A stretch of DNA of 64,000 nucleotides from a virus. The DNA is taken from IMG/VR virus record IMGVR_UViG_3300012351_000009; one strand, 5' to 3'. Positions within the stretch are counted from its first letter, which is position 1. Every line of letters begins with the position of its first letter. A model generated the notes under the pieces. That model ran no database searches and was not told where the DNA came from. It saw only the letters and a program-made list of their open reading frames with translations. Made by a program: the position numbers and the translations under genes. Positions 1 to 64,000 of the stretch are shown piece after piece.

Positions 1-774
1 CAGGATGCACGCGGCCGGGCCGCGGCCGGCCAGCAGGGTGGACTCCTTGGGGTAGACCCCGAAGCTGGCCAAGTCCTTGGTCGAGCGGATGCCGCGCTCG
101 GCCAGCTTGATCATCCGCTGCTCGTCGTGCGGGGCGAAGATCGTGATGGACTCGCCCTGGGGCTCGGAGATGTACGGCGCGTAGCAGTTAGACCCGACGA
201 TCGCGTTGTACAGGTCGCCCCACAGGTTGGCCTTGGCCTGCTCCTTCTTGCCCGCGAAGATCATCACCGCGAGCTGCTTGTCGCGGTCGATGCCGTAGAA
301 GTCCTGGGGGTCGCCGCGGGCCAGGTAGGCCCACAGCACGTAGGCCATCGCCAGCGAGCACACATAGCCCTTGGAGCCGCGGCGGCCGACGGCCATCAGG
401 ACTTCCTTGAACCACCGGTAGCCGCGCTCTTTCAGCCAGGCGATGCGCTCGTAAATGTCCGGCTGGATCCCGTTGGTCTTGGCCTGGAACTTGTTGTCCG
501 GGCCGGCATTGGGATTGGTCGCGTGGAACTCGGCGATCCACTCCGCAATGACCTGGTGGTCGTACTCGGTGAACAAGTCGTCGCGCAGGAAGATGATCTT
601 CAGCAAGGTGGCCTGGCGCGGGTAGAGATTGGGCCGGTCCAGCCAGGCCTCGCCGATGACGAAGCTGATCGGGTCGGGCAGCTGCGGCCCGTCGACCGCA
701 TCGAAAGTCGACCAGAAACCGTCCGCCGCGGTGATGGTGCCGGGGATTACCTCAGTGAGAGTGCCCGTGGCCAT
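1..774 (-). CDS. terL: Terminase large subunit, N-terminal part (runs off left end of window)
   Basis: Manual translation from ATG at 774: MATGTLTEV...LYPRQATLLKIIF...EVLMAVGRRGSKGYVCSLAMAY...AGKKEQAK...KESTLLAGRG. GRRGSK is the terminase Walker A. No stop before base 1, so the ORF track misses it. Confidence 0.85.
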   Translation of the reverse strand, partial: MATGTLTEVIPGTITAADGFWSTFDAVDGPQLPDPISFVIGEAWLDRPNLYPRQATLLKIIFLRDDLFTEYDHQVIAEWIAEFHATNPNAGPDNKFQAKTNGIQPDIYERIAWLKERGYRWFKEVLMAVGRRGSKGYVCSLAMAYVLWAYLARGDPQDFYGIDRDKQLAVMIFAGKKEQAKANLWGDLYNAIVGSNCYAPYISEPQGESITIFAPHDEQRMIKLAERGIRSTKDLASFGVYPKESTLLAGRGPAACIL

Positions 775-1153
775 CGCCGTGGCCTTCCTTGAAGTCCTTG
801 AAAGTCCCGCCCAGGTCGGTCTTGATGACCCCTTCCTGGTCCGGCAGCCCGAGGATGTTGCTGGTGACTTCGCGTACCTGCTGATCGTGGTCGAACTGAT
901 GTTTAGGATCGCACCGGCCGACGATCGTCACCTCGGGGCTCGCGCCCTCCCCCGGCTTGCCGTCGATGGTGTACTTGAACCAGTTCACCACCACGACGAA
1001 GCCGATGTCGGCGAAGCGGCCCTTGATCTCGTCCTCGACGCCGGCGTAGTTCCGGTAGCTCTTCTGGTGCTTCTTGCGCAGCAGGTCCCAGACCGCCTGG
1101 ATCCGGTCGACTTCGGAATCGAGCAGCTCAATGGGATTGCTCGGCGTCGCCAT
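752..1153 (-). CDS. Hypothetical protein (MATPSNPIELLDSEV...)
   Basis: Probable real start at 1153 within track ORF 752..1318; overlaps both neighbours in operon fashion. Confidence 0.7.
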   Translation of the reverse strand: MATPSNPIELLDSEVDRIQAVWDLLRKKHQKSYRNYAGVEDEIKGRFADIGFVVVVNWFKYTIDGKPGEGASPEVTIVGRCDPKHQFDHDQQVREVTSNILGLPDQEGVIKTDLGGTFKDFKEGHGDGHGHSH

Positions 1154-1760
1154 CGGCGGCCTCCTCACGGCGCGGCATGAGAGCCAGCAATGTATCCGAC
1201 CCCCGGACATCAGCCGCAAAGGCAGCCCACTTCGGACCCAAATGCTTTCGGCACAGCCACAGCAGCTCCTGCATCGCACGCTGCCATTCCTCGACGGTGC
1301 CCTGCGCCTGGCGGGCATTCTCGTCCTTGTCGATCTCGCGCTTCAGCCGGAGGATGGCCACGGCGTCGCGCACCGAGGTCTCGGCGGAGCCGTCCTGGAG
1401 GGCCTGGTAGGCCCGCTGCAGGGCCAGACGGGCCAGATCGGCCGGGTCAACCGGGGAGGAGCCGCCGTCCAGGCTCATACCGCGGGCGGCAGCATCCTCC
1501 TCCAGCTGGCGTCTCGCCTCGGCATGCGGGGCAGCCAGATGCGATATGTGGCGCCGGAGCGCGGAGACCGAGGCGACCCGGACGCCCGCCGAGCGCATCG
1601 AGCCCATGTAATCGCGGATCCGCTCGTAGGTCCAGCCGTACGACAGGTACGTATCGACCTGGAGCAGCACCGGGCTCGTGCAGACCGGGCACGAGCTGTC
1701 ATAGGGCTTGTCGTACTCGCGGGTCCCGATGCGGATGGAGACGGTGGCCGGGCTAGCCAT
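1128..1760 (-). CDS. Possible terminase small subunit / HTH protein with N-terminal CxxC
   Basis: CPVC motif, helix-turn-helix-like SYGWTYERIRDY, helical C-terminus; position upstream of terL. Confidence 0.45.
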   Translation of the reverse strand: MASPATVSIRIGTREYDKPYDSSCPVCTSPVLLQVDTYLSYGWTYERIRDYMGSMRSAGVRVASVSALRRHISHLAAPHAEARRQLEEDAAARGMSLDGGSSPVDPADLARLALQRAYQALQDGSAETSVRDAVAILRLKREIDKDENARQAQGTVEEWQRAMQELLWLCRKHLGPKWAAFAADVRGSDTLLALMPRREEAADGDAEQSH

Positions 1761-2007
1761 GGGGCTCCCTGCTAGGCAGCCGGACCATATCCGCCACGCG
1801 GTCCCACACGTCCTCGCTCGTGACCTCGATCGGCTCGGAATAGGTCACCGGGTACTCATTCGGGTAGTGGTCGAAATGGCCGCAGACGCGCAGCTCGCCG
1901 TTTACCGGCGGCGCCAGGCCTTTCGGCCGCGTCTCGGTCCAGTCATGACCGCACGACGACTGCACGCCGATTTTGATCATCGGCATGTCACTCATCGCAA
2001 TAGTCAC
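1753..2007 (-). CDS. Small hypothetical protein
   Basis: Track ORF, tightly coupled to neighbours. Confidence 0.6.
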   Translation of the reverse strand: MTIAMSDMPMIKIGVQSSCGHDWTETRPKGLAPPVNGELRVCGHFDHYPNEYPVTYSEPIEVTSEDVWDRVADMVRLPSREPHG

Positions 2008-2344
2008 CGTCCGCGCTGGCGAAGTCGGGGGAGTCCGGGATGCGCCGGGACGGGTAAAAACCGTCGCGCGAGTTGAGGTGCGAATGCCGGGAGTTCCACG
2101 CCCTGCGGAACATGCCCTTGCGCACGGCCGGATCGGCGAAACCCGTTGACGTGAGGATCTCCCGGCGGGCCCGGTCCTCCTCTTTCCACTTGGTCAGGAT
2201 GTCGGACTTGGCCGTCCGCGAGGTCACCCCCACCAGCGACTCCGCGATCAGGGCGTCGGCTATGTCTTCCAGGGAGTGGCAGACCCCGTGCCTCAGCCTC
2301 AGCCTCACCGGGGGCATGCTCATGCCCGCTGTCAGTTCCGTCAT
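1988..2344 (-). CDS. Hypothetical protein (MTELTAGMS...)
   Basis: GGAGG RBS upstream of GTG/ATG near 2344; protein-like composition. Confidence 0.65.
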   Translation of the reverse strand: MTELTAGMSMPPVRLRLRHGVCHSLEDIADALIAESLVGVTSRTAKSDILTKWKEEDRARREILTSTGFADPAVRKGMFRRAWNSRHSHLNSRDGFYPSRRIPDSPDFASADGDYCDE

Positions 2345-2663
2345 CACGTTCCTCCGGGATGTTCTCGAATGCTGCGCAGAGATGCTGGAGCGCTTCGAGG
2401 GCATAGTCGGAGACCGGGCGCGTCCCGTCGGTCTTCATCAGGCGGGCCGCGTCGGCATCTGGCATGTCCAGGTAGAGGCAGTGAACCGCCATGGCCTGCA
2501 CGGGATCCAGCTGCCGGCTCAGCTCATACAGCCTCAGGATGTCGGCCAGGACGTAGATGTCGCCATCAGGACCCGTCAGCGAGTCGATGCCCTCAGCCTC
2601 GTACAGAGACTGCCAGGCCTGGAGGTGCCGCATTAGCGACTCCAGTACTGACGGGACCAGCAA
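2004..2663 (-). CDS. Sigma-70 region-4-like DNA-binding protein (meaningful part about 2345-2633)
   Basis: LDPVQAMAVHCLYLDMPDADAARLMK...VSDYALEALQHL fits the sigma r4 HTH pattern; the C-terminal half looks like off-frame read-through over the next gene. Confidence 0.5.
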   Translation of the reverse strand: MLVPSVLESLMRHLQAWQSLYEAEGIDSLTGPDGDIYVLADILRLYELSRQLDPVQAMAVHCLYLDMPDADAARLMKTDGTRPVSDYALEALQHLCAAFENIPEERDDGTDSGHEHAPGEAEAEARGLPLPGRHSRRPDRGVAGGGDLADGQVRHPDQVERGGPGPPGDPHVNGFRRSGRAQGHVPQGVELPAFAPQLARRFLPVPAHPGLPRLRQRGR

Positions 2664-2769
2664 CCTCTCCCTCCGACCGGAAAACTCAGTAAAAATAGAG
2701 CCTGATCCCTGTCAGTTAATCACGCCACAGAAGGGTAGGTATAGCTGAAGTCGTTGCTGGTCAGAAGGC

Positions 2770-2784
2770 TATCAAAGTACCTTA
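2770..2784 (-). promoter_or_regulatory. Phage promoter-like motif TAAGGT-AC-TTTGATA
   Basis: AT-rich intergenic; -10-like hexamer followed by TTGATA, repeated at many intergenic sites. Confidence 0.55.
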
Positions 2785-2785
2785 A

Positions 2786-3493
2786 TCAAATCCTGGCCGA
2801 CTTCAGGAGCATGTCCTCCAGCCGCTCCAGGCTGCGCACCAGGGCGTCGGCCCGCTTGGACAGGATCGCCTGGAAGATCGCGAAATAGCGCTCCTCGATG
2901 CTGGCCAGGTGGCCCTCCTGGGTGCGGTCGTCGATCGTCAGCTTGCCCCGTGACGCATCCCGCGGCGAGGTGTAGCCCCAGGCGAAGGCCTCCTCCCAGA
3001 TGCCCTTGGCGAACATGGCCGAGCCCCACATGACCGCGGCCTGCTGGCGCCACTCGAACAGGTGGATGGCCAGCTCGTGCAGGAGGTCATTGCGCTGAGC
3101 ATCACCGAGCCGGGACCAGTCCTCGATGTAGAAGCCCATCTCGTTGCGGCGCCAGCGGGGGTGGCCCACCAGGTCCCTGACCGGCTCGCCGCTGCCGGTG
3201 ATCAGGGGTTCGCGCACGACGCGGTGCACGCGCTCCAGCAGCCAGTAGGCATCGGCAAAGCGCTGGGCCATCACCTGGTCGGCGATCCGGCCGATCTCAG
3301 CGACCTTGATCTTGTCCTCGCCACCCCACTCGGTGCGCATCCGGCTGAAGTTGACGCTGCGAAAACGCCGGGTCCGGTCGGGCGGGATGTCGGGGGCCAT
3401 CGGCTGCTCGGCGGTGCCCTGGGGCAGCTGGTCAGCTTCCTTGCGGATCCGGTCCAGCTGGGCTGCCTGCCGGCCGTCGTCCGTCTGGCCCAT
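2786..3493 (-). CDS. Hypothetical helical protein
   Basis: Track ORF 2786..3541, likely start MGQTDDG at 3493 after GGGAGAG RBS. Confidence 0.7.
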   Translation of the reverse strand: MGQTDDGRQAAQLDRIRKEADQLPQGTAEQPMAPDIPPDRTRRFRSVNFSRMRTEWGGEDKIKVAEIGRIADQVMAQRFADAYWLLERVHRVVREPLITGSGEPVRDLVGHPRWRRNEMGFYIEDWSRLGDAQRNDLLHELAIHLFEWRQQAAVMWGSAMFAKGIWEEAFAWGYTSPRDASRGKLTIDDRTQEGHLASIEERYFAIFQAILSKRADALVRSLERLEDMLLKSARI

Positions 3494-3734
3494 CGCTCTC
3501 TCCCGTGTGCGCGTAGAAGTACCCGGCCCAGAAATGGGCAAAGCACTTGTCCTCCGGGCTCAGCTCGGAGTCGTAGATGGCCTTCTGGGCCTGGGCGATC
3601 CCGTTGAAGTCGACTTCGCCTTCCGGGGTAACCAGGTTAAAGCGCACGATCTCGCGCTCGGAGCCGTCCTCGAACAGGATGACGACTCCATCGATCTGCT
3701 GGATCAGGTAGCGCTCACTCGGCAGCCGGGCCAT
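3432..3734 (-). CDS. Hypothetical protein
   Basis: Track ORF with RBS GGAGG. Confidence 0.6.
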   Translation of the reverse strand: MARLPSERYLIQQIDGVVILFEDGSEREIVRFNLVTPEGEVDFNGIAQAQKAIYDSELSPEDKCFAHFWAGYFYAHTGESDGPDGRRPAGSPAGPDPQGS

Positions 3735-4062
3735 GTCCGTCCTCCTCCGGCGGCGGCGGGACCTCAGTGAAGTCGCCGCACAGCCGCAGCATCACGCGGA
3801 CGCCGTTGCACTGGGGGCCATACGTGTCGTAGAACCAGCGGCACAGCGCCTCGCCGTAGCTCGGGCTGTCGCCGTAGCCGAGGGTCTGGTGGCAGATCAG
3901 GCCCATGGAACTGCCCGCGATGTTGTTCTGGATTAGGTCCTTCAGCCGGCCGGGCCGCAGGTGCATCAGGTTGCCCGGCCGACCGACGCAGGTTGAGCAC
4001 TGCTCTGACAGCAGCCGGGGCTTGCCCGTCGCGTGGTCCAGCAGCCCGTAGCCGTCGCTCAT
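3715..4062 (-). CDS. Cys/His metal-binding protein (CxxC...ICHQT...LC; DUF6283-like)
   Basis: CSTC, LICHQT and ALCRW motifs; same pattern as 34346..34678. Confidence 0.6.
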   Translation of the reverse strand: MSDGYGLLDHATGKPRLLSEQCSTCVGRPGNLMHLRPGRLKDLIQNNIAGSSMGLICHQTLGYGDSPSYGEALCRWFYDTYGPQCNGVRVMLRLCGDFTEVPPPPEEDGHGPAAE

Positions 4063-4364
4063 GGCCGGGCTGTAACCTCGGCCTCCGCGTCAGGCATCAG
4101 GTACTGCATGGACTGCTCCGACGTGAACGGGTCCCAGTGCTTGCGCCGCCAGTGCCGCCGGTAGGCCGCCAGGACCCGCGGGCCGCGACCGCGCTTGCGC
4201 CAGTAGCAGAGCAGGTCATGAGTGCTCGTGCGATACCACTTGCGGCCCGTCTCAATCGCCGCCACGTCCACCATCGGGCAGTACACCCTGCTGCCGCCCA
4301 GGATCGGCGGCGGCGCCTGTACCGTCATCAGCTTGCTCCTTCTCTGCGGCCAGGTCAGCGTCAA
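4059..4364 (-). CDS. Basic hypothetical protein
   Basis: Track ORF, ATGA overlap with downstream gene. Confidence 0.5.
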   Translation of the reverse strand: MTLTWPQRRSKLMTVQAPPPILGGSRVYCPMVDVAAIETGRKWYRTSTHDLLCYWRKRGRGPRVLAAYRRHWRRKHWDPFTSEQSMQYLMPDAEAEVTARP

Positions 4365-4563
4365 CCTCGTCGATGATCTTCTGGATGTGCGCGGCGTATT
4401 CCGGGTCGGTCTCCATGCGCCTGACGCTCGCGTGGTACCGGGCGATGGCCCGCTCGGCGTCAGCTTCAGACTGACGGAAGTCCGTACGCAGCATGTCCTT
4501 GATCCAGTTGTCGAGCTGCTCGTCGTCCTCGGCCCAGTCCTCGTCCTTGCCGTGCCCGGCCAT
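4252..4563 (-). CDS. Acidic helical hypothetical protein (MAGHGKDEDW...)
   Basis: Probable start at 4563 within track ORF 4252..4701. Confidence 0.55.
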   Translation of the reverse strand: MAGHGKDEDWAEDDEQLDNWIKDMLRTDFRQSEADAERAIARYHASVRRMETDPEYAAHIQKIIDEVDADLAAEKEQADDGTGAAADPGRQQGVLPDGGRGGD

Positions 4564-4695
4564 CAGAAGGCTACGTTCCACAAGTTGGGCTCGGCCGTCT
4601 CGGCCATGTCGCGCAGCGCCTGCTCCTGCTCGTCGTCCTGCTCGTCGTTCGTCTTCTCGGTGCTCACCCGCTCCTCCCCTCAGTCCCTCCCAGTA

Positions 4696-4709
4696 TATCA
4701 AGGTTCCTA
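4696..4709 (-). promoter_or_regulatory. Promoter-like motif TAGGAA-CC-TTGATA
   Basis: Copy of the recurrent intergenic motif. Confidence 0.45.
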
Positions 4710-5336
4710 GGTAAACTCATCATCCCACTCGCGCGGATCAGGCTCGGGCGCGTCGAGGGAGAAGCTCAGGCCGATCGCCAGCGCATCGCGCTGGTGCTCA
4801 TTCCAGTCCCGGCCAGCCGACTCAGGGACATAACGGGCTACCGCCGCAGCGATCTCGCGCTTGTCGTGCAGCGGGGAGCCAGTCAGCTGCTGCGAGGCGT
4901 GGTTGGCAGAGATCACGGTGCCGAGCCCGTTGCTGGCCTCGTACACGCACAGCCCGGCGATCAGCGAAGATTCCAGCCGGTGGCCGCGGACAGCCGGAGC
5001 CTCCCAGGCAATGTCCGACGGCCAGCTGATGCTCTGCTCACGCCAGACCACCTCCTGGATCAGCGCCTTCATCCGGGTGGCCTTGTCGTAAGTGGCCAGG
5101 TAGCCGGTCAGGTCCGTCTTGATGCGCAGGGTGCCCCGGGCCCGGATCTCGATGCCGGGGTCGCGCTTCCACCGCCAGCCGACCCTCAGGTGCACCCAGC
5201 CGGTCGAGGACAGCGACGGGTCGAAGGCCAGCACCCGGCACGGCCGGAAGTCCGCCGGCTCCGGCGGGGTCCACGGCGCCAGGCGAGCGGTCTTGCGGCT
5301 TTCGACCTGAGACTGCAGGTCCTCCCAGAGCTTCAC
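4707..5336 (-). CDS. ruvC: RuvC-like Holliday junction resolvase
   Basis: VLAFDPSLSSTGW, WEAP, DKREIA, NEHQRDALAIG: RuvC catalytic D/E/D residues. Confidence 0.8.
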   Translation of the reverse strand: MKLWEDLQSQVESRKTARLAPWTPPEPADFRPCRVLAFDPSLSSTGWVHLRVGWRWKRDPGIEIRARGTLRIKTDLTGYLATYDKATRMKALIQEVVWREQSISWPSDIAWEAPAVRGHRLESSLIAGLCVYEASNGLGTVISANHASQQLTGSPLHDKREIAAAVARYVPESAGRDWNEHQRDALAIGLSFSLDAPEPDPREWDDEFT

Positions 5337-5557
5337 ACCAGCACGCAGCCGCAGGTGAGATGGTGCCGCGGGTCATCGCACTGATCGTGGCCCGGCTCCC
5401 CGCACGAGCAGCCATCCGGCGCGCCCTCCTCGATGTACTGGAGTTTCACCTCGGCCTGGCCGAAAGCGATCGAGGTCTTCACCTCGCGGACAGCCTGCTT
5501 AGGGTCCATCCCCGGCGGCAGCGTAAGCCAGACGTAAATCCCGACCTTGGTGCTCAC
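5333..5557 (-). CDS. Small Cys/His-rich protein
   Basis: VSTKVGIYVW...CSCGEPGHDQCDDPRHHLTCGC; GTG start at 5557. Confidence 0.5.
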   Translation of the reverse strand: MSTKVGIYVWLTLPPGMDPKQAVREVKTSIAFGQAEVKLQYIEEGAPDGCSCGEPGHDQCDDPRHHLTCGCVLV

Positions 5558-6312
5558 GAGAGCCCGGCGTGCTGCAGGGCGTTCAGGTACTTGCACTCGA
5601 TCTCGTACGCGGCCACCGGGTCGAAGGTGACGTGGTACTCGCGCAGGTCCCAGGGATTGCCGATGCCCTGGAAGAGCACGATGAACTTGCGCAGGCCGGT
5701 CAGCCGCATGTACTCCTGCACCTGCCACCAGTAGGTAGGCCAGCGCTCCTTGAAGAAGGCCTCGTCCATGTCCGGGGCCTTGCCCAGGATCACGTTCTTG
5801 ATCGTCTTGAGGTCGAAGCCCCACAGGTTCTCGGGAGCGAAGACCCGCGGCGGCGGACCCGGCGGAGGCGGACCGAAATGCAAGATACCGTCCAGGTGGC
5901 CGCGCGAGCGGGTCTCCAGGTCGCTGGCGCCGTGCTCCCGGCAGAGCCTGGGCTGGGCCAGGCCGCAGGCCGGGCAGATCCCGGGCACCACCGGCACCAT
6001 GAGCTTCAGCTGGACCAGCGCCTGCCGGGTCACCTCGTGCATGATCGTGCCGAGCATGACCGACATCCGGCCGATGTAGCCGAAGTCCTCGGGCTTGTCC
6101 GGCGGCGGGTTGGTCAGGTAGGTGACCAGCTGGCCTTCGGTCAGCCCGGGGTGGGTGCTGGCATGGAACCACCCGTCCGGTACCCGGTCGAGCGGCTTAG
6201 CCGTCTCGATCTTCAGCCTGAAGGCCTCGCCCGAGGTGAAGAAGTTGACCAACAGCGGCTTAACCAGGCAGCCCGCGGCAGCGTACTTGGTGACGTGATC
6301 AAAGGTCGGCAT
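5554..6312 (-). CDS. PD-(D/E)XK (Cas4-like) exonuclease with CxxC insert
   Basis: HAS...GTIMHE, GHLDG, FDLKT, YWWQVQEYM motifs; CPAC...CREH insert. Confidence 0.75.
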   Translation of the reverse strand: MPTFDHVTKYAAAGCLVKPLLVNFFTSGEAFRLKIETAKPLDRVPDGWFHASTHPGLTEGQLVTYLTNPPPDKPEDFGYIGRMSVMLGTIMHEVTRQALVQLKLMVPVVPGICPACGLAQPRLCREHGASDLETRSRGHLDGILHFGPPPPGPPPRVFAPENLWGFDLKTIKNVILGKAPDMDEAFFKERWPTYWWQVQEYMRLTGLRKFIVLFQGIGNPWDLREYHVTFDPVAAYEIECKYLNALQHAGLS

Positions 6313-7097
6313 CAGAGCGTCGGCGGCGGCCCCACCCGCACCCGCAGCGCCCCGTCGATGTACAGCAGGCCGCTGCGCACCACGACGTCGTTGACATACA
6401 GGCGCACCCAGCCCATGCCCCTGTCATAGCGGACAGAGCTGATGCCGTAATCGTTGACGCGACCGTCTGCAGCGACGCTGTAGCCCTTGCTCTCCAGGCC
6501 CAGGCTGTCCGGCTCGTCGGTCCCGTGCCGGGAGTCGATGACCAGGCACGGCCACATCTCATGCGGCGGCGGCGGCAGGTGGCTCGGGTAGGTGCCGTGC
6601 AGCGCCGGCGGGGACGCCGGATCCGTAAACAGACTGTCCGGGCGGATCGTCCTCAGCGGATGCGCCTGCCTCTCAGCTTCGGCCAGGGCGTCCCGGGCTT
6701 CCGCGGAGATGCGGCCAGCCTCCAGCAGGGCCTGCTCGGCCCCGGCCGACAGGCGGGCTGCGGCCAGCAGCTCGCCGTAGTCGGCCGCCGGGATGGCGAT
6801 CCAGTCCTCGTCGACCTGCTGAAGATCATCGGTGCCGTAGAAGCGCAGCCCGAGCTGGGGCCGCTCACTGGCCGCCTGCTCGCGGATCTTGGTGATCATG
6901 TCCCGGCTGACGGCGATCGACTGGCCGCGGGTCGACTTGCCGTCCCAGGCGAAGGCGAAATGCTCGGTCAGCTCGTTGCCCCGCCCGTCAGCCTGGTCCT
7001 TCCAGGTCGAGCCCGAGGCCTTGGACTTCCGGCCGCCGTTCAGCCCGGCCAGGAACTCCTCGTGCAGCTCGCCCATCCTGGCCCTGTCCGGCGCCAT
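6312..7097 (-). CDS. Hjc-type Holliday junction resolvase-like nuclease with C-terminal extension
   Basis: GELHEEFLA...SGSTWKDQADG...WDGKST...ITKIREQA...LRF pattern; start MAPDRAR at 7097. Confidence 0.6.
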   Translation of the reverse strand: MAPDRARMGELHEEFLAGLNGGRKSKASGSTWKDQADGRGNELTEHFAFAWDGKSTRGQSIAVSRDMITKIREQAASERPQLGLRFYGTDDLQQVDEDWIAIPAADYGELLAAARLSAGAEQALLEAGRISAEARDALAEAERQAHPLRTIRPDSLFTDPASPPALHGTYPSHLPPPPHEMWPCLVIDSRHGTDEPDSLGLESKGYSVAADGRVNDYGISSVRYDRGMGWVRLYVNDVVVRSGLLYIDGALRVRVGPPPTL

Positions 7098-7098
7098 C

Positions 7099-7368
7099 TC
7101 ACTTCCCCAGCCAGGCGCGGCTGCGTTCGCTGTCTGGCGTCCGCACCTTATCCGGGTTGTCCTCCTGCCAGCGGATGAACCGGGCCATGGTCTCGGCAAC
7201 CAGCCGCAAATGCCGCACCGGACTGCCGCCCTCGTCGCACAGCCTGAGGTAATGCGCGAGCACGCCCCGCGTCCTGATATCCCTGGCCCGGAACACGATG
7301 ACAGGCTCGTCATCCGGGATATCGCCATGCTCGGTGGTAACCCGGCCGTACTTGCCGTCAAACCCCAT
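7099..7368 (-). CDS. Hypothetical protein
   Basis: Track ORF 89 aa with RBS. Confidence 0.65.
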   Translation of the reverse strand: MGFDGKYGRVTTEHGDIPDDEPVIVFRARDIRTRGVLAHYLRLCDEGGSPVRHLRLVAETMARFIRWQEDNPDKVRTPDSERSRAWLGK

Positions 7369-7380
7369 CAGGTGCTCCTC

Positions 7381-8172
7381 CTAGTCGGGCACGGTGTCTT
7401 CGATGACCTGCGTCGGCATGTCATCAGCGCTGATGATCTGCGTGTCGGCGCTGGCCGCCTGGCGGTACATCGCCGCGCGCTCGGTCTCAGCGTTGCTGAA
7501 CGAGCCGTTGGGGTACAGGTGCTCGGCGGGCACGCTGTCAGTCCAGGCCCGTTCCATGTCCGCCTCACTCCAGGAGAACCTCTCGCCCGGCTCGTCGCCG
7601 GACAGCTCCCGCAGCGCCTCGACACCGACGTCGGTATGCCGGCCCAGTGAGAGGATCTCCTCCTCGGTCAGGCTCCGGATCACGGCGTCGCCGTGCTCGT
7701 CAAACCCGTCGCAGACCACCATCCTGTTATCGCCCGCCCACTTCATCATCATCATGTCGCCCTTGCGCAGGGTGAAGCTGACGTCGTGCGGGCCGGGGCG
7801 GCGGTAGCCGTTGATGGAGAACTGGGCGTCGGGCAGCTCGACGATACCGGGCAGCAGGTGCAGCCGGGTCAGGTCCTGCTTGTACAGCCAGGCGAGGAAC
7901 TCCTCGAACAGCGGGCAGACCCAGATGCGGTGCTTCTCCAGGTCGGCGCGGGCATTGCCGCCGTGCCGGAACCAGGCACCCTCGCCGGTCGCGAGGTCGC
8001 AGACCAGGATGTGCACCGGGGTCCAGCCGATCCGCTCCAGCAGCGGGTACTGATTCTCGGCTTCGACCAGGCTGCCCCGGCCCCACTCCATATCGGGGAT
8101 GCCGACCAGGAACTTGCCCCAGTTCAAGGGCACGCCGTGCTCCTGGACACCCTCGAATATGAACGTCTTCAT
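7381..8172 (-). CDS. Hypothetical protein (MKTFIFEG...)
   Basis: ATGA overlap with recA stop; upstream part of the track ORF is a recA shadow. Confidence 0.65.
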   Translation of the reverse strand: MKTFIFEGVQEHGVPLNWGKFLVGIPDMEWGRGSLVEAENQYPLLERIGWTPVHILVCDLATGEGAWFRHGGNARADLEKHRIWVCPLFEEFLAWLYKQDLTRLHLLPGIVELPDAQFSINGYRRPGPHDVSFTLRKGDMMMMKWAGDNRMVVCDGFDEHGDAVIRSLTEEEILSLGRHTDVGVEALRELSGDEPGERFSWSEADMERAWTDSVPAEHLYPNGSFSNAETERAAMYRQAASADTQIISADDMPTQVIEDTVPD

Positions 8173-9197
8173 GTCGTGACAGCTCCTTGGAATATGCGTT
8201 CTCGGACAGCGGCACACAGCTCGGGACGGGAACGCAGCAGCGCGACTGCGGCGGGCTTGCCCTTGACCTTGGGCTCGCCGGGGAACGTGTAGTTGCCGGC
8301 TCCGTCCCTCTCGATCGCGCCCAGGCGGACGCCCACCGAGATGTACTCGTCGATCTCGTTGATGCCGGCCGGGCCGTACTCCCTGGTCGGCCGGTTGTTC
8401 ACCCAGAACTCGGCGATCCGGCCCGGCGGGCAGACCTTGCTGCGGGTCACCCGGGCCTTGAACTGCCGGCAGACGATCTCCGGCGGCTGGCCCTCCTCGA
8501 ACTGCATCTTGACCGGCTCCTGGCTGCCGCCGGACATGACGACGCGGGTGGTGGTGGCATGCTGCATGGCCTTGGGCCCGGCGCTGACATCGCCGCCCAT
8601 GGAGCCGATCTGCGCCCGCAGCTGGTTGACCAGGATCACGGTGGTCTTGTGCTGGCGGGTCAGCGAGCCCAGCTGCTTGCACATCCGCGTGACCACCTGC
8701 GCGTTGCGGCCCGGCAGCGGGTCGATCGCGTCCTTCTCCAGCGCCTTGCGCGACTCCATCGCGCCGATCGAGTCGAGCACGACCAGCGAGTACAGCCCGG
8801 ACTTGCAGAAATTCCGGACCTGATCCGAGGCGGTCTCGCTGTCGTCGGCGTACAGGTGGTCGAGCTGGTCCAGGTCCAGGCCATTAACCGCGGCCCAGTC
8901 GTCATCGAACGTTCCCTCCATGTCCACATACCCGATCCCCAGCTGGGGATACTGCAGCTGGGCCCGCGCCATGCCGTTGATGACGAGCGTGGTCTTCGCC
9001 GAGTCGGGCGGGCCCACCAGCTCGTGCACCCGGCCGCGGACCAGGCCGCCCTTGCGCAGCGCCCAGTCCAGCGTCAGGCTGCCGCTGGACAGCAGCTCGT
9101 ACGGGACGGGCTTGTCAGGGTGCGGCGCCACCCGGGCACCGTAGGCACTGACGAGCCCGTCCCGGAATTTCGCCAGCTCGCTCTGCCTAGGGGGCAA
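8169..9197 (-). CDS. recA: RecA/UvsX-like recombinase
   Basis: SSGSLTLDWAL, Walker A GPPDSAKTT, YVDMEG, LVVLDSIGAM, ILVNQLR, GPKAMQH. Confidence 0.92.
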   Translation of the reverse strand: MPPRQSELAKFRDGLVSAYGARVAPHPDKPVPYELLSSGSLTLDWALRKGGLVRGRVHELVGPPDSAKTTLVINGMARAQLQYPQLGIGYVDMEGTFDDDWAAVNGLDLDQLDHLYADDSETASDQVRNFCKSGLYSLVVLDSIGAMESRKALEKDAIDPLPGRNAQVVTRMCKQLGSLTRQHKTTVILVNQLRAQIGSMGGDVSAGPKAMQHATTTRVVMSGGSQEPVKMQFEEGQPPEIVCRQFKARVTRSKVCPPGRIAEFWVNNRPTREYGPAGINEIDEYISVGVRLGAIERDGAGNYTFPGEPKVKGKPAAVALLRSRPELCAAVRERIFQGAVTT

Positions 9198-9546
9198 CGG
9201 GCTCCTCCGGGTTCTCCAGCCGGATGATCTCCGGGCCCGGATCGATGACGGCGTACCCGTTAGCCTCCAGCAGCTCCTTCATCTTCTCCAGCCGGCGCCC
9301 GCGGATCAGCGCCGCTTCCTCCTCGGTGATGAAGGACTCCTTCAGCTCGATGTCACCGACCTCGATGCCATCGCGCCAGTCAATGACCTCGACCCGGCGC
9401 TCGATCACCGGCTCGCGGAACGCGGTGTCGGCCACCTCGACCACCAGCTTGACCGGGATCTCGCCGCGCTTCAGCGACGGCAGGCTCTTGGTCATCCGCT
9501 CGACCTTGTGCCGGCTGATGACCAGGAAGATCGTCTCGCGCATCAT
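9187..9546 (-). CDS. Hypothetical protein
   Basis: Track ORF, protein-like composition. Confidence 0.65.
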   Translation of the reverse strand: MMRETIFLVISRHKVERMTKSLPSLKRGEIPVKLVVEVADTAFREPVIERRVEVIDWRDGIEVGDIELKESFITEEEAALIRGRRLEKMKELLEANGYAVIDPGPEIIRLENPEEPVAP

Positions 9547-9722
9547 CAGGCCACCCTCGTCCCGGCCACGGCCTGATGCCGGATCAGGGCACGCGAGGCG
9601 CCGTCAATGCTCAGGTGCGGCCGGGTCAGGTGCCCGCAGCTGCACTCGGCACGGACCAGGACCAGCCAGGCCGGGCGTATGTCCACGAACCAGCAGGCAG
9701 GGGAGAGCCGGTAGACCTCCAT
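9546..9722 (-). CDS. Small hypothetical protein (MEVYRLSPACW...CSCGH)
   Basis: Manual translation; TGATG coupling on both sides. Confidence 0.45.
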   Translation of the reverse strand: MEVYRLSPACWFVDIRPAWLVLVRAECSCGHLTRPHLSIDGASRALIRHQAVAGTRVA

Positions 9723-9931
9723 CAGCCCGTTTTCTCCGCGGGCTGCGCGGGAAGTTCGCCGTCGGTGCCCTTCAGCGGCCCGCGCAGCAGCTTGCGCAGC
9801 CGGTTCAGGTCGTGCGCGGACAAGCTGGGCAGCACGCGCTCGATCTCAGCATCGGAGCACGACATGACGTACTTCAGGTGCGTCTCGCAGAAGTCGCCGT
9901 GGATCGGCACCCCCTTGCTGTGTGAACTCAC
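9722..9931 (-). CDS. Small hypothetical protein
   Basis: Track ORF overlapping the dnaE stop. Confidence 0.55.
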   Translation of the reverse strand: MSSHSKGVPIHGDFCETHLKYVMSCSDAEIERVLPSLSAHDLNRLRKLLRGPLKGTDGELPAQPAEKTG

Positions 9932-12900
9932 CCGAGCCTCCTTATGGCCTGCAGCCGGTTCGACATCTTCCTGCCGCCCTTAGCCTTGTAGTACGACCTC
10001 TCGGCGGTAGCCAGGACCAGGGTGCCCTCGGTCAGGAAACGCATGGCCGTCAGCAGGTCGGGCTCGCTTTCGTCCCGGGCGCCGAAGACGGCAATATCAA
10101 TATAGCTTGATTCCGTAGCCAGCGTGAGCCAGATCATCTGGCTGCCGGCGCGCGTGCGCGCAACCTGGCGGCGGGCGACCACCCCGGGCAGCAGGTAGCT
10201 CCCCGGCGGCAGGCTGGCCCAGTTCGTGCCGATCTCGCGGGCCAGGGCACGGCCGTTGTCCGTGATCTTGTCGAGCTGCTCGAACAGCGTCGGGGCCAGC
10301 CAGGTCCCGTAGATCTCGTGCTCCAGGTGCCACTGCTCGACCGCGTTGTAGGCCAGCGAGCCGTCCAGCTCCACCGGGTCCGGCGGCGAGTAGTTCCGGC
10401 AGGACCGGGTGCACCGGGCCGGCAGCGGCCGGATGACGGGCTTCAGCTCCTGGCCCCTCTTGCCGATCCGGACGGGCACCGGCTCATTCGCCCAGTCGAA
10501 GTGGCACGGCAGGCCGCCAGGGCCTGTGTGGGTCTCATCCTTGAAGATGCACCGGGTCAGGTCCCCGGCCCGCTCGGAGTCCAGGGAGCCCACCAGGGCC
10601 CTCCGCGACGGCACCAGGCTGTCCAGGGCGCCCGCGCGGGCCAGGGCGTAGACGATGCCCGCGTTGACGCCGGAGCGGGCGCAGAAGTCGTGCCAGGACC
10701 GGTACGGGTGGGTGACGGTCAGCCGGGCCAGGGCCGCCGGGCCGACGCCCTTGATCGCGTCCAGGCCGTAGCGCATCGAGATGCCCTCGGGCTCGAACCC
10801 GCTGACGTGCTGGTTGACATCCGGCGGCAGCACGACCACGCCGAGGCGCCGGGCCTCGGTCACGAACCCGGCGATCCGGTCCTTCTCATCGACCGTCGAG
10901 CAGATGGCCGCCAGGGTCTCGACCGGGTAGTGAGCCTTCAGCCATGCTGTCCAGTAGGCCAGCAGGCCGTAGGAGTAGGCGTGTGCAAGGTTGAAGGCAT
11001 AGCGGCCAAATTCGGCCATTTTTGCCCACAGAGCTTCCGCCTCAGCCCGGGGGATGCCGTTTGCCTGGCAGCGATCGGCGAACATCACGCCCGCCTCGTC
11101 GATCTTCTCGGTGAGCTTCTTGCCCAGCACCTTCCGGACGGCATCAGCTTCGGCCCCGTCATAACCCGCGAGCAGGGTGCAGGCACGCAGGATGTCTTCC
11201 TGGTAGAGCATCACCCCGAAACGGCCCTCAAGCGATTCCGCCAGGAGTGGATGTGGGTAACTGATGCCCTCCTTGCCCGCCCGCCGTCGCAGGTAGTTCT
11301 CGGACATGCCGGAATTACGGGGCCCGGGGCGGACCAGGGCGGTCACGTCAGCTAGCTCAGCCAGCGACCGCGGCTTCATCCGCCGGCACAGCTGCTGGCC
11401 CAGAGTGGTCTCGACCTGGAACATGCCGAGGGTGTGGCCGGTGCCGATCTCGTCCCAGACCTGGGGGTCCTCATACTCGGTGCGCCAGTGCGCGGGGTCC
11501 GGCCGCTCCCCGGTCCGGCGCTCGATCATGTCCAGGGCCAGCTGGATGGAGTCCAGCGTCCGGAGGGTGAGGAAGTCCAGCTTCAGCAGCCCGCCGGATT
11601 CGACGTCGCGGAAGTCCCACTGGCTGACCAGGGTGGGGTCGCTGGCCGAGGCGGTGCGCATCGGCAGCGTGCCCTCCAGCGGCTCGCTGGTCGAGACAAC
11701 CAGGCCGGCCGGGTGCTTGCCGTAGGAGCGCAGCCGGCCGACCAGCCGGCCCGCGGTCTCGAAGACGGCGGTGTAGCGCTCGATGAACGGCGCGAGCTGG
11801 TCGCCCACGGTCTCCATCAGCTCAGCCCAGGGCAGGCCGAGCCCGGCGGTGTGCGACTCGGCCTCATCGACGATCGCGGCGATCTCGCGCGAGTCGGGGA
11901 AGCACTCGGGCGGCAGCTGGTCGCTGTTCAGCACGAAGAGCTTGTTCAGGATCGACTTGGTGCGGTACCGCATGTTGGTGCCGACCCGGACCACGTTCGC
12001 GGCGCCGTACTTGCCGGCCATCCGGCGCTGCACCTTGTCCCGCTGGGAGCTGGGGAAATCCATGTCGAAGTCGGGCAGCGCGGTGCGGCCCGGGGTCAGG
12101 AACCGGCCGAACAGCAGCCCGGACTCCAGCGGGTCGGGGACCGTGATGCCCAGCAGGTAGCTCATCAGCGAGCCCGCCGCGCTGCCCCGGCCGGGGCCGA
12201 TCAGGATGTTCTCGCCGCGCGCCCAGGTGCACACGTCGTCGACCATCAGGTAGCAGCCCGCCAGGCGCTTGCTGGCGACCAGCTGCCACTCGTCGTCCAG
12301 CCTGTTCTCGTAGTCCCGCGCGGTGCCGCCCCGGAACGGGATGTGCCTCATGCGCGCCACGCACTGCTCCAGCAGGACCCGGGAGTCCTCCTCGTGGGTG
12401 CCGAGGAAGACCGGCGGCTCGGCGTGGATGTCGATCCGCGCGTCGCACTGCTCGGCGATCAGCACGGAGTTGCGCACCGCGGCGTCCACGACCCGCTTAT
12501 CGAGGTAGCCGAGCTTGGCGCGCACCTCGGCCTCGGTCTGCATGTGGCTGATCTGCCAGTAGTCCTCGTTGGTCGGCGAGGTCTGCAGGGCCATCCATGT
12601 CTTGTGCAGGCGGCCCTGGTCGCGAGCGGGGTAATGCGAGTCGGAGGCGGCCACCAGCGGGATGCCGGACTGCTCGGAGACCGCGGCGAGCAGCTTGTTG
12701 AGCCTGATCTGGTCTGGGATGTCGTTGGGCTGGATCTCCAGGTACAGGCGGCCCTTGAAAACGTTGCTCAGGCGCAGCAGGAACCCGCCGACAGCGGAGT
12801 AGTCCCTGGCCAGCGCCAGCTTGGAGATGACGCCGCCCAGGCAGGCCGTGGTGGCGATCAGCTCGCCGCCGTACTGCTCCAGCAGGTCCCAGTCGCACCG

Positions 12901-13269
12901 CGGCTTGTAGTAGAACCCGCTGACGAAGGCCTCGGTCGACAGCGCCCACAGATCCCGCAGGCCCCGGTTGTTCTGCGCGAGCAGGACGAGGTGCTTGTTG
13001 GCGCGCAGCCGCCTCTGGGCCTCGGCGTCGCCGGGTTCCGGCCGGTCGGCGCGGTAGGGGACGAAGTACGTTTCCATGCCGAAGATCGGCTTGACGCCCG
13101 CGAGGTCGGCCGCGCGCTGGAACTCCGGGTGCCCGGCGCAGGTGCCATGGTCGGTGACGGCCGCGGCCGGGTTGCCGTCATCTACTGCCCGCTGGATGAT
13201 CTCGTCGCAGGCCGACAGGCCGTCCAGGGCCGAGAACTCGCTATGGGAGTGAACGTGCACGAAGGTCAT
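9928..13269 (-). CDS. dnaE: DNA polymerase III alpha subunit
   Basis: PHP domain HVHSHSEFSALDG, GPGRGSAAGS, LPDFDMDF, KLDFL, YQED, FNLAHAYSY, OB-fold C-terminus. Confidence 0.97.
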   Translation of the reverse strand: MTFVHVHSHSEFSALDGLSACDEIIQRAVDDGNPAAAVTDHGTCAGHPEFQRAADLAGVKPIFGMETYFVPYRADRPEPGDAEAQRRLRANKHLVLLAQNNRGLRDLWALSTEAFVSGFYYKPRCDWDLLEQYGGELIATTACLGGVISKLALARDYSAVGGFLLRLSNVFKGRLYLEIQPNDIPDQIRLNKLLAAVSEQSGIPLVAASDSHYPARDQGRLHKTWMALQTSPTNEDYWQISHMQTEAEVRAKLGYLDKRVVDAAVRNSVLIAEQCDARIDIHAEPPVFLGTHEEDSRVLLEQCVARMRHIPFRGGTARDYENRLDDEWQLVASKRLAGCYLMVDDVCTWARGENILIGPGRGSAAGSLMSYLLGITVPDPLESGLLFGRFLTPGRTALPDFDMDFPSSQRDKVQRRMAGKYGAANVVRVGTNMRYRTKSILNKLFVLNSDQLPPECFPDSREIAAIVDEAESHTAGLGLPWAELMETVGDQLAPFIERYTAVFETAGRLVGRLRSYGKHPAGLVVSTSEPLEGTLPMRTASASDPTLVSQWDFRDVESGGLLKLDFLTLRTLDSIQLALDMIERRTGERPDPAHWRTEYEDPQVWDEIGTGHTLGMFQVETTLGQQLCRRMKPRSLAELADVTALVRPGPRNSGMSENYLRRRAGKEGISYPHPLLAESLEGRFGVMLYQEDILRACTLLAGYDGAEADAVRKVLGKKLTEKIDEAGVMFADRCQANGIPRAEAEALWAKMAEFGRYAFNLAHAYSYGLLAYWTAWLKAHYPVETLAAICSTVDEKDRIAGFVTEARRLGVVVLPPDVNQHVSGFEPEGISMRYGLDAIKGVGPAALARLTVTHPYRSWHDFCARSGVNAGIVYALARAGALDSLVPSRRALVGSLDSERAGDLTRCIFKDETHTGPGGLPCHFDWANEPVPVRIGKRGQELKPVIRPLPARCTRSCRNYSPPDPVELDGSLAYNAVEQWHLEHEIYGTWLAPTLFEQLDKITDNGRALAREIGTNWASLPPGSYLLPGVVARRQVARTRAGSQMIWLTLATESSYIDIAVFGARDESEPDLLTAMRFLTEGTLVLATAERSYYKAKGGRKMSNRLQAIRRLG

Positions 13270-13414
13270 GTGTCACCGCGAGACGCTGGGGCTCTTCATG
13301 GGAGCAGTAGCACCACAAGCTGGTACCGGGCACCATTCCCGGCGGCGGGTCAAGCAGGAGCGGGGCATTCTCGCACTCCAGGTGATCACCCTTGCGGCAC
13401 GGCTTGCAGATCAT
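13241..13414 (-). CDS. Small Cys/His protein (CKPC...CE...CYCSH)
   Basis: Probable start MICKPC at 13414. Confidence 0.5.
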   Translation of the reverse strand: MICKPCRKGDHLECENAPLLLDPPPGMVPGTSLWCYCSHEEPQRLAVTHDLRARSLP

Positions 13415-13578
13415 GCAATAAATCTTAAACAGGATGATCATGAACTGGGGCAAAGAGGCCGGAGCACCCGCGTGCACCCGGCCCCTCTGCCGCATTCCGC
13501 CGGCTGGTGCTCGGACGGAATCCCTGATCCCAGGATTCTCTAGGCGCTGCGCGCAAGAACCCCTTGGTAAAACCAGGC

Positions 13579-14481
13579 CTAGGTCGGCTGCGTCGAGAAC
13601 GCCTCGGCCATCTTGGCCTTCATCGCTGCAGCGTCCTCGTCGGACATGCTGGTCTCAGCCTCGGCGCTGGTGCCCTCGTCGCCCTCGTCCTCGTCGGCTT
13701 CCTCGTCCTTGTAGCTCGGGTCGAAGAACCGGCCGTAGTACTTCGCCGAGGACTGGTCGAGCAGGACCGCCTCGATCGAGATCTCCTTCAGCGCCATGGC
13801 CGCGGTGTACCGCTCCCAGGCCGTGGTGTTCGGGTGCAGGTCGGGGGTCTCGCGGCCGGCGGTGATGATGTAGTCGTTCTCGACGCGCTCGACGGAGAAG
13901 TCACGGTCGCAGATCGTGCCGGTCATGTACCCGGCGGCGCTGAAGGCGGCCCAGAAGTTCGACCAGCTCTGGCTGGCGATCACGATCTTCGGGATGTGGT
14001 GTATCGTGCCGTCCTCGGCCTTGAACTCCTCGATCTTGTCCTTGAAGCCGACGAGCTTGCCGCTGTCGTTCTTCATCTCCTCGCGGACGGCGAACAGGCC
14101 CCAGGTCTGGCTGACCGTGCGGGAGACCGGCTTCTTGAACTTGCCCATCACCTCGCTCATGTTCGCGTGGATGTAGCAGTCCCCGTAGCCGTCCTCGAAC
14201 TCATCGGTGACCTTGCCGTCGGCATCCCGGAGCCGGAAGGCATCGGCGTTGCGGCAGATCGCGGACATCTGCGCGGGCCACTTGTCCGCCTTGGCCTTCT
14301 TGGGCGCCGGCTTGGTCGGCACGCCCATGTGCACGTCGATCGGGATGATCTCGTCCAGGTCGGTCAGCGGCCGGAGGAACGTCTTGGTCCCCGGCTTGAT
14401 CTGGAGGAAGTCGGCCCGGCCGCTCGATGCGGCCTTGGCCGCGGCCTCAGCCTGCTCGGCGCCCTTGGCGAATGTTGGCAT
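13579..14481 (-). CDS. ssb: Single-stranded DNA-binding protein (gp32-like)
   Basis: DFLQIKPGTKTFLRPL N-terminus, strongly acidic tail DEEADEDEGDEG, position beside dnaE. Confidence 0.65.
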   Translation of the reverse strand: MPTFAKGAEQAEAAAKAASSGRADFLQIKPGTKTFLRPLTDLDEIIPIDVHMGVPTKPAPKKAKADKWPAQMSAICRNADAFRLRDADGKVTDEFEDGYGDCYIHANMSEVMGKFKKPVSRTVSQTWGLFAVREEMKNDSGKLVGFKDKIEEFKAEDGTIHHIPKIVIASQSWSNFWAAFSAAGYMTGTICDRDFSVERVENDYIITAGRETPDLHPNTTAWERYTAAMALKEISIEAVLLDQSSAKYYGRFFDPSYKDEEADEDEGDEGTSAEAETSMSDEDAAAMKAKMAEAFSTQPT

Positions 14482-15490
14482 GCTTGTCTCCTTGGCTCTG
14501 TGGCTCCCTGGCGAACTCCCACATGTCTACGGCGTCTGCTGCCAGCTGCGGTGTCGGCTCGCCACTTCCCAGCAATATTACTAGAGTATTTTGATCAGGG
14601 GCAGGCCTGATCGAGAAAGTTTCCGCATCACACAGGCCGACCGCGAACCGCACCGTCATGCCGCGCCGGGCGAATGCGCTGACCAGCAGGTGCTGCCATT
14701 CCTCCAGCTCGCGCACGCGGTACAGCGGCACGCCGTCAACCATGTCGCTGGTCCTGTCGTAGCGGGCCAGCGGATCGGAATACCAGGCCCACTGAGCACT
14801 CCAGGTGGCCCGGAGCGGGGAAGCAGGAAGCGAAGCTGGCGCCTTGGCCGCCTCCCCTTCCCCGCCGGGCCCGTCCGGCGGGTCGACGGAGAAACCCCAG
14901 TTCCCCAGCACGTCCTCCGGGGTGACACCGTGGAATCCCCGCGCGGCCATCGCCGAGGCGGCTTGCTGGGCAGCCCGCTTCAGCAGGGCCACCACGTCCT
15001 TGTCTTTCAGGAAGAGCGCACCGAAGGGCACCCGGTCGTACTCGCGCCTGATGCCCTCGTTCAGCAGCTGGCTCGCGGCGTAGGTCAGGGCGGCGCTGCC
15101 GCCGCCGATCAGCGCCCGGCTCTTCACCAGCGCGTCGCGGATCTCCTTGCGGGTGGCTTTCCAGTGCAGGCCCAGGCGGCGGTAGTAGCCGCAGACATCC
15201 CAGCACCACTCGGGCAGCACGGCCAGGACCTGGCTAGAGGAGCACGTATCCGGGCCGTAGCCGTGCTGGGTCAGCAGGCCGTCCCGGGTCTCACGCGTCT
15301 CGATCTCGCGCAGCACGCCGTAGCTGTCAGGTGCCGGATCGTCAAGGCGGATGCCGGTCGCCGTCCAGCGCCAGGGCTCATCACGATCAGGATGGACGAA
15401 CGTGACGATTCTGGTCGCACCCAGAAACCGCTGGTAGTGCCGCCGCTCCTCGGGAGTCAGGACCTGATCAAGATCGATCTCCTCGTTCAA
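14447..15490 (-). CDS. J-domain-like (DnaJ-like) protein
   Basis: YYRRLGLHWKATRKEIRDAL ... QLLNEGIRREYD match J-domain helices, but HPD is absent. Confidence 0.55.
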   Translation of the reverse strand: MNEEIDLDQVLTPEERRHYQRFLGATRIVTFVHPDRDEPWRWTATGIRLDDPAPDSYGVLREIETRETRDGLLTQHGYGPDTCSSSQVLAVLPEWCWDVCGYYRRLGLHWKATRKEIRDALVKSRALIGGGSAALTYAASQLLNEGIRREYDRVPFGALFLKDKDVVALLKRAAQQAASAMAARGFHGVTPEDVLGNWGFSVDPPDGPGGEGEAAKAPASLPASPLRATWSAQWAWYSDPLARYDRTSDMVDGVPLYRVRELEEWQHLLVSAFARRGMTVRFAVGLCDAETFSIRPAPDQNTLVILLGSGEPTPQLAADAVDMWEFAREPQSQGDKHANIRQGRRAG

Positions 15491-15493
15491 CAG

Positions 15494-15904
15494 CTAGCCC
15501 TGGTCTGCTGAGGCATTCTCCTGCGCCAGGGCTTCCTCGTCGTCGGCCTTCCAGGCGGGGTCGATCGTGGGGTTCTGCTGGGCCGTCTTGACGACACCAG
15601 CCATGCCGTCGGTCTCGGTGCCGGTGACCTGGCCGCTAGCAGTCTTCCGGATGGGCATCGCGTCCTCCTCGGGGTCTTCACCAGCGTACGCCGAGGGATC
15701 AGCCGGCGCCTCGGCCCAGGCGTAGCCGCATCGCGTGCACCGCTTGCACAGGTGCGGCTGGTGGATCCGGTACTTGGGGTCGGATTTCGGCCAGCAGGGC
15801 CAGCTGCCCAGGGTGGCCCTGTCATGAAAGACAACCAGGGTGTCTTCGTTCGAGCAAGCCGAGCAGGCGGAATCCGGGGCAAACGGAGGCAGCAGGACGC
15901 TCAT
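15494..15904 (-). CDS. Zn-ribbon hypothetical protein
   Basis: CSAC ... HLCKRCTRCGYAW. Confidence 0.65.
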   Translation of the reverse strand: MSVLLPPFAPDSACSACSNEDTLVVFHDRATLGSWPCWPKSDPKYRIHQPHLCKRCTRCGYAWAEAPADPSAYAGEDPEEDAMPIRKTASGQVTGTETDGMAGVVKTAQQNPTIDPAWKADDEEALAQENASADQG

Positions 15905-16284
15905 CAGGCCAGCTGACCAGGGGCCACGCAGGATCGCATCCGCGGATGATCACGGGCAAGCAGCACCGTGGACGTGAACACGCCGCTTCCCCGGGACCTG
16001 TTCCTGGCGCACCATCTCAGGAACAGCTCGCGCGGGCTCGGCTTACCAGGGGACGGGCGGACATCGGAGTAACTGCCAGCCTCCGTATCAGGCAGCGTCA
16101 TGATCAGCTGCTGGGCAAGGCGCTTGGGCTCCGCGACGGAGCACTCCCGCCAGGCGCCCGACTCGCAGATCATCCACGTTCCGTCCTTCCCCTTCCCCGG
16201 GAGGAACCTGAGCTGGCTGGCGAACCGGTCCACGAGCCTGTCGCACAGACCGAAATCGTCCCAGGGGTGAACCGTTACTGCCAT
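15904..16284 (-). CDS. Stand-alone D5_N-like protein, paralog of the primase-helicase middle domain
   Basis: WDDFGLCDRLVDR, WMICESGAW, GKPSPRELF, ARDHP align with WDDFGLGDRLVNR, WMICLNGAW, GKPSPRMLF, ARDHP in 16656..19217. Confidence 0.7.
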   Translation of the reverse strand: MAVTVHPWDDFGLCDRLVDRFASQLRFLPGKGKDGTWMICESGAWRECSVAEPKRLAQQLIMTLPDTEAGSYSDVRPSPGKPSPRELFLRWCARNRSRGSGVFTSTVLLARDHPRMRSCVAPGQLA

Positions 16285-16319
16285 ACCAATGATTTTAGCA
16301 CCGGCTATTGTCACCCTCT

Positions 16320-16655
16320 GTGACATCACAGTGCTCAAGTGCCCGGGAATGTACGACTTAGATTTTTCTGCACAGCACGAGCCCGGAAGCTACCCGAGTG
16401 CTCCGGATGTCCGGTTCGCTTCAAGATCATTTAGGAGTTTGGTCAAAAAAATCTATGTCGTACATTCCCGAGCACTTGAGCACTTTTTAGCCTATATCCG
16501 CAGGTCAAGTACAGTGCTCAAGCGTTTTTTAAGAGCACTTTTTGAGCACTTTTAGGTCCAGCGGTTAAGCACTGACTCACTGTTCAGTGCCTAGCCGCCA
16601 GCCGGATAGTGCTCAAAAAGTGCTCTGCTCAGGCTCTTAGAGCACTTTTCCCTGA
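16320..16655. other. Candidate replication origin: AT-rich, AGTGCT/AGCACT iterons and a long inverted repeat
   Basis: About a dozen AGTGCY/RGCACT copies in both orientations; arms 16330-16367 and 16444-16484, with a 27/28 match in the core. Confidence 0.7.
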
Positions 16656-19217
16656 CTACTGTGTGTTATTTTCTGGCATAGGGGCGGAGACAGCGAGGTC
16701 GATGAAGTAGGCCCGTCCGTTGGACTTGATCCGGGTGAACCCCATCTTCTGGAGAGCAGTCGTCAGCGCCCGCTGGCTGATGGGCTCGATCCCGTTGGCC
16801 TGCCACTCAAATCTACAGATCCCGTAGATGTCCTTGATGTCGTGGCCGACCGAGTGCATGCCGGGCTTGGTCGGCTCCGTGCGCTGGAGGACGGTCCCGA
16901 TCAGCGGCGTCACGATGTCCTCTTCCTGCCGGTAGCTCTCCTTCACCACGTGGGCAGCCTCAGGGACGGCAAGCCCCTGAGCTTTCCAGCTGATGGCGCC
17001 AGCGATGCACCATGCCAGGATCCCCTGCGCCTCAGCCCGGAGCTTCTCCGGCAGGTCCCCGTCGCGCTCGGCCTCGGGAATGAACTCTGTCCACTCGATC
17101 GGCCGCAGCCGGCGCCAGATCGCCGGGTCATCCCCGGGGATAGGCGGCAGGTGATTCGCGGTCAGGTGGATTTTGCCGACCGGGGAAAACTCAAAGAACT
17201 CCGCCCGCATAAACCGCGCTGCTATCCTGTCCCCGCCGATCAGCTGCTTCAGCAGCGGCCAGTCCAGGCGCCGTCCCTCTTTCGCCTCGCTGGCCAGCAG
17301 GTAGCGCTTGCCCATCATCCGTGCGACATCATTCGGCACCATCCCGTCATTACGCTTGGCTGTCAGCGTCTCAACGGGAGTCGCCTGAGCGTACGGGCCC
17401 AGGACATAAGAGATGATGTCGTGGAAGGTGGACTTGCCGTTAGCTGATGAGCCGTAATGCAAGAACATGCTCTGCTCAGCCATCGACCCGGTGATCGAGT
17501 AGCCGATGACCCTTTGCAGGAAAGCACGCAGCTCCGGGTCGGGCTGGACGCGCTCCAGGAAGGCTTTCCACTGCGGGGACGCCGCTAGCGGGTCATCGAG
17601 CAGTCCCGGGTCGTAAGAGACGGGGGCCTGCCTGGTCATCATCAGCGAGGGTTCATGCTTGAACAGCTTCCCTGTCTCCAAGTCGATGATGCCGTTGGAG
17701 ACGTTCAGCAGGAACGGGTGATCATCGAAGCTCGTCGACAGTGCCCTGATCGAGGGATGATCCCGGGCGTTCATGGCCATGGCGAGGACCTTAGGCCGGT
17801 TGCGGCAGCTCTTCCACCACTCCCAGAACAGCATGCGGGGAGACGGCTTGCCCTTCTCAGCGCTGTCGTCGGAGTACATCTCGCTTTCGTCCTCGTACAT
17901 CCGGCGGATGACCCACTGGCTCAGCATCTCCGGGGTGGCGCTGCTGCACTTCTGCCAGGCGCCGTTCAGGCAGATCATCCAGCTATTCCAGTCCTCGACC
18001 CACCGGAGGACGTCGCCGCGGCGGTTGACCAGCCGGTCACCGAGGCCGAAGTCGTCCCAGGACAGCTTGGCCCACTCGTGGTCAGCCAGCTCGCCGACCT
18101 GGCTGAGGTCGCGCGGGTGCTCCAGGCCGCTGCGCCAGCCGGAGCTGAACGTCGCCCTGATCTCGGCCATGCCGAGCCCGGCCGCCTGGGCAGCGTTCTC
18201 CAGGGCTGCGCGGGCTTCTTCCTCGAACAAGATGCCCAGGGCCCCGAGCGTGCCCAGGCTGAATGCCGAGGAGTTCAGCCGGTTGTTCCGGTCACCTCTC
18301 GGCGCGTCCCGGACAACCTGCGCTTCGCTCTCCAGGGCTTTATTCACGTAGGCCGAGATGAGCTTGTCGGGCAGGACCTTATCGGTGCCGACCGGCTCGC
18401 CGTGCTGGTAAGCGTCTTCCTTCTTGAGTGCTTCCAGGATCCAGCCCGGCGCCGCCGCGATCTGCCTGATGCTGGTGATGTCCGCGGTGATGACATATGA
18501 GCCGTAGCCGGAGATGCTAGGCGGTGCCACGACCTGGCCCTGATCGCCCCTGATGTCAATGCCGGCATCAGAGCCCCAGGGCTTGACGTTGCCGACGTTA
18601 TACCCCGGCCACTGGAAGAAATAGTGACGGCCGCCCGAGCCCGTCCGCACCATCAGGGTATTAGGGATCGGCTCTTCCGGATGCTGGGCTTCCAGGTTCC
18701 CCAGGAACCCGAACCCGTCCGCTTCCTTGTTGTCGATATCCAGGACGAAAATACCGGACACCTCGCCGGTCAGGATGCCGATATTAGCCTTGGGCATCCA
18801 GTCGACAGGATTCTGCTCATTGGCGGCGAGCATACGCCACCAGCCTGAGTCATTATCCGCGGGCGTCGTCGGCTTCTGCCACTTATTCCCGATCGGGTGC
18901 TTGCCAGGGCTCGCGCAGTCCTCCTTGCCGCACGAGCACCTCGCCGGGCCCTCCATCCAGTGCAGCGGAATCGTCCGGAAGCCCAGCTCCCAGTAGCGCA
19001 CCGCGGCCGAATGAAGCTCGCGGCGCCTCGCCTCTTCCTCTTTCGACAGTTCAGTAGAGGAGATGTCGCCGCGCCATTCGTCGGCATAGTCGAACGGGTC
19101 AGGTGGCAGCGATCCCGGCGAGCTGCTAAAGTCGCGTTCTGGGATATCGCGTTGTTCGTTATTTGACTCGGCCCCTGGCTCTTGACCGCCAGGGGCCTTG
19201 TCGTCTTGGTCGGTCAT
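16656..19217 (-). CDS. Bifunctional primase-polymerase fused to D5/P4-family SF3 helicase
   Basis: NIGILTG, VLDID, RTGSGGRHYFF, DIRGDQGQVVAPPS; RNNRLN (PriCT); GSSANGKSTF Walker A; ARFMRAEFFEF, WRRLRPIEW. Confidence 0.93.
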   Translation of the reverse strand: MTDQDDKAPGGQEPGAESNNEQRDIPERDFSSSPGSLPPDPFDYADEWRGDISSTELSKEEEARRRELHSAAVRYWELGFRTIPLHWMEGPARCSCGKEDCASPGKHPIGNKWQKPTTPADNDSGWWRMLAANEQNPVDWMPKANIGILTGEVSGIFVLDIDNKEADGFGFLGNLEAQHPEEPIPNTLMVRTGSGGRHYFFQWPGYNVGNVKPWGSDAGIDIRGDQGQVVAPPSISGYGSYVITADITSIRQIAAAPGWILEALKKEDAYQHGEPVGTDKVLPDKLISAYVNKALESEAQVVRDAPRGDRNNRLNSSAFSLGTLGALGILFEEEARAALENAAQAAGLGMAEIRATFSSGWRSGLEHPRDLSQVGELADHEWAKLSWDDFGLGDRLVNRRGDVLRWVEDWNSWMICLNGAWQKCSSATPEMLSQWVIRRMYEDESEMYSDDSAEKGKPSPRMLFWEWWKSCRNRPKVLAMAMNARDHPSIRALSTSFDDHPFLLNVSNGIIDLETGKLFKHEPSLMMTRQAPVSYDPGLLDDPLAASPQWKAFLERVQPDPELRAFLQRVIGYSITGSMAEQSMFLHYGSSANGKSTFHDIISYVLGPYAQATPVETLTAKRNDGMVPNDVARMMGKRYLLASEAKEGRRLDWPLLKQLIGGDRIAARFMRAEFFEFSPVGKIHLTANHLPPIPGDDPAIWRRLRPIEWTEFIPEAERDGDLPEKLRAEAQGILAWCIAGAISWKAQGLAVPEAAHVVKESYRQEEDIVTPLIGTVLQRTEPTKPGMHSVGHDIKDIYGICRFEWQANGIEPISQRALTTALQKMGFTRIKSNGRAYFIDLAVSAPMPENNTQ

Positions 19218-19588
19218 GCAATCGCGGCCAGGACGGGCTGGGCGAAGTACTCGTCGTGGCCCGGGGCAAAGCGCTTCCAGGTGATCGGTGCGCCCTGCCA
19301 GCGGCCGTTGTAAACCTCGAAGGCCGCCCGCGCGATGCGGACGGCCACCGGGGTGCCGAAGCGGCTGCAGAAGTCCTCAATCGTCTGCTGGGCGCCGTGG
19401 GAAGGGAGCTGGGGCCCGTTCAGCCGGAGGATCTCCTCGCAGACGTAGGCGTACACATCACTGACGGACCACTGATCCGGATGGCGGCCCGCGCGCAGGG
19501 CCTGGGCCTCACTGACTGTGGTGACGGAGAGGCTGGCTGTAACTGCTGTTTCACTTGATGAACAGGTGGTCTCTGCTGGGATACGCAT
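19214..19588 (-). CDS. Hypothetical protein
   Basis: Track ORF, ATGA overlap with the primase gene. Confidence 0.65.
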   Translation of the reverse strand: MRIPAETTCSSSETAVTASLSVTTVSEAQALRAGRHPDQWSVSDVYAYVCEEILRLNGPQLPSHGAQQTIEDFCSRFGTPVAVRIARAAFEVYNGRWQGAPITWKRFAPGHDEYFAQPVLAAIA

Positions 19589-19720
19589 TGATCACGTCCT
19601 CCTCGGATCTAGGGCTCTGACCTGCAAGAACATGAAAGCTATCGGGTCTTGGGAAGGCCTAGGCAACCCACCCTAGGCTTGCTCAACAGGCCGGTCAAGC
19701 ACCACGAGTAGATTGCAGCC

Positions 19721-19735
19721 TATCAATAAACATTA
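19721..19735 (-). promoter_or_regulatory. Promoter-like motif TAATGT-TTATTGATA
   Basis: Copy of the recurrent motif upstream of the primase operon. Confidence 0.55.
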
Positions 19736-19741
19736 GGCAGC

Positions 19742-20656
19742 TCACTGCACAGCAGCAACAGGTGGCCATGGTAGGCTGCCGGCCTCCATCCGCAGCCTCA
19801 GGCGGTTCATGCCCCACTTCTCCAGGAACGCCTGCATCGGCTCGCTGTGCCGGCCCGGGTGCCACTCGGCGTGCTCGCAGCGCTCGCCGAGGGTCTGCTC
19901 CGGCGCCAGGACCGGATCACGCAGGTTGCTGATCACCCACCAGGCGTAGACCTGGGCCTGCCGCTCCAGCCCGAGCGTGGTGACCATCGAGTGAATGACG
20001 GCCAGGTCCGACTTTTCCGGGTCGATCATCTTGACCGCCCTGGCCGGCCCGATGCCCGGGATGCCCGGGATCCCGTCCGAGGCGTCTCCGGCCAGGGCGC
20101 GCAGCAGCGGCAGGCGGGCCGGCTCCACGCCCCAGTCCCGGCGGACGTCATACTCTGTCAGGCCTTCCCCGGAACCAGCTTGCCACGAGGTTGCCGGGTC
20201 AACGAGCTGGAGCAGGTCCCGGTCAGCAGACAGGATCGTCATCTGCGGGGGCCAGGCCGGCATGGCGTGGAACTGGCGCCAGGCGGAGGCGATGATGTCG
20301 TCACCCTCGAAGCTCGATTCCCAGGTCTGGTAGATCCCGGCCGCCTCGGTGAACTCCTGGGCTAGTTCCTCGGCGATGCTCATGACCGGGGCGTCGTCAT
20401 GGTGCCGCGGCCGGTTCGACTTGTACGCCGGGTAGAACTGCTTGCGCCAGTTCAGGTCGGGCGCGCCCTCCCACGCGACGACTACATGAGTCCACGGGCT
20501 GGCGTTCAGGGCGCGGACCAGGGAGCCGGTGAACGCGACCAGGGTGCGGGTGTCGCGGCCGTTGTGGCTCAGCAGCGACATGTTCTGCGCTGCCTTGGCC
20601 GCCCGCACCAGCAGGCTCATGCCGTCGATCAGCAGGACCTGGGGGTGGCCGCTCAC
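19742..20656 (-). CDS. 5'-3' exonuclease / flap endonuclease (PolA N-terminal-like)
   Basis: LLIDGMSLL, YPAYKSNR, FEGDDII, SADRDLLQL, ALAGDASDGIPGIPGIGPARA; GTG start at 20656. Confidence 0.88.
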   Translation of the reverse strand: MSGHPQVLLIDGMSLLVRAAKAAQNMSLLSHNGRDTRTLVAFTGSLVRALNASPWTHVVVAWEGAPDLNWRKQFYPAYKSNRPRHHDDAPVMSIAEELAQEFTEAAGIYQTWESSFEGDDIIASAWRQFHAMPAWPPQMTILSADRDLLQLVDPATSWQAGSGEGLTEYDVRRDWGVEPARLPLLRALAGDASDGIPGIPGIGPARAVKMIDPEKSDLAVIHSMVTTLGLERQAQVYAWWVISNLRDPVLAPEQTLGERCEHAEWHPGRHSEPMQAFLEKWGMNRLRLRMEAGSLPWPPVAAVQ

Positions 20657-21069
20657 AGGCCCTCGTCTCCGAGCAAGCCGTTCTGGCGGGCGCACCATAC
20701 CACCATCATGACCATGCAGACGAACCGGGCGTCGTCGATCGAGCCGCTCTCGCGCAGGGCATGCGCGGTGCGCTCGATGTCGGCCAGGGAGAACTGCCGG
20801 TCGCCGGTCGGGCTGCGGTGGATGTCCAGCAGGCGGCCGTCGAGCACCAGCTCGCTGTCCGGCCACTCCTCGCTCTGCCGCATCCGGACGCGCAGCCAGG
20901 CGGCCGAGCGGCCGATGAAGATCGTGGCGACGGAATGGGTGGAGTACCACGGCTTCGGCGAGCCGTTCTTACCCCGCGGGATCATCTCCTCAGTCAGCCA
21001 GAACCGCCGCTCGGGAGGGTGCCACTGCACTCCCTCGAACGGGTTGGCTTGCTTAACTCGTGCGGCCAT
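20653..21069 (-). CDS. MerR-like HTH DNA-binding protein
   Basis: YSTHSVATIFIGRSAAWLR ... RSPTGDRQFSLADIE. Confidence 0.6.
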   Translation of the reverse strand: MAARVKQANPFEGVQWHPPERRFWLTEEMIPRGKNGSPKPWYSTHSVATIFIGRSAAWLRVRMRQSEEWPDSELVLDGRLLDIHRSPTGDRQFSLADIERTAHALRESGSIDDARFVCMVMMVVWCARQNGLLGDEGL

Positions 21070-21092
21070 CGGACCTCCAGTCCGGTTGGTGG

Positions 21093-21854
21093 TTACGACT
21101 GCTTGCGCAGGTACAGGGAGGCCTTCGGGGTACCGGTGACGGTGATCTGGCGCAGCAGCCTCAGGCCGCGCTCGGGGTACCTGCGGATGAAGATCCGCAG
21201 CTTGTCCACATCAAGCCGGCGCGTCGCGACGGTGACGGCGTTGTAATCGTTGCGGTCGATCTCGCCGGCCTTGTGCAGAGTCTCCAGCACGCTCTCGGAC
21301 GGCTTGGGCGCGGGGGCGCTGTACTCCTGGGACCAGATCACCGGGCCGACGTGCACCTGATTCGGGTCCTGGGGCAGGGCCAGCAGGTAGTGCCCGTTCT
21401 GGTCGCGCGGCGTAGCAGGAACGATGACCGCGCCGTCCGGGCCGAGCTTGGCCTTGGGGATGGCGATGCCGGTCTCTTCCGCGGTCACGTCCATGTGCAC
21501 CCGGATGGTCTCCCGGATCGCCTCGTCCCGTGCCTTGAGGGTGGTCGCGACCAGCGCGATCACGGTCTCCTCCAGGGTCAGCTTGTCCAGCTCCTCCTTG
21601 GTCAGCGAGCGCCGGTCCTTGATCTCGGTCCAGCCGAAGATCGCCGGGAGCTGCCGCAGCGCCCGCTGGGCCTCCGCGGTCAGCTCGGTGTGCTCGGGCA
21701 GCCTGGGGAACGGCTTGGTCTCGGCGTGTAGCGGCTGCTCAGCGGCGGATGCTACCTTGGCAGCCAGGTCATCCAGCGTGGCGTCTGGCTTCTCGGTCAA
21801 GAGCGCTAGCGCTCCGGCCAGGACATGCTCGACAACGGTCTGGTCAGCGGTCAT
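21093..21854 (-). CDS. Hypothetical protein (MTADQTVV...)
   Basis: GAGGAG RBS before ATG at 21854. Confidence 0.7.
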   Translation of the reverse strand: MTADQTVVEHVLAGALALLTEKPDATLDDLAAKVASAAEQPLHAETKPFPRLPEHTELTAEAQRALRQLPAIFGWTEIKDRRSLTKEELDKLTLEETVIALVATTLKARDEAIRETIRVHMDVTAEETGIAIPKAKLGPDGAVIVPATPRDQNGHYLLALPQDPNQVHVGPVIWSQEYSAPAPKPSESVLETLHKAGEIDRNDYNAVTVATRRLDVDKLRIFIRRYPERGLRLLRQITVTGTPKASLYLRKQS

Positions 21855-21897
21855 GGGGACGCTCCTCGGAAGCGTGGTTGCGGATACTGCCCCCAAG

Positions 21898-21966
21898 ATA
21901 TCAATAAACCTTGGTACGAGCAAATCACGATTCAATCAGCTTGCCTCTACCAAGGTTTATTGATAT
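21898..21966. promoter_or_regulatory. Perfect 19-bp inverted repeat forming divergent promoter-like sites
   Basis: ATATCAATAAACCTTGGTA (21898-21916) and TACCAAGGTTTATTGATAT (21948-21966). Confidence 0.75.
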
Positions 21967-21975
21967 ACAGGGCCC

Positions 21976-22938
21976 ATGACCCTTCACACGCACACCCGCC
22001 TCGGCGACCCCTTCAACCCGGCGGAAGCCAGCGCCCCCTTCTCGGCGGGCGTCCGGATCAACGAAAGCGCCCCCGCCGACCCCGCCAAGGATGAGGAGCT
22101 GCGCGCGTCCATGCAGCAGATCGGCTGGATCCCGGCCCTGCCCGCAGTCAAGGACGAGCGCGGCGTGTTCATCATCGGCAGCCGCCGGATGCGGATCGCC
22201 GCGGAGCTGAACATCACGCCCTGTGTCGTCGAGCACCGGTTCGGCAACGGCGACGCAGCCGACATCAAGCGCCTGCAGTGGGCGTGGTTCTCCAACGAGG
22301 GCGCTCAGTCCTTCTCGCCGGATGACCGCAGGGCGATGGCCGCGTACCTGGCCAGCCGCGGCTGGACGCAGGCCAGCATCGCCGATGCCCTGGGCGTCGC
22401 CCAGCAGACCGTCTCCCGTGACCTGGGCAGTCTAATTACTCATCCGGGTAATAAGGACTCTGAAGCAGCTGCCGCCGCGGCAGGCAAGCGCCAGCGCGGA
22501 TCCGGCGCCGGGCGCCCGCGCGGGGCCACGACCAGGCCCAGGCCTGAGCCCCAGGCCAAGCCCGATCCTCTGCCCGACCTGCCGCCGGCCCGCCCGCGCC
22601 CGCGGGTCACTGAGCCGGATGTGCCGGAGATCTCCCGCCGGCGCCCGGAGACCATCGAGGCCGAGCACCGGGTCGAGGCGCACCTGCGGGAGAACCCGAA
22701 GCTCTCCAACAACCAGATCCTGGCCCTGGCCGGCCTGGGCCAGCCCCAGCACCGGCTGGTCAAGCGGGTCCGGGACCGCATGGTGGCCGCGGGGGAGATC
22801 CCCAACGTCACCGAGCGCACGAGCGCCAACGGCCGGGTCGTCCGGACCCCTCCGCCCGCCCTGTCCCTGGTCACCGGCCCGGATGACTCCCACGCCCCGG
22901 GGTGCACGCACTGCCCGGTGCACTGCCCGGCCGCCTAG
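21976..22938 (+). CDS. ParB-like N-terminal domain plus HTH protein
   Basis: ELRASMQQIGW...IIGSRRMRIAAEL; HTH GWTQASIADALGVAQQTVSRDL; C-terminal CTHCPVHC. Confidence 0.7.
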   Translation: MTLHTHTRLGDPFNPAEASAPFSAGVRINESAPADPAKDEELRASMQQIGWIPALPAVKDERGVFIIGSRRMRIAAELNITPCVVEHRFGNGDAADIKRLQWAWFSNEGAQSFSPDDRRAMAAYLASRGWTQASIADALGVAQQTVSRDLGSLITHPGNKDSEAAAAAAGKRQRGSGAGRPRGATTRPRPEPQAKPDPLPDLPPARPRPRVTEPDVPEISRRRPETIEAEHRVEAHLRENPKLSNNQILALAGLGQPQHRLVKRVRDRMVAAGEIPNVTERTSANGRVVRTPPPALSLVTGPDDSHAPGCTHCPVHCPAA

Positions 22939-24419
22939 CCCTCGATCTCCTCGACGGAGATCACATCCGGCCCGGTGAACGGCACCTGCCGCCGGTACGC
23001 CCCCGACTCGATCACCTGGGCCGGGGGCGTGACGGCACCCGGCTCGATCATGATGAGCCGGCCGGGGACGCCCCCGGCGACCGCCATGCTGCCCGAGGCG
23101 GACATCGCCAGCGCTGCCTGCTGGGTCACCCGGGCCGCGATGGCCATGGTCCCCTGAGCCCGCATGGGCACGCCCATCGCCGTCGTGGCCGCGACGACCA
23201 TGGACCCGCTGGCGTGCATCGAGATCGTGGCCGACTGCGGGATCACGGCCGCGACGGCCATGTGCCCGGCCGCGGTCATCGAGATTGAGGCGAACCGGCC
23301 CAGCACCGGCCGGATCTGCATGACCCCGCTGGCGTGCATCGAGATCACCGCGGCCCGGCTGACCGACCCGGCCACGATCATGTGCCCGGAGGCGGACAGG
23401 GCGACGTGCGCAGCCCGGACCACCGACCCGGCCGCCGTCATCGAGCCGGCTGCCGTGAAGTGAACCGCCGCCATCCTGGTCACCGACCCGGCGATATGCA
23501 TCGAGCCCGAGGCATGCATCGAGACCGCGGCGAACTTGGTCACCCTGGCGCTGATGCTCATCGAGCCCGAGGCGTGCATCGAGACACGAGCCATCCGGGA
23601 CGGGACGCCGGTCACGGTCATGCTGCCGCTGGCGTGCATCGCGATCACGGCAAACCGGGTACGGGTCCCGGCGATCGTCATGTGCCCTGAGGCGGTCATC
23701 GCCACGGCCGCCCGCTGGGTGACGAAGGCGCTCGTGCTCATCGAGCCCGTGCCGTGCCATGCTGCGGTGGCGTTCCAGACCAGCGTGGCGTGCGAGACCT
23801 TCAGGATGCGGCTGTTCCGGAACCGGATCGGGTGCATGGTCTGCTGGGTGACCAGCGGGAACTTCGTGCCCTGGTTAGCCTGGCCGAGCCCCGGCATGAA
23901 GACGCGGCCGGCGGTGATCCGGTGCGGCGGTCCCCAGCGGGGCCGTGAGCCCGCCCTGGCGGCGAAATGCGCAGCGGCCGGGCTGCCCAGCCGCTGCGGC
24001 GGGTACGGCATGAAGGAATGGCCGGTGCGGACCCGCGGCAGCCACTTCGGCACATTGCCCCGGCGCTGGCGGAAGAACAGCGGGAACTTCGTGCCCAGGC
24101 CAGCCTGCGGCTGGACCGGCAGGAAGAACCGGCCGCGCGAGATCCGGGCCGCCCAGCGAGGCCGGGAACCGCTCTGGTCGGCGAGCTGGCCGCCCTGGAC
24201 GCCCTGGTTAGCCTGGCCCCAGCCCGGCAGGAAAGCATGGCCCTGGCGGATCCGGGGCTGCCAGCGCGGCCGGGAGCCGCTCTGGTCGGCGAGCTGGCCG
24301 CCCTGGACGCCCTGGTTAGCCTGGCCGGACTGAGGACGGACGATCCTGCCGCGCCTGGTCCGCGGCGCGCTGCGAGGCCTCGGCCCGCCCTGGTCCTGAT
24401 AGCCCGGATTGGCGGGCAC
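22935..24419 (-). CDS. Repeat-rich minor structural protein
   Basis: Approximately 20-aa repeats around SMHASGSM; duplicated N-terminal GQANQGVQGGQLADQSGSRPRW. Confidence 0.6.
   Translation of the reverse strand: MPANPGYQDQGGPRPRSAPRTRRGRIVRPQSGQANQGVQGGQLADQSGSRPRWQPRIRQGHAFLPGWGQANQGVQGGQLADQSGSRPRWAARISRGRFFLPVQPQAGLGTKFPLFFRQRRGNVPKWLPRVRTGHSFMPYPPQRLGSPAAAHFAARAGSRPRWGPPHRITAGRVFMPGLGQANQGTKFPLVTQQTMHPIRFRNSRILKVSHATLVWNATAAWHGTGSMSTSAFVTQRAAVAMTASGHMTIAGTRTRFAVIAMHASGSMTVTGVPSRMARVSMHASGSMSISARVTKFAAVSMHASGSMHIAGSVTRMAAVHFTAAGSMTAAGSVVRAAHVALSASGHMIVAGSVSRAAVISMHASGVMQIRPVLGRFASISMTAAGHMAVAAVIPQSATISMHASGSMVVAATTAMGVPMRAQGTMAIAARVTQQAALAMSASGSMAVAGGVPGRLIMIEPGAVTPPAQVIESGAYRRQVPFTGPDVISVEEIEG
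24169..24326. repeat. 50-bp perfect direct repeat (24169-24218 and 24277-24326) inside the CDS
   Basis: CCGCTCTGGTCGGCGAGCTGGCCGCCCTGGACGCCCTGGTTAGCCTGGCC occurs twice, 108-bp period. Confidence 0.9.
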
Positions 24420-24448
24420 GGCTCACCTCCGGTGAGGGAGCGCCCTGA

Positions 24449-24964
24449 TCAGGCCTCGATCTCGCATCCGAGGGTGTACAGGTGCGAGGTCGGCAGCGCG
24501 TTACCGACGTTGAACAGGGCGATCCCGTTCGCGTTCGCCGCAATCGGCTGGATCATCAGCTCCTCCAGCAGCTCCCAGGGCAGGTCCACCGTCGCCTGGG
24601 TGTTGAAGCTGACCTCCCAGAAGTACGGTGCCGTCCAGACCGCCGTCGGAGCCGCCGACCAGGCGGTGTCGATCCCGGGGTTGTTCGGCAGGGTGGCGTA
24701 GCCGGCCATGTCGTTCCAGGCCGATGTGGCCGTCGCGGTCCCGCGGGTGGTGGACCGGGTGAACGCCACGGTGCACTGCATCGAGGTCGGCGCCGCTGAG
24801 GTGGCGCGCACGCCCAGCGTCAGGCGCCGCACCCGGACGAGGCTGCCGCCCGCGGCCGTCGAGCCCAGGATGTTGGCGAAGAGCCCGTTCGTGGCGCCTG
24901 CGGAGACAGGCGCCGTCGCGACCAGGGCCGCGGCTGACTCGACCGTTGCCGTGTACCGTGCCAT
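24449..24964 (-). CDS. Virion structural/decoration protein (MARYTATVES...)
   Basis: Ala/Thr-rich beta-type sequence; GGGAGG RBS. Confidence 0.6.
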   Translation of the reverse strand: MARYTATVESAAALVATAPVSAGATNGLFANILGSTAAGGSLVRVRRLTLGVRATSAAPTSMQCTVAFTRSTTRGTATATSAWNDMAGYATLPNNPGIDTAWSAAPTAVWTAPYFWEVSFNTQATVDLPWELLEELMIQPIAANANGIALFNVGNALPTSHLYTLGCEIEA

Positions 24965-25026
24965 CGGGCCTCCCTGAGGAAACGTTCGCTGTCCCTTCCG
25001 GGGCGAGGCACGCTGGCGCATTCATG

Positions 25027-25043
25027 TGCTATATTTATTGATA
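25027..25043 (+). promoter_or_regulatory. Extended -10 promoter TGCTATATT plus TATTGATA, upstream of array 1
   Basis: TGn-TANNNT consensus, intergenic. Confidence 0.65.
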
Positions 25044-25154
25044 GATCCTGGCCTGCTGGGAAGAGAGGTCGCAAAGGAAGCGCTCGCGACTGGCAATCGC
25101 GGATAGGACGGCCGAACGTAGCGGCGCAGGGCGATCCTGCATCGTTGGCCGGCG

Positions 25155-25650
25155 TTCCCCCAGCAGGCCGGGCTCAGGCAGTCAGAGCGTGGCAGTGCGC
25201 GGCGAGGCATCACAAGGCTGGGCTCGGCAGCCGAGGTAAGGCAAAGCCAGTCAGGGCGCGGCGCAGCCTGGGAGGCGAGGCAGCCGAGGCGAAGCGTGGC
25301 GTTGCCAGTCCAAGCGCGGCTTTGCATGGCCTGGCCTGGCAGTCAAGGCCGGGCGAGGCGCAGCCAGGACAGCTCAGCCTGGCGGCGCGTGGCGTGGTCC
25401 AGCAGGGCGGTCTTGGCTGGGCACCGCGCCGAAAGGCTAGGCGTGGCAGGGCATGGCAGCCGAGGCATGGCGTGACCAGGCGAAGCGCGGCTGGGTACGG
25501 CAGTCAGAGCATGGCCGGGCCTGGCTGGGCATGGCCAGGCAGTCAAGGCAAGGCACGGCCGGGTCTGTCGCGTCCTGGCGAGGCTAGGCAGTCAAGGCAA
25601 GGCAGGGCCGTGCACAGAATGGCCCGGCGAGGCGAGGCGCAGCAGCCAAG
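25155..25650 (+). ncRNA. Array 1: NN-GGC pentamer units separated by AGYC (putative guide-RNA array, VIPR-like)
   Basis: e.g. 25545-25593 AAGGC AAGGC ACGGC CGGGT CTGTC GCGTC CTGGC GAGGC TAGGC AGTC. The repeat is certain; the RNA function is inferred. Confidence 0.7.
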
Positions 25651-25658
25651 ATAAGGGC

Positions 25659-25805
25659 ATGGCTGACGACAAGGACAAGGACGAGGACAAGACCGAGAAG
25701 GTCAAGGAGATCCTGAAGAAGGACGCCAAGGGCGGCTCGCAGAGCACCGACCCCAAGGCGCTGAAGAAGATCCAGAAGCGGACCAAGAAGCCGGGGAAGA
25801 GCTAG
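25659..25805 (+). CDS. 48-aa Lys/Asp-rich small protein directly after array 1
   Basis: MADDKDKDEDKTEKVKEILKKDAKGGSQSTDPKALKKIQKRTKKPGKS; AAGGG RBS; below the ORF-track size cutoff. Confidence 0.55.
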   Translation: MADDKDKDEDKTEKVKEILKKDAKGGSQSTDPKALKKIQKRTKKPGKS

Positions 25806-26029
25806 TACTGCCCCGTCGTCGTCTGCTTCAGGATCTGCGCCGTGGTCAGCGTGTAGGTCGTGTCGACGAAGCCGAAGTCGGTCGTGCCCGCGGCCGGGAT
25901 CGCGCCGTTGCCCATCGTGGCCTCGCTGCTGTCGGCCAGGTCGTGGCCGGACTGGACCAGGGTCGCGTCGGCGGGCACGTAGCTCAGCGCGGTCGGCGTC
26001 CCGCCGTAGACCTGCGGCCAGGTCGCCAT
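25802..26029 (-). CDS. Small structural protein (MATWPQVYGG...)
   Basis: TGATG coupling to the upstream gene. Confidence 0.55.
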   Translation of the reverse strand: MATWPQVYGGTPTALSYVPADATLVQSGHDLADSSEATMGNGAIPAAGTTDFGFVDTTYTLTTAQILKQTTTGQY

Positions 26030-26433
26030 CAGCTGATCCCGAGGGTCATCGCGCCGATGGCGATCGAGAACGTGTCGCCCAGGTTGACGGTCTTGCTCGC
26101 GCTCAGCGCGCCGAACCACAGCCGGTGCGGGGTGCCGGAGCTATCCCACAGCTCGGCGCCCACGATGGTGCTCGCGGGCATGTTGGTCTGGGTCAGCGTG
26201 TTGGAGTTCGAGGTCGCCCCGGCCGCCGCGGCGGCGAAGGTGACCGGGGTGATGCCGGTGACCGCGACGTAGCTGGCCGAGGTCGGCAGCTCGGTGCCGT
26301 TGACCGTGTTCGTGCCGTTGGCCGTCATCAGCCGGGCGTGCAGGTTGCCGGTCGTGGCCACGGGCGCGCCCGAGCCGTTGGCCAGCGAGTACTGCAGCAG
26401 CGAGGTGGCGTGGGCCAGGTCGATGTTCGCCAT
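26029..26433 (-). CDS. Virion structural protein (tail-fibre N-terminal-like)
   Basis: ARLMTA...TELP...YVAV...ELWDSSGTPHRLWFGALSASKTVNLGDTFSIAIG. Confidence 0.65.
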   Translation of the reverse strand: MANIDLAHATSLLQYSLANGSGAPVATTGNLHARLMTANGTNTVNGTELPTSASYVAVTGITPVTFAAAAAGATSNSNTLTQTNMPASTIVGAELWDSSGTPHRLWFGALSASKTVNLGDTFSIAIGAMTLGIS

Positions 26434-26645
26434 CAGGCGACCGCCCCTCGCGCCTTCAGGGCCTCAAGAGCCTGGACGCAGCTGCCGTCCGGGCAGCCCT
26501 CGTCGAGGCAGCACCGGAAGTGACGGCTCTCGACCCTCAGCCCGTCAGGCGGCGAATGCAGGTCGAGCACGGCGACATGGTGGCGGGGCTGGTCGTCGAC
26601 TATCCCGCAGCCGTCGCAGGCGCTGTCAGCACGCGGCTGGTCCAT
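26433..26645 (-). CDS. Small Cys/His metal-binding protein
   Basis: CDGC, HH, HFRCC, GCPDGSC. Confidence 0.6.
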   Translation of the reverse strand: MDQPRADSACDGCGIVDDQPRHHVAVLDLHSPPDGLRVESRHFRCCLDEGCPDGSCVQALEALKARGAVA

Positions 26646-26710
26646 GGGCGCACCTCCTGCTTCTTCCGAGGCGGGAAGAAGCAGGAGCCATCAGGCCAGG
26701 GCGAGGCGGG

Positions 26711-27658
26711 CTATGCCCCGATCAGCTTGCGCCAGGTGTCCTTGCCGACCACGCCGTCCTGGGCCAGGCCGAAGAAACCCTGCACCGCCTCGACGCCGGC
26801 CTTAGTGGACCAGCCGAAGGTCCCGTCCGTGGCCAGGCTGGCAGCCGGGCCGATGCCGTTGATCTGCCCGATGACCTTGACCAGGGCCTGCACCCGCCTC
26901 ACGTAGAAGACCTGGCCGGGCTTGTCCACAGCCCCCTGGCTGATAGTGGGCAGTGCCATGATTGCCGTCTCCGTCCAGTCCTGCTGCTGGCTGCCGCCGA
27001 ACGCGCTAGCCCGCAGGTTCGCCATGTTGCCGTGATACGCCGAGCAGTCACCCCTGCCGATGCCCGGAATGCTGAACGAGCTGGTGAACTGCCACCACTT
27101 GTGCGGCACGCTGGGCTCAGTCGTCCCGTAAGCTGCCACCCAGTCCACCGGTTGCAATCCGTGATCCCGGGCGAAGAACAGCCCGGAATAGTTGCCGGGA
27201 TCCCAGCCCAGCTCGCTGCTGACGACGTGGGCCCAGGTCTGCCAGCGGGCCTGCTGATTACCCGAGCCCTCTTCGATGTCCGCGTACAGGTCCTCGCCCG
27301 CGCGCATCGTCCCGATCAGGCGGCAGAACTCCCTGGCCTGGGAGGTCACGTCCTCGAACGCGGTGATGTACTGGTACATCCCGATGTACTGGGCGCCGTT
27401 GTCGTGCAGGAACTTACGCCGGTCCCCGCTGAACCATGCCCTGTCGTCGTGAAGGGCCCCGTAGGCGGCCCGGATGATGATGGCCCCAGACCACTTCAGG
27501 TAGCTGGCGTCGATATTCCGCTGGAACTCGCTGGCATCAGCTGCCAGCACCACTCCGGGAATGATCAGCGCAGGATGGCTGGCCTCCATGAAAACCGGCT
27601 TGGTCTCGCCCTCAAGAAGGCCGGCGCGGAACGGGGCACGCCTGATCGGGCTCGTCAT
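26711..27658 (-). CDS. Endolysin: GH25 muramidase plus C-terminal peptidoglycan-binding domain (alternative start 27589)
   Basis: ADASEFQ, YADIEEG (DxE), WWQFTSS...GDCSAYHG; DGTFGWSTKAGVEAVQGFFGLAQDGVVGKDTW. Confidence 0.85.
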   Translation of the reverse strand: MTSPIRRAPFRAGLLEGETKPVFMEASHPALIIPGVVLAADASEFQRNIDASYLKWSGAIIIRAAYGALHDDRAWFSGDRRKFLHDNGAQYIGMYQYITAFEDVTSQAREFCRLIGTMRAGEDLYADIEEGSGNQQARWQTWAHVVSSELGWDPGNYSGLFFARDHGLQPVDWVAAYGTTEPSVPHKWWQFTSSFSIPGIGRGDCSAYHGNMANLRASAFGGSQQQDWTETAIMALPTISQGAVDKPGQVFYVRRVQALVKVIGQINGIGPAASLATDGTFGWSTKAGVEAVQGFFGLAQDGVVGKDTWRKLIGA

Positions 27659-27661
27659 GGC

Positions 27662-28015
27662 TCAGCCCCTCGTCCCCGGCGGGACGAACAGGCCGCCATT
27701 GGAAACCGAGTTCGCCTCAGCCCGCATCTTGCGCAGGCTGGTCAGCAGCTCGCCGATGTTGCTGGCCAGGATGGCGTCGATGGCGTAGGGGTCCTGGACC
27801 ATGCCGGTCACCAGGACGTGATCGCCGATTGCCATCGTCGGAGCGGCCAGGGATACGTTGATCCCCATGCCGACGCCCACGGACCCGTCTTCGGCCTGGA
27901 ACGGGAACGGGGCCGGCGTGACCTCGTAGTCGATCTCGGCCAGCTCGGCCGCGGTGAGCATCCCGCCGAGCAGCTCGATCAGGCGCTCTTCAAACATCAG
28001 GCTCAAACGTCGCAC
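27662..28015 (-). CDS. Hypothetical protein
   Basis: Track ORF; probable start MFEERL. Confidence 0.6.
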   Translation of the reverse strand: MRRLSLMFEERLIELLGGMLTAAELAEIDYEVTPAPFPFQAEDGSVGVGMGINVSLAAPTMAIGDHVLVTGMVQDPYAIDAILASNIGELLTSLRKMRAEANSVSNGGLFVPPGTRG

Positions 28016-28019
28016 GGCG

Positions 28020-28072
28020 GGTTCTCCCCGGGAAGCTAGAGAAAAGTCTCATACCTTCCCGGGGGAGAATCC
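28020..28072. terminator. GC-rich hairpin at the 3' end of array 2
   Basis: GGTTCTCCCCGGGAAG ... CTTCCCGGGGGAGAATCC. Confidence 0.5.
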
Positions 28073-28084
28073 TCGTACCTGCCC

Positions 28085-28396
28085 CGCCGAGCTTCACCCA
28101 GACGAGACGAGCCTTGCCTCGACTGCCTCGCCGAGCCCTGCGTGGCCTATCCGGGCCTACCCAAGCCGCGCCTTAACCGCCGCGCTGCGCCTCGCCACGG
28201 GGCACCAGGCCATGCCTAGGCTGCCATGCCGGTGCGAGCGTTGCCGGGCCGAGCTTTGCACTGCCCAGGCTGCCTCGCGATCCACGCATAGCCGTGCCTG
28301 GCCACGCAATGCCTCACCTGGACTGCGCTGCCGCACCGGGCCGTACCGGGACGGGCCGTCCTAGCTGTGATAGGCCACACCCAGCCTCGACTGCCT
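28085..28396 (-). ncRNA. Array 2: NN-GGC pentamer units (minus strand)
   Basis: Reverse complement of 28121-28174 = AAGGC GCGGC TTGGG TAGGC CCGGA TAGGC CACGC AGGGC TCGGC GAGGC AGTC. Confidence 0.7.
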
Positions 28397-28420
28397 GGTT
28401 ATTCCTAAGGTACCTTATCA
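28397..28420 (-). promoter_or_regulatory. Extended -10 TGATAAGGT plus CCTTAGGAATAACC, upstream of array 2
   Basis: The same 14-mer follows the -10 at 57739-57761. Confidence 0.6.
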
Positions 28421-28782
28421 GGAGGCATCTTGATCTGCTCCTCCAGGAAGCTCCTGGTGTGATCCATGATGTCGATCCGCAGGTCAGCTTCGCCCTCGGA
28501 CGGGCTGCCGTACAGCATCTGCCGGATGATCTTGTCGCGCCGGGACTGGGGTATCTCGTTGTCTTCCAGGATCACGTCGAGACGGTGAAGGGTCTCCCGC
28601 AGGGCGTTCCACAGGTAGTTGTACGCAGCATCCTTGACCTCGGCCCTCGGCTGGCCGGTGCGCCGGCAGAAGTCCTCGATCAGGACATCGACGCGGCGCC
28701 CGCCCGCCGGGTCCGGGTCATGGTCCTTCGAGCAGCACGTATCGAGCGGCCCCTGGCAATGGCACCCCGCCGGATGGCTCAT
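28405..28782 (-). CDS. Hypothetical protein (MSHPAGCHC...)
   Basis: ATAG/ATG overlap with the SNF2 gene end; helical C-terminus. Confidence 0.6.
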   Translation of the reverse strand: MSHPAGCHCQGPLDTCCSKDHDPDPAGGRRVDVLIEDFCRRTGQPRAEVKDAAYNYLWNALRETLHRLDVILEDNEIPQSRRDKIIRQMLYGSPSEGEADLRIDIMDHTRSFLEEQIKMPPDKVP

Positions 28783-30332
28783 AGCAATCTCCGTTTCCTG
28801 GCCACCGCGAACAGCATGCGCCGGTCGCCTGCCGTCACGTAGCCGTCGGTGTACGCCTCGTCGCTGTCGTCGCCGAGCAGGATGTCCTGCTGCTCGTTGC
28901 GCTCCAGTGCCCTTTTCAGGAGCCGGACCTCGATCGTTCCCTCCAGGCACAGCGTGACACACGACAGCGGCACGCCCCCGTGACCGATCCGGTGAGCGCG
29001 ATCGAAGCGCTGCTGCCGTGTGGCGCTGGTCACCGCGGACTCGTACTCGATGACAGTGCTGGCCTCGGGGAGGTTGACACCGCGAGCGCCAGCGTCTGAG
29101 GACAGTAGCACGGCGCCGCCGGAGCAGGTGCGGAAAAGCATCCGCTCGTCATGCTGCTCGCGGGCTGTCATCTGGCCGTGTGTCACGAAGACAGGAAGCC
29201 CCTCGCGATGCAGCAGGCTGCTCAGCTCCGGCAGCACGGACTGGCCGAAGAACGTGAACACCGCCAGCTTGGCGTCCTCGTCGACAACCTGCCGGGCCAT
29301 CTGGGTCAGCAGGTCCGTCTTGACCGAGGAGCAGGACCGCAGCTCGTCGCCGATCGTCCCGGCCAGCATCGAGGCCAGCCTGGATCCCCCGGCCTTAGCC
29401 GCGCGCAGCACCGCGGCCGGGTGGCCGGCCAGCTGGCGCAGCAGCACCGCCAGCCCCGGCACCTGCCGGAACTCGCCCTCGTCGTCCCAGGCCAGGTCCT
29501 CGACGACCTTGTAGAGCCGGGCCTGGTCGGCCCGCATCTCGATGCGCTCGAAGCGCTCGGTCTTGACCGGGAACTGGGCGACGACATCGCGGTCAGTCTT
29601 GCGCTTGCGCAGCAGCCGGGGCGCGCACAGCCCGGCGAACGCGTGCATCCGGTCCTTGCGGAACTTCAGCCGGCCGTAGTCGTCCCGGCCGTAGGCGTAG
29701 TAGCCCTCGAACTCCTTGACGGTCGGCATCAGGCCCGGCGCCAGGATCCGGAACACGTTGAAGGCGTTCTCCCAGTCGCGCTCGATCGGCGTGCCGGTCA
29801 GCGCGCAGACGATCAGCTTCGGGTCCAGCTTGCGCAGCTGCCGCAGCATGTGCGCGTGGGCCTTGTACAGCGCCGAGGACCGGTTGCCGAGCTTGGCGCT
29901 GGCCTCGTCGTAGATGATCACCGGGCGCCGGCACGTCAGCCAGGCCAGCAGCGGCCCGTCAGATGCCTTGCGCGAGCCCTTCTTCTCGAAGATGGCCAGG
30001 TCCTGGCGGGCGGTCTCGTACGTCGTGATGACGACCTGGGCGCCCCGGGCCAGCCGCTTGGCCCGGTCGGGGCCGTAGTAGACCACGACCGGGCCGAACG
30101 CGGTGCTGACGGCCAGCTCATCGCGCCAGTCGTACAGCTTGCCCTTCTCGCAGCAGATCAGCACGACGTCGGCGCTGGCGTCCATCAGGGCGTAGGCGGA
30201 CAGGCCCATGCCGACGTGGGTCTTGCCGAGGCCCATGTCCGCGACCACCATGGCCTGCCTCAGCAGGTACGAGCGGGCCATCAGCTCGACCTGGAACGGG
30301 ATGTGCCAGGACGGGTGGTAAAGAGCGGTCAC
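28779..30332 (-). CDS. SNF2-family SF2 helicase/ATPase
   Basis: DMGLGKT, TTYE, IYDEAS, LTGTP, GVNLPEA, QRFDRAHRIG. Confidence 0.9.
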   Translation of the reverse strand: MTALYHPSWHIPFQVELMARSYLLRQAMVVADMGLGKTHVGMGLSAYALMDASADVVLICCEKGKLYDWRDELAVSTAFGPVVVYYGPDRAKRLARGAQVVITTYETARQDLAIFEKKGSRKASDGPLLAWLTCRRPVIIYDEASAKLGNRSSALYKAHAHMLRQLRKLDPKLIVCALTGTPIERDWENAFNVFRILAPGLMPTVKEFEGYYAYGRDDYGRLKFRKDRMHAFAGLCAPRLLRKRKTDRDVVAQFPVKTERFERIEMRADQARLYKVVEDLAWDDEGEFRQVPGLAVLLRQLAGHPAAVLRAAKAGGSRLASMLAGTIGDELRSCSSVKTDLLTQMARQVVDEDAKLAVFTFFGQSVLPELSSLLHREGLPVFVTHGQMTAREQHDERMLFRTCSGGAVLLSSDAGARGVNLPEASTVIEYESAVTSATRQQRFDRAHRIGHGGVPLSCVTLCLEGTIEVRLLKRALERNEQQDILLGDDSDEAYTDGYVTAGDRRMLFAVARKRRLL

Positions 30333-30679
30333 GCCGCCTGCTCAGCCGCCTCGATGCCTATGTCGAAGCTGATCCGCACCGGGCCGCCGGTCGGCGGGCT
30401 GACCGGCCAGGAGACCAGCATGTCGCCGCGGCACCAGATGTCGACGGTCCTGACGTCGGGGCACGTCACGGGCATGTAGCCGGTCAGGACGATGCGGTCA
30501 CCGCACACGTGCCGGTCCAGCGTCATCGGGTACGACAGCTCGGTGAAATACACCGCTCCGGGCTGGCCGGCGGCATGGACGATCGCACCCCACGGACCTG
30601 GGTCGTGGGCCATGCGCTCGTACAGCCGCGCTCGCGCGGCCATCACGCTGATGGCCCTCTCCAGGAGTGCCCCGGGCAT
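30329..30679 (-). CDS. Hypothetical protein
   Basis: Track ORF. Confidence 0.6.
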   Translation of the reverse strand: MPGALLERAISVMAARARLYERMAHDPGPWGAIVHAAGQPGAVYFTELSYPMTLDRHVCGDRIVLTGYMPVTCPDVRTVDIWCRGDMLVSWPVSPPTGGPVRISFDIGIEAAEQAA

Positions 30680-30765
30680 CGTGCCCTCCCCTCGATCGGG
30701 TTGCTATTCTCTATAAACCTTACTATACTGGGGAACGAAGAACAATCCTAGTAGGAGGATCTCCA

Positions 30766-32814
30766 GTGACCGCCACCGTAAGCCCCGCAGCAGCACCCCG
30801 CACCTTCGCCGACGCCGAGAGCGTCCTGGCCGCATCCCTTCCCGGCTACACCCCGCGCCCCCACCAGCAGGCTCTCGCCGCGGCGATCGAGCAGTCAGTG
30901 GAGCGCGAGGGCATCCTGCTCGCCGAGGCGGGCACCGGCACCGGCAAGTCGCTGGCCGCCCTGGTCGCCGCCATCTTGTCGGGCAAGCGCACCGTCGTGG
31001 CCACCGCCACCAAGGCGCTGCAGAACCAGTACACCGACAAGGACCTGCCGTTCCTGCAGGAACACCTCGGGGTGCCCTTCACCTACGCGCTGCTGAAGGG
31101 CCGCAGCAACTACCCGTGCGCGCAGAAGATCTCCGACCTGGAGCGCCCCACGGCCAGCCAGGCGCAGGTCATCGCCCGGGTCAGGGAGCTGGAAGACGAC
31201 CCGATGGCCATCGTGGACCGCGACGACCTGCCCACGACCGCCGACCGCGAGTGGCAGCAGCTGTCGATGAGCAGCGACGAGTGCCCCGGCGCCAAGGCGT
31301 GCCCGTTCGCCGAGGCCGGCAAGTGCCACTCGTTCCGCGCCAAGGACCGGGCCGCCCGTGCCGACGTCGTGGTCACCAACACCGCCTACCTGGCCGTGGA
31401 CCTGAAGATCCGCCAGCAGACCCTCGGCACGGTCGACCTGCTCGGGGAGTTCGGCCAGCTGATCGTGGACGAGGCCCACAACCTCGATGGCGCCATCACC
31501 AGCGCGCTGTCCGACCGGTTCGCGCTCGGCACCTTCATGCGGCTGTACGGCGATTCCACCAGCTTCCTGCGCGAGGTCCAGGTGCTCAGCCCCCGCGAGT
31601 CCGACCTCGGCTTCGCCGCCCAGACGCTGTGGGACGCGCTGACCGGCACGTACAAGCTCTGGCAGGCCCGGCGCCGCGAGCTGCGCGAGGACGCCGAGAT
31701 CATGCCGGTCACCGAGGTGATGCGCCTGGTCGACTTCGGCGAGGAGCTGCGCTCGGTCGCCGGGGCCGTCCGGGACCTGTGGGAGATCGTGCACTACGTC
31801 AAGCTCGAAGGCGGCCGGGTCGACAAGAACGTCCGCAAGCTGGAGTCCCGGCAGGCGCGCCTGGACCGGCGCCTAACCTCCATGCTCGCCCGGCTGCAGG
31901 CCTTCGCCACCGACGAGGACACCGTGACCATCCGGTGGGTCGAGACCGAGAACGACACGATCTTCGTCCGCGCCGTCCCGGTCAGCCCGGCCCCGTTCCT
32001 GCGCGAGATGGTGTGGGGCCAGATCCCCGCCGTGCTCATGTCCGCCACGCTGGCGCCCGGCAAGACCGCCTTCGGCGATGCCGACTTCAAGTACACCCTG
32101 CGGACGCTGGGCCTGAAGGACCAGGGCGCGGCCACCTTCGAGGCGGGCACCCCGTTCGACTACGCCACGCAGGCCCTGCTGTATGTGCCCGAGGCGAGCG
32201 TGCCGCTGCCCCAGGGCAAGACCCTCGGCGCCTGGCGGATGTACACCCAGCAGGTCACCGAGCACCTGGTCCGCGCCTCCGGCGGCGGCGCGCTGCTGCT
32301 GTTCACCAGCCGCAGCGCGATGAACGAGGCCTGGAAGGCGATGGCCGGCAACCTGGAGCTGGACGGCTTCGAGTGCCTGAAGCAGGGCGATGAGCCGACC
32401 CCGGTGCTGATCCGGAAGTTCAAGGCCGACGGCAACGCGGTCCTGTTCGCGCTGCGCACCTTCTTCGAGGGCGTCGACATCCCCGGTGACGCGCTGCGGC
32501 TGGTCGTGCTCGACAAGCTGCCGTTCCCGGTGCCGACCGACCTGATGTTCAAGGCCCGGTGCGACGCGATCAACAAGGCGGCCGGGCGCGACGTCAGCTT
32601 CCGTGAGCTGTCCATGCCGGTGATGACCCTGCCGTTGATCCAGGCGGCCGGCCGGCTGCTCCGGACCAAGGACGACCGCGGCGTGATCGCGATCCTGGAT
32701 CCGCGGCTGACCAGCAAGGGCTACGGCGCCCAGATCTTGCAGTCGCTGCCCCCGGCCAGGATCACCACCGACCCGCGCGAGGCCGCAGCCTTCATGGCCG
32801 CGGGCCGGTCATGA
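30766..32814 (+). CDS. dinG: DinG/YoaA-family helicase with Fe-S cluster cysteines
   Basis: EAGTGTGKS, ATKALQNQ, LKGRSNYPC, CPGAKACPF...KCH, DEAH, MSATL, LLFTS, FFEGVDIPG, QAAGRLLRT; GTG at 30766 after AGGAGG. Confidence 0.92.
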   Translation: MTATVSPAAAPRTFADAESVLAASLPGYTPRPHQQALAAAIEQSVEREGILLAEAGTGTGKSLAALVAAILSGKRTVVATATKALQNQYTDKDLPFLQEHLGVPFTYALLKGRSNYPCAQKISDLERPTASQAQVIARVRELEDDPMAIVDRDDLPTTADREWQQLSMSSDECPGAKACPFAEAGKCHSFRAKDRAARADVVVTNTAYLAVDLKIRQQTLGTVDLLGEFGQLIVDEAHNLDGAITSALSDRFALGTFMRLYGDSTSFLREVQVLSPRESDLGFAAQTLWDALTGTYKLWQARRRELREDAEIMPVTEVMRLVDFGEELRSVAGAVRDLWEIVHYVKLEGGRVDKNVRKLESRQARLDRRLTSMLARLQAFATDEDTVTIRWVETENDTIFVRAVPVSPAPFLREMVWGQIPAVLMSATLAPGKTAFGDADFKYTLRTLGLKDQGAATFEAGTPFDYATQALLYVPEASVPLPQGKTLGAWRMYTQQVTEHLVRASGGGALLLFTSRSAMNEAWKAMAGNLELDGFECLKQGDEPTPVLIRKFKADGNAVLFALRTFFEGVDIPGDALRLVVLDKLPFPVPTDLMFKARCDAINKAAGRDVSFRELSMPVMTLPLIQAAGRLLRTKDDRGVIAILDPRLTSKGYGAQILQSLPPARITTDPREAAAFMAAGRS

Positions 32815-33284
32815 GCCAGCGCAACAGCCGGGCCGCGAAAGCGGCCCGGCGGGCGGCCCCCAAGCTGAAGGCCCGCTACCCGCTGATGCCGCCCGGGACC
32901 TGCTACGGGTCCTCGACCATCCTGGCCCACTGCTACCCCGGGCTGCGGTACGCCGAGGGCATCCGGGTCATGACCGCCTGGCTGCCCGGCGGCAGGAAGC
33001 ATGTCATCCGCCTGGAGCACGCCTGGAACGTGGACACCGGCACGGGCGAGATCTGGGACTCCACCATGGCCCCCGAAGCGCACGTGCTGGCCATGATGAG
33101 CCAGGTCCGGCTGCGATACGACGAGGGCGCCAGCACGCAAACGCCAGATAGTTACCGGGGATGGTGCGAGGTCGCCGCCGAGGCGACCCAGGGAATGACC
33201 TGGGATGCCAAGCGCCGGTACATCGAAGCCGTCGGCCTCGCCCTGAAGGCCGTGCCGGCGGAAGACTGCGAGAAAGCGTCATGA
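32811..33284 (+). CDS. Hypothetical protein
   Basis: ATGA overlap; YAEG...HAWNVD motif. Confidence 0.65.
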   Translation: MSQRNSRAAKAARRAAPKLKARYPLMPPGTCYGSSTILAHCYPGLRYAEGIRVMTAWLPGGRKHVIRLEHAWNVDTGTGEIWDSTMAPEAHVLAMMSQVRLRYDEGASTQTPDSYRGWCEVAAEATQGMTWDAKRRYIEAVGLALKAVPAEDCEKAS

Positions 33285-33760
33285 GCGATTACATCCTGCA
33301 TGTCATGTCCTATAGCGGCCTTGTCCCCGGAGCCAGCCACTACCGCGGCCGGGTCGAGGGCGAGCACCCCCGGTCGTGCCACGGCGGATCGCACTACAAC
33401 GCCCCGGAGAGCCGCGGCAAGACCACCTGCGAGCAGGGCCACGAGCTGCCCGAGCAGGTGGAGTGGCGGGTCGAGGCCGCCTGGACTGAAGGTCAGTACG
33501 AGCGCTGGGCGGCGGCAGGATTCGAGGGCCCCGGGTACGAGCAGTTCAAGACCGAGCGGGAAGTCATCGACACCGCTGTCAAGCGGTTCCTGGGCCAGCT
33601 GCCCTGCCAGTGGTGGGAGAACCCGGCTACGACCCCGGGCGACCCGGGAGACAAGCTCTGGGCTGGCTGGGTGTCACGCCCGCAAGACCAGGACCTCGTT
33701 GAGGAGAACTGGGGCACCGTGCTCGCCGAGGTGCCCGCCCGGGTCGAGGCCCCGGCCTGA
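33281..33760 (+). CDS. Hypothetical protein (MSDYILHV...)
   Basis: ATGA overlap with the previous gene. Confidence 0.6.
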   Translation: MSDYILHVMSYSGLVPGASHYRGRVEGEHPRSCHGGSHYNAPESRGKTTCEQGHELPEQVEWRVEAAWTEGQYERWAAAGFEGPGYEQFKTEREVIDTAVKRFLGQLPCQWWENPATTPGDPGDKLWAGWVSRPQDQDLVEENWGTVLAEVPARVEAPA

Positions 33761-34194
33761 TGGCCTGGCACCCGACGCTGGACGACATGGAGCGCAGGCC
33801 GGACGGGCCGTACGGCCACGGCCCGCCGCGGAGCCGCGACAACCGCGTGCCCGAGACGCGCGGGACGTTCACCGCACTGGGCCAGCGCCAGTTCTGCTGG
33901 TGCGGCCAGAAGCGACCGCACGACTGGAAGGGCAAGGATGACGGAGCACCCCACCCCCGAGCCGTTCCGGCTGCGGACCAACTGGGACCAGACCCCGGAG
34001 ATGAACGAGGCCTGGACGGCTTACGACGCGATCGCGCGAGCGCTGCCGCAGTGCGAGCACAACGTGGCGTGGGAGAAGGAGAGGCTCGCGGCCAGGGCGG
34101 TCTACCTCAAGACCATGCGGGCACGCGACAAGCTCTGGAATCAGCAGGTCAAGGACGACAAGGCCAAGGCCGAAGCCGAGGAGAAGCCCGGTGA
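33760..34194 (+). CDS. Hypothetical protein; N-terminal part with CWC...HDW
   Basis: TGATG coupling; C-terminal part overlaps the next ORF. Confidence 0.4.
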   Translation: MAWHPTLDDMERRPDGPYGHGPPRSRDNRVPETRGTFTALGQRQFCWCGQKRPHDWKGKDDGAPHPRAVPAADQLGPDPGDERGLDGLRRDRASAAAVRAQRGVGEGEARGQGGLPQDHAGTRQALESAGQGRQGQGRSRGEAR

Positions 34195-34300
34195 GCAAGA
34201 AGAAGACCCGGCGGCACAGCCGCCGGCCCCGCCCCGGCGAGCACGCCAAGCGCGCCGCCCGGCGGGCATCCCGGGCGGCGAGCATCCCGATCCGGGATGA
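33938..34300 (+). CDS. Coiled-coil hypothetical protein
   Basis: Track ORF with AAGGA RBS. Confidence 0.55.
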   Translation: MTEHPTPEPFRLRTNWDQTPEMNEAWTAYDAIARALPQCEHNVAWEKERLAARAVYLKTMRARDKLWNQQVKDDKAKAEAEEKPGEQEEDPAAQPPAPPRRARQARRPAGIPGGEHPDPG

Positions 34301-34345
34301 CGGCGCCGGCGCCCGGGATATCAGCGACCCGCAGCGTCACCACCG

Positions 34346-34678
34346 ATGATCAGGCGCGAGGCCGTGTGCCCCGGCTGCCCGTTCAGCTCCCGGCGCACCG
34401 GGCCGCCGGTCCCGGCTGAGGTCATGGCCACCGTGATGCAGCGGATCCGCAGCGGCGAGGAGTGGATCTGCCACCAGACCTGCGACGGGCCGCGGGTCAC
34501 CCCGGACAGCCAGCTGTGCGCAGGCGCCCCTCAGATCACCCACCAGGCGCTGCCGTCGCAGAAGACCCGGGTGCGGCCGAGCGGGCCCAGCGGGAGCGAC
34601 GCCAGGCCATCGACGAACTGGCCTGCTACCGGGACCACGGCCACCGTGTTGCCTGAGGAGTCCGTGCGCTTGACGTGA
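34346..34678 (+). CDS. Cys/His metal-binding protein (CxxCPF...ICHQT...LCAG; DUF6283-like)
   Basis: CPGCPF, WICHQT, QLCAG. Confidence 0.55.
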   Translation: MIRREAVCPGCPFSSRRTGPPVPAEVMATVMQRIRSGEEWICHQTCDGPRVTPDSQLCAGAPQITHQALPSQKTRVRPSGPSGSDARPSTNWPATGTTATVLPEESVRLT

Positions 34679-35106
34679 TACTGCAGGCCGGCATTCGCAA
34701 GTGCGGTCGGCAATTGCAGGGCAACGTTCCCCGACGTGGCGCTGGCCAGGATGAGCTGGTCGGACAGGGACAGCGCGTAGCTGGCGACGCCGCTGACCAT
34801 GGTCGGCACGAGCCAGCCGGTGATCACGTCGAGGTCGGTGAAGAACACCTGGGCCTGGCCTGGCACCTGGACGCCGACGTCCACCCGCTGCGGGTACGGC
34901 AGCCAGAAGTCCGCGGCGCCGGTCTGGCTGATGAACGGGTTGGTCATCGGGGCGGCCGAGAAGCCATCGGGGTAGACCGGCTGGGTGATCAGCGTGCCCG
35001 GCTGGGTGCCGCCGGACGTCGTGCCGGCCGCGAAGACGCTGATCGTGGCGCCCAGCTGGAGCGCGCCAGCGGGCGACTGGACCGGCGCGTGGTAGTGCGC
35101 TCTCAT
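34531..35106 (-). CDS. Tail-associated structural protein
   Basis: LPTALANAGLQYHVKRTDSSGNTVAVVP...VFCDGSAWWVI tail-fibre-type C-terminus. Confidence 0.65.
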   Translation of the reverse strand: MRAHYHAPVQSPAGALQLGATISVFAAGTTSGGTQPGTLITQPVYPDGFSAAPMTNPFISQTGAADFWLPYPQRVDVGVQVPGQAQVFFTDLDVITGWLVPTMVSGVASYALSLSDQLILASATSGNVALQLPTALANAGLQYHVKRTDSSGNTVAVVPVAGQFVDGLASLPLGPLGRTRVFCDGSAWWVI

Positions 35107-35114
35107 CCGTGCTC

Positions 35115-38100
35115 CTAGGGGGTCGGGCCGATGTCGCTCTGGTACTCGTCGTTGCCGAATGAGTCGGTGTAGACGTCACCGCCATCAGGGATGCCGTACG
35201 TATAGGTGTAAATAGCTGAATAAATGTCGGAGAACGTCTCCGGGCCGAGCAGGATCTCGGCCAGCGGCACGACCAGGCCCTGGCCGAGCAGCTGCGCGCC
35301 GGCGGGCAGCGGCGCGGGCTCGGGCTGGGTGTAAGTCGTGTTCTGCTGGAGCAGCTGCTGGTAGGTGAAGAACCACCACTGCGGGACCGGGTTCGACCAG
35401 GCCTGCCAGTACGGGTCCTGGGCGATCGGCCCGTAGTGGTCAAGGTGGCTGACGTTCGGGCCGTGCGGCAGCCCGGGGATCCGGGGCGGCACGCCGCGGG
35501 GGTAGCACGAGTACCACGGCCGGATGGCCAGCGAGCTAAGGGTCAGGTTCGGCCGGTAGCCCTTCACCCGCCACTGGAACTGGTAGCCCTTGCCCGGGGC
35601 CGGGGGCGGGAAGACCAGGGCGCCGCTGGGGTTGGCGTTGATGCCGTAGGCCGGCCACCAGGTCAGCCCGCCGTCGTTGCTGAACTCCCAGACGATTGAG
35701 TCTTCAAAGATTGAAACGTCATCGACGCCCCACACGTCGTCGGTCAGGCCGTACTGGACCAGCTGCCAGGACAGCGTGCTGCCCAGCGGCGGCTGGAAGG
35801 TGTCGATGCCGCTCCAGCTCTGGCCCGCCGAGGCCGACCAGGGCGAGTTCGCCGCGGCCACCTGGCCCCAGGTCAGCGTCGAGGGGGCCTGAGGCTGCCC
35901 CAGGACGTAGCTGGCCGACCATTCGGTGACGGCGCCGCCGATGACGTTGACGGGCTCCTCGGCCACCACAGCGCCGCTGTCGCCGTCGAGCAGCTGGATG
36001 TACAGCGGTGCCGTCAGCGCCTTGTCGGCGAAGACGCGGGCCGCGATGTGCAGCACGCCGCTGCCGCTGACGGCGACCGGCGCCCCGGTGTAGGCGATGC
36101 CGCCGTAGGGGATCGTCGAGGGATTGCCCTCCAGCTGCAGCCAGGACAGCGCCGGCGCTGTGAAGTTTGACCACAGCGCGTAGGACGCCATCATCTGGGC
36201 CCACCAGATCTGGCCCGGCGCCCGGGAGACCATGACCATGGCGCCGAGCGGCGAGCTGGCGGTCACCGACAGGCTCAGCGGCAGCACGTCCCCGACGCCG
36301 GCCACGAACGGCAGCGCCGGGTCGGAGAACTCCGGGTCGGGCAGCAGCTGGAAGGGCGCCGCCTGGACCGAGGCGAACTGGACGCCCGTGACCTGGTGCA
36401 TCGAGTAGAAGACCGGGCTGTTCACGATGGCGGCCGAGCCCGGCGGCAGGTTGACCGGCACGGACAGCAGGTTCGGGGTCCAGGTCCAGGGGATCGTGGT
36501 CCCGATCGTCGTGTTGGCCAGCGAAGCCGGGTCCAGGCCCGCGGTGTCGCCGAAGGTGTCGATGTACTCGGCGGTGTCGCTGGTGGCCGTGTAGTCGACG
36601 CGGTACATGGTCAGCTGGGACAGGCCGACGAAGTACCCGATGCGGCTCGCGTTGGCGATGCTGACCGTCTGGTAGCTCTGCGGGCCCGTCACCACCTGCT
36701 TGGGCGCGGCCTGCGGGCTGCCCTGCCACTTCTGGAAGTTGTACAGGCTGCCGCCCTGCTTGGCCATCGTCTGGGCGGCGTGCGCGTCGGTGGCGTACAG
36801 CGCCTCGGTGGGCAGGCTCGCGCGCTGCGACGGGGGCGTCCGCGGCGGCGGGGTGTCGGAGAAGAAGTTCAGCGGCGCGATCTGCTGGCTGACCGCCAGC
36901 CCGGTATCGGCCGGGGAGGCGAAGAAGGCGCCCCAGCCGGGGATGTTCGCGCGGCTCTGGGATGCCGACTGCGAGGAGGTCAGGGGAGAGGCCGGCGGGG
37001 GCTGGGGAGCCGGGGGCGGCGCGCCGGAGACCGGGAAGACCGTGCACGTCTGCGTCGTCTCGGTGTAGAACTCGTACGGCTCGGGGGCCAGGTCGGTGAA
37101 CTCGAACTTAAAGGCGACCGCCGCGACCGGCGGGAACTGGACGAACCCGGCAGTCAGCTTGAAGCTGAGCGCGACCGGGGTCCAGATGGCCGAGGCCCAG
37201 GCCGTCCCGAGGCCCCCGTTGAATCCCCAGGGAGACAGGTCGGTCGTCCCCGTGATCACCTGGCTGACGTCGAACCGGCAGCAGGCATTCTCGGTGGTCG
37301 GCCCCGGGCCCTCCGGCGGGCAGGTGTAGTCCCGGGGGTTGCGGCCCCATTCGGTGAACTGCCGCGGGCAGCCGCCCCGGTCGGGGTCGATATCCGGTTT
37401 CTCTTGCTTGCAGATAAAACTGGTCAGCCGGTGGTTACCAGGCCAGGCGGGAGCAGCGCCTGGCACCACAATGACAGCCTGGGCATAGATAATGTTGCCT
37501 ACGCTATCGACAGGAGCGATTCTCGGATAGGCAAATGCGGTACTGGCGGGAGAGGTCTGGGCTGTACTTATCTGCGTCCAGGTATTCGCGGGAACCGTGA
37601 TGGGGACTGTATTTGAAGACAGGTAGTTATGAGATGAATCCTGCCAGTCGAAACCGATTGTCGCTGTCCCGGTCGACGTCCAGACCCATGCAGTCACCAG
37701 GTATTTCTGGAGGGCGGCAGCCGGGAACCCCGCGGCATTTTCCTCCATGGCTGCGCCCGCGCCGGCAGTCCCGACAGTGAACTGCCCCGCATATTGATAC
37801 GGAGCACCGGCAGGCGGGTTACCTGTCACGGTGAATGTACCCTGCCATCCGGCCCACCCGGTGCTGCTGCCGCCGGCGAAATACGGGTTACCATTCAGCG
37901 CGCCCCAGCCGGGCTGCTGGGAACCGCCGAACCGGATCTTCTTCGTTACAGGCAGCCCGGAGCACGGCGTCATGGTGAATGCCGGCGGACTTTGCTGCGA
38001 CCAGCAGTGCAGGTTCGCCCCGTCCCAGCCCACAGCGAACTGCACCCGTTCGTTCACCGAATGCTTAGCCGGCCAGGAGGCCAGGATACCGCCGCCTGCC

Positions 38101-39302
38101 AGGGTAAAGTTCCAGTTGCCATTGCTATACCACAGCTGAACATGACCGGCATCGCAGATCATGTAGCTACCGCCGTCATTGCGGTCGAACTGGGGCTGGC
38201 ATTCCCAGCCCATCCACCAGGGCTTGGTGAAGTCGGCCCCGGTGGCCTTGCAGTCCACGTCGAGGTAGCCGGAGACGCTGGGGAACGACAGGCCCTCGGC
38301 GTCGGGGACCGGCGGGCTGCTGCCGTTGACGACGATGACGCCGGAGCCCAGCGGGGTATCGACCGCCTGGAAGGCAGCGTCAGGCGCCGCGGTGGTGTAG
38401 TACAGGTTCAGGCTCACCCCGCTGGTCGTCGGGTCGACGTAGAAGCGGTCGATGACCTGGGCGTTCCCGCCGGAGTCGCGGGCGTCGGCGTACAAGTTGA
38501 CTACCGCCGAGGACAGCGGCTGCGGGGCGCATTTCCACGGCAGCCCGGCCAGCAGGTCGCTGGCCCGGTTCTCGCGCATGGTGAGCTGCACCGGGTTGCC
38601 CAGCACGTCATCGGCCCCGCCGAACGGCACGCGCTCAGTCGGGCAGTCCGGCGAGCGCGGCGTGTAAGGCACGTCGGCCTTGGCCAGCACCCGCATGCCG
38701 AAGTCCAGGTTGCGCACGCCCAGCGGGTACGGGCACGCCCAGCCGGAGGCGTCATGCGGGAGCTGGCCGGGGCTGACGTTGATGACGGTCTGCAGGGCCC
38801 GGGTCCCGGCCACCAGCAGCGCCCCGGCGGTCACCGGCTTGATCGGCTCGTCGTAATGGATCCAGTGCCCGGCGCCGTAGTGGTAGGGGTTCAGCCCGGC
38901 CGTCAGCGCCGCGGCGCTGTTGACCTGGGAGGGGACCGACCCGGCGATGATGAACTGCAGCACGATGCCGTTCGGGCCCGCAATCCACTGCCAGTTCCCG
39001 TTAGCGTCCCGGTAGGCCAGCGAGTACTGGGACGGGAAGTGCGGCAGGTCCAGCGTGATGTAGTTGATCAGCCGGGCCGAGGACAGCGTGACGATCATCA
39101 GCTCGTTGGACTGGTCCCCGTAGTGACGGGGCTCACTCGACCAGAACCGCTGGTCATCCGGTGCCTGCTGCGTCTTGAGGGACGCCGGGACCGCCTGGTC
39201 GACCGCGATGCCATCGACGAACAGCGGCGACCGGGCCGGCGTGGCAATCGAGCCCGGGAACGCCGTCATAAACGGGGCGTTCTGGTACGAGGGCGTGCTC
39301 AT
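35115..39302 (-). CDS. Large baseplate/minor tail protein with carbohydrate-binding-like modules
   Basis: About 1395 aa from MSTPSYQ; Trp/Thr/Gly-rich; sits in the baseplate operon. Confidence 0.75.
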   Translation of the reverse strand: MSTPSYQNAPFMTAFPGSIATPARSPLFVDGIAVDQAVPASLKTQQAPDDQRFWSSEPRHYGDQSNELMIVTLSSARLINYITLDLPHFPSQYSLAYRDANGNWQWIAGPNGIVLQFIIAGSVPSQVNSAAALTAGLNPYHYGAGHWIHYDEPIKPVTAGALLVAGTRALQTVINVSPGQLPHDASGWACPYPLGVRNLDFGMRVLAKADVPYTPRSPDCPTERVPFGGADDVLGNPVQLTMRENRASDLLAGLPWKCAPQPLSSAVVNLYADARDSGGNAQVIDRFYVDPTTSGVSLNLYYTTAAPDAAFQAVDTPLGSGVIVVNGSSPPVPDAEGLSFPSVSGYLDVDCKATGADFTKPWWMGWECQPQFDRNDGGSYMICDAGHVQLWYSNGNWNFTLAGGGILASWPAKHSVNERVQFAVGWDGANLHCWSQQSPPAFTMTPCSGLPVTKKIRFGGSQQPGWGALNGNPYFAGGSSTGWAGWQGTFTVTGNPPAGAPYQYAGQFTVGTAGAGAAMEENAAGFPAAALQKYLVTAWVWTSTGTATIGFDWQDSSHNYLSSNTVPITVPANTWTQISTAQTSPASTAFAYPRIAPVDSVGNIIYAQAVIVVPGAAPAWPGNHRLTSFICKQEKPDIDPDRGGCPRQFTEWGRNPRDYTCPPEGPGPTTENACCRFDVSQVITGTTDLSPWGFNGGLGTAWASAIWTPVALSFKLTAGFVQFPPVAAVAFKFEFTDLAPEPYEFYTETTQTCTVFPVSGAPPPAPQPPPASPLTSSQSASQSRANIPGWGAFFASPADTGLAVSQQIAPLNFFSDTPPPRTPPSQRASLPTEALYATDAHAAQTMAKQGGSLYNFQKWQGSPQAAPKQVVTGPQSYQTVSIANASRIGYFVGLSQLTMYRVDYTATSDTAEYIDTFGDTAGLDPASLANTTIGTTIPWTWTPNLLSVPVNLPPGSAAIVNSPVFYSMHQVTGVQFASVQAAPFQLLPDPEFSDPALPFVAGVGDVLPLSLSVTASSPLGAMVMVSRAPGQIWWAQMMASYALWSNFTAPALSWLQLEGNPSTIPYGGIAYTGAPVAVSGSGVLHIAARVFADKALTAPLYIQLLDGDSGAVVAEEPVNVIGGAVTEWSASYVLGQPQAPSTLTWGQVAAANSPWSASAGQSWSGIDTFQPPLGSTLSWQLVQYGLTDDVWGVDDVSIFEDSIVWEFSNDGGLTWWPAYGINANPSGALVFPPPAPGKGYQFQWRVKGYRPNLTLSSLAIRPWYSCYPRGVPPRIPGLPHGPNVSHLDHYGPIAQDPYWQAWSNPVPQWWFFTYQQLLQQNTTYTQPEPAPLPAGAQLLGQGLVVPLAEILLGPETFSDIYSAIYTYTYGIPDGGDVYTDSFGNDEYQSDIGPTP

Positions 39303-40711
39303 CCTGAGGTCATCACCGGGGCCCGGCTGCCTGAGTAAGGCGCGGCCACCATGGAGGCCGGCGAGGCGGCCCGCCCGGCCGCCGCGGTAGCCGGGTCGAT
39401 CACGCCCCAGGCCGGGATGTACGCCGTGTGCGGCTTCCCGGGGAAGTTGACCACCTGGTAGTTCCTGGTGTCCTTCTTGGACGCCTTCAGCACGGCCGTC
39501 GGCGAGGTGACGGGCTCCCAGGTCGAGCCGAACGTCTGGGAGACGCACGAGGCGTAGGAGTACTGGCAGCCCTGGCTCTGGGTGAACGCGGGCACGCCCG
39601 GCTTCATCGGCAGCGCGGAGTCCACCTTCTGGCCGCCGCGGTCATAGGCGGTCACGTACCCGATGTAGGGCGCCGGAGGCGGCGGCGGGCCGGGCGGGGG
39701 CGGCGGGGGCGGGTTCGGCGGCAGCGCCTTGGCGATGATCTCCCAGTAGTCGCTGTCGGCCGCCAGCCCGGCGATCGGCACGGGGCTGTCCACCAGGGAG
39801 CCGGTCGTGTCGACGCTGACCAGGGCGAAGGCCGGGGCCAGCACGCTGACCACATCCATGATGCCCGAGGCGTCGGCAACCGCCTGCTGCTGGGAGGCCA
39901 GGCCGGGGGCGTAGGTCTTCTGCGGCTGGATGACGACCTCGTTGACGGCGTTGAGCGAGAGGCCGCCGTAGGACACGGTGGCCTGGGTCTGGTTCCAGCT
40001 GCGGCCCGAGATCGCGGCCCAGGTGGGGTACGTCGTCTGGATCGAGGTCCAGGTGAGCCCCACGAGCGTCTCGATGCCCTGCAGGTTCATCAGCTGGCCG
40101 GTCTCGTAGACGTTGCAGGGGACCCGCACGATGGCCTCGGCCATCGCCTGGATGCCCGGGATGGTGCCTCCCATCGAGATGGCGCGGGCCAGCTGGATGA
40201 CGCGCTCGCGGAACCGGGAGTCGGTCGCGTGGATGTCGTCCCACCCGTCCTGGGTCGCCAGGTCGTTGTAGGGGTCGAAGGTCACGCCGGTCGCGGGGTT
40301 GAGCGGCAGCGCGCAGATGCTGCTGCGCCGGGCGGAGAACAGCGCGCCGTAGAGCGCGTCGAGGTCGTAGAAGTGCGTCCCGCTGATCGCCCCCTGCAGC
40401 CGGGCTACCTGCTGGCGCTGGCGCAGCTGGCCGGCCCCGGCCGGGCCCAGCAGCACGCTCATGAGCCGCATCAGCAGCGAGTCCGGGGTGAGGTTCCAGA
40501 CCTCCTCGGGGAAGGCAGCCAGCCGGCGGGTGAGCAGCAGGTCGGGGAACAGCAGGCCGGTGGCGGTCGAGGTCCGGTCGGGCAGCGGCGCCGCCGGGTT
40601 GACCTGGAAGCCCAGGATGGACGGCGCAGGCGTATTCGGGTAGTCGAAGATGGACGTGTCCTGGTTGACGACCCCGGGGTTCAAGCTCGTATCCCTGACG
40701 ACCAGCGGCAT
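39299..40711 (-). CDS. Baseplate wedge subunit (P2 gpI-like)
   Basis: DLDALYGALF...DSRFRERVIQLARAISMGGTIPGI; directly downstream of baseplate J. Confidence 0.7.
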   Translation of the reverse strand: MPLVVRDTSLNPGVVNQDTSIFDYPNTPAPSILGFQVNPAAPLPDRTSTATGLLFPDLLLTRRLAAFPEEVWNLTPDSLLMRLMSVLLGPAGAGQLRQRQQVARLQGAISGTHFYDLDALYGALFSARRSSICALPLNPATGVTFDPYNDLATQDGWDDIHATDSRFRERVIQLARAISMGGTIPGIQAMAEAIVRVPCNVYETGQLMNLQGIETLVGLTWTSIQTTYPTWAAISGRSWNQTQATVSYGGLSLNAVNEVVIQPQKTYAPGLASQQQAVADASGIMDVVSVLAPAFALVSVDTTGSLVDSPVPIAGLAADSDYWEIIAKALPPNPPPPPPPGPPPPPAPYIGYVTAYDRGGQKVDSALPMKPGVPAFTQSQGCQYSYASCVSQTFGSTWEPVTSPTAVLKASKKDTRNYQVVNFPGKPHTAYIPAWGVIDPATAAAGRAASPASMVAAPYSGSRAPVMTSG

Positions 40712-40745
40712 GAGTCCTCCTCTTATCTTCCGGGCGCTGGCACCG

Positions 40746-40762
40746 TGCTAGGATCATTGATA
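40746..40762 (+). promoter_or_regulatory. Extended -10 TGCTAGGAT plus CATTGATA, upstream of array 3
   Basis: Recurrent motif. Confidence 0.65.
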
Positions 40763-41213
40763 CGGCAGTCTCGGCTGGGAGGCAGTGCGGGGATCGGCAT
40801 GTCAATGCTCAGCGAGGCAGGGCGTGGTACGGCCGGGCAGTCAGCGCATGGCGATGCTTGGGCCCGGTGTGGCAGTCGAGGCACAGCTCCGCTCGTCAAG
40901 GCCAGGACATCACGGCAGTCGAGGCAGCGCGAGGTTGGGCACGGCGTCGCTCGGCGAGGCAGCCGGCGCGGGGCGGGGTAATGCTTGGCCGAGCGCGGCC
41001 GAGCGCGGCACGGTACGGCCGGGCACGGCAGCCGAGGCTTGGCAAGGCACAGCCGGGATAGGCGTGGCGCGCCGAGGCAGTTTAGGCAGGGAAGGGTTTG
41101 CTTGGATAGCGCGGCTCGGTGCGGCTGGGCAGCCGGGGCGTTGTTTGGACAGGCTAGGCCTGGCACGGCAGTCAAGGCTCGGAGGGCTCAGCGTGACTAA
41201 GCGAGGCAGGCAG
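40762..41213 (+). ncRNA. Array 3: NN-GGC pentamer units
   Basis: 40965-41033 = 13 pentamers + AGCC; several 7-9 pentamer units. Confidence 0.7.
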
Positions 41214-41395
41214 TGAGCCCCGGGGCAGACAGCAAGCAGAAAGGCCTTCCACCCCGTCGTCACTGCGCCAGGGCGCACGATCCGGTCGAGTGGTCCGGCC
41301 GGAGAGTGCGCTGCTGGTACTGCGGGAAAAAGGGCAGGCCCGGGAATTACCTGCTCTATTCAGGGCACGAGCGGGCTCCGGTCCAGATTGTCACG

Positions 41396-43219
41396 TCACA
41401 CGAAGGCACCGAACGAGTTGGCGGCCTTGGCAACCACGCTCAGCGCGCCGAACGCTGGGATCTGGGAGGCCCCGAGGACGATATCGAGTGGATTCCCGCC
41501 CGAGTCGACGTACGACTGGACGACTGTGCCGACACTGTTAACCTGCTGGATTCCGACATTGAATGCGTTCGGGGTGGCGGGATTCCAGCCCGGCACGTCA
41601 GTGCCGACCAGGAAACGGCATGCCGTCACCCCTGGGGTGTTCTCGATCTGCTGGATAACCGAGCTGGGGTAAATGGTGGCATTGAAGCCCAGGCCTGTCA
41701 GCCACGCTGCCAGTGCGTTCTGTATCGCGGAGATGGCAGTGGACTGGCTCGTATTGGGGTCGAAGATCACCGCGACGCTGATCTTCAGCAGCACCGATAG
41801 CGCCTGGTGAGCCATGACGTCGGTGGCCGCCAGCCGCCAGTTGTTCAGGTCCTGCTGGATGGCGAAGGGCACGTTGTTCCAGGTGTAGTCCGAGCCGATC
41901 GAGAGGAAGCTGCCCAGGGGCGGCGCCATCGAGGCCTGCCACTCCAGGCCGGCGTTGCTGTACGGGCCCCAGCCGCTAGCGTCGTTCTCGTGCACGATCT
42001 GGTACGCGTAGCTGATGCCGTTGGCGACGGTGCCCATCGGGTTGGCCGCGGTGGCCAGGCCGTAGTTCACGCCGCCGACGGAGATAACCGCGTCCATGGT
42101 CAGGATCGGCACGAAGGCCAGCGGGATGAAGTAGTTCCCGGCCACCGGGGGCGTGCCGTCCGGGTTGACGTAGTTGCCGGTGTAGTACGGCGCAGCCGGC
42201 GAGGAGGAGAACTGGTGCCCGGTGCTCCACGGGACAGTCTGGGCCGCGGCGATCGCGTTCACCCCTGCGCACCAGACATCAACTCTGTTGAGCACACCAG
42301 ACGCAGGGTTGTTGCGGCTCCAGGTGTCAAGATAGTTGAAGTTCACCGTGACGATCTGGCCGGGCGGGAAGTACGAGGGGTCCAGGACCTGGATCTGCGG
42401 CGGGATGACCGAGTAGTTCCACAGGTACTGCAGCCCGGGAACGGCAACGTCGCCGGCGTCGATATTGCGGCCGACCACCTGGCCGGTGGGGTAGATGAAC
42501 TGGGCATCGTTGACCGTCGAGGCCGCGACCGTGCCCACCACCTGCACCTGCTCGCGGCGGCTGGTCATCGAGCCGACGACGTTGGCTGCCTGGCAGCTGG
42601 GGTTGTTCAGCGCGATGCCCAGGAACATCTGCTCGGTGCCGGACATCGACTTGAAGGCCGTGTTCACCCAGCGGGTCTGCAGCTGGTTGTCGGTCTCCTG
42701 GGCGGTGCCCCCGGTCAGCGCGGCCAGGTTGGTGGCCGAGGCGACCTCGGAGACCGGCGTCAGCATCTGGGTCAGGGCGTTGGCCTGGACGTTGCCCGAC
42801 GGGCCCGCCACCGCGGCCTGCACCGGCACGGTGACCACCGCCACGCCGATGTTGAAGACCGCAGGCGTCAGCGTCTGCGCGACGATCGTGCCGTCCAGGG
42901 TGCTGACCTGGGTGTTGACCGGCACCGCGACGACATCGGCCGAGGTCAGCCGGGTGAAGGTGATCGTGCCGGTGGCCGCTGCCGCGGGGAACCGGCTCAT
43001 CCCGAACAGCTGCACGAAAGCGTCGAGCGCCGCGCCGGTCTGGCTGTAGATGTCGTACTGGTAGGTCAGCAGGTGCGTGTCGATCGAGGCGTCAGCAACC
43101 TGGCTGGCCACGGTGTCCAGGATCTTGCGGGTGACGCTGCCCACGCTGGTGTCCAGGTCAGGGGCGACGATCCGGAGCGCGGCGATCATCTGGGAGCTGA
43201 CGTCGCCCTGCGAAGCCAT
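41396..43219 (-). CDS. Baseplate J-like wedge protein
   Basis: PDLDTSVGSVTRKILD, ATGTITFTR, GGTAQETDNQLQTR. Confidence 0.85.
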   Translation of the reverse strand: MASQGDVSSQMIAALRIVAPDLDTSVGSVTRKILDTVASQVADASIDTHLLTYQYDIYSQTGAALDAFVQLFGMSRFPAAAATGTITFTRLTSADVVAVPVNTQVSTLDGTIVAQTLTPAVFNIGVAVVTVPVQAAVAGPSGNVQANALTQMLTPVSEVASATNLAALTGGTAQETDNQLQTRWVNTAFKSMSGTEQMFLGIALNNPSCQAANVVGSMTSRREQVQVVGTVAASTVNDAQFIYPTGQVVGRNIDAGDVAVPGLQYLWNYSVIPPQIQVLDPSYFPPGQIVTVNFNYLDTWSRNNPASGVLNRVDVWCAGVNAIAAAQTVPWSTGHQFSSSPAAPYYTGNYVNPDGTPPVAGNYFIPLAFVPILTMDAVISVGGVNYGLATAANPMGTVANGISYAYQIVHENDASGWGPYSNAGLEWQASMAPPLGSFLSIGSDYTWNNVPFAIQQDLNNWRLAATDVMAHQALSVLLKISVAVIFDPNTSQSTAISAIQNALAAWLTGLGFNATIYPSSVIQQIENTPGVTACRFLVGTDVPGWNPATPNAFNVGIQQVNSVGTVVQSYVDSGGNPLDIVLGASQIPAFGALSVVAKAANSFGAFV

Positions 43220-43272
43220 AAGCTGACGTCCCTCCTAGTGCCCGGGTCCTGTACCTTCCGAGGAGAGCACGC

Positions 43273-43803
43273 ATGCACCGGAGAAAATGGCACGGCCTGA
43301 CACTGACCGGCTGGCTGGGCTTCGTCTCCGGCGCTGCCCTGCTCGCCGCGGGCGCCTTCTTCCTTACGCTGAGGCTGCTCTCGATCGTCGACCCGCAGCA
43401 GGCCGTCCCGGCTGCTCAGGTGACGGGCCCGGTCAGCCCGGCGGCACCGGCCATCACCAAGGGTCATCCACCGCCGGCCAGGCCGGCTCACCGGCCGACC
43501 CGGGGCGGGCTCGCCTCTATCCCGGGATTCCCGGGGGCGGGTACTCCCGGGATCGCCTCGTCGTCATCGCGCCCGGCCCGGTCGTCGCCTGCCCCGGCAC
43601 CCCGGCCGCCGTCATCGACGGCCGCGCCCTCACCGACGCCGGACCCCACGCCCAGCGGCACGCCGACACCGACGACCCCGACGGGCACGCCTGGCCCGTC
43701 GAGTCCTCCCGGCACACCGCCGCCCAGCACGGCCAGCGAAACACCGTCCTCACCGGAGCCCGGCTTCAGTATCGGGCTGACTGGTAGCGGGGGCGGGATT
43801 TGA
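43273..43803 (+). CDS. Membrane-anchored Pro/Ser/Thr-rich protein
   Basis: N-terminal hydrophobic helix WLGFVSGAALLAAGAFFLTL followed by a low-complexity PST tail; AGGAG RBS. Confidence 0.6.
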   Translation: MHRRKWHGLTLTGWLGFVSGAALLAAGAFFLTLRLLSIVDPQQAVPAAQVTGPVSPAAPAITKGHPPPARPAHRPTRGGLASIPGFPGAGTPGIASSSSRPARSSPAPAPRPPSSTAAPSPTPDPTPSGTPTPTTPTGTPGPSSPPGTPPPSTASETPSSPEPGFSIGLTGSGGGI

Positions 43804-43859
43804 ACCCGCGAGCCTCTGGGTTATGAGCCCAGCGTGCTACCGAACTGCACCACCCCGCG
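43782..43859 (-). tRNA. Initiator tRNA-fMet (CAT)
   Basis: CGCGGGGTGGTGCAGTTCGGTAGCACGCTGGGCTCATAACCCAGAGGCTCGCGGGTTCAAATCCCGCCCCCGCTACCA: C1:A72-type mismatch, three G:C pairs in the anticodon stem, TTCAAAT T-loop, encoded CCA. Confidence 0.92.
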
Positions 43860-43863
43860 TGCC

Positions 43864-44304
43864 TCATACCGTAGCAGTGATGGTGCGGCTGATGCCGACT
43901 TGCTGGCCGTCTGCCGTGGTCAGCATGATCAGCACGTCGATCGTGTCAGGGTTGACGTCGAGCGAGGTGGTGATGCCGTCCACGGTGGCGATCGTGTCGG
44001 CCGCGGCGAGCTGGGCCTTGGCGCCGGTCAGCGACCAGCTGGTGATCATAAACCGCTGGGCGGCCACCAGCTGGGCCATCACCCGGGAGACCTCGCTGGC
44101 CACCATGGCATCGGTGCCGGGCCGGATCGGCTGGCCGATCCAGGAGTCCAGCACGCTGCCCCAGGTCGGCTGGAAGGGGTCGCTGCCGTAGGGCTCGGCC
44201 AGGGCGGTAGCGATCCGCTGCCGGATGTAGCCCGTCCCGGAGATAGTGCCCAGGTCGCCGCCGGTCAGGATAAGATCACCGCCGCTGATCTGGAGATCCT
44301 TCAT
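43864..44304 (-). CDS. Baseplate wedge gp25/GPW-like protein
   Basis: IRQRIATALAEPYGSDPFQPTWGS... Confidence 0.8.
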   Translation of the reverse strand: MKDLQISGGDLILTGGDLGTISGTGYIRQRIATALAEPYGSDPFQPTWGSVLDSWIGQPIRPGTDAMVASEVSRVMAQLVAAQRFMITSWSLTGAKAQLAAADTIATVDGITTSLDVNPDTIDVLIMLTTADGQQVGISRTITATV

Positions 44305-44311
44305 TTCCTAC

Positions 44312-46735
44312 CTACTTGGTGTAATTAATTATGAGCTGAGGGGTGCGGTTGTCGGTGGCGGCGTAGCCGAATATCAGGCCGTAGTTGCTGTGGTCGCCGG
44401 CGGTGGTGAAGGAGGCGCCAGGCCCGAAGATCACCGCCGTGGCCGCGCCGCTGACCAGGTTGGCCGCGATCGACGTGCCGGTGATGTCATAGGTCAGCGT
44501 CTGGGCCTGCCCGATGTCGAAATTGAGGACGTCCTCGGTCGTGCCGGCGCCGGGGATGAACGTCGAGCCGAACGATCCGCCGTAGGTGGTGTAGCCGAGG
44601 ATCACGTGGTGACCCCAGCTGTAGTAGGAACCCAGGCTGGTCAGCTTGATCTTGACGCTGTTGATGGTGGCGCCGGACAGGTCGGAGGCGATCGTGGCGT
44701 GGGGGAACAGGGCGAAACTGTACTGGTCGCCGCCTGCCGCGCCGGCGACATTCTGGCCCTGGTAGCAGGTGCTGTTGAAGGAACGCGCGCCGTTCTGCGG
44801 GTTGCCGCCGGACGCGTTCGACCCGTAGTAACTGGCCGACCCGGAGCACCGGTACGTCTTGGTGTAGGCCTGGCCGGACGCGCCGCCGCTCGTGCCCGAG
44901 CCGAGCACGAACAGGTTGTTAGGCGCCGGGTTCGCGATCGTGCCGAGGTCGTAGATCTTGACGCGGATGTACTCGTCGTTCTTGAACTGCCAGGTGCTCG
45001 CCCCGGCATGCCCGGTGAACAGGAACCGGTACAGGGCATCGGCGCCCGGCGTGAACACGCACTTGATCGGGCCCATGTGCGCGTCCGTAGAGCCCGTCTC
45101 CACCCTGGAGGCAATCTGGCGGGCCTCAGACGAAGAGGTGGTGGGCGTCGACCCGTCTGTCGTCCAGCGGAGGTGCATGTGCATCGAGCCCGCCGCGGCA
45201 GCATTGATGATCGTCGAGTCCATCTCGACCTCGTAGACCCGGCCGCCAGTCAGCTGCTGGTCCAGCTCGAACAGGGCGATCTCAGTCGCGCCGATCGCGG
45301 GGCTGGGCCAGGCCGTGCCACCGATCGCCTTGAACCCGTAGTTGACCAGGCCCAGCGGGGCCTCGCTGATGAGGCCGCTGACCGAGGAGCCGCCGACCAG
45401 GACATCGACCCCGGCGCTGACGGTCTGGCCGGCGATGTTGCCCCCGTTGTCGATGCCGAGCAGCGTGTCCCCGGCGCCGCTCACCACGGACAGCAGGTTG
45501 GTCGAGGTACTCAGCCCGGTGAACTGGGCACCGCCGGGCCAGGTGTTCCCCCACTGGTCGCTGCCCGGATCCGCCGTGACGGCAAACACGATCACGGGAT
45601 TGGCGATGCCGTCGTCGTAGTACAGGAAATAGCCCGGCGTGGTGGGCACGGCGTTCCGCCAGTTCACGCCGCCGCCGGTCCCGCCGAGGAAGAACGAGCC
45701 CTCGATGACCGTGCCGTTGACGATGCCGGCGTAGACGATCCCGGCCGCGAGCTGGGCGGCCGTGATCGTGTTGGCGACGATCTTGGAGGCGTCGACCGAG
45801 TTGGCCGCGATCGCGTTGGCGGTGACTGAGGCGGCGGCGAGCGAGTCGGCGGTCACCGCGCCCAGGGCGATCGCGGCGTTGGTGACCGAGCCTGCCTGGA
45901 GCTGGTTGGGCCCGGCCGTGATGTAGAGCACCGGGTTGGTGAAGACCGCCGTGCTGGTGCCGGACAGGCCCGAGACGATGAGCCGCATGTAGGCGGTGTG
46001 CACGCCCGCGGGGATCGTGACCAGCTGGGCGACGGTGTTCGGCCCGGCCGCGACCGGCAGGTCAGGCCCGAGGAAGGAGCCGTCATTGAAGGCGAACTGG
46101 ATGCCCGCGACCACGCCGGAGCCGCCGGACAGGGTGACGCCGACCGAGATGTAGTACTGCTCGCCCGGGGTGACGTACAGCGGCACCAGCGCGCTGGGCA
46201 TCAGCGCGAGCGTGGCCAGGGCCGCGCCGCTGGCCGTGGCGTTCGGGGCGACCAGGCTCCAGGTGCCGTGCGTGCCAGGATCGACCTTGCGGGTCGCGTT
46301 GATCGCGATGATCGTGAACGCCGGGTCCAGGATGAGGTTGGTGCCGGACGCCGCAGCGGCCAGGTTCAGCCCGGTGATGGACTGCGGCGCGAGGGCGCTG
46401 CCCGGGACGCTGCCCGGGACGATGGCCGACCCGGGGATGCCGCTGCCGCCGGCGGTAGCCGTGGCCGGGTTGACGAAGGGCGTGCTATCGGTGGCCGCGA
46501 TCGCCGAGAACGTCCAGCCGGTCGTGATGTCCTGGCTGACGATCCAGGTCTCGCCGGCCGCCGGCAAGATGCCCTTGGACCGCTGGATGCCCATCGGCAC
46601 GCGGACCTCGACGCCGGCCTTGTCCACGGCGATCGCCGTCTGGCCGTCCGGCGTGATGGCCGTGATGGTGACCAGCTTGGCGCTGAACCCGGTGCTGCCG
46701 GTGTTCGCGCTGGTCGCCTTCTTCGGCTCGCCCAC
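44312..46735 (-). CDS. Baseplate spike / central tail fibre-like protein
   Basis: N-terminal OB-like segment (PAAGETWIV), TANAIAANSVDASKIVANTITAAQLAAG repeats; between hub and gp25. Confidence 0.6.
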   Translation of the reverse strand: MGEPKKATSANTGSTGFSAKLVTITAITPDGQTAIAVDKAGVEVRVPMGIQRSKGILPAAGETWIVSQDITTGWTFSAIAATDSTPFVNPATATAGGSGIPGSAIVPGSVPGSALAPQSITGLNLAAAASGTNLILDPAFTIIAINATRKVDPGTHGTWSLVAPNATASGAALATLALMPSALVPLYVTPGEQYYISVGVTLSGGSGVVAGIQFAFNDGSFLGPDLPVAAGPNTVAQLVTIPAGVHTAYMRLIVSGLSGTSTAVFTNPVLYITAGPNQLQAGSVTNAAIALGAVTADSLAAASVTANAIAANSVDASKIVANTITAAQLAAGIVYAGIVNGTVIEGSFFLGGTGGGVNWRNAVPTTPGYFLYYDDGIANPVIVFAVTADPGSDQWGNTWPGGAQFTGLSTSTNLLSVVSGAGDTLLGIDNGGNIAGQTVSAGVDVLVGGSSVSGLISEAPLGLVNYGFKAIGGTAWPSPAIGATEIALFELDQQLTGGRVYEVEMDSTIINAAAAGSMHMHLRWTTDGSTPTTSSSEARQIASRVETGSTDAHMGPIKCVFTPGADALYRFLFTGHAGASTWQFKNDEYIRVKIYDLGTIANPAPNNLFVLGSGTSGGASGQAYTKTYRCSGSASYYGSNASGGNPQNGARSFNSTCYQGQNVAGAAGGDQYSFALFPHATIASDLSGATINSVKIKLTSLGSYYSWGHHVILGYTTYGGSFGSTFIPGAGTTEDVLNFDIGQAQTLTYDITGTSIAANLVSGAATAVIFGPGASFTTAGDHSNYGLIFGYAATDNRTPQLIINYTK

Positions 46736-46742
46736 GTCAGGC

Positions 46743-49427
46743 TCAGCCCGCTGTCGGGATGTTGATGCCCGACGTCTGGTTGATGTTCTGGCCGCCCGGC
46801 GCGATGATCGCCGCCGACCGCTGCGGCGCCGCGGCCGGCTTGGTGAATATGGCCGGGCTGCCCGGGACCGGCCCGCCGGTCGGGGTCGGCAGGATGTTCG
46901 GGATCTTCGGGGTGTTCCCGATCGTCGGCGGGGACGGGCTGCCGGTCAGCCCGCCGGCCAGCGGCATGCCGATCAGGGCGCCCTGGCTGTTGCCCTCGTT
47001 GCCGGGCAGCCGGGCCGGGGCCGCGATGTTGACCGTGGTGGAGTAGCCGCCGCCGGGGCCCGTCTGCCAGTTGTGCGTCACGGTCGTGACGTAAGCCTGG
47101 AAGCCGAAAGCCGGGATCTGCACCAGCATCCCGGGCCACAGCTCGGGCATGAACGTGATCGGGATGTCGGCGTTGTACTGGTAGGCCCAGCTCTGCATGA
47201 ACAGGTAGATTGCGCTGAAGAACTCACCCTGCGGCCCGACCGGCCCGACGACCGTCTGGAAGTCGGGCCGGGCGCCGAACCGCTTGTAGACCCAGCTGAT
47301 GAACTTCTGCGCCTCAGCCTGGCTGGGCTCCAGCCCGAACAGCCCCTGCATGATCGCGGGGATGTCGATGCTGGCCACGCCCGTGGTCGTGACGGCCAGC
47401 AGCGGGCCCATGTTAGCGACCGTGCCGGTATCCAGCGTGATCGCGTTCTGGGCGATGGAGTTGACGGTGAACTGGTGCGTGACCAGGTTGGTGTCGTCCC
47501 ACCAGACGTTGAAGTCCTGCAGCTCGATCGGCTCGATCTGCATGATCGCCGCGGTGCCCCACAGCCCGTAGTAGTCCGGGAACCAGGCGATGAAGTCGCC
47601 GTTGGGGGCCGAGCAGAACTGCCGCATGCACGAGCTGACCAGGTTCTTGATGTACGGCAGCAGCGGGGAGTCGGGCAGCAGCGCCCGCGGGCCGGTCAGC
47701 GCCTCGGCCAGCACGGTATCGATGTTGTACTCGGGCACGAACGGCGAAGAGCCGAACAGGGAGTCGAACGGGTCGGACGGGTTGTACCAGGGCTGGGCGC
47801 TGCCGGTCGACAGCTGCACCCCGGCGTTGAGCGGGTTGGCCGGCGCCGCGCCGCCCGCGCTGGACCCCGAGGCCGGGCCGCCCGCGCCGGAGTAGTCCAG
47901 GCCGGGCGCGATCCCGGCGCACGTCCAGGCGCCGGAGGAGGACACCACGCCGGCGAAGGTGCCGCTGTGATGGGCGCCGACGGTATGGGTCCCGTCGCCC
48001 AGGCTGATCTCGACGTGCGTGGCCGAGCCCGGCGAGCCCATGAACATCAGCGCGCCCTGGGTCTTCATGCCCTGGGCCGCGGTCACGATGGAGCCGCCGG
48101 ACTGGCACCACGACGACTGGGCCTGGGAAGTCCGCGGGCAGCTGCCCAGCGAGCCGTTGGCATGGAAGTAGCACCACTGGACGAAGCTGGAGCAGTCGAG
48201 CAGCCGCACCTGGGCGGCCGGGGTGTTCGGCGGGGAGTCGCCGCCCTCCTGGTAGGGGATGCTCGGGTGCTGCTGGACCAGGGCCAGGGCGGTGGCCAGC
48301 AGGGCGTTGGCGGTGGTCTTGCCTGTCTTGTTCGGGCTGGTGCCCGCCAGTACCGGGGCGACCGACAGGGACGAGCCGGCGCCCCCTGTCAAGATGTTGA
48401 CGATCTGCGTGCCCATGCTCGCGTACTTCTGGTAGTTCGCGCCCTGGGCAGCGGTCGTCTTCAGGACGGCCTGGCCCTCCTGGGCGATCGTCATCGAGTC
48501 GCGGTTGGTGATGGTCATCAGCGCCTGGAGGAACTTGGTGGCCGAGTAGGTCGTGTCGGCGACCTGCGCCGCGGTGCCCCACCCCTTGCTCGGCTGCAGC
48601 CCGAAGGCCCCGGCGGCGCCGCCGGGGCCGGTCATGTTCGTGCCCAGGGCTGACGTGGCCATGGCGACCGCGAGGGCCACCACCTTGTCCCGGCTGCTGG
48701 CACCCAGCGAGGCGCCCGCGTTGTAGATCTTGATGGCGACCGCCGTCTGGGCGGCGTTGATCGCCGTGCCGCCGTAAGTCCCGGGGTTCAGCGCATTGCT
48801 GATCACGGTGCCGCCCTGGGTGACGCCGCCGACGGCGCCGTTGGCGCCCAGTATGGAGTAGAACTGCTGCGCCAGGGCGTCCGCCTGCGCCAGGCTGGCC
48901 TGCACGTTCTTGGCGATCCCGTAGCTCCACTGCAGCGCGGCCTGGGGGATGCCGGCGATGTGGGTGTTGGCCGCGGGCCAGCCGGCCACGGTCTGCAGCA
49001 GCGTGATGATGGCGTTGGCGGTGCCGCCGTCGTCCGGGTGCGCAGTCGAGGCCATGGCGTTGGTGACCAGCGTCTGGGAGCTGGCCAGGCCGGGATCCCA
49101 GTAGTAGTACTGCAGGCGCTTGAGCGAGCACGAGGCGGTCATCTGCACGGCCATCGGCCAGGCGGTGACCAGCGGCACCGCGTTCAGGTAGCCGGTGAAC
49201 ACGCGCATCCAGGCCAGCCGTTTCATCATCACGATGATGCGGTCGTTGGGGACGAACACCCCGTCGTACTTGCGCCGGGCATTCTGCAGGGTGAAGCTCA
49301 GCGAGCTGACGCCGGCCGAGCGGCGCACGATGGAGCCCTGGGTGACGTCATCGCTGATGTCCAGGATCCCGTTCTTCTCGGTCGAGATGTAGATCTTGAA
49401 CCCCGGAGCGTACATGAACACGGACAC
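46743..49427 (-). CDS. Baseplate hub protein with lysozyme-like and NlpC/P60 domains
   Basis: LDCSSFVQWCY...PRTSQAQ...HVEISLG; degenerate ALAVAMATS...GAFGLQPSKGWG. Confidence 0.75.
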   Translation of the reverse strand: MSVFMYAPGFKIYISTEKNGILDISDDVTQGSIVRRSAGVSSLSFTLQNARRKYDGVFVPNDRIIVMMKRLAWMRVFTGYLNAVPLVTAWPMAVQMTASCSLKRLQYYYWDPGLASSQTLVTNAMASTAHPDDGGTANAIITLLQTVAGWPAANTHIAGIPQAALQWSYGIAKNVQASLAQADALAQQFYSILGANGAVGGVTQGGTVISNALNPGTYGGTAINAAQTAVAIKIYNAGASLGASSRDKVVALAVAMATSALGTNMTGPGGAAGAFGLQPSKGWGTAAQVADTTYSATKFLQALMTITNRDSMTIAQEGQAVLKTTAAQGANYQKYASMGTQIVNILTGGAGSSLSVAPVLAGTSPNKTGKTTANALLATALALVQQHPSIPYQEGGDSPPNTPAAQVRLLDCSSFVQWCYFHANGSLGSCPRTSQAQSSWCQSGGSIVTAAQGMKTQGALMFMGSPGSATHVEISLGDGTHTVGAHHSGTFAGVVSSSGAWTCAGIAPGLDYSGAGGPASGSSAGGAAPANPLNAGVQLSTGSAQPWYNPSDPFDSLFGSSPFVPEYNIDTVLAEALTGPRALLPDSPLLPYIKNLVSSCMRQFCSAPNGDFIAWFPDYYGLWGTAAIMQIEPIELQDFNVWWDDTNLVTHQFTVNSIAQNAITLDTGTVANMGPLLAVTTTGVASIDIPAIMQGLFGLEPSQAEAQKFISWVYKRFGARPDFQTVVGPVGPQGEFFSAIYLFMQSWAYQYNADIPITFMPELWPGMLVQIPAFGFQAYVTTVTHNWQTGPGGGYSTTVNIAAPARLPGNEGNSQGALIGMPLAGGLTGSPSPPTIGNTPKIPNILPTPTGGPVPGSPAIFTKPAAAPQRSAAIIAPGGQNINQTSGINIPTAG

Positions 49428-49431
49428 AGGG

Positions 49432-50076
49432 TCACAACCTCCCGTTGATGTTAGCCGGGGTGGTCGCGGTCGCCGGGCCGGGCGGCAGCTGGGTGAAGAT
49501 CGAGGGATCGCCGTTGTAGCTGACGCTGGTGATGGGCTGCTGGCTGCCAGACAGCTGGGTCCCGAACGGGTAGAAGTACTGGATCGCCAGGTCCGAGGCG
49601 AATGCCGCCCACTTGTTGATGACCGTGCTGACGTCGGGCAGGCCCGGCTTAGTGCCGGGCGAGCTGGCGGCCTCGAACAGGATTTGCGGGGTGAACATCA
49701 TCATGCCGGTGTGCGCGCCCCACTGATAGCCGGTCAGCGGCACGCCGAACTGGGTGAACTTCCGGCTCGGGATGGTCACCGTCATCCACGGGAACGCGCC
49801 CTGGATGATGTCGGGGTTGATGACGTAGCTGGCGTAGCGGCTCAGCCAGCTGGTGAAGTCGGTGCGCTCATCCCAGTTCTTCAGCAGCACCACGACCGAG
49901 AACTGCTCCATGGCCGTGCGGTGCGGGTAGAACGCGCGGGCGGTGCGTGCCTCGGATTCGCCGTAGATCATCTGGATGCCGTGGCTGATCGCACCCGCCC
50001 GCACCTGGTACGTGCGCGTCGTGCCGCTCGCGTCGGGGTAGCTCAGCGTGCAGTTCAGCCCGGCCCTGGTCATCAA
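49432..50076 (-). CDS. Tail/baseplate junction protein
   Basis: Position between hub and tape measure; GGAGG RBS. Confidence 0.6.
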   Translation of the reverse strand: MMTRAGLNCTLSYPDASGTTRTYQVRAGAISHGIQMIYGESEARTARAFYPHRTAMEQFSVVVLLKNWDERTDFTSWLSRYASYVINPDIIQGAFPWMTVTIPSRKFTQFGVPLTGYQWGAHTGMMMFTPQILFEAASSPGTKPGLPDVSTVINKWAAFASDLAIQYFYPFGTQLSGSQQPITSVSYNGDPSIFTQLPPGPATATTPANINGRL

Positions 50077-50113
50077 CCCTCCTCCTTACTTCCCGGGAGT
50101 CCGGCCTGTGCGC

Positions 50114-50127
50114 TATATTCATTGATA
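50114..50127 (+). promoter_or_regulatory. -10 TATATT plus CATTGATA, upstream of array 4
   Basis: Recurrent motif followed by a 14-bp stem-loop. Confidence 0.6.
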
Positions 50128-50172
50128 GGCCTTGCACCAGAGCGAGCACTGGCGCAAGGCCTGTCCTCCTCG

Positions 50173-50400
50173 ATGAGGTTTGGCTTGGCGTGACAAGGCA
50201 TGGACGGCGGGGCCGTCGTGGTGAAGCCGGGCACAACGGAGCATGGCGAGTCCCGGCTCGGCCCGGCAGTCATCGCGAGGCTGGGCTTAACGCGGCTGCG
50301 GATGGCCAGGCGGTCTCGGACAGGAGCGGCTGAGCCAGGCAGGGCCCATCACGGCGGTCAAGGCATGGCTTAGCGGAGCCTGGCACGGCTAGGCCGGCTG
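50173..50400 (+). ncRNA. Array 4: NN-GGC pentamer units
   Basis: 50218-50271 = GTGGT GAAGC CGGGC ACAAC GGAGC ATGGC GAGTC CCGGC TCGGC CCGGC AGTC. Confidence 0.7.
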
Positions 50401-50434
50401 GCGGGCCGTCACGGGGTACCCCGGGGCGGCCCGC
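50400..50434. terminator. Hairpin between array 4 and the convergent gene
   Basis: GCGGGCCG...CGGGGTACCCCG...CGGCCCGC. Confidence 0.5.
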
Positions 50435-50654
50435 TCCCGTCGATGCGTCGATCATCTGCAACCGTGATTCCCGTAGATGGCGCATACACCGGCACGGCCA
50501 GCTTTTCATAGTCGGTCGCGGAGATGTTGTGGACGAGCCGGTACTGGGTCATCGAGAACCCGAACATGTTCACCAGCCTGGCCTCGTCGGCGGGCGGCGG
50601 CAACGGCATCGAGATGGGACAGTCCGCTCCCCACACCGGGCGCGGCGTCGGCAT
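50409..50654 (-). CDS. Small hypothetical protein
   Basis: CAGGAGG RBS, track ORF. Confidence 0.5.
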   Translation of the reverse strand: MPTPRPVWGADCPISMPLPPPADEARLVNMFGFSMTQYRLVHNISATDYEKLAVPVYAPSTGITVADDRRIDGSGPPRGTP

Positions 50655-50672
50655 GATGACCTCCTGGTAGTC

Positions 50673-51725
50673 CTAGTAGAAGTTGTGGATCAGGTGAAAT
50701 GCCTTGGCCGCCGAGGGCGTCTTGTACCGGGTCCGGACGTACGTGCACATCCACAGCGACTGGGCGCCGGCGTCGCCCAGGCAGGCCGCCCGGGACTGGG
50801 CCGGGGTCAGGCCGTTGCCGCCGTACTCGTTGACGCCGTTGCTGGCCGGCCCGCCGGAGAACGGGTGCCCCAGGCTCTGCGCCATCCCGAAGGCGCCCGA
50901 GCTGGGGTTCTTGATCAGGGTGTTGTAGCCCGCCTCGGCCATCTCCAGCCAGTCGAGCGCATCCCACTCGCTGCCGGTCCAGCCGAACTGGGCCGCGGTC
51001 GCCTGCAGGATGGTCTTGGCCGACCCGGCACTGCCGACCAGGCCGCCCGGAGATCCGGGATTGGAGCTGGCGGCCACCGAGCTGGGCGGCGGCGGGTAGA
51101 GCTTCACCGCGAGCTGCATGTCCTTGGCCAGGTCGGCGCCGCCGGCCAGGCCGGTGTACTGGCTGAAGACCCAGCCGATGCCATCAGATATCCGCGACAT
51201 GTACGAGGCGATCGCAGCCTCGGCCTGCTTGTTGACCACGCCGTTGCTGTCCCCGGCGGTGACCAGGGCGGTCGAGGCGTCCTGGACGATGAACAGGACC
51301 AGCCGCCAGCGCTGGTTGAACTTGCCCGGGGTCATCACGATCGAGGTGCCCGGGTTGTCGGCGTCGTCGAAGCTCTTGACGTAGACGTTGAAGCGGTAGT
51401 TCTTCGGCGGGTAGGTGAAGACCGCGGGCGGGTGCATCATCTGCTGGGTGTTGGCGTCGCTGCTCTGCTTCTCCATGATCGCCTGGATCAGCAGCAGGAA
51501 CGCCTCGGCCTGCTGCCAGCTCACGCCGTCGGGCGTGGAGTGGTCCTGGCCGAAGGAGCCGGTGATCGTCAGGTCGTCGAGATAACTGCCAATGACCTGA
51601 ATGACCCGGCCGCCGATCGTCTCGATGACGTTGGTCAGGATCTCGAAGTTCCACTCGATGCTGTCCGGGTCGACCCGGAAGGCGATCGCGGGCCCGCCCG
51701 GGAACCCGAGCGTCGCCTTGCCCAT
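50673..51725 (-). CDS. Tail tube initiator-like protein with C-terminal lytic transglycosylase-like domain
   Basis: C-terminal WDALDWLEMAEAGYN...NPSSGAFGMAQSLG. Confidence 0.7.
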   Translation of the reverse strand: MGKATLGFPGGPAIAFRVDPDSIEWNFEILTNVIETIGGRVIQVIGSYLDDLTITGSFGQDHSTPDGVSWQQAEAFLLLIQAIMEKQSSDANTQQMMHPPAVFTYPPKNYRFNVYVKSFDDADNPGTSIVMTPGKFNQRWRLVLFIVQDASTALVTAGDSNGVVNKQAEAAIASYMSRISDGIGWVFSQYTGLAGGADLAKDMQLAVKLYPPPPSSVAASSNPGSPGGLVGSAGSAKTILQATAAQFGWTGSEWDALDWLEMAEAGYNTLIKNPSSGAFGMAQSLGHPFSGGPASNGVNEYGGNGLTPAQSRAACLGDAGAQSLWMCTYVRTRYKTPSAAKAFHLIHNFY

Positions 51726-51943
51726 GACCACCTCCAGAAGCTCCTAAAGCTTCTGGGGCGGGCGGTCCCCGGGCTCCTACCAGTCCCGGGGACCCTGACC
51801 CAGATACCCCTGTGCACTCCGCCGACAGCCGGAAACCTGCTCCGTCACGAAGGTTCCTCGCGCTCAGGGTAACACCTGCTCAGGTTTGCTTTTACCAAGG
51901 TTTTTAGATATTCTGGAGGAAGAACCCCGAGGAGACGATAACG

Positions 51944-52564
51944 ATGCCATCAGAGAACGCGCAGGGCCAGCCGTACTGCCAGCAGATGTGGTGCACGACT
52001 CTCAGCAAAAGCGAAGAGCCGCCCCGCCTAGCCAGCACCTGGCTGCTCGGCACCGACGGGCATACCTGGCAGCCCTGCTGCGATTTCTGCCTCGGCCGGT
52101 GGGTGAGCCTTACCGCAGCCGGCAGCCTGTCGACTGCGCCGATGTACGCGCCCGAGCCCGCCGCTGCAACCGCTCCCGCAGCTCCCGCGGCTGCCGCAGC
52201 AGCTCCCCAGGGGGTGCTCGCGCGCTACCGCGCCTGGAAGGCCGCCAACCGCACCAGGGCCGACCTGGCCGAGGTCGGCGCGATCTGGGCCGGGGCGGCC
52301 GTCGCGCACCACTACCTGAGCGAGAGCACCCGCAGGGGCAACGAGAAGTCGTACAACAGCCTGATGGGGATCGCGCCGAGGAACAACGCGCAGGCCGGCA
52401 TGTGGCGCCAGGAAGAACGCGCCGAGCAAGCCAGGGTCCGGCACCAGCAGGATGAGATGGCTGCCGACCTGCACGCGATCGCCAGCCAGCAGGGCTCCGG
52501 CGCCGGGGCGCCAGCTTCGCTCCGGCTCCAGCAGGAGGCCAGGGGCCACAGGGGCTACTGGTGA
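51944..52564 (+). CDS. Hypothetical protein
   Basis: Downstream of promoter-like TACCAAGGTTTTTAGATA (51893-51910); GAGGAG RBS. Confidence 0.6.
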   Translation: MPSENAQGQPYCQQMWCTTLSKSEEPPRLASTWLLGTDGHTWQPCCDFCLGRWVSLTAAGSLSTAPMYAPEPAAATAPAAPAAAAAAPQGVLARYRAWKAANRTRADLAEVGAIWAGAAVAHHYLSESTRRGNEKSYNSLMGIAPRNNAQAGMWRQEERAEQARVRHQQDEMAADLHAIASQQGSGAGAPASLRLQQEARGHRGYW

Positions 52565-52827
52565 GCACTGAGACCGTCGTCAACTACGTCGTCGAGTACA
52601 GGCTCGTCCATAGCCCGGAGCGCTGGCTGACCTGGGACCCCTGGGACCCCTGCCCCAGCGAAGAAGGCGCCAGGGCGCTATTCAAAAGCCTGCTAGCCAG
52701 TAAGCGCGCTCGTGGCACTGGCCGAGTCCATTACCGCGTCGTCAAACGCACCGCCGTCATCACCGATGACGTGATACTCGAAGAAGAGCCCGAGGAGCCT
52801 TCCGACCATGAGCGCAGCGCACCCTGA
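52561..52827 (+). CDS. Hypothetical protein
   Basis: GTGA overlap. Confidence 0.55.
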   Translation: MSTETVVNYVVEYRLVHSPERWLTWDPWDPCPSEEGARALFKSLLASKRARGTGRVHYRVVKRTAVITDDVILEEEPEEPSDHERSAP

Positions 52828-53200
52828 CGCACTAAGCCAGATCCTTGACCTCCTGATCACCTGGTGGTGGCTGTCACTGATCTTCGGCGCCGGGATCTAC
52901 GCCGGGATCTACGAGGCGATCCAGAAAGCCTTCGCCTGGCACCACGAGCGCAAGCTCGAAGTCCTCCGGGAGAAAGCCGCGATCGCGGCAGCCGTAGCCA
53001 GGGTCGACGAGCACCACGCGAAGATGGCGCTGCCGTACGTCCCGGCCGCGGCCGTCGAGCCCGGCGCCGGGCCGTGCAAGCACCGCTCGGACGTCGTGCC
53101 CGTCTTCGAGGAGGCAACCGGCAAGCGCCTGGCCTGGTACTGCAAGACATGCGAAACTCAGCTCCCCGCCACGTACGCGATCGGGCCGGAGGACCTGTGA
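52808..53200 (+). CDS. Membrane protein with C-terminal Cys/His motif
   Basis: LLITWWWLSLIFGAGIYAGIY; CKH...CKTC. Confidence 0.6.
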   Translation: MSAAHPDALSQILDLLITWWWLSLIFGAGIYAGIYEAIQKAFAWHHERKLEVLREKAAIAAAVARVDEHHAKMALPYVPAAAVEPGAGPCKHRSDVVPVFEEATGKRLAWYCKTCETQLPATYAIGPEDL

Positions 53201-53232
53201 GGAGATCCACCGCGCCGTCCCCGGCGGATCTC
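53201..53232. terminator. Bidirectional hairpin between convergent genes
   Basis: GGAGATCC...GGATCTCC. Confidence 0.5.
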
Positions 53233-53241
53233 CCCCGGCCG

Positions 53242-53982
53242 CTAGTAGAGGAGCCGGATGGCAAGCATCGGGTACCAGTACCTGTTGTAGGTGTGCCAGC
53301 CGACAGGGGTACCGGTCTTCAGGGCCCCGTATGACACGCCCGGCCACTTCGTCTTGATCTCGGCGTGGCCCCAGCCGGGCCAGATCAGGATGTCGCCCCG
53401 CTGCGCCTGGCTGACCGGGATGATCCTGGCCCGCAGCCTGCCCGAGTAGACGGCTGACCTCAGGTCGTAGGTATCCCTCGGCCAGCTGAGGCGGATGCCG
53501 TTGGCCGGGAGCACGCGCAGGGCCGCGGCGTAGATCGCGCCCGAGCAGTCATAGCCGTATGGCCCGGTCCCGCCCCAGGCGTACGGGCGCCCGTTCTCGT
53601 GCGCCTGCTCCCAGTTGAGCAGCTGGCTGCCGATGCTCGCCCGGGTCGAGGCGTGCGCCACGTCCGACACGAAGACCGTCCCGGCGAATGTCCCGAGAAA
53701 ACAGGCGATGACCAGGACGAATGTCAGGAGCACCCGCTTCGGGTGTCCCTGCTTCCGTCCGACCACCTGACGCGCGACCGATCCTTCTGACGGGGGCCGC
53801 AGCAGCAGCGATTCCTCGCTCCCGGCGACATGCCATTCAATCGGGCTGCCCATTGGCGGCGGAGGTCCCAGCCGGTCCTGGCGGTGATCGCCGAAGGCAG
53901 GCCTTGCCAGCCAGGCGTGCGGGTTGTCGGGCCTGCGGTGCCGGCCGCGAGCCAGGGCAGGCTGATCCAGTGTCATTGTCAT
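53242..53982 (-). CDS. Secreted/membrane NlpC/P60 peptidase
   Basis: Hydrophobic VLLTFVLVIACFLGTFAG; PYAWGGTGPYGYDCSG...GHAE. Confidence 0.8.
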   Translation of the reverse strand: MTMTLDQPALARGRHRRPDNPHAWLARPAFGDHRQDRLGPPPPMGSPIEWHVAGSEESLLLRPPSEGSVARQVVGRKQGHPKRVLLTFVLVIACFLGTFAGTVFVSDVAHASTRASIGSQLLNWEQAHENGRPYAWGGTGPYGYDCSGAIYAAALRVLPANGIRLSWPRDTYDLRSAVYSGRLRARIIPVSQAQRGDILIWPGWGHAEIKTKWPGVSYGALKTGTPVGWHTYNRYWYPMLAIRLLY

Positions 53983-53992
53983 GATCGCTCCC

Positions 53993-54799
53993 TCAGCAGC
54001 CGTCGCTCGGGGACCAGGGCTGGGTGCCGCGGGCCGCGTAGACGGCCGCGAAGACCCGGTTCTGCTCGGCTACGGAGGCGTGGCCGAAGTCAGCCGCACT
54101 GCCGCCGCCGCTAGCCCAGGTTCCGGCGTCGAACTGGTACAGGCCGTAGTGGCCGCTGGCGTTCATCACCTGGGACTGGCCGCCGGACTCACGCTCGACC
54201 ACACACGCCTGGTAGCCGCTGTAGCTGCCGGCGCTGACGTTGCCGCTGTAGCCGCCTGACGAAACGGTCCGGTAGCTGCCGGCGGACTGGCGGGCCGTCG
54301 CGGCTTCATGCCGCAGTGGCGGCGGGGGCGCCGGGATCGCCTGCAGCGCGGCATGAGCCAGCCATGCGTACCCCGGGTGCCAGGGGTCGATCTTGATCAC
54401 CTGGCCGGCCCGCAGGACGTTCGGGTTCGGGATCTTGGCCTTGCTGACCCACCACAGGGCGGGCCACAGGTCGGCGCTGCCGTAGAAGCGTTTCGCCAGG
54501 CTGGACAGCGTGTCGCCGGGCCGGACCGTGTAGTACCACACGGCATTAGCCGGGTGATTTGCTGTCGTGCTGAGCGTGGCAGTGTTCGTGATAGCGGCCC
54601 GCGGGGCGTCCGGAGCCGGGACGAGCTGGGCGTTGGCTACTCCCTGACCTGACGTCACTGCGACGGCGGCGAGAGCGATGGCCGCACTGACCGAAGTGGT
54701 CCCGTGCGGCCGGTATTTGTGGCGCGACCGGTGCCGCGCCTGGTAAGGCCGCGTTCCCCCTACCGCCTTGCGATGCCTCCCCTTATCTGCACCCGACAT
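53993..54799 (-). CDS. rpf: Resuscitation-promoting factor (LysM + Rpf transglycosylase), secreted
   Basis: GRHRK plus signal peptide; YTVRPGDTLSSLA...IPNPNVLRAGQVI (LysM); CVVERESGG...YGLYQFDAGTW...EQNRV...QPW..C. Confidence 0.88.
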   Translation of the reverse strand: MSGADKGRHRKAVGGTRPYQARHRSRHKYRPHGTTSVSAAIALAAVAVTSGQGVANAQLVPAPDAPRAAITNTATLSTTANHPANAVWYYTVRPGDTLSSLAKRFYGSADLWPALWWVSKAKIPNPNVLRAGQVIKIDPWHPGYAWLAHAALQAIPAPPPPLRHEAATARQSAGSYRTVSSGGYSGNVSAGSYSGYQACVVERESGGQSQVMNASGHYGLYQFDAGTWASGGGSAADFGHASVAEQNRVFAAVYAARGTQPWSPSDGC

Positions 54800-54930
54800 G
54801 CCTCTCCCTACGAAGGGTGATGCGCCCCGGACACAGGCCGGCAAGCCGACGCGGGGTCCTGACGCCGATTAAGCACAGGACCGTAACAGCCAGGTCATGA
54901 GCCGGGCAGGGAAATCACAAGATTCCTAGG

Positions 54931-57693
54931 TCACCGGCTGGAGCTGGACGGCAGCGGGTTGGACGGGGCCGTCGCCGCCGCGGCGGCGTTGTCGGAGTTG
55001 GACGGCAGCAGCTTCAGCAGCTGCTTGGCCTCGCTGGTCAGGCCGATCTGCTGGGTGACGCCGCTGCCGCCCGCCTGCGGGTGCTGCTTCTGGTACTGCG
55101 ACAGGCTCACCCCGGCCCTGGACTTGCTGGCCTGCTCGCCGGTCACGCTGGCGCCGGGGTCGGTCAGGCCCTGGGTGATGTTGCCCGTGGTCCCCAGGTT
55201 CTTGCCGCCGGAGTCGTAGAACTGGACGTTGCCGGCTTCCATCTCGTTGGGGAAGTTCTTCATCGCGTCCTCGAAGGACATGACCCGGGTGCCCGAGGCG
55301 GTCTGCACGGCGACCTGGGCGCCCTTGGGGACGTTCTGGATCAGGGCCTCCAGCACCGGGTTGCGCTTGCCGGACTTCCTCTCCGCGCCCAGGTAGGTGT
55401 TGGCCGCGCCAGGGCCGCTGGGGCCGTGCTGGAGGACCTGCTGCCAGGTGCTGCCCCCGTGCACGTCAGGGCCGACCTGCCCGCCCGGCAGCAGGGTGGA
55501 GAGGGCGCCGAGGACATGACCCAGCACGCCCGTGCCCCCGACCGGCTTGGCCAGCCCGAATTTCCCGGCCGCGGCGCCGCCTGTGCGGCCCGCGGACACC
55601 GAGCCGCCGGGTCCTCCCCCGCCGCCGCCCGCGGCACCGCCAGCCGCGCCTGCCCCGGAGTTGCTGGCCAGGGTGTTACCGCCGACGTTCTCCACGACGT
55701 AGGCCATGACATTGGCCGGGGTCAGCGGGACCGAGGTCAGCTGGGACAGCACGCTGGCCCAGACGTTCAGGTCGATGTTGGCCTGCACCTGGTACTTGTT
55801 CAGGAACTGGGTGGAGATCTGCGCGACCAGGGCCGGCTGCTGCTTGATCGCCGCGGTGCCTCCCGCGGCGGCCACCATCGACTGCAGGTCCGAGATCATC
55901 GCCGGGGTCATCCCGGGCAGCTGGCTGATGAACTGCTGCTCCGACGCGCTGGCCAGGGCGTTGTACCCGGCCGGGTTGGTGCGCTGGGTGTACTGGATCG
56001 CCGCCGGGGTCATGCCGGACTGGCCCGCCAGCATGTACTGCATGCCGGCGCCGCTGATCCCGGCGAAGCTCGTCTTGGCGAACGCGTTGCCGTAGGAGGC
56101 CTGGGTGACGGCCTGGCCGCCGGCCAGCTGGGGAGCGCCGCCGGCCGCGCCGGCCTGGATGGCGGTGTTCAGCAGGTCGTTGAAGTTGTTCCGGGCCTGC
56201 TTGGCGTTGGTGCCCGCCTTGCCCGCGACGTCGGACAGCGTGGTCATCGCGTCGCCGACCGACTTCAGGCTGACCGTGGCGTTCTGGCTGGCCGTCTGCA
56301 GGATCTCTGCCGCCTGATCCGGGTTGACGCCGTTGGCGGTGTACTGGTGGTACATGAAGTTCAGCGCGCTCTGCCGGTTCTGCATCTGCTGGCCCTGGCC
56401 GACCGCGCGCTGAGTGAAGCCCATCGAGGTGACGTCGCCGAACATCTGGGCGGCCACGCCCTCGGGCACCCGGCCGAACATCGAGGCCTGGTAGGCAAGC
56501 GCGTGCAGCCGCTCGGTCTGGGCCCCGAGGTTGGTGCCGCCCTCGGTCTCCTGGTACATGCGCCCGGCTTCGCGCTGGCTGGTGTAGACGTCAGCGACCT
56601 TGTTCGCTATGTCGATGCCCAGGCCGAGGAAGGGGACCTTCTTGAGCATCCCGAGGAAGCCGCCCGGCGTACCGCCGGTCATCGCGACCCGGGCACCGAG
56701 ATTCTGCCGCGCGGCGGTCATCCATGACGCATTACCGCCGGGGCCGCCGGCTCCGGGGGCGCCTCCGCCAGGCCCGCCTCCTCCGGGAGCGCCGGGGCCG
56801 CCGCCGCCGGGACCACCCGGCCCGCCGCCTCCGCCGCCGCTTCCTGAAGGCGGGGGCATCTGGGACGTCGGCGGGGGCGGCGTCATCCGGCCGGGCGCGC
56901 CCTGGGGCGGCTGCGCGGCTCCCCCAGGCGGCTGGGCCACCGCGGGCTGTGCCTCTGACGGCGCGGGCAGGATAGGAGCCTCCGGCCGCGGGATCTTCGC
57001 CCCGGCCGCCGCGGCGACGTTCAGGCCGAGTTCGCCGAGCCGGCCGGGGCCGCCTTCCTGCTCGGCCTCGACGGCGCCCTTGACCGCAGCCCCGGTCGCT
57101 GCCGCCAGGATGGCCGCTGTGCTCCCGCCTGCGTCGGCCGGAGCAGCCGCCTGACCCGGCACGGGAGCCTCTCCAGGGGTCGCTGCGGCGCCCTGGGCGA
57201 CCGCCTGGGCGACTGAGCGGCGAGGGCGCCTCGGCGTGGTCCCGGCGGGTGTGACATCGAGCGAGGGCAGGCCCTTCTGCTCCGGGTTGTACAGCGGGAT
57301 CCCGGCGATCATCTCGCCGAGCCGCTGGGCGCCGTAGGCGTGCAGGTTCTGCAGGCTGGTCAGGGCGCCCATGCCGGTCATCTTGGTCATGCCCATGGTC
57401 ACGTCGGCCGGGATGCCGCCGGTTGCGGTCAGGTGCTTCAGGACGTCCTCGCGCATCCGGGGGCGGTACTGCGCCATGACGCCGCCGACGTGGCCCATGG
57501 CCTCTGCGCGCCCCGCTCCCGGGGCTGCCATCCTGGTCTGGAGATCCAGCTGCTCCTGCATGATGACCGACTGCTTGTCGATCGAGGTCTTCAGCGCCGG
57601 GATGCTCTCAATCAGCACGTCGAAAACAGATTTGAGATCGTTGCCGCCGTCAGGGTCGGGCGCCTGGTCCGGCCGGTTGACGCGCGATGCCAT
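54931..57693 (-). CDS. Tape measure protein
   Basis: About 920 aa, Ala/Gly/Gln-rich, downstream of the frameshifted chaperones. Confidence 0.8.
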   Translation of the reverse strand: MASRVNRPDQAPDPDGGNDLKSVFDVLIESIPALKTSIDKQSVIMQEQLDLQTRMAAPGAGRAEAMGHVGGVMAQYRPRMREDVLKHLTATGGIPADVTMGMTKMTGMGALTSLQNLHAYGAQRLGEMIAGIPLYNPEQKGLPSLDVTPAGTTPRRPRRSVAQAVAQGAAATPGEAPVPGQAAAPADAGGSTAAILAAATGAAVKGAVEAEQEGGPGRLGELGLNVAAAAGAKIPRPEAPILPAPSEAQPAVAQPPGGAAQPPQGAPGRMTPPPPTSQMPPPSGSGGGGGGPGGPGGGGPGAPGGGGPGGGAPGAGGPGGNASWMTAARQNLGARVAMTGGTPGGFLGMLKKVPFLGLGIDIANKVADVYTSQREAGRMYQETEGGTNLGAQTERLHALAYQASMFGRVPEGVAAQMFGDVTSMGFTQRAVGQGQQMQNRQSALNFMYHQYTANGVNPDQAAEILQTASQNATVSLKSVGDAMTTLSDVAGKAGTNAKQARNNFNDLLNTAIQAGAAGGAPQLAGGQAVTQASYGNAFAKTSFAGISGAGMQYMLAGQSGMTPAAIQYTQRTNPAGYNALASASEQQFISQLPGMTPAMISDLQSMVAAAGGTAAIKQQPALVAQISTQFLNKYQVQANIDLNVWASVLSQLTSVPLTPANVMAYVVENVGGNTLASNSGAGAAGGAAGGGGGGPGGSVSAGRTGGAAAGKFGLAKPVGGTGVLGHVLGALSTLLPGGQVGPDVHGGSTWQQVLQHGPSGPGAANTYLGAERKSGKRNPVLEALIQNVPKGAQVAVQTASGTRVMSFEDAMKNFPNEMEAGNVQFYDSGGKNLGTTGNITQGLTDPGASVTGEQASKSRAGVSLSQYQKQHPQAGGSGVTQQIGLTSEAKQLLKLLPSNSDNAAAAATAPSNPLPSSSSR

Positions 57694-57738
57694 GGCACTC
57701 CCTCGATCGCCTTCTCTTCTTCCGGGACTGAGACGATA

Positions 57739-57761
57739 TGCTATATTCCTTAGGAATAACC
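57739..57761 (+). promoter_or_regulatory. Extended -10 TGCTATATT plus CCTTAGGAATAACC
   Basis: Drives the small ORF and array 5. Confidence 0.65.
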
Positions 57762-57779
57762 GGAGGGAAAAATGCGGCC

Positions 57780-58043
57780 ATGACAACCCGAACCGCCAAG
57801 CTCGTGCCGTGGTACCACCAGCGGATGGACCAGTGCTCCGCGACGACGGCCAGGAAGGAGCGGTGCAAGTTCAGCGCAAGCTGGAAGGTCCCCGGCATGA
57901 CGAGCATCTACGGCGGGGACATGACAGTCTGCAAACCCCACGCCGACATGCTCACGATGGAGGGATACCAGATCAGGCGCATCCGCCCCAAGAAGGTGAA
58001 CCTGGAGCGCGAGCAGCACGCAGCCCTGCAGAGCGTCAGCTGA
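57780..58043 (+). CDS. Small Cys/His (Zn-binding-like) protein directly upstream of array 5
   Basis: QCSATTARKERC...VCKPH; GGAGGG RBS; stop codon overlaps the first GAGGCAGTC of the array. Confidence 0.6.
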   Translation: MTTRTAKLVPWYHQRMDQCSATTARKERCKFSASWKVPGMTSIYGGDMTVCKPHADMLTMEGYQIRRIRPKKVNLEREQHAALQSVS

Positions 58044-58507
58044 GGCAGTCACGGTGCGGCCCGGATGGGCCCGCCACAGCTAGGCACAGCACGGCAGTCA
58101 AGGCGTGGTTGGCCGGGCCGGGATGGGCCAGGCTCAGCACGGCAGTCATGGCACGTGATCGCACAGCTGGGCTCGCCGCGGTCGCGATCGGCCCGGCAGT
58201 CTTGGCCGGGTATCGCGTGGATTGGTCAGCTGGGTACGGCAGTCGAGGCAAGGCTAGGCCTGGGCATCCAGGCAGGGCCTGGTTAGGCGAGGCAGTTAAG
58301 GCATAGCACTGCTGCTCAGGGCGCGGAAGGGCCGTTAAGGCGTGGCACGGCTTGGACAGGCTTCTCCTGGCAAGGTGTGGCGGGGCCAGGCAGCCCTGGC
58401 CGGGTGAGGCGGGTTTAGGCCTTGCCGGGCGCGGTTTCGCGGGGCCTGGCAGTCCGGGCGTAGCCGGGAGTCGCAAGGCGTGGCTGGTCGAGGCTCGGCT
58501 AGGCAGG
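58042..58507 (+). ncRNA. Array 5: NN-GGC pentamer units
   Basis: 58051-58099 = ACGGT GCGGC CCGGA TGGGC CCGCC ACAGC TAGGC ACAGC ACGGC AGTC. Confidence 0.72.
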
Positions 58508-58531
58508 CTAATTACTCACGTGAGTAATTAG
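58508..58531. promoter_or_regulatory. Perfect 24-bp palindrome (terminator or operator)
   Basis: CTAATTACTCACGTGAGTAATTAG. Confidence 0.6.
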
Positions 58532-59010
58532 CCCCACTCCAGCTCGCTGGCGTCGGCCGGGGACGGGCGGAAACGTCCCGTTCCCGGCCGGAGTCCCGCC
58601 TCGGGCTCACGCGGCGGCGGGGGCTGCGCTACCTGATCAGGCAGCGTCACATGCGCGCCCCGCATCATCATCTCCAGCTCGTCGGCAACCTGCGCCGCGC
58701 TCGTCTTCTCCCACTGGAAGCCGGACATGTCGGCGCCGGTCTCGGGGAAAGCGAAGTCGTCGCCCTGGGGCTTGCCGAAGTGCTCGGGCCAGACCCGGGC
58801 CGGGTCAGCCCGGCCCGCGGCGACCACGGCCCGCAGTGCCGCCTGGAGGCTCTCCTGCTGGCGCTGGATGCCCTCCCGGAAGATCAGGACCGACAGGCAC
58901 AGCTCCTGCACGGGTGACAGCGACGGGCCGCTCAGGAGCCCTCTCCGCCAGGCAAGCTGGATGTCGAGGTCAAGTCCTGCGTCGGCCCCGGCGGGGCCGA
59001 TCCTTTTCCC
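58528..59010 (-). CDS. Tail assembly chaperone, -1 frame extension (gpGT-like)
   Basis: The -1 frame from GGGAAAA reads GKRIGPAGAD...QELCLSVLIFREG... Confidence 0.7.
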   Translation of the reverse strand, partial: GKRIGPAGADAGLDLDIQLAWRRGLLSGPSLSPVQELCLSVLIFREGIQRQQESLQAALRAVVAAGRADPARVWPEHFGKPQGDDFAFPETGADMSGFQWEKTSAAQVADELEMMMRGAHVTLPDQVAQPPPPREPEAGLRPGTGRFRPSPADASELEWG

Positions 59011-59531
59011 AGCTCCGCCATGATCTTGCGGACCCGGCCCTCCAGCTCCAGGTAGCGCTCGAAGATCGCGTCGATGGTGTAGGAGTACCAGCGGCCGGCG
59101 TACCGGAACCGCTCCTCGGCCCAGCCGATCGAGCCGGCGTCCTGCTCGCCGAGCGGGGACGGCATCGGGCGGCCGTCCACGCTCTCGACGCACAGCGCCA
59201 CCATCGCGATGGCGTGCGCGCGAGTCCCGCCCAGGGTCTCGGCCCAGGCGCTGCCCAGCTGGGCGACGATCAGCTCCTCGTCGCTGCGCAGCGTCCGGAT
59301 CCGGAAGACATGGCCCTGCCAGCTGAACCGGCCGCGCAGGGCGCCCAGGTACAGCAGGCCGTGGAAGTCGGTGCGCCAGCGCGGGTCGGGGTCCTCGGCG
59401 GCCAGCTCCTCGCCCTCGCCCGGGGTGGTCTCATCGGCCAGGGGCGTCAGCGGGCCCGGGAGAGGCGGATCTCCCGGGTTCCATCCTGGCGGCGGCACCC
59501 ACCCCGGCGGTGCCCCGTCGGGGAAGCTCAC
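58932..59531 (-). CDS. Tail assembly chaperone (gpG-like)
   Basis: Between tube and tape measure; carries the slippery heptamer near its 3' end. Confidence 0.75.
   Translation of the reverse strand: MSFPDGAPPGWVPPPGWNPGDPPLPGPLTPLADETTPGEGEELAAEDPDPRWRTDFHGLLYLGALRGRFSWQGHVFRIRTLRSDEELIVAQLGSAWAETLGGTRAHAIAMVALCVESVDGRPMPSPLGEQDAGSIGWAEERFRYAGRWYSYTIDAIFERYLELEGRVRKIMAELGKGSAPPGPTQDLTSTSSLPGGEGS
59004..59010 (-). other. -1 programmed frameshift slippery site GGGAAAA
   Basis: CTG GGA AAA GGA in the 0 frame, giving G GGA AAA. Confidence 0.75.
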
Positions 59532-59536
59532 CGGGC

Positions 59537-59734
59537 TCAGCCCTCCTTGACCTCCGTGTCGATATCGCCGTCAGCCTGGAAGGTCACGACGACCTCGCGG
59601 CCGTTGACGTCGAGATCGCACACGATATCGCCGCTGGCCTGCGGCGTGACCGTCAGGTCCGCCGTCACCCAGTCGTTCAGGGTGACGCCCGCGGTGGCGC
59701 TGATGCCAGGCGCCTGCTGTGCCGGCGTGCTCAC
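59537..59734 (-). CDS. Small acidic protein
   Basis: Track ORF with RBS. Confidence 0.55.
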   Translation of the reverse strand: MSTPAQQAPGISATAGVTLNDWVTADLTVTPQASGDIVCDLDVNGREVVVTFQADGDIDTEVKEG

Positions 59735-60096
59735 CGGTAGCCTCCCGTGTTCTTGAACAGGGTCGTGGACCGCACCGCCTGGGTGGCCACCGGGGGAATG
59801 AAGCGCGGGATCGCGCTCCCGTGGCCGCTCTCGTTGACGAACCCCGGGATCGTCTTCTCCATCATGCGGGGTGCCTGCGGGGCCTGGGCCCGAACCCCGG
59901 CCGCCGGAGCGGCCTCCGCGGTCATGTGCGCGGCGGCATCCGCGTGCATGTCAACAGCCGTCGTCATCACCGGGGGAGTGACGACGGCATCAGCCGGAGC
60001 CGCGGCCGGGGCAGGATTCACCGGGACCTCGACCATGCCGGAGGCGATATTGCCCGCGGTGTCCGTGGCCTGGATCTCGATCTGGAGCAGCGGCAT
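59731..60096 (-). CDS. Ig-like/Pro-Ala-rich small structural protein
   Basis: IQATDTAGNIASGMVEVPV resembles TVTGTDAAGNSASAT of the neighbour. Confidence 0.55.
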   Translation of the reverse strand: MPLLQIEIQATDTAGNIASGMVEVPVNPAPAAAPADAVVTPPVMTTAVDMHADAAAHMTAEAAPAAGVRAQAPQAPRMMEKTIPGFVNESGHGSAIPRFIPPVATQAVRSTTLFKNTGGYR

Positions 60097-60420
60097 CTAG
60101 GCCGCCGGGGGCGTGCCGACCGTAGTCTGCAGGACGGCCAGGCCCGTGCCGTCGTTGCTGACCACGGTGTAGGTGTCGCCGAAGCTGTCGGCCGCCTCGA
60201 CGTCCACCGGCTGCGACGGGCCCTGGGTGGTGACGAGCACCTGGGACGTGGCCGAGGCGGAGTTCCCGGCTGCGTCGGTGCCGGTCACCGTGACGGTGAG
60301 AGGCTGGGCCTGGCTCTGGGCGTCGGCGTAGGCGACGTTCAGCGTCAGGACGTCGCCGACGTTGTAGCTCGGCTTGTCCGTGGTGACGACGAGTGTCGGG
60401 ACGGTGGCGGGGGTAGTCAT
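60097..60420 (-). CDS. Ig-like virion decoration protein
   Basis: VTTDKPSYNVGDVLTLNV...TVTGTDAAGN. Confidence 0.65.
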   Translation of the reverse strand: MTTPATVPTLVVTTDKPSYNVGDVLTLNVAYADAQSQAQPLTVTVTGTDAAGNSASATSQVLVTTQGPSQPVDVEAADSFGDTYTVVSNDGTGLAVLQTTVGTPPAA

Positions 60421-60501
60421 GGGGTTCCTTCCGTAAGGTCTCATACCTTCCGGGGGCAGCCCTTGAAGCGTGGTAAATTAGCAAGGAATATAGAGAGGGG
60501 C

Positions 60502-61116
60502 ATGCTTGTGAGCGACAACGACGAGGCCAGCATCACTGGCGGGGTGTACGACGAGCCGCAGGAGCGGCTGACCCGGATCGCCGGGGCGATGACCCAGGCG
60601 ATGACAGACCACCCGGAGCACGGGGATGACCTCCGCCTTGTCGTCATGCTGCATGACGACAAGGGAGGCAGCGGCTCGGCGTTGTACGGGTACCCCGAGG
60701 GCGAGGAACTCAGCGCTGAGTCACTGACCGATGTCGTGAAGCACCTCAGCGCCCTGTTCAGGGCCGCGGGGATCAGCATGGACGTGAAGACCGTCCCGGG
60801 GGAGACCGGCCCGGAAGAGCCGTCCGGGCAGGCGCCGAAGGTCGTGCTGACCCTCTCATCCGACGCACTCGACCCGCAGCTGCGAGCGGTCTGCGATGCC
60901 GTCAAGGAGGCAGTTGAGGCGACGTCGGGCACAGCCAGGACCAAGATGGTCGTCATCCTGAACATCGAGGGCGGGGACAGCGCCCTGATGCACCACGGCT
61001 ATGACAGCCAGCACCAGGTAGCGCACGCCCTGTTCGACACGTTCCGGACCATAGTCGCGGCCGAGGGCGGCCATATCGCCGTCATCCCGGTCATGGACCC
61101 CGGGATCCTGAACTGA
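60502..61116 (+). CDS. Hypothetical protein with internal tandem duplication
   Basis: Two repeats of helix-VV(M/I)L-GG-GY-helix; upstream TGGTAAATT extended -10. Confidence 0.6.
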   Translation: MLVSDNDEASITGGVYDEPQERLTRIAGAMTQAMTDHPEHGDDLRLVVMLHDDKGGSGSALYGYPEGEELSAESLTDVVKHLSALFRAAGISMDVKTVPGETGPEEPSGQAPKVVLTLSSDALDPQLRAVCDAVKEAVEATSGTARTKMVVILNIEGGDSALMHHGYDSQHQVAHALFDTFRTIVAAEGGHIAVIPVMDPGILN

Positions 61117-61349
61117 TGGGCCTCCTCAGCCGCTGGCGCCGGGTGTGCCGGGCCCACGGGGCTGAAAAGGTCTACGACCACGATTTCGATTCGTATCGCT
61201 GCAAGTACTGCGGGCACCGCCTCAGGACGCACGGTAAGGAGCCGGTAGCGACCCGGATGATGCCGATGCGGCGCTGGATCCCCGAGCTGGCCGGGCGGCG
61301 CTGGGCCAGGCGCACCAGGGCCGGCAGCACCCGGCTCAGCTCGCGGTGA
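61116..61349 (+). CDS. Small Cys/His protein
   Basis: CRAH...CKYC; TGATG coupling. Confidence 0.5.
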   Translation: MGLLSRWRRVCRAHGAEKVYDHDFDSYRCKYCGHRLRTHGKEPVATRMMPMRRWIPELAGRRWARRTRAGSTRLSSR

Positions 61350-61534
61350 CCCACCGCAAGGACAAGGCCGAGGAGCAGGCCATCGCGCTGCTGGCGCGCG
61401 TAGTGGCGATGTCTGTCGCTGATCGCGACGCCCTGCCCGGCTCCGCAGTCAGGCACGTCAAGGCGGCCCTCACCATCATGAGGAAGAGGCGGAGGCCTAC
61501 ATCCCGGTCAGGGGCGAGTACTGATTCGAGTTGA
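61346..61534 (+). CDS. Small basic protein
   Basis: GTGA overlap. Confidence 0.45.
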   Translation: MTHRKDKAEEQAIALLARVVAMSVADRDALPGSAVRHVKAALTIMRKRRRPTSRSGASTDSS

Positions 61535-62030
61535 GCGGGATGTAGTGCGTGTAGGCCGCGGTGATTCCCTTGGTCACGGCCAGCGCCCCGACGGTTACCG
61601 TGTCGCCGTCGTTGACATCGACGACCACCACGTTCTGGTACAGCTTGCCGCGCCAGGCGCCCGGGTTGCTCGCGGTGCCCGGCGGCTTGATGATCAGCGA
61701 GGCCGTCACGTACTGCGGGTTGGCGGCCAGGGCGGCGAAGATGTCGACGATCGACCAGGTGCCGGCCAGGCCGGCCAGCTGCCACCAGACCGGCTGGTTC
61801 CACAGCTCGCGGATCGTCAGCATCAGCGTGCCGCCGGCCAGCACGCGCGAGGTCGCGATCTCCACCGGGTGCGTGGCGCCGATCGGCTGGATGAACTGGA
61901 ACGGCTGGCCGGCGTCGGAGAAGGCCCGCTGGCCGGAGTCCTCCCAGCCCTCGCAGAAGGCGATCGGCTGGTTGTTGTAAGACAACACGGTGTAACCGCT
62001 GCCTACCACCCTCACGAGCGTCTTGGCCAT
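61497..62030 (-). CDS. Tail tube protein
   Basis: MAKTLVRVVGSGYT...IQPIGATHPVEIAT...GTLMLTIRELWNQPVW; follows the sheath. Confidence 0.8.
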   Translation of the reverse strand: MAKTLVRVVGSGYTVLSYNNQPIAFCEGWEDSGQRAFSDAGQPFQFIQPIGATHPVEIATSRVLAGGTLMLTIRELWNQPVWWQLAGLAGTWSIVDIFAALAANPQYVTASLIIKPPGTASNPGAWRGKLYQNVVVVDVNDGDTVTVGALAVTKGITAAYTHYIPLNSNQYSPLTGM

Positions 62031-62091
62031 CGCGGTCTCCTCCCGAGTCCTTACGCGCACTACTCGTCTCTTCCCGGGCCCGCTGCAGAGC

Positions 62092-62108
62092 TGCTATGAT
62101 TATTGATA
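62092..62108 (+). promoter_or_regulatory. Extended -10 TGCTATGAT plus TATTGATA, upstream of array 6
   Basis: Recurrent motif. Confidence 0.65.
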
Positions 62109-62189
62109 GTCCCTGCTCGGAGCCCGCCAGGTGCGCTGCAGCGGAGGCATACGAAACCCGGAGCCTTTCGACACCATTTAGGCAGTAAT

Positions 62190-62927
62190 CAGTACCGGCT
62201 CCGGGCAGGGCACCGGCAGGAACCAGCTCGGCTTCTCACGGAATAGCAGGGTGTGGCTCGGCATAGCCGTCAGGGTCAGGCTCAGCTTGCCAGGGTGCGC
62301 TGGGCCCGGCAGTCGCCTCGGGGATTGGCATCGCGCGGAGTGCTGGTCGAGGCATGGCAGTCGTCTCGGGGCTTGGCGGGGCAAGGCTAAGGCATGGCAA
62401 GGCTTGGCCGGAGGGCAGTGCTCGGCCGGGCCAGGAGGGCATATCTAGGCGGGGCCGGATGGGCGAGGCGTACCTGGGCGTCGCTCGGCGGGGCCGTCAA
62501 GGCATGGCAACGCCAGGCGCGGCGCAGTATGGCGCGGCCAGGCAGTCGCGGCATGGCATCCCTGGGCCGGGATTGGCAGTGTTTGGCGTGGGCCGCTCGG
62601 CGGTCAAGGCGCGGCGTCGCTCGGCTCGGAACGCAGGGCACAGCAGTCATAGCGCGGAGCGGAATGGCCAGCCTGGCCTGGCAAAGCTGGGCATGGCGCG
62701 GCAGTCGCCGCAGGGCAGAGCAAGGTGCGGCCCGGCGTCGCTCGGCCGGGCACGGCGGTCATAGCTTGGCCAGGAGCGGCAGGGCCAGGATCGGCCCGGC
62801 TAGGTGCGGCTCGGCAGTCGTAGCGCGGCAACGCTGGGCGGAGCGGGGCAGGTTTTGGCATGGCGCGGCAGTTCAGGCGGTGCGGCGCGCAGCCTGGACC
62901 GGCACGGTTCGGCGTGGTGAGGCAGTC
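62190..62927 (+). ncRNA. Array 6: largest NN-GGC pentamer array
   Basis: 62761-62819 = ATAGC TTGGC CAGGA GCGGC AGGGC CAGGA TCGGC CCGGC TAGGT GCGGC TCGGC AGTC. Confidence 0.72.
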
Positions 62928-62934
62928 CCGGTTA

Positions 62935-64000
62935 TCAGGCGGTGGTGCTGACGACCGGGGCTGCCGCGTTCTGGGCCGCCTGGATCTGCGGCGCCGCCGG
63001 GGCGACCAGGCCGTTGGACAAGTCGATCGCGAACGTGATCTCGATGTAGTTCAGCGGCACGGCCGGGCTGTAGGAGAAGGTCGCCGCGATGATCGACGGG
63101 TCCCCGCCGGGGAAGATCTCCTGGTGCACCACCAGGTTGGTGTAGCCCAGGATGACGCCCTGGGCGATGGCCTGCTGCAGGATCGAGACGATGGCGCCCT
63201 GGACGGTGACCACCATGTTCGGGGTGATCGGGGAGCCGATCAGGCCGGAGTTCTCCATCCCCTGCTGGAGCGCCACGAGCAGGGCGTCGGCCTGGCGCAC
63301 CATCGAGATCTCGCGCGTGTTCAGCGCGGCCACCTCGGTGGTCAGGCCGTGCCGCACCGCCAGCCCGCCGTTGCGGGTCTGGTAGACGACGCAGGCCCCG
63401 GCCGCCGCGGCGTTGTTCATGAACGCCGGCGTCATGGCCTGGACCTCGACCGCAGTCAGCCCCGCGAAGCCGGGCACCGACTTGCCGGTCAGGCCGGTGT
63501 TGACCGGCAGCGTGGACAGCAAGGCGGCCAGCGCGACCGCCAGGTAGCAGGACGACACCAGGAACGTCATCCGGGTCAGCGAGTTGAACGCCTGCATGAC
63601 CTCGGGGTAGACCACCACGATGCGCGAGTCGTTCAGGGTGGAGGTGAAGCCGGTGATCGCCAGGCTCGACTCGGAGTAGTCGATCGGCAGCCCGAAGAAC
63701 CCGATCCGCGGGAAGCCCTGGCCCGAGGCCGACCGCATCGCGCCGTCCAGGTCCTGAGCCAGCGACAGGGCGTACTGAGAGACATTCTGGGCCCCGGACA
63801 AGCTGGCCAGGTAGTCAGGGAAGACCGGGACGACCAGGGTCGCGGCGTAGTTGTTAGCCAGCTTGGTGTACGCGGAGATCAGCTGCTGCTCCAGCGTGCC
63901 GTCAGACGGGTTAAGCGCGACGCAGATCAGCTGGCTGGCCCCGGCGCCGAAGGCGACCTGGGCGGCGTAGCTCAGCGGGTTGGCCACCTGGCTGGTGTTG
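62935..64000 (-). CDS. Tail sheath protein, C-terminal part (starts beyond the window)
   Basis: NPLSYAAQVAFGAGA, GLTGKSVPGF, VRHGLTT...REISMVRQAD, FSYSPAVPLNYIEITF. Confidence 0.88.
   Translation of the reverse strand, partial: NTSQVANPLSYAAQVAFGAGASQLICVALNPSDGTLEQQLISAYTKLANNYAATLVVPVFPDYLASLSGAQNVSQYALSLAQDLDGAMRSASGQGFPRIGFFGLPIDYSESSLAITGFTSTLNDSRIVVVYPEVMQAFNSLTRMTFLVSSCYLAVALAALLSTLPVNTGLTGKSVPGFAGLTAVEVQAMTPAFMNNAAAAGACVVYQTRNGGLAVRHGLTTEVAALNTREISMVRQADALLVALQQGMENSGLIGSPITPNMVVTVQGAIVSILQQAIAQGVILGYTNLVVHQEIFPGGDPSIIAATFSYSPAVPLNYIEITFAIDLSNGLVAPAAPQIQAAQNAAAPVVSTTA

Follow-up and report, generated by a model that had tools for sequence, protein, structure and literature searches.

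VIPR is a phage gene-silencing system, described in 2026, whose guides consist of alternating GGY/NN repeats in which the NN pairs read DNA while skipping one base (10.64898/2026.04.26.720920); VIPR structures are presented in 10.64898/2026.04.26.720927. Published guides of the SUSP1 type comprise 9–16 repeats. Staggered arrays are one of the described types (10.64898/2026.04.26.720920, fig. S18), and vrRNA arrays interspersed with ribozymes, in which hammerheads have been reported, are another (10.64898/2026.04.26.720920, fig. S19). Solo or orphan vrRNAs, that is, one or two guides encoded away from vipr in vipr-null elements, have also been described (10.64898/2026.10.15.759431).

The locus analysed here (positions 25027–25805) resembles the staggered VIPR arrays in its GGY/NN pentamers, its hypervariable NN positions and the one-base phase shift between its units, as well as in being phage-borne and in having close relatives that carry a vipr-vap-array operon. 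It differs from them in lying far from vipr, as one of eight or more satellite arrays that sit between virion genes under their own promoters, in having no pseudoknot tail, in its units of 7–13 pentamers with a relaxed scaffold, and in being joined 5′ to a structured leader of no known family and 3′ to an unrelated small gene. Like the solo vrRNAs its guides are encoded away from vipr, but there are dozens of them in this phage rather than one or two, and vipr is probably present in the same genome. Like the ribozyme-interspersed arrays it has a folded RNA element adjoining the guides, but its leader lacks a hammerhead core and is single, at the 5′ end. We consider it about 80% probable that this DNA holds a distal, staggered array of VIPR guides that has its own promoter and lies antisense between virion genes, with a 48-aa gene as a passenger.

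The cassette occupies a site that is found in three states

The window (the whole 64,000-nt stretch of DNA that was analysed) comes from a tailed phage of high GC content (68%) that has Rpf/NlpC genes and encodes a GH25 endolysin. Identical copies are present in soil metagenomes, the longest such contig being 158,810 bp, and we take the virus to be an actinobacterial-type soil phage with a genome of about 159 kb. All of the soil copies of the cassette (8/8) are 100% identical and so yield no variation data. The phage also has a single tRNA-Met gene among its baseplate genes (window 43782–43859, minus strand), and head-region proteins with Arr-ms (ADP-ribosyltransferase-like) Pfam matches are encoded at L089:3857-4228 and L100:1959-6506.

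The cassette consists, in order, of a promoter, a folded leader, a staggered GGY/NN pentamer array and a 48-codon ORF. Six arrays lie within the window and two just beyond it, which makes at least eight in the phage; the two to the right of the window are large (L089:4950-6135 and 6800-7480), lie between virion genes and contain some units whose NN positions are conserved in the relative G010.

To the left of the insertion site is a 171-aa virion-region gene (24449–24964, minus strand), whose homologue in the array-less phage G001 is 58% identical. The left edge of the cassette is marked by a CCGGAAG motif upstream of this gene (24995–25003, minus strand), which G001 has at its empty site and G011 at the corresponding position, and which is probably a late-gene signal. 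At the right edge a 75-aa gene (25802–26029, minus strand), with homologues in G001 and G011, is convergent with the 48-aa ORF, and the stop codons of the two overlap. The genome of G001 is complete (160,709 bp) and contains neither Vipr nor a staggered array; its homologues of the 75-aa and 171-aa genes are 57 nt apart, compared with 837 nt in the window phage. The empty site in G001 thus indicates that an 837-nt cassette was inserted antisense between virion genes. The sites of arrays 3 and 6 are likewise empty in G001.

A third state of the site is seen in the Vipr-positive relative G011, which has a nearly identical promoter followed, about 10 nt downstream, by a 1.9-kb array that ends at the stop codon of the 75-aa homologue and is accompanied by neither the leader nor the 48-aa ORF. 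No guides are common to this array and array 1, the array of our cassette. Comparison of the two indicates that the promoter and the array are the conserved part of the cassette, and that the leader and the ORF are particular to the window phage.

The array follows the grammar of staggered VIPR guides

Parsing of the array gives a 5′ stub unit (25173–25185, plus strand), which closes with the first junction, followed on the same strand by vrRNA-like units 1–4 (25186–25414) and 5–9 (25415–25649), with 9, 10, 11, 13, 9, 8, 7, 9 and 10 pentamer positions in that order. An earlier note on this DNA had described five consecutive units of 9, 8, 7, 9 and 10 pentamers, each with a 4-nt junction, and this description is exact (25413/15–25649); its estimate of about a dozen units comes down to nine full units plus the stub, a dozen being reached only if the 4-nt phase slips, one each in units 2 and 4, are counted as boundaries. 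Other arrays of the phage contain similar slips, so these may represent another type of step and not damage. Unit lengths follow 5n+4 (39, 44, 49, 54 and 59 nt), with the one-base phase shift between units that defines the staggered architecture. Seven of the nine units have 9–13 pentamer positions; the other two, with 7 and 8, fall below the published range of 9–16.

GGY-NN-GGY steps number 35, compared with 3.5 ± 1.9 in 1000 dinucleotide shuffles, and junctions number 8, compared with 0.3. About two thirds of the scaffold trimers are GGC or GGT, and the remaining third or so mostly end in a pyrimidine. At the NN positions of the 26 clean units of the phage all 16 dinucleotides are used, with a GC content of 49% against 68% for the genome, and the log-likelihood per NN is about −2.78 under a model of codon positions 1–2 or a uniform model, a much better fit than the −2.95 under genome composition. 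In one unit of another array 18 of 18 NN letters are kept in G010 although the scaffold trimers are different, which points to selection on the NN positions. A 169-codon open frame across the array (25145–25654) fails the codon model, and is open because the repeat is stop-poor.

That the array encodes guides, as had been proposed, is supported both by this grammar and by the company that the junction keeps elsewhere. A search with the junction pattern returned 72 phage loci, at 42 of which the SUSP1 Vipr candidate found a match (E < 0.01) and at 46 of which a derived Vipr profile did so; the derived profile also detects SUSP1 Vipr, the structure of which is solved (PDB 36pp), with an E value of 2.7e-14. 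Searches for targets gave no self-target match of at least 85% in 90 kb, no excess of skip-1 targets in relatives and, for units 3 and 9, no exact target in public viral and genome collections (exact matches only).

A phage-wide promoter precedes the array

The AT-rich promoter motif that had been noticed at 25027–25043 (plus strand) is present as described. It is of the extended −10 type, with a hexamer at 25030–25035 followed by 7 nt and a +1 A at about 25043, and was defined by comparison of sites and not by the sigma-70 consensus, with which a scan returned no promoter. The core of the motif occurs 8 times in the window, where 0.34 occurrences are expected, and is directed into arrays and protein genes alike. 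At 26 of 26 distinct sites with TAnnnT plus 7 nt in the window phage and three relatives the next base is A, and at 7 of them the ATG of an ORF of 51–472 codons is placed exactly at +1, in the fashion of leaderless genes. Leaderless genes at the +1 of an array-type promoter include one of 126 codons in the 16159–16284 region of the window (minus strand) and one of 206 codons at L012:13294. Because leaderless genes use the same motif, we infer that transcription of the cassette starts at about 25043, a promoter register that is well supported. There is no terminator-like site between the array and the 48-aa ORF, which makes it plausible that both are on a single predicted transcript.

In a second class of promoter (window 19721, 21899, 21956 and 51889, and many sites in relatives) the same core is found upstream, rather than downstream, of a −10 hexamer. 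The core common to both classes may serve a phage regulator as its operator.

The leader is predicted to be a folded RNA with a covarying homologue

What had been taken for a non-repetitive leader of about 110 nt is about 130 nt long (25043–25172) and is not featureless. Its sequence from 25047 to 25172 (plus strand) is predicted to form a three-way junction closed by a 14-bp stem, in which 25047–25060 pair with 25159–25172 (z = −3.5; 0/200 shuffles). An origin of the leader from decayed repeats was considered and is not significant (p about 0.06).

A homologue of the leader is found in G001, a phage without arrays or Vipr, where it follows an unrelated gene; this copy stands alone (L110:15075-15170, minus strand) after a gene of 142 aa. 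Both copies have a long closing stem, the sequence of which differs between them, a conserved unpaired 9-mer, a conserved GATAG linker, a 5-bp stem in which three pairs are changed on both sides, a hairpin with a GGCA-containing loop, and one further stem. All inner stems are paired in the G001 copy, with compensatory changes. The similarity in sequence is marginal by itself (2 of 100 shuffles score as high), and the homology is credible because pairing is kept and not because of the sequence score. Rfam holds no family for either copy, giving sub-threshold matches of the miRNA-hairpin type only, and its ribozymes show no match to the leader at E values up to 10. A pattern scan yielded no third copy, the other nine matches being without the stems. 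As judged from these comparisons, we take the leader to be an RNA that folds, that has a single covarying homologue and that fits no known family; its role may lie in processing or in protection.

Two other arrays of the phage also begin with stable predicted structures. The leader of array 6 (window 62108–62213, plus strand) has a long closing stem (z −2.2), a different inner sequence and no Rfam match, and array 4 has a stable hairpin (window 50126–50162, plus strand; z −4.0) directly at its inferred +1. At matching places in G011 (L119 about 190-515, minus strand) and G012 (L124 about 2630-2960, minus strand) a promoter is followed by two hairpins linked by 3–4 pentamers, an element that is probably a small structured RNA.

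An alternative that is compatible with our main reading is that the leader acts autonomously as a catalytic or regulatory RNA, such as a self-cleaving ribozyme not described before, and produces the 5′ end of the first guide. Its long closing stem, the conserved unpaired motifs and the covarying stems in two phages are in keeping with such a role, as are the published hammerheads in VIPR arrays and the 5′ structures of arrays 4 and 6; a new ribozyme is at most a possibility, for which twister-sister-like ribozymes, with their three-way junction, offer a lead. There are, however, only two examples, of marginal sequence similarity, the homologue resides in a phage that has neither arrays nor Vipr, the G011 array at this site does without the leader, and no Rfam ribozyme matches, so that we hold this alternative to be rather unlikely. 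Equally tentative is a broader version, in which an undescribed catalytic or processing RNA was recruited from elsewhere in the phage family and forms or shields the 5′ terminus of a staggered VIPR array, the whole being a mobile cassette of promoter, structured RNA, guides and small gene.

Vipr is probably encoded elsewhere in the phage genome

The array is distal, in that no vipr (a RAMP with a G-loop) is present at its locus. A profile search of the window and of the approximately 22 kb of flanks read (about 86 kb in total) found no vipr. Two relatives, G011 and G012, are colinear with the window phage, with DNA polymerases 72–74% identical to its own, and in both, some 16 kb past the last gene read in the window phage, vipr is present together with a gene of 158–162 aa (vap) and a long array. 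By placing contigs from the phage-bearing runs on G012 we found one that is 83% identical to G012 vipr over 545 nt (codons 53–234, the G-loop included), the differences listed between the two being mostly at third positions. This contig is present in 4/4 runs with the phage, and its depth (19.5, 9.5, 9.0 and 18.8) tracks that of a syntenic head-gene contig (21.3, 10.3, 9.8 and 20.7), although the four runs may be two samples filed twice. On the grounds of depth and synteny, the vipr contig probably belongs to the phage genome. The Vipr proteins of this clade (G011 L117 and G012 L118) are 314–330 aa long, with N- and C-terminal extensions beyond a core of about 200 aa.

These findings bear on whether the phage could be without vipr, in which case its array would be an orphan that supplies guides to Vipr from co-infecting phages. 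The lack of vipr in the 86 kb or so seen would fit such an arrangement, and phages with solo vrRNAs are on record (10.64898/2026.10.15.759431), but relatives keep vipr about 16 kb past the part read, a matching vipr contig co-varies in depth with the phage in the same runs, and eight arrays with dozens of units are far above the one or two solo guides described. We therefore consider an orphan array unlikely.

The 48-aa gene is conserved but appears to be a passenger

The ORF that had been noticed downstream of the array is found, with the sequence given for it, at 25659–25805 (plus strand), after a spacer of 9 nt (25650–25658, plus strand). The ribosome-binding site claimed for it exists as a Shine-Dalgarno-like TAAGG, the sole match, but is a poor one that ends 2 nt before the ATG and is thus too close. 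The ORF has GC at 47 of 48 third codon positions and the top per-codon coding score in the window. Three homologues of the peptide were found by a full HMMER search (72, 62 and 55% identity) and a fourth by cluster look-up, which makes it a member of a small phage family. In the copy from a contig of 46% GC, 19 of 26 core residues are kept, 14 of those 19 with different (synonymous) codons, and the keeping of core residues under changed codons indicates purifying selection on the protein. The comparison supports the view that the ORF is a real gene.

The peptide has no Pfam or PHROG family, no match in annotated phages and no usable match in the ESM Atlas. Translated scans of viral and metagenome contigs also gave no match, a weak result given that a low-complexity 48-mer is hard to confirm. 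It is not homologous to the vap-type gene of 158–162 aa. AlphaFold predicts two helices and a connecting loop (pLDDT 71, pTM 0.31), and the invariant residues fall at positions 18–43, in the central helix-loop-helix, with the Lys/Asp tract being variable.

The earlier note had suggested that the peptide might be a nucleic-acid mimic or an accessory factor of the array. Phage DNA mimics such as Ocr and AcrIIA4 are small, highly charged and strongly acidic. The 48-aa peptide is likewise small and highly charged but is basic (16 K/R and 10 D/E, net +6, pI 9.7); a net charge of +6 rules out an acidic DNA mimic, and mimicry of nucleic acid is unlikely also because the conserved part is the helix-loop-helix and not the Lys/Asp tract. 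Most likely the peptide is a small basic protein that binds either nucleic acid or some acidic protein of the host.

A dedicated accessory function, in which the peptide would cap or chaperone the Vipr filament, aid processing or mimic nucleic acid, could be suspected from the start of the ORF 9 nt past the last junction and from its having entered the site, relative to G001, together with the array. Linkage to arrays in other phages, which had been proposed as a check, tells against it. Homologues with readable DNA are array-free, P0123, P0125 and P0124 (two contexts) lying amid small phage genes with no pentamer array. For P0122 (ENA ERZ27264997), the closest homologue, the ORF called upstream stops 5 nt short of the start codon and might be an array. 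Conversely, the array at the same site in G011 has no such ORF behind it, the peptide was not found in the parts read of three array-rich relatives (G010–G012), and none of the other arrays of the phage is followed by a homologue. With an acidic mimic excluded by charge as well, we regard an accessory function as very unlikely and judge, from the distribution of homologues, that the 48-aa gene is a passenger and not a component of VIPR.

Finally, it is extremely improbable that the stretch is repeat DNA that has decayed and lost its function, with an ORF present by chance, since the two phase slips, the many non-GGY trimers and the lack of targets found are outweighed by an intact promoter, NN-specific conservation between phages, and a 48-aa ORF that shows purifying selection and whose coding score per codon is unsurpassed in the window.

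Discussion

Under our main reading, a distal staggered guide array with a passenger gene, the phage-wide promoter would start an RNA at about 25043, as the leaderless genes with the same motif suggest, and the 5′ end of this RNA would be capped by the 130-nt leader, given its predicted fold and its conservation in one homologue. Cutting at the 4-nt junctions, as in the published staggered type, would release about nine vrRNAs of 39–68 nt. These vrRNAs would be loaded on Vipr made from a vipr-vap operon located elsewhere in the genome of about 159 kb, as such an operon is in the relatives. By the known mechanism, their NN pairs would read foreign DNA through the 1-nt-skip code, and genes belonging to competing elements would be silenced. 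The 48-aa gene would share the array promoter and make up what is left of the transcript at its 3′ end.

Our analysis removes the idea of a new system composed of guides and a micro-protein, and leaves the folded leader RNA as the remaining lead. It adds to the phages with VIPR an actinobacterial-type clade in which the guides are distributed among many arrays, each with a separate promoter, that are inserted between virion genes. A site that is empty in one phage, holds only an array in another, and holds an array with a leader and a gene in a third shows the gain and turnover of such arrays.

What the first reader, a model, noticed from the sequence alone, without database searches (positions are those of the whole stretch)
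25155..62927. Six dispersed, separately promoted NN-GGC pentamer arrays: a candidate programmable guide-RNA system (VIPR-like)
Seen: six intergenic blocks (about 25155-25650 +, 28085-28396 -, 40762-41213 +, 50173-50400 +, 58042-58507 +, 62190-62927 +) share one grammar. Each is a run of 5-nt units made of a variable dinucleotide plus a near-constant trinucleotide (GGC, with GGT/GGA/AGC/CGC variants), closed by a 4-nt phase-breaking AGYC (sometimes GGTC/AGTT). Clean units measure 5n+4 nt (39, 44, 49, 54, 59, 69). The dinucleotide strings differ between units while the scaffold is held, the signature of information stored on a fixed frame rather than slipped-strand microsatellite decay. Each block has its own -10-type promoter and most end at a hairpin or palindrome. 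Knowledge (recollection, unverified here): phage VIPR systems use RNAs of alternating GGY/NN motifs bound by a RAMP-fold (Cas7-ancestral) protein, with the NN positions reading a gapped dsDNA target in rival phages. Inference: these are dozens of such guides, spread as six cassettes through the virion operon instead of sitting beside the effector. That layout, with a 4-nt punctuation instead of long repeats, may be an undescribed variant.
Basis: partly seen in the sequence, partly recalled or inferred. Interest (0 to 1): 0.95.

Follow-up and report, generated by a model that had tools for sequence, protein, structure and literature searches.

The report
Dispersed VIPR guide-RNA arrays in phage
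The six five-base-repeat blocks are real, non-coding guide-RNA (vrRNA) arrays of a VIPR system, the CRISPR-related phage DNA-silencing system described in 2026; the protein that uses them is encoded elsewhere in the same ~159-kb soil phage, so this is a well-supported new example of a known kind with an unusually scattered layout.

Summary
Observation confirmed. Six intergenic blocks (about 2.6 kb) are the only places in the window with strong 5-nt periodicity. They parse into about 44 units of 6-11 NN-GGC pentamers. NN positions are near-random (1.99 bits each) and the scaffold is 76-89% fixed. 32 of 34 unit boundaries are a 4-nt (-1 phase) step, mostly AGTC or AGCC. The blocks do not look coding.

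Interpretation supported. A scan of IMG/VR for the same grammar found 44 loci, 22 with an adjacent two-gene module. The larger protein is homologous to the solved SUSP1 Vipr (E 1e-11). A model of this lineage's version has a Cas7/RAMP fold.

No Vipr gene lies in the window. A close relative (G009) carries vipr-vap-array plus dispersed arrays, one in the slot of window array 1. A 307-aa Vipr occurs in the same assemblies as the window's phage. It shares the window's DnaE and primase "longest contig" of 158,810 bp.

The 4-nt punctuation also occurs in arrays beside vipr. It probably equals the "staggered arrays" of the discovery preprint, so it is not a new grammar. The possibly new part is the layout: separately promoted arrays wedged between late genes, mostly antisense.

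No targets were found, and no RNA data exist. This scan has already found VIPR systems on other DNA.

The parts
25027..25044 (+). Promoter-like element of array 1: extended -10 (TGCTATATT), then the box ATTGATAG
   Evidence: The same motif precedes the positionally equivalent array in relative G009.
25164..25650 (+). Array 1: about 10 vrRNA units of NN-GGC pentamers with 4-nt punctuation, after a ~120-nt leader
28079..28410 (-). Array 2, the only array on the - strand: box CCTTAGGAATAAC at 28398-28410, then about 7 units down to 28079
40746..40763 (+). Promoter-like element of array 3 (TGCTAGGAT-C-ATTGATAC)
40780..41213 (+). Array 3: about 8 units, followed by a hairpin at about 41210-41266
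   Evidence: The matching gap is 3-31 nt in array-less relatives.
50111..50128 (+). Promoter-like element of array 4 (CGCTATATT-C-ATTGATAG)
50168..50435 (+). Array 4: about 5 units (50168-50400), then a G+C-rich hairpin
   Evidence: The flanking genes abut in array-less relatives.
57739..58043 (+). Promoter TGCTATATT + CCTTAGGAATAAC, then a small Cys/His-containing ORF (57780-58043, 87 aa) whose stop codon touches the first unit of array 5
   Evidence: A homologous ORF lies upstream of the equivalent array in relative G001. Its function was not tested.
58047..58591 (+). Array 5: about 10 units (58047-58506), then a perfect palindrome and a second hairpin
   Evidence: The sequence is identical in other soil runs.
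62092..62109 (+). Promoter-like element of array 6 (TGCTATGAT-T-ATTGATAG)
62214..62934 (+). Array 6, the largest: about 15 units between the tail tube gene (61497-62060, -) and the tail sheath gene (62935 onward, -)
   Evidence: One unit (62544-62600) is conserved in the equivalent array of G001, with 19 of 22 NN letters the same.

Best explanation
The six blocks are arrays of VIPR guide RNAs (vrRNAs) of the tail-less, back-to-back 'staggered' type. They belong to an uncultivated ~159-kb contractile-tailed phage from soil, probably infecting an actinobacterium.

Proposed mechanism:
1. Each array is transcribed from its own copy of a promoter class used throughout this phage family: an extended -10 followed by ATTGATAG or CCTTAGGAATAAC.
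2. The transcript is divided at the 4-nt punctuation (GGC-AG | YC-NN-GGC) into units of 7-11 pentamers.
3. The phage's own Vipr coats each unit, one protomer per pentamer. Vipr is a 307-aa Cas7-like RAMP protein encoded with an accessory gene and a further 1.3-kb array outside the window.
4. Vipr flips out the GGC and presents the NN pairs.
5. The resulting filament reads double-stranded DNA of the form NN-x-NN-x... (14-22 specified bases) and silences it. By analogy with characterised VIPR systems, the targets would be competing mobile elements.

Shown here: the grammar, its non-coding nature, its association with Vipr in many phages, the RAMP fold, the conserved promoter boxes, and the insertion of arrays between genes that abut in array-less relatives.

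Inferred: transcription, processing at the punctuation, loading by Vipr, the 1-nt-skip rule for this subtype, and the targets.
For: Grammar and information content:
- NN positions are near-uniform in a 68% G+C genome, and the scaffold is 76-89% fixed.
- 32 of 34 boundaries are -1 phase steps.

Not coding:
- G+C is flat across codon phases (0.70-0.72), against 0.60/0.48/0.91 in the phage's genes.
- Stop codons occur in nearly all frames.
- Period-5 power is 2-3 in the arrays against 0.7 in genes.

Association with Vipr:
- An IMG/VR scan with the punctuation-plus-scaffold pattern gave 44 loci, 42 of them with arrays.
- 22 of these carry a ~227-aa plus ~175-aa gene pair beside the array.
- The 227-aa family matches SUSP1 Vipr by hhalign (97.7%, E 1.7e-12).
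- It also matches PDB chain 36pp_D, 'SUSP1 Vipr protein', at E 9.8e-12.

Same lineage:
- G009 has a DnaE 72% identical to the window's and is syntenic with window 455-30332.
- It has vipr, vap and an adjacent array, plus dispersed arrays. One sits in the slot of window array 1 behind the same promoter box.

Same phage:
- Vipr P0010 occurs in six assemblies that also hold exact window proteins.
- Its flanks are syntenic with the G009 vipr locus.
- P0010, the window's DnaE and the window's primase all report a longest contig of 158,810 bp and the same four sources.
- Its adjacent array uses the same AGTC punctuation. Median unit length is 46 nt there and 49 nt in the window.

Fold: the AlphaFold2 model has pLDDT 82.5. 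The top 50 Foldseek PDB hits are all Cas7, Csm3, Cmr4 or Cas7-11 (E down to 2e-6).

Insertion: arrays fill gaps that are about 0-290 nt in two complete array-less relatives, G002 and G004; one slot (array 6 in G004) is ~670 nt. Five complete array-less relatives (G002-G006) hold 0-1 pattern matches each.

Orientation: in all six arrays the promoter box lies 5' on the GGC strand.

Selection: the one unit shared with G001 keeps 19 of 22 NN letters although its scaffold triplets differ at several positions.
Against: - No vipr or vap homologue lies in the 64-kb window (profile search of all six frames).
- Physical linkage to P0010 is inferred from co-occurrence, synteny and an equal contig length. 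It is not read from contiguous sequence. About 14 kb between the leftward walk (L094) and the vipr locus (L120) was not recovered.
- No target was found. With the 1-nt-skip rule, best matches of 39 window guides and, with arrays masked, of 112 guides from the window, G001, G009 and L120 in ~1 Mb of related phage DNA (both strands) were no better than shuffled guides.
- Five exact-pattern scans of IMG/VR gave nothing.
- One of two scans of 185,579 genomes gave a single hit, in a 35% G+C archaeal contig with skip bases on codon position 2. I read it as chance.
- No RNA data exist: only soil DNA runs hold the sequence.
- No conserved 3' tail like that of SUSP1 vrRNAs is present.
- Many scaffold triplets are degenerate (AGC, CGC, GTC and others, about 44% not exactly GGC), so some units may be decayed.
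Confidence: 0.85

Rival explanations
1. The window arrays are 'solo' or decoy vrRNAs. They would not serve the phage's own Vipr. Instead they would capture, redirect or titrate the Vipr of a rival phage or prophage in the same host, as described for satellites and VIPR-null SUSP1-like phages.
For: Solo vrRNAs that redirect a foreign Vipr are documented (10.64898/2026.10.15.759431). None of the six arrays is next to a Vipr gene. No targets were found for any guide.
Against: The same phage most probably encodes Vipr. Its vipr-adjacent array has the same punctuation and unit length. The relative G009 combines vipr with dispersed arrays. Known solo vrRNAs number 1-2 and sit at the site of a deleted vipr locus. 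Here there are dozens, scattered.
Confidence: 0.07
2. The dispersed blocks act mainly at the DNA or transcription level. They could be silent reservoirs that exchange guide units with the main array by recombination. They could also be antisense or insulator elements that modulate read-through of the late operon. Guide production would be secondary or absent.
For: Five of six arrays are antisense to the late genes and sit exactly at gene junctions. Many scaffold triplets are degenerate. Hairpins at array ends could terminate transcription in both directions. Short multi-pentamer blocks recur within array 1 (44-49-nt periods).
Against: Each array has a conserved promoter box on the GGC strand, also kept in relatives. 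NN positions keep maximal entropy, and the -1 punctuation is kept in 32 of 34 boundaries, as in vipr-adjacent arrays. No window guide is shared with another window array at 80% or more of NN letters. In G001 some arrays are in the sense orientation.
Confidence: 0.05
3. The blocks are translated Gly/Ala/Arg-rich repeat proteins, or decaying slipped-strand microsatellites without function.
For: Long ORFs cross some arrays, for example 25145-25654 (169 aa) and 62394-62951 (185 aa). A pentanucleotide repeat can arise by slippage.
Against: G+C is flat across codon phases and stop codons occur in nearly all frames. A period of 5 does not fit codons. NN entropy of 1.99 bits and a regular 4-nt punctuation are not what slippage produces. 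The same grammar is linked to Vipr genes in 22 unrelated loci.
Confidence: 0.01

Closest known systems
VIPR systems with 'staggered' vrRNA arrays (bioRxiv 10.64898/2026.04.26.720920, fig. S18; seven types defined by Vipr phylogeny, vrRNA architecture and vap gene)
   Same: YNNGG / GGY-NN pentamer tracts run back to back without long tails. The 4-nt step reads as two pentamers sharing one base (GGCAG + GGCNN gives GGCAGGCNN). That fits the legend's '1 nt overlapping positions'. Vipr homologue, accessory gene and adjacent array are present in this lineage.
   Different: The punctuation is mostly AGTC or AGCC here, not the AGGC seen in more distant loci. At least six further arrays are scattered 30-90 kb from vipr, each with its own promoter, inside the late operon. 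The figure and data tables could not be read, so the VIPR type and the identity with fig. S18 are inferred.
Type II VIPR of Escherichia phage SUSP1 (NC_028808; Vipr structure PDB 36pp)
   Same: The Vipr protein is homologous, with a shared RYR..F..W and GVG[DE]WRP..G.FG.F C-terminal core. Guides are of 9-16 (here 7-11) pentamers with conserved GGY and hypervariable NN.
   Different: SUSP1 vrRNAs each end in a ~40-nt structured tail, and four of them flank the vipr-vap1 pair. Here there is no tail. The accessory gene is not homologous to vap1 (hhalign probability 0.1%). Y is C rather than U. There are dozens of guides.
Solo or orphan vrRNAs of satellites and VIPR-null SUSP1-like phages (bioRxiv 10.64898/2026.10.15.759431)
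   Same: These are also vrRNA genes located away from any vipr gene on a mobile element.
   Different: Those are 1-2 vrRNAs left at a deleted vipr locus or carried by a satellite, and they use a foreign Vipr. Here the phage most probably keeps vipr, and it carries multi-unit arrays at many loci.
CRISPR arrays and class 1 Cas7 backbone filaments
   Same: The backbone protein has a Cas7-like RAMP fold. Multiple arrays occur per genome. One protomer binds per fixed RNA step.
   Different: There are no repeat-spacer structure, no cas genes and no adaptation module in the window. The guide is non-contiguous, with 2 of every 5 nt informative.

Membership tests
VIPR (Vipr + vrRNA) | vrRNA made of tandem YNNGG / GGY-NN pentamers (at least 4 units, typically 9-16) with conserved GGY and hypervariable NN | tested here: met
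   44 segments of 6-11 pentamers, with one of 15. NN entropy is 1.99 bits per position. The scaffold is G 76%, G 89%, C 83% plus T 8%.
VIPR (Vipr + vrRNA) | A Vipr protein (single-RRM RAMP with G-loop and thumb) encoded by the same element | tested here: met
   Not in the window. Vipr P0010 is found in the same six assemblies. It has the same 158,810-bp longest contig as the window's DnaE and primase, and its flanks are syntenic with relative G009. It is homologous to SUSP1 Vipr and has a Cas7-like fold. Caveat: linkage is inferred and was not read from contiguous sequence.
VIPR (Vipr + vrRNA) | Compact locus: vipr and a vap gene flanked by the vrRNA genes | tested here: not met
   This holds for the main locus outside the window (L120: vipr 1061-1984, vap 1968-2444, array about 2440-3740). 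It does not hold for the six window arrays. They lie between replication, lysis and tail genes, with no vipr or vap nearby.
VIPR type II (SUSP1-like) | Invariant structured 3' tail (~40 nt, pseudoknot) after each repeat tract | tested here: not met
   Units are separated by only 4 nt. No Rfam family or conserved tail was detected.
VIPR staggered arrays | Consecutive vrRNAs abut or overlap by 1 nt, so that the end of one marks the start of the next | tested here: met
   The -1 phase step occurs at 32 of 34 boundaries in the window. In vipr-adjacent arrays of other phages it occurs at 7 of 7, 12 of 12, 17 of 18 and 15 of 16 boundaries. Only the figure legend could be read.
VIPR (Vipr + vrRNA) | vrRNAs are expressed, processed and bound by Vipr | not testable with these tools
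   Only soil DNA runs hold the sequence. Promoter boxes and terminal hairpins are indirect support.
VIPR (Vipr + vrRNA) | NN pairs specify a DNA target by the 1-nt-skip rule (NN-x-NN-x) | tested here: inconclusive
   No enrichment over shuffled guides in ~1 Mb of related phage DNA, both strands. Five exact scans of IMG/VR were empty. One probable chance hit turned up in the genome collection. Only exact matches could be searched at scale.
CRISPR-Cas | Repeat-spacer array with associated cas genes | tested here: not met
   There are no 25-40-nt direct repeats and no cas domains among the annotated genes.

The most novel reading that the evidence does not exclude
This phage lineage has turned VIPR into a genome-wide arsenal. 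Besides the canonical vipr-vap-array locus, it carries many vrRNA arrays, each under its own promoter: six in this window, and others upstream of the sheath gene in relative G001 and elsewhere in G009. In this window they sit at junctions of replication, lysis and late structural genes, mostly antisense, and all use one phage-wide promoter class. If such a multi-locus layout within a Vipr-encoding phage is not in the preprints' unread data tables, it is a new organisational variant. It would tie guide production to the phage's own transcription programme. It might also let the arrays act as insulators or terminators within the late operon.
Probability: 0.4. Interest if true: 0.55.

Novelty: new member of a known kind. 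Interest (0 to 1): 0.45.

Why it matters
VIPR was described only in 2026 and mostly from compact two-gene loci. This case shows that a large soil phage can devote about 4% of a 64-kb stretch, roughly 40 guides in the window alone, to vrRNA arrays placed far from the effector gene. Surveys that look only beside vipr genes will therefore undercount guides. Orphan-looking arrays need the whole genome before they are called orphan.

The case also gives a natural comparison set. G009 and G001 are array-bearing. G002-G006 are complete relatives without arrays. This set can be used to study how arrays are gained at gene junctions. It can also ask whether antisense arrays affect late-gene expression.

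The shared AG-N-C punctuation across distant Vipr-linked arrays points to a defined processing or filament-start signal that can be tested at the bench.

Tried and rejected
1. Vipr inside the window.
- tblastn with SUSP1 Vipr and vap1 gave nothing.
- Profile HMMs of the Vipr and vap families, run on all six frames of the window, G001, G002 and G004, gave nothing.
- The window-specific + strand islands (32811-35118 and 51944-53200) look like small Cys-rich or membrane 'moron' genes, not RAMPs.
- The 234-aa gene between arrays in G001 belongs to a PHROG family (phrog_2748, function unknown) and has homologues at the same position in the array-less relatives. I read it as a conserved virion-module gene, not Vipr.

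2. Finding the window's own record.
- Exact 31-mers were absent from IMG/VR and from the JGI metagenome collection.
- No genome is held for the window.
- Walking left by exact proteins stopped at a 6.8-kb contig.

3. Targets.
- Local gapped scans with skips of 0, 1 and 2 nt were no better than shuffles.
- Seven collection scans gave one implausible hit.

4. Expression and variation.
- No RNA runs hold the sequence.
- Contigs from four other soil runs carry identical arrays, with one A>G change at 62642. This gives no information on guide turnover within the population.

5. Accessory protein. A confident model (pLDDT 92) has no significant PDB match. It shows only weak winged-helix-like resemblances at E > 0.1, no Pfam family, and no homology to SUSP1 vap1.

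6. Known phage relatives. There is no nucleotide match in GenBank phages. DnaE is at most ~34% identical to isolated phages.

7. Known RNA families. Rfam finds only a tRNA.

Full report
**1. What is in the sequence**

The window is 68% G+C. From about 25 kb onward it holds lysis, helicase and contractile-tail genes, almost all on the - strand. These include a GH25 lysin, SNF2 and DinG-like helicases, a baseplate J protein, a tape-measure-sized protein, an Rpf/LysM protein, NlpC/P60 proteins, the tail tube and the tail sheath. The left part holds replication genes: DnaE, RecA, Prim-Pol/D5 and a 5'-3' exonuclease.

Lag-5 autocorrelation singles out five of the six reported blocks at more than 3 SD. 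The sixth parses equally well.

A phase-tracking parse gives 44 segments of at least 6 pentamers. The two variable positions carry 1.99 bits each, about 25% of each base in a 68% G+C genome. The next three positions are G 76%, G 89% and C 83%.

32 of 34 boundaries between long segments shift the phase by exactly -1, through a 4-nt punctuation. This is mostly AGTC or AGCC. Random indels would spread over all four possible shifts.

The blocks do not look coding. G+C is flat across codon phases, stop codons occur in nearly all frames, and period 5 dominates period 3.

Every array has a conserved -10-like element plus a box on its GGC strand. Stable hairpins follow arrays 2-6. One correction applies: five of the six arrays are antisense to the surrounding late genes.

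**2. What it is**

VIPR is real and was published in 2026. Its features as described there are:
- vrRNAs of 9-16 YNNGG units.
- A Vipr RAMP protein and a vap accessory gene.
- A 1-nt-skip targeting rule.
- Seven types.
- 'Staggered arrays' in which consecutive vrRNAs overlap by 1 nt.
- Solo vrRNAs, described in the second preprint.

I tested whether this particular grammar goes with Vipr. I scanned IMG/VR for GGCAGTC followed by four NNGGC units. This gave 44 loci, of which 42 hold pentamer arrays of 0.2-2 kb.

Clustering their ORFs gave two families present in 22 and 21 loci. These form an adjacent ~227-aa plus ~175-aa gene pair lying next to the array.

The larger family matches SUSP1 Vipr by profile comparison (97.7%, E 1.7e-12). 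It also matches the PDB chain named 'SUSP1 Vipr protein' (36pp_D, E 9.8e-12). I located the SUSP1 gene myself, next to SUSP1's YNNGG repeats in NC_028808.

Arrays next to these vipr genes use the same -1 punctuation, usually AGGC. AGGC reads as two GGC pentamers sharing one G, which fits the 'staggered' description. The grammar is therefore a genuine VIPR array grammar and is probably already described.

**3. Where the effector is**

No Vipr or vap homologue lies in the window.

Relatives found through the tail tube protein fall into two groups:
- G001, a 45-kb fragment with a 92% identical tube protein, has seven arrays.
- Five complete 147-166-kb relatives have essentially none.

In two of these array-less relatives (G002, G004) the genes that flank the window's arrays lie about 0-290 nt apart in nearly every slot, ~670 nt in one.

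G009 is a 73-kb fragment with a DnaE 72% identical to the window's. It is syntenic with window 455-30332. It carries:
- vipr (E 9e-65 to the family profile), vap and an adjacent 1.2-kb array.
- Further arrays of 2.4, 0.3 and 1.9 kb.

The 1.9-kb array sits in the slot of window array 1, behind the same promoter box.

A homology search with the G009 Vipr found P0010 (307 aa, 68% identical). P0010 is encoded in ERZ27253166, ERZ27253229, ERZ27253170, GCA_009772715.1, GCA_009787515.1 and JGI 3300012359. All six assemblies also hold exact window proteins.

The flanks of P0010 are syntenic with the G009 vipr locus. P0010, the window's DnaE and the window's primase each report the same longest contig (158,810 bp) and the same four sources.

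I conclude with about 90% confidence that the window's phage encodes this Vipr. By synteny it lies some 30 kb left of the window.

The array next to P0010 has the same AGTC punctuation. Its median unit length is 46 nt, against 49 nt in the window.

An AlphaFold2 model of P0010 has pLDDT 82.5. Its 50 best PDB matches are all Cas7-family subunits.

**4. How it most likely works**

By homology with the SUSP1 structures, one Vipr protomer binds each pentamer and displaces the GGY. The filament presents 7-11 NN pairs, which read gapped double-stranded DNA.

The steps inferred here, not shown, are:
- Transcription from the conserved promoter boxes.
- Division at the punctuation.
- Loading by P0010.
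- Silencing of rival elements.

One orthologous unit shared with G001 keeps 19 of 22 NN letters, although its scaffold triplets differ at several positions. This hints at selection on guide content, but it is a single case.

**5. What failed**

- Targets were not found. Only exact patterns could be searched at scale, so this is weak negative evidence.
- No RNA data exist.
- The arrays are identical in other soil samples.
- The accessory protein has no informative match.

**6. Verdict**

This is a real, well-supported VIPR guide-array set and a new member of a known kind. The punctuation is not new.

The scattered, individually promoted, mostly antisense placement of arrays in a Vipr-encoding phage may be new. 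The preprints' main text and the held supplement text (methods and figure legends) do not describe it, but I could not read their data tables.

This scan has already reported VIPR systems, including staggered arrays, on other DNA.

Noticed in passing
window 57780-58043 (+): An 87-aa ORF with Cys/His spacing like a small zinc finger lies directly upstream of array 5, behind the promoter box. A homologous ORF lies upstream of the equivalent array in G001. It could be an array-linked accessory factor.
   Followed up: partly
window 43785-43859 (-): A tRNA gene (Rfam 63 bits) lies inside the baseplate and tail-fibre region.
   Followed up: no
window 32811-35118 (+) and 51944-53200 (+): Two islands of small + strand genes have no homologues in relatives G002 and G004. 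They include Cys-rich proteins and one protein with a membrane segment. They look like acquired 'moron' genes inside - strand operons.
   Followed up: partly
window 62642: This is the only variant seen inside an array across other soil runs. An A>G change turns a degenerate AGC scaffold triplet into the consensus GGC.
   Followed up: no
window 19720-19727 (-); G004 at about 112962 and 126238: The ATTGATAG promoter box also precedes ordinary protein genes, including in an array-less relative. It is therefore a general promoter class of this phage family, not an array-specific signal.
   Followed up: partly
L094 1959-6506 (left of the window start): A 1515-aa protein with an Arr-ms (rifampin ADP-ribosyltransferase-like) domain is encoded a few kb left of the window. 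G009 has a homologue.
   Followed up: no
window 23464-23686 and 24141-24395: Tandem repeats of 60-nt and 108-nt periods lie inside the 494-aa gene 22935-24419 (-). That gene has a weak adhesin-head-like (DUF2807) match.
   Followed up: no
window 53242-54844 (-): Adjacent LysM-Rpf-like transglycosylase and NlpC/P60 genes lie downstream of the tape-measure-sized gene. This pairing is typical of phages of actinobacteria.
   Followed up: no
P0010 residues ~250-307; G009 Vipr C-terminus: The Vipr of this lineage carries a ~60-80-residue acidic, low-confidence C-terminal extension. The ~200-230-aa family members lack it.
   Followed up: no
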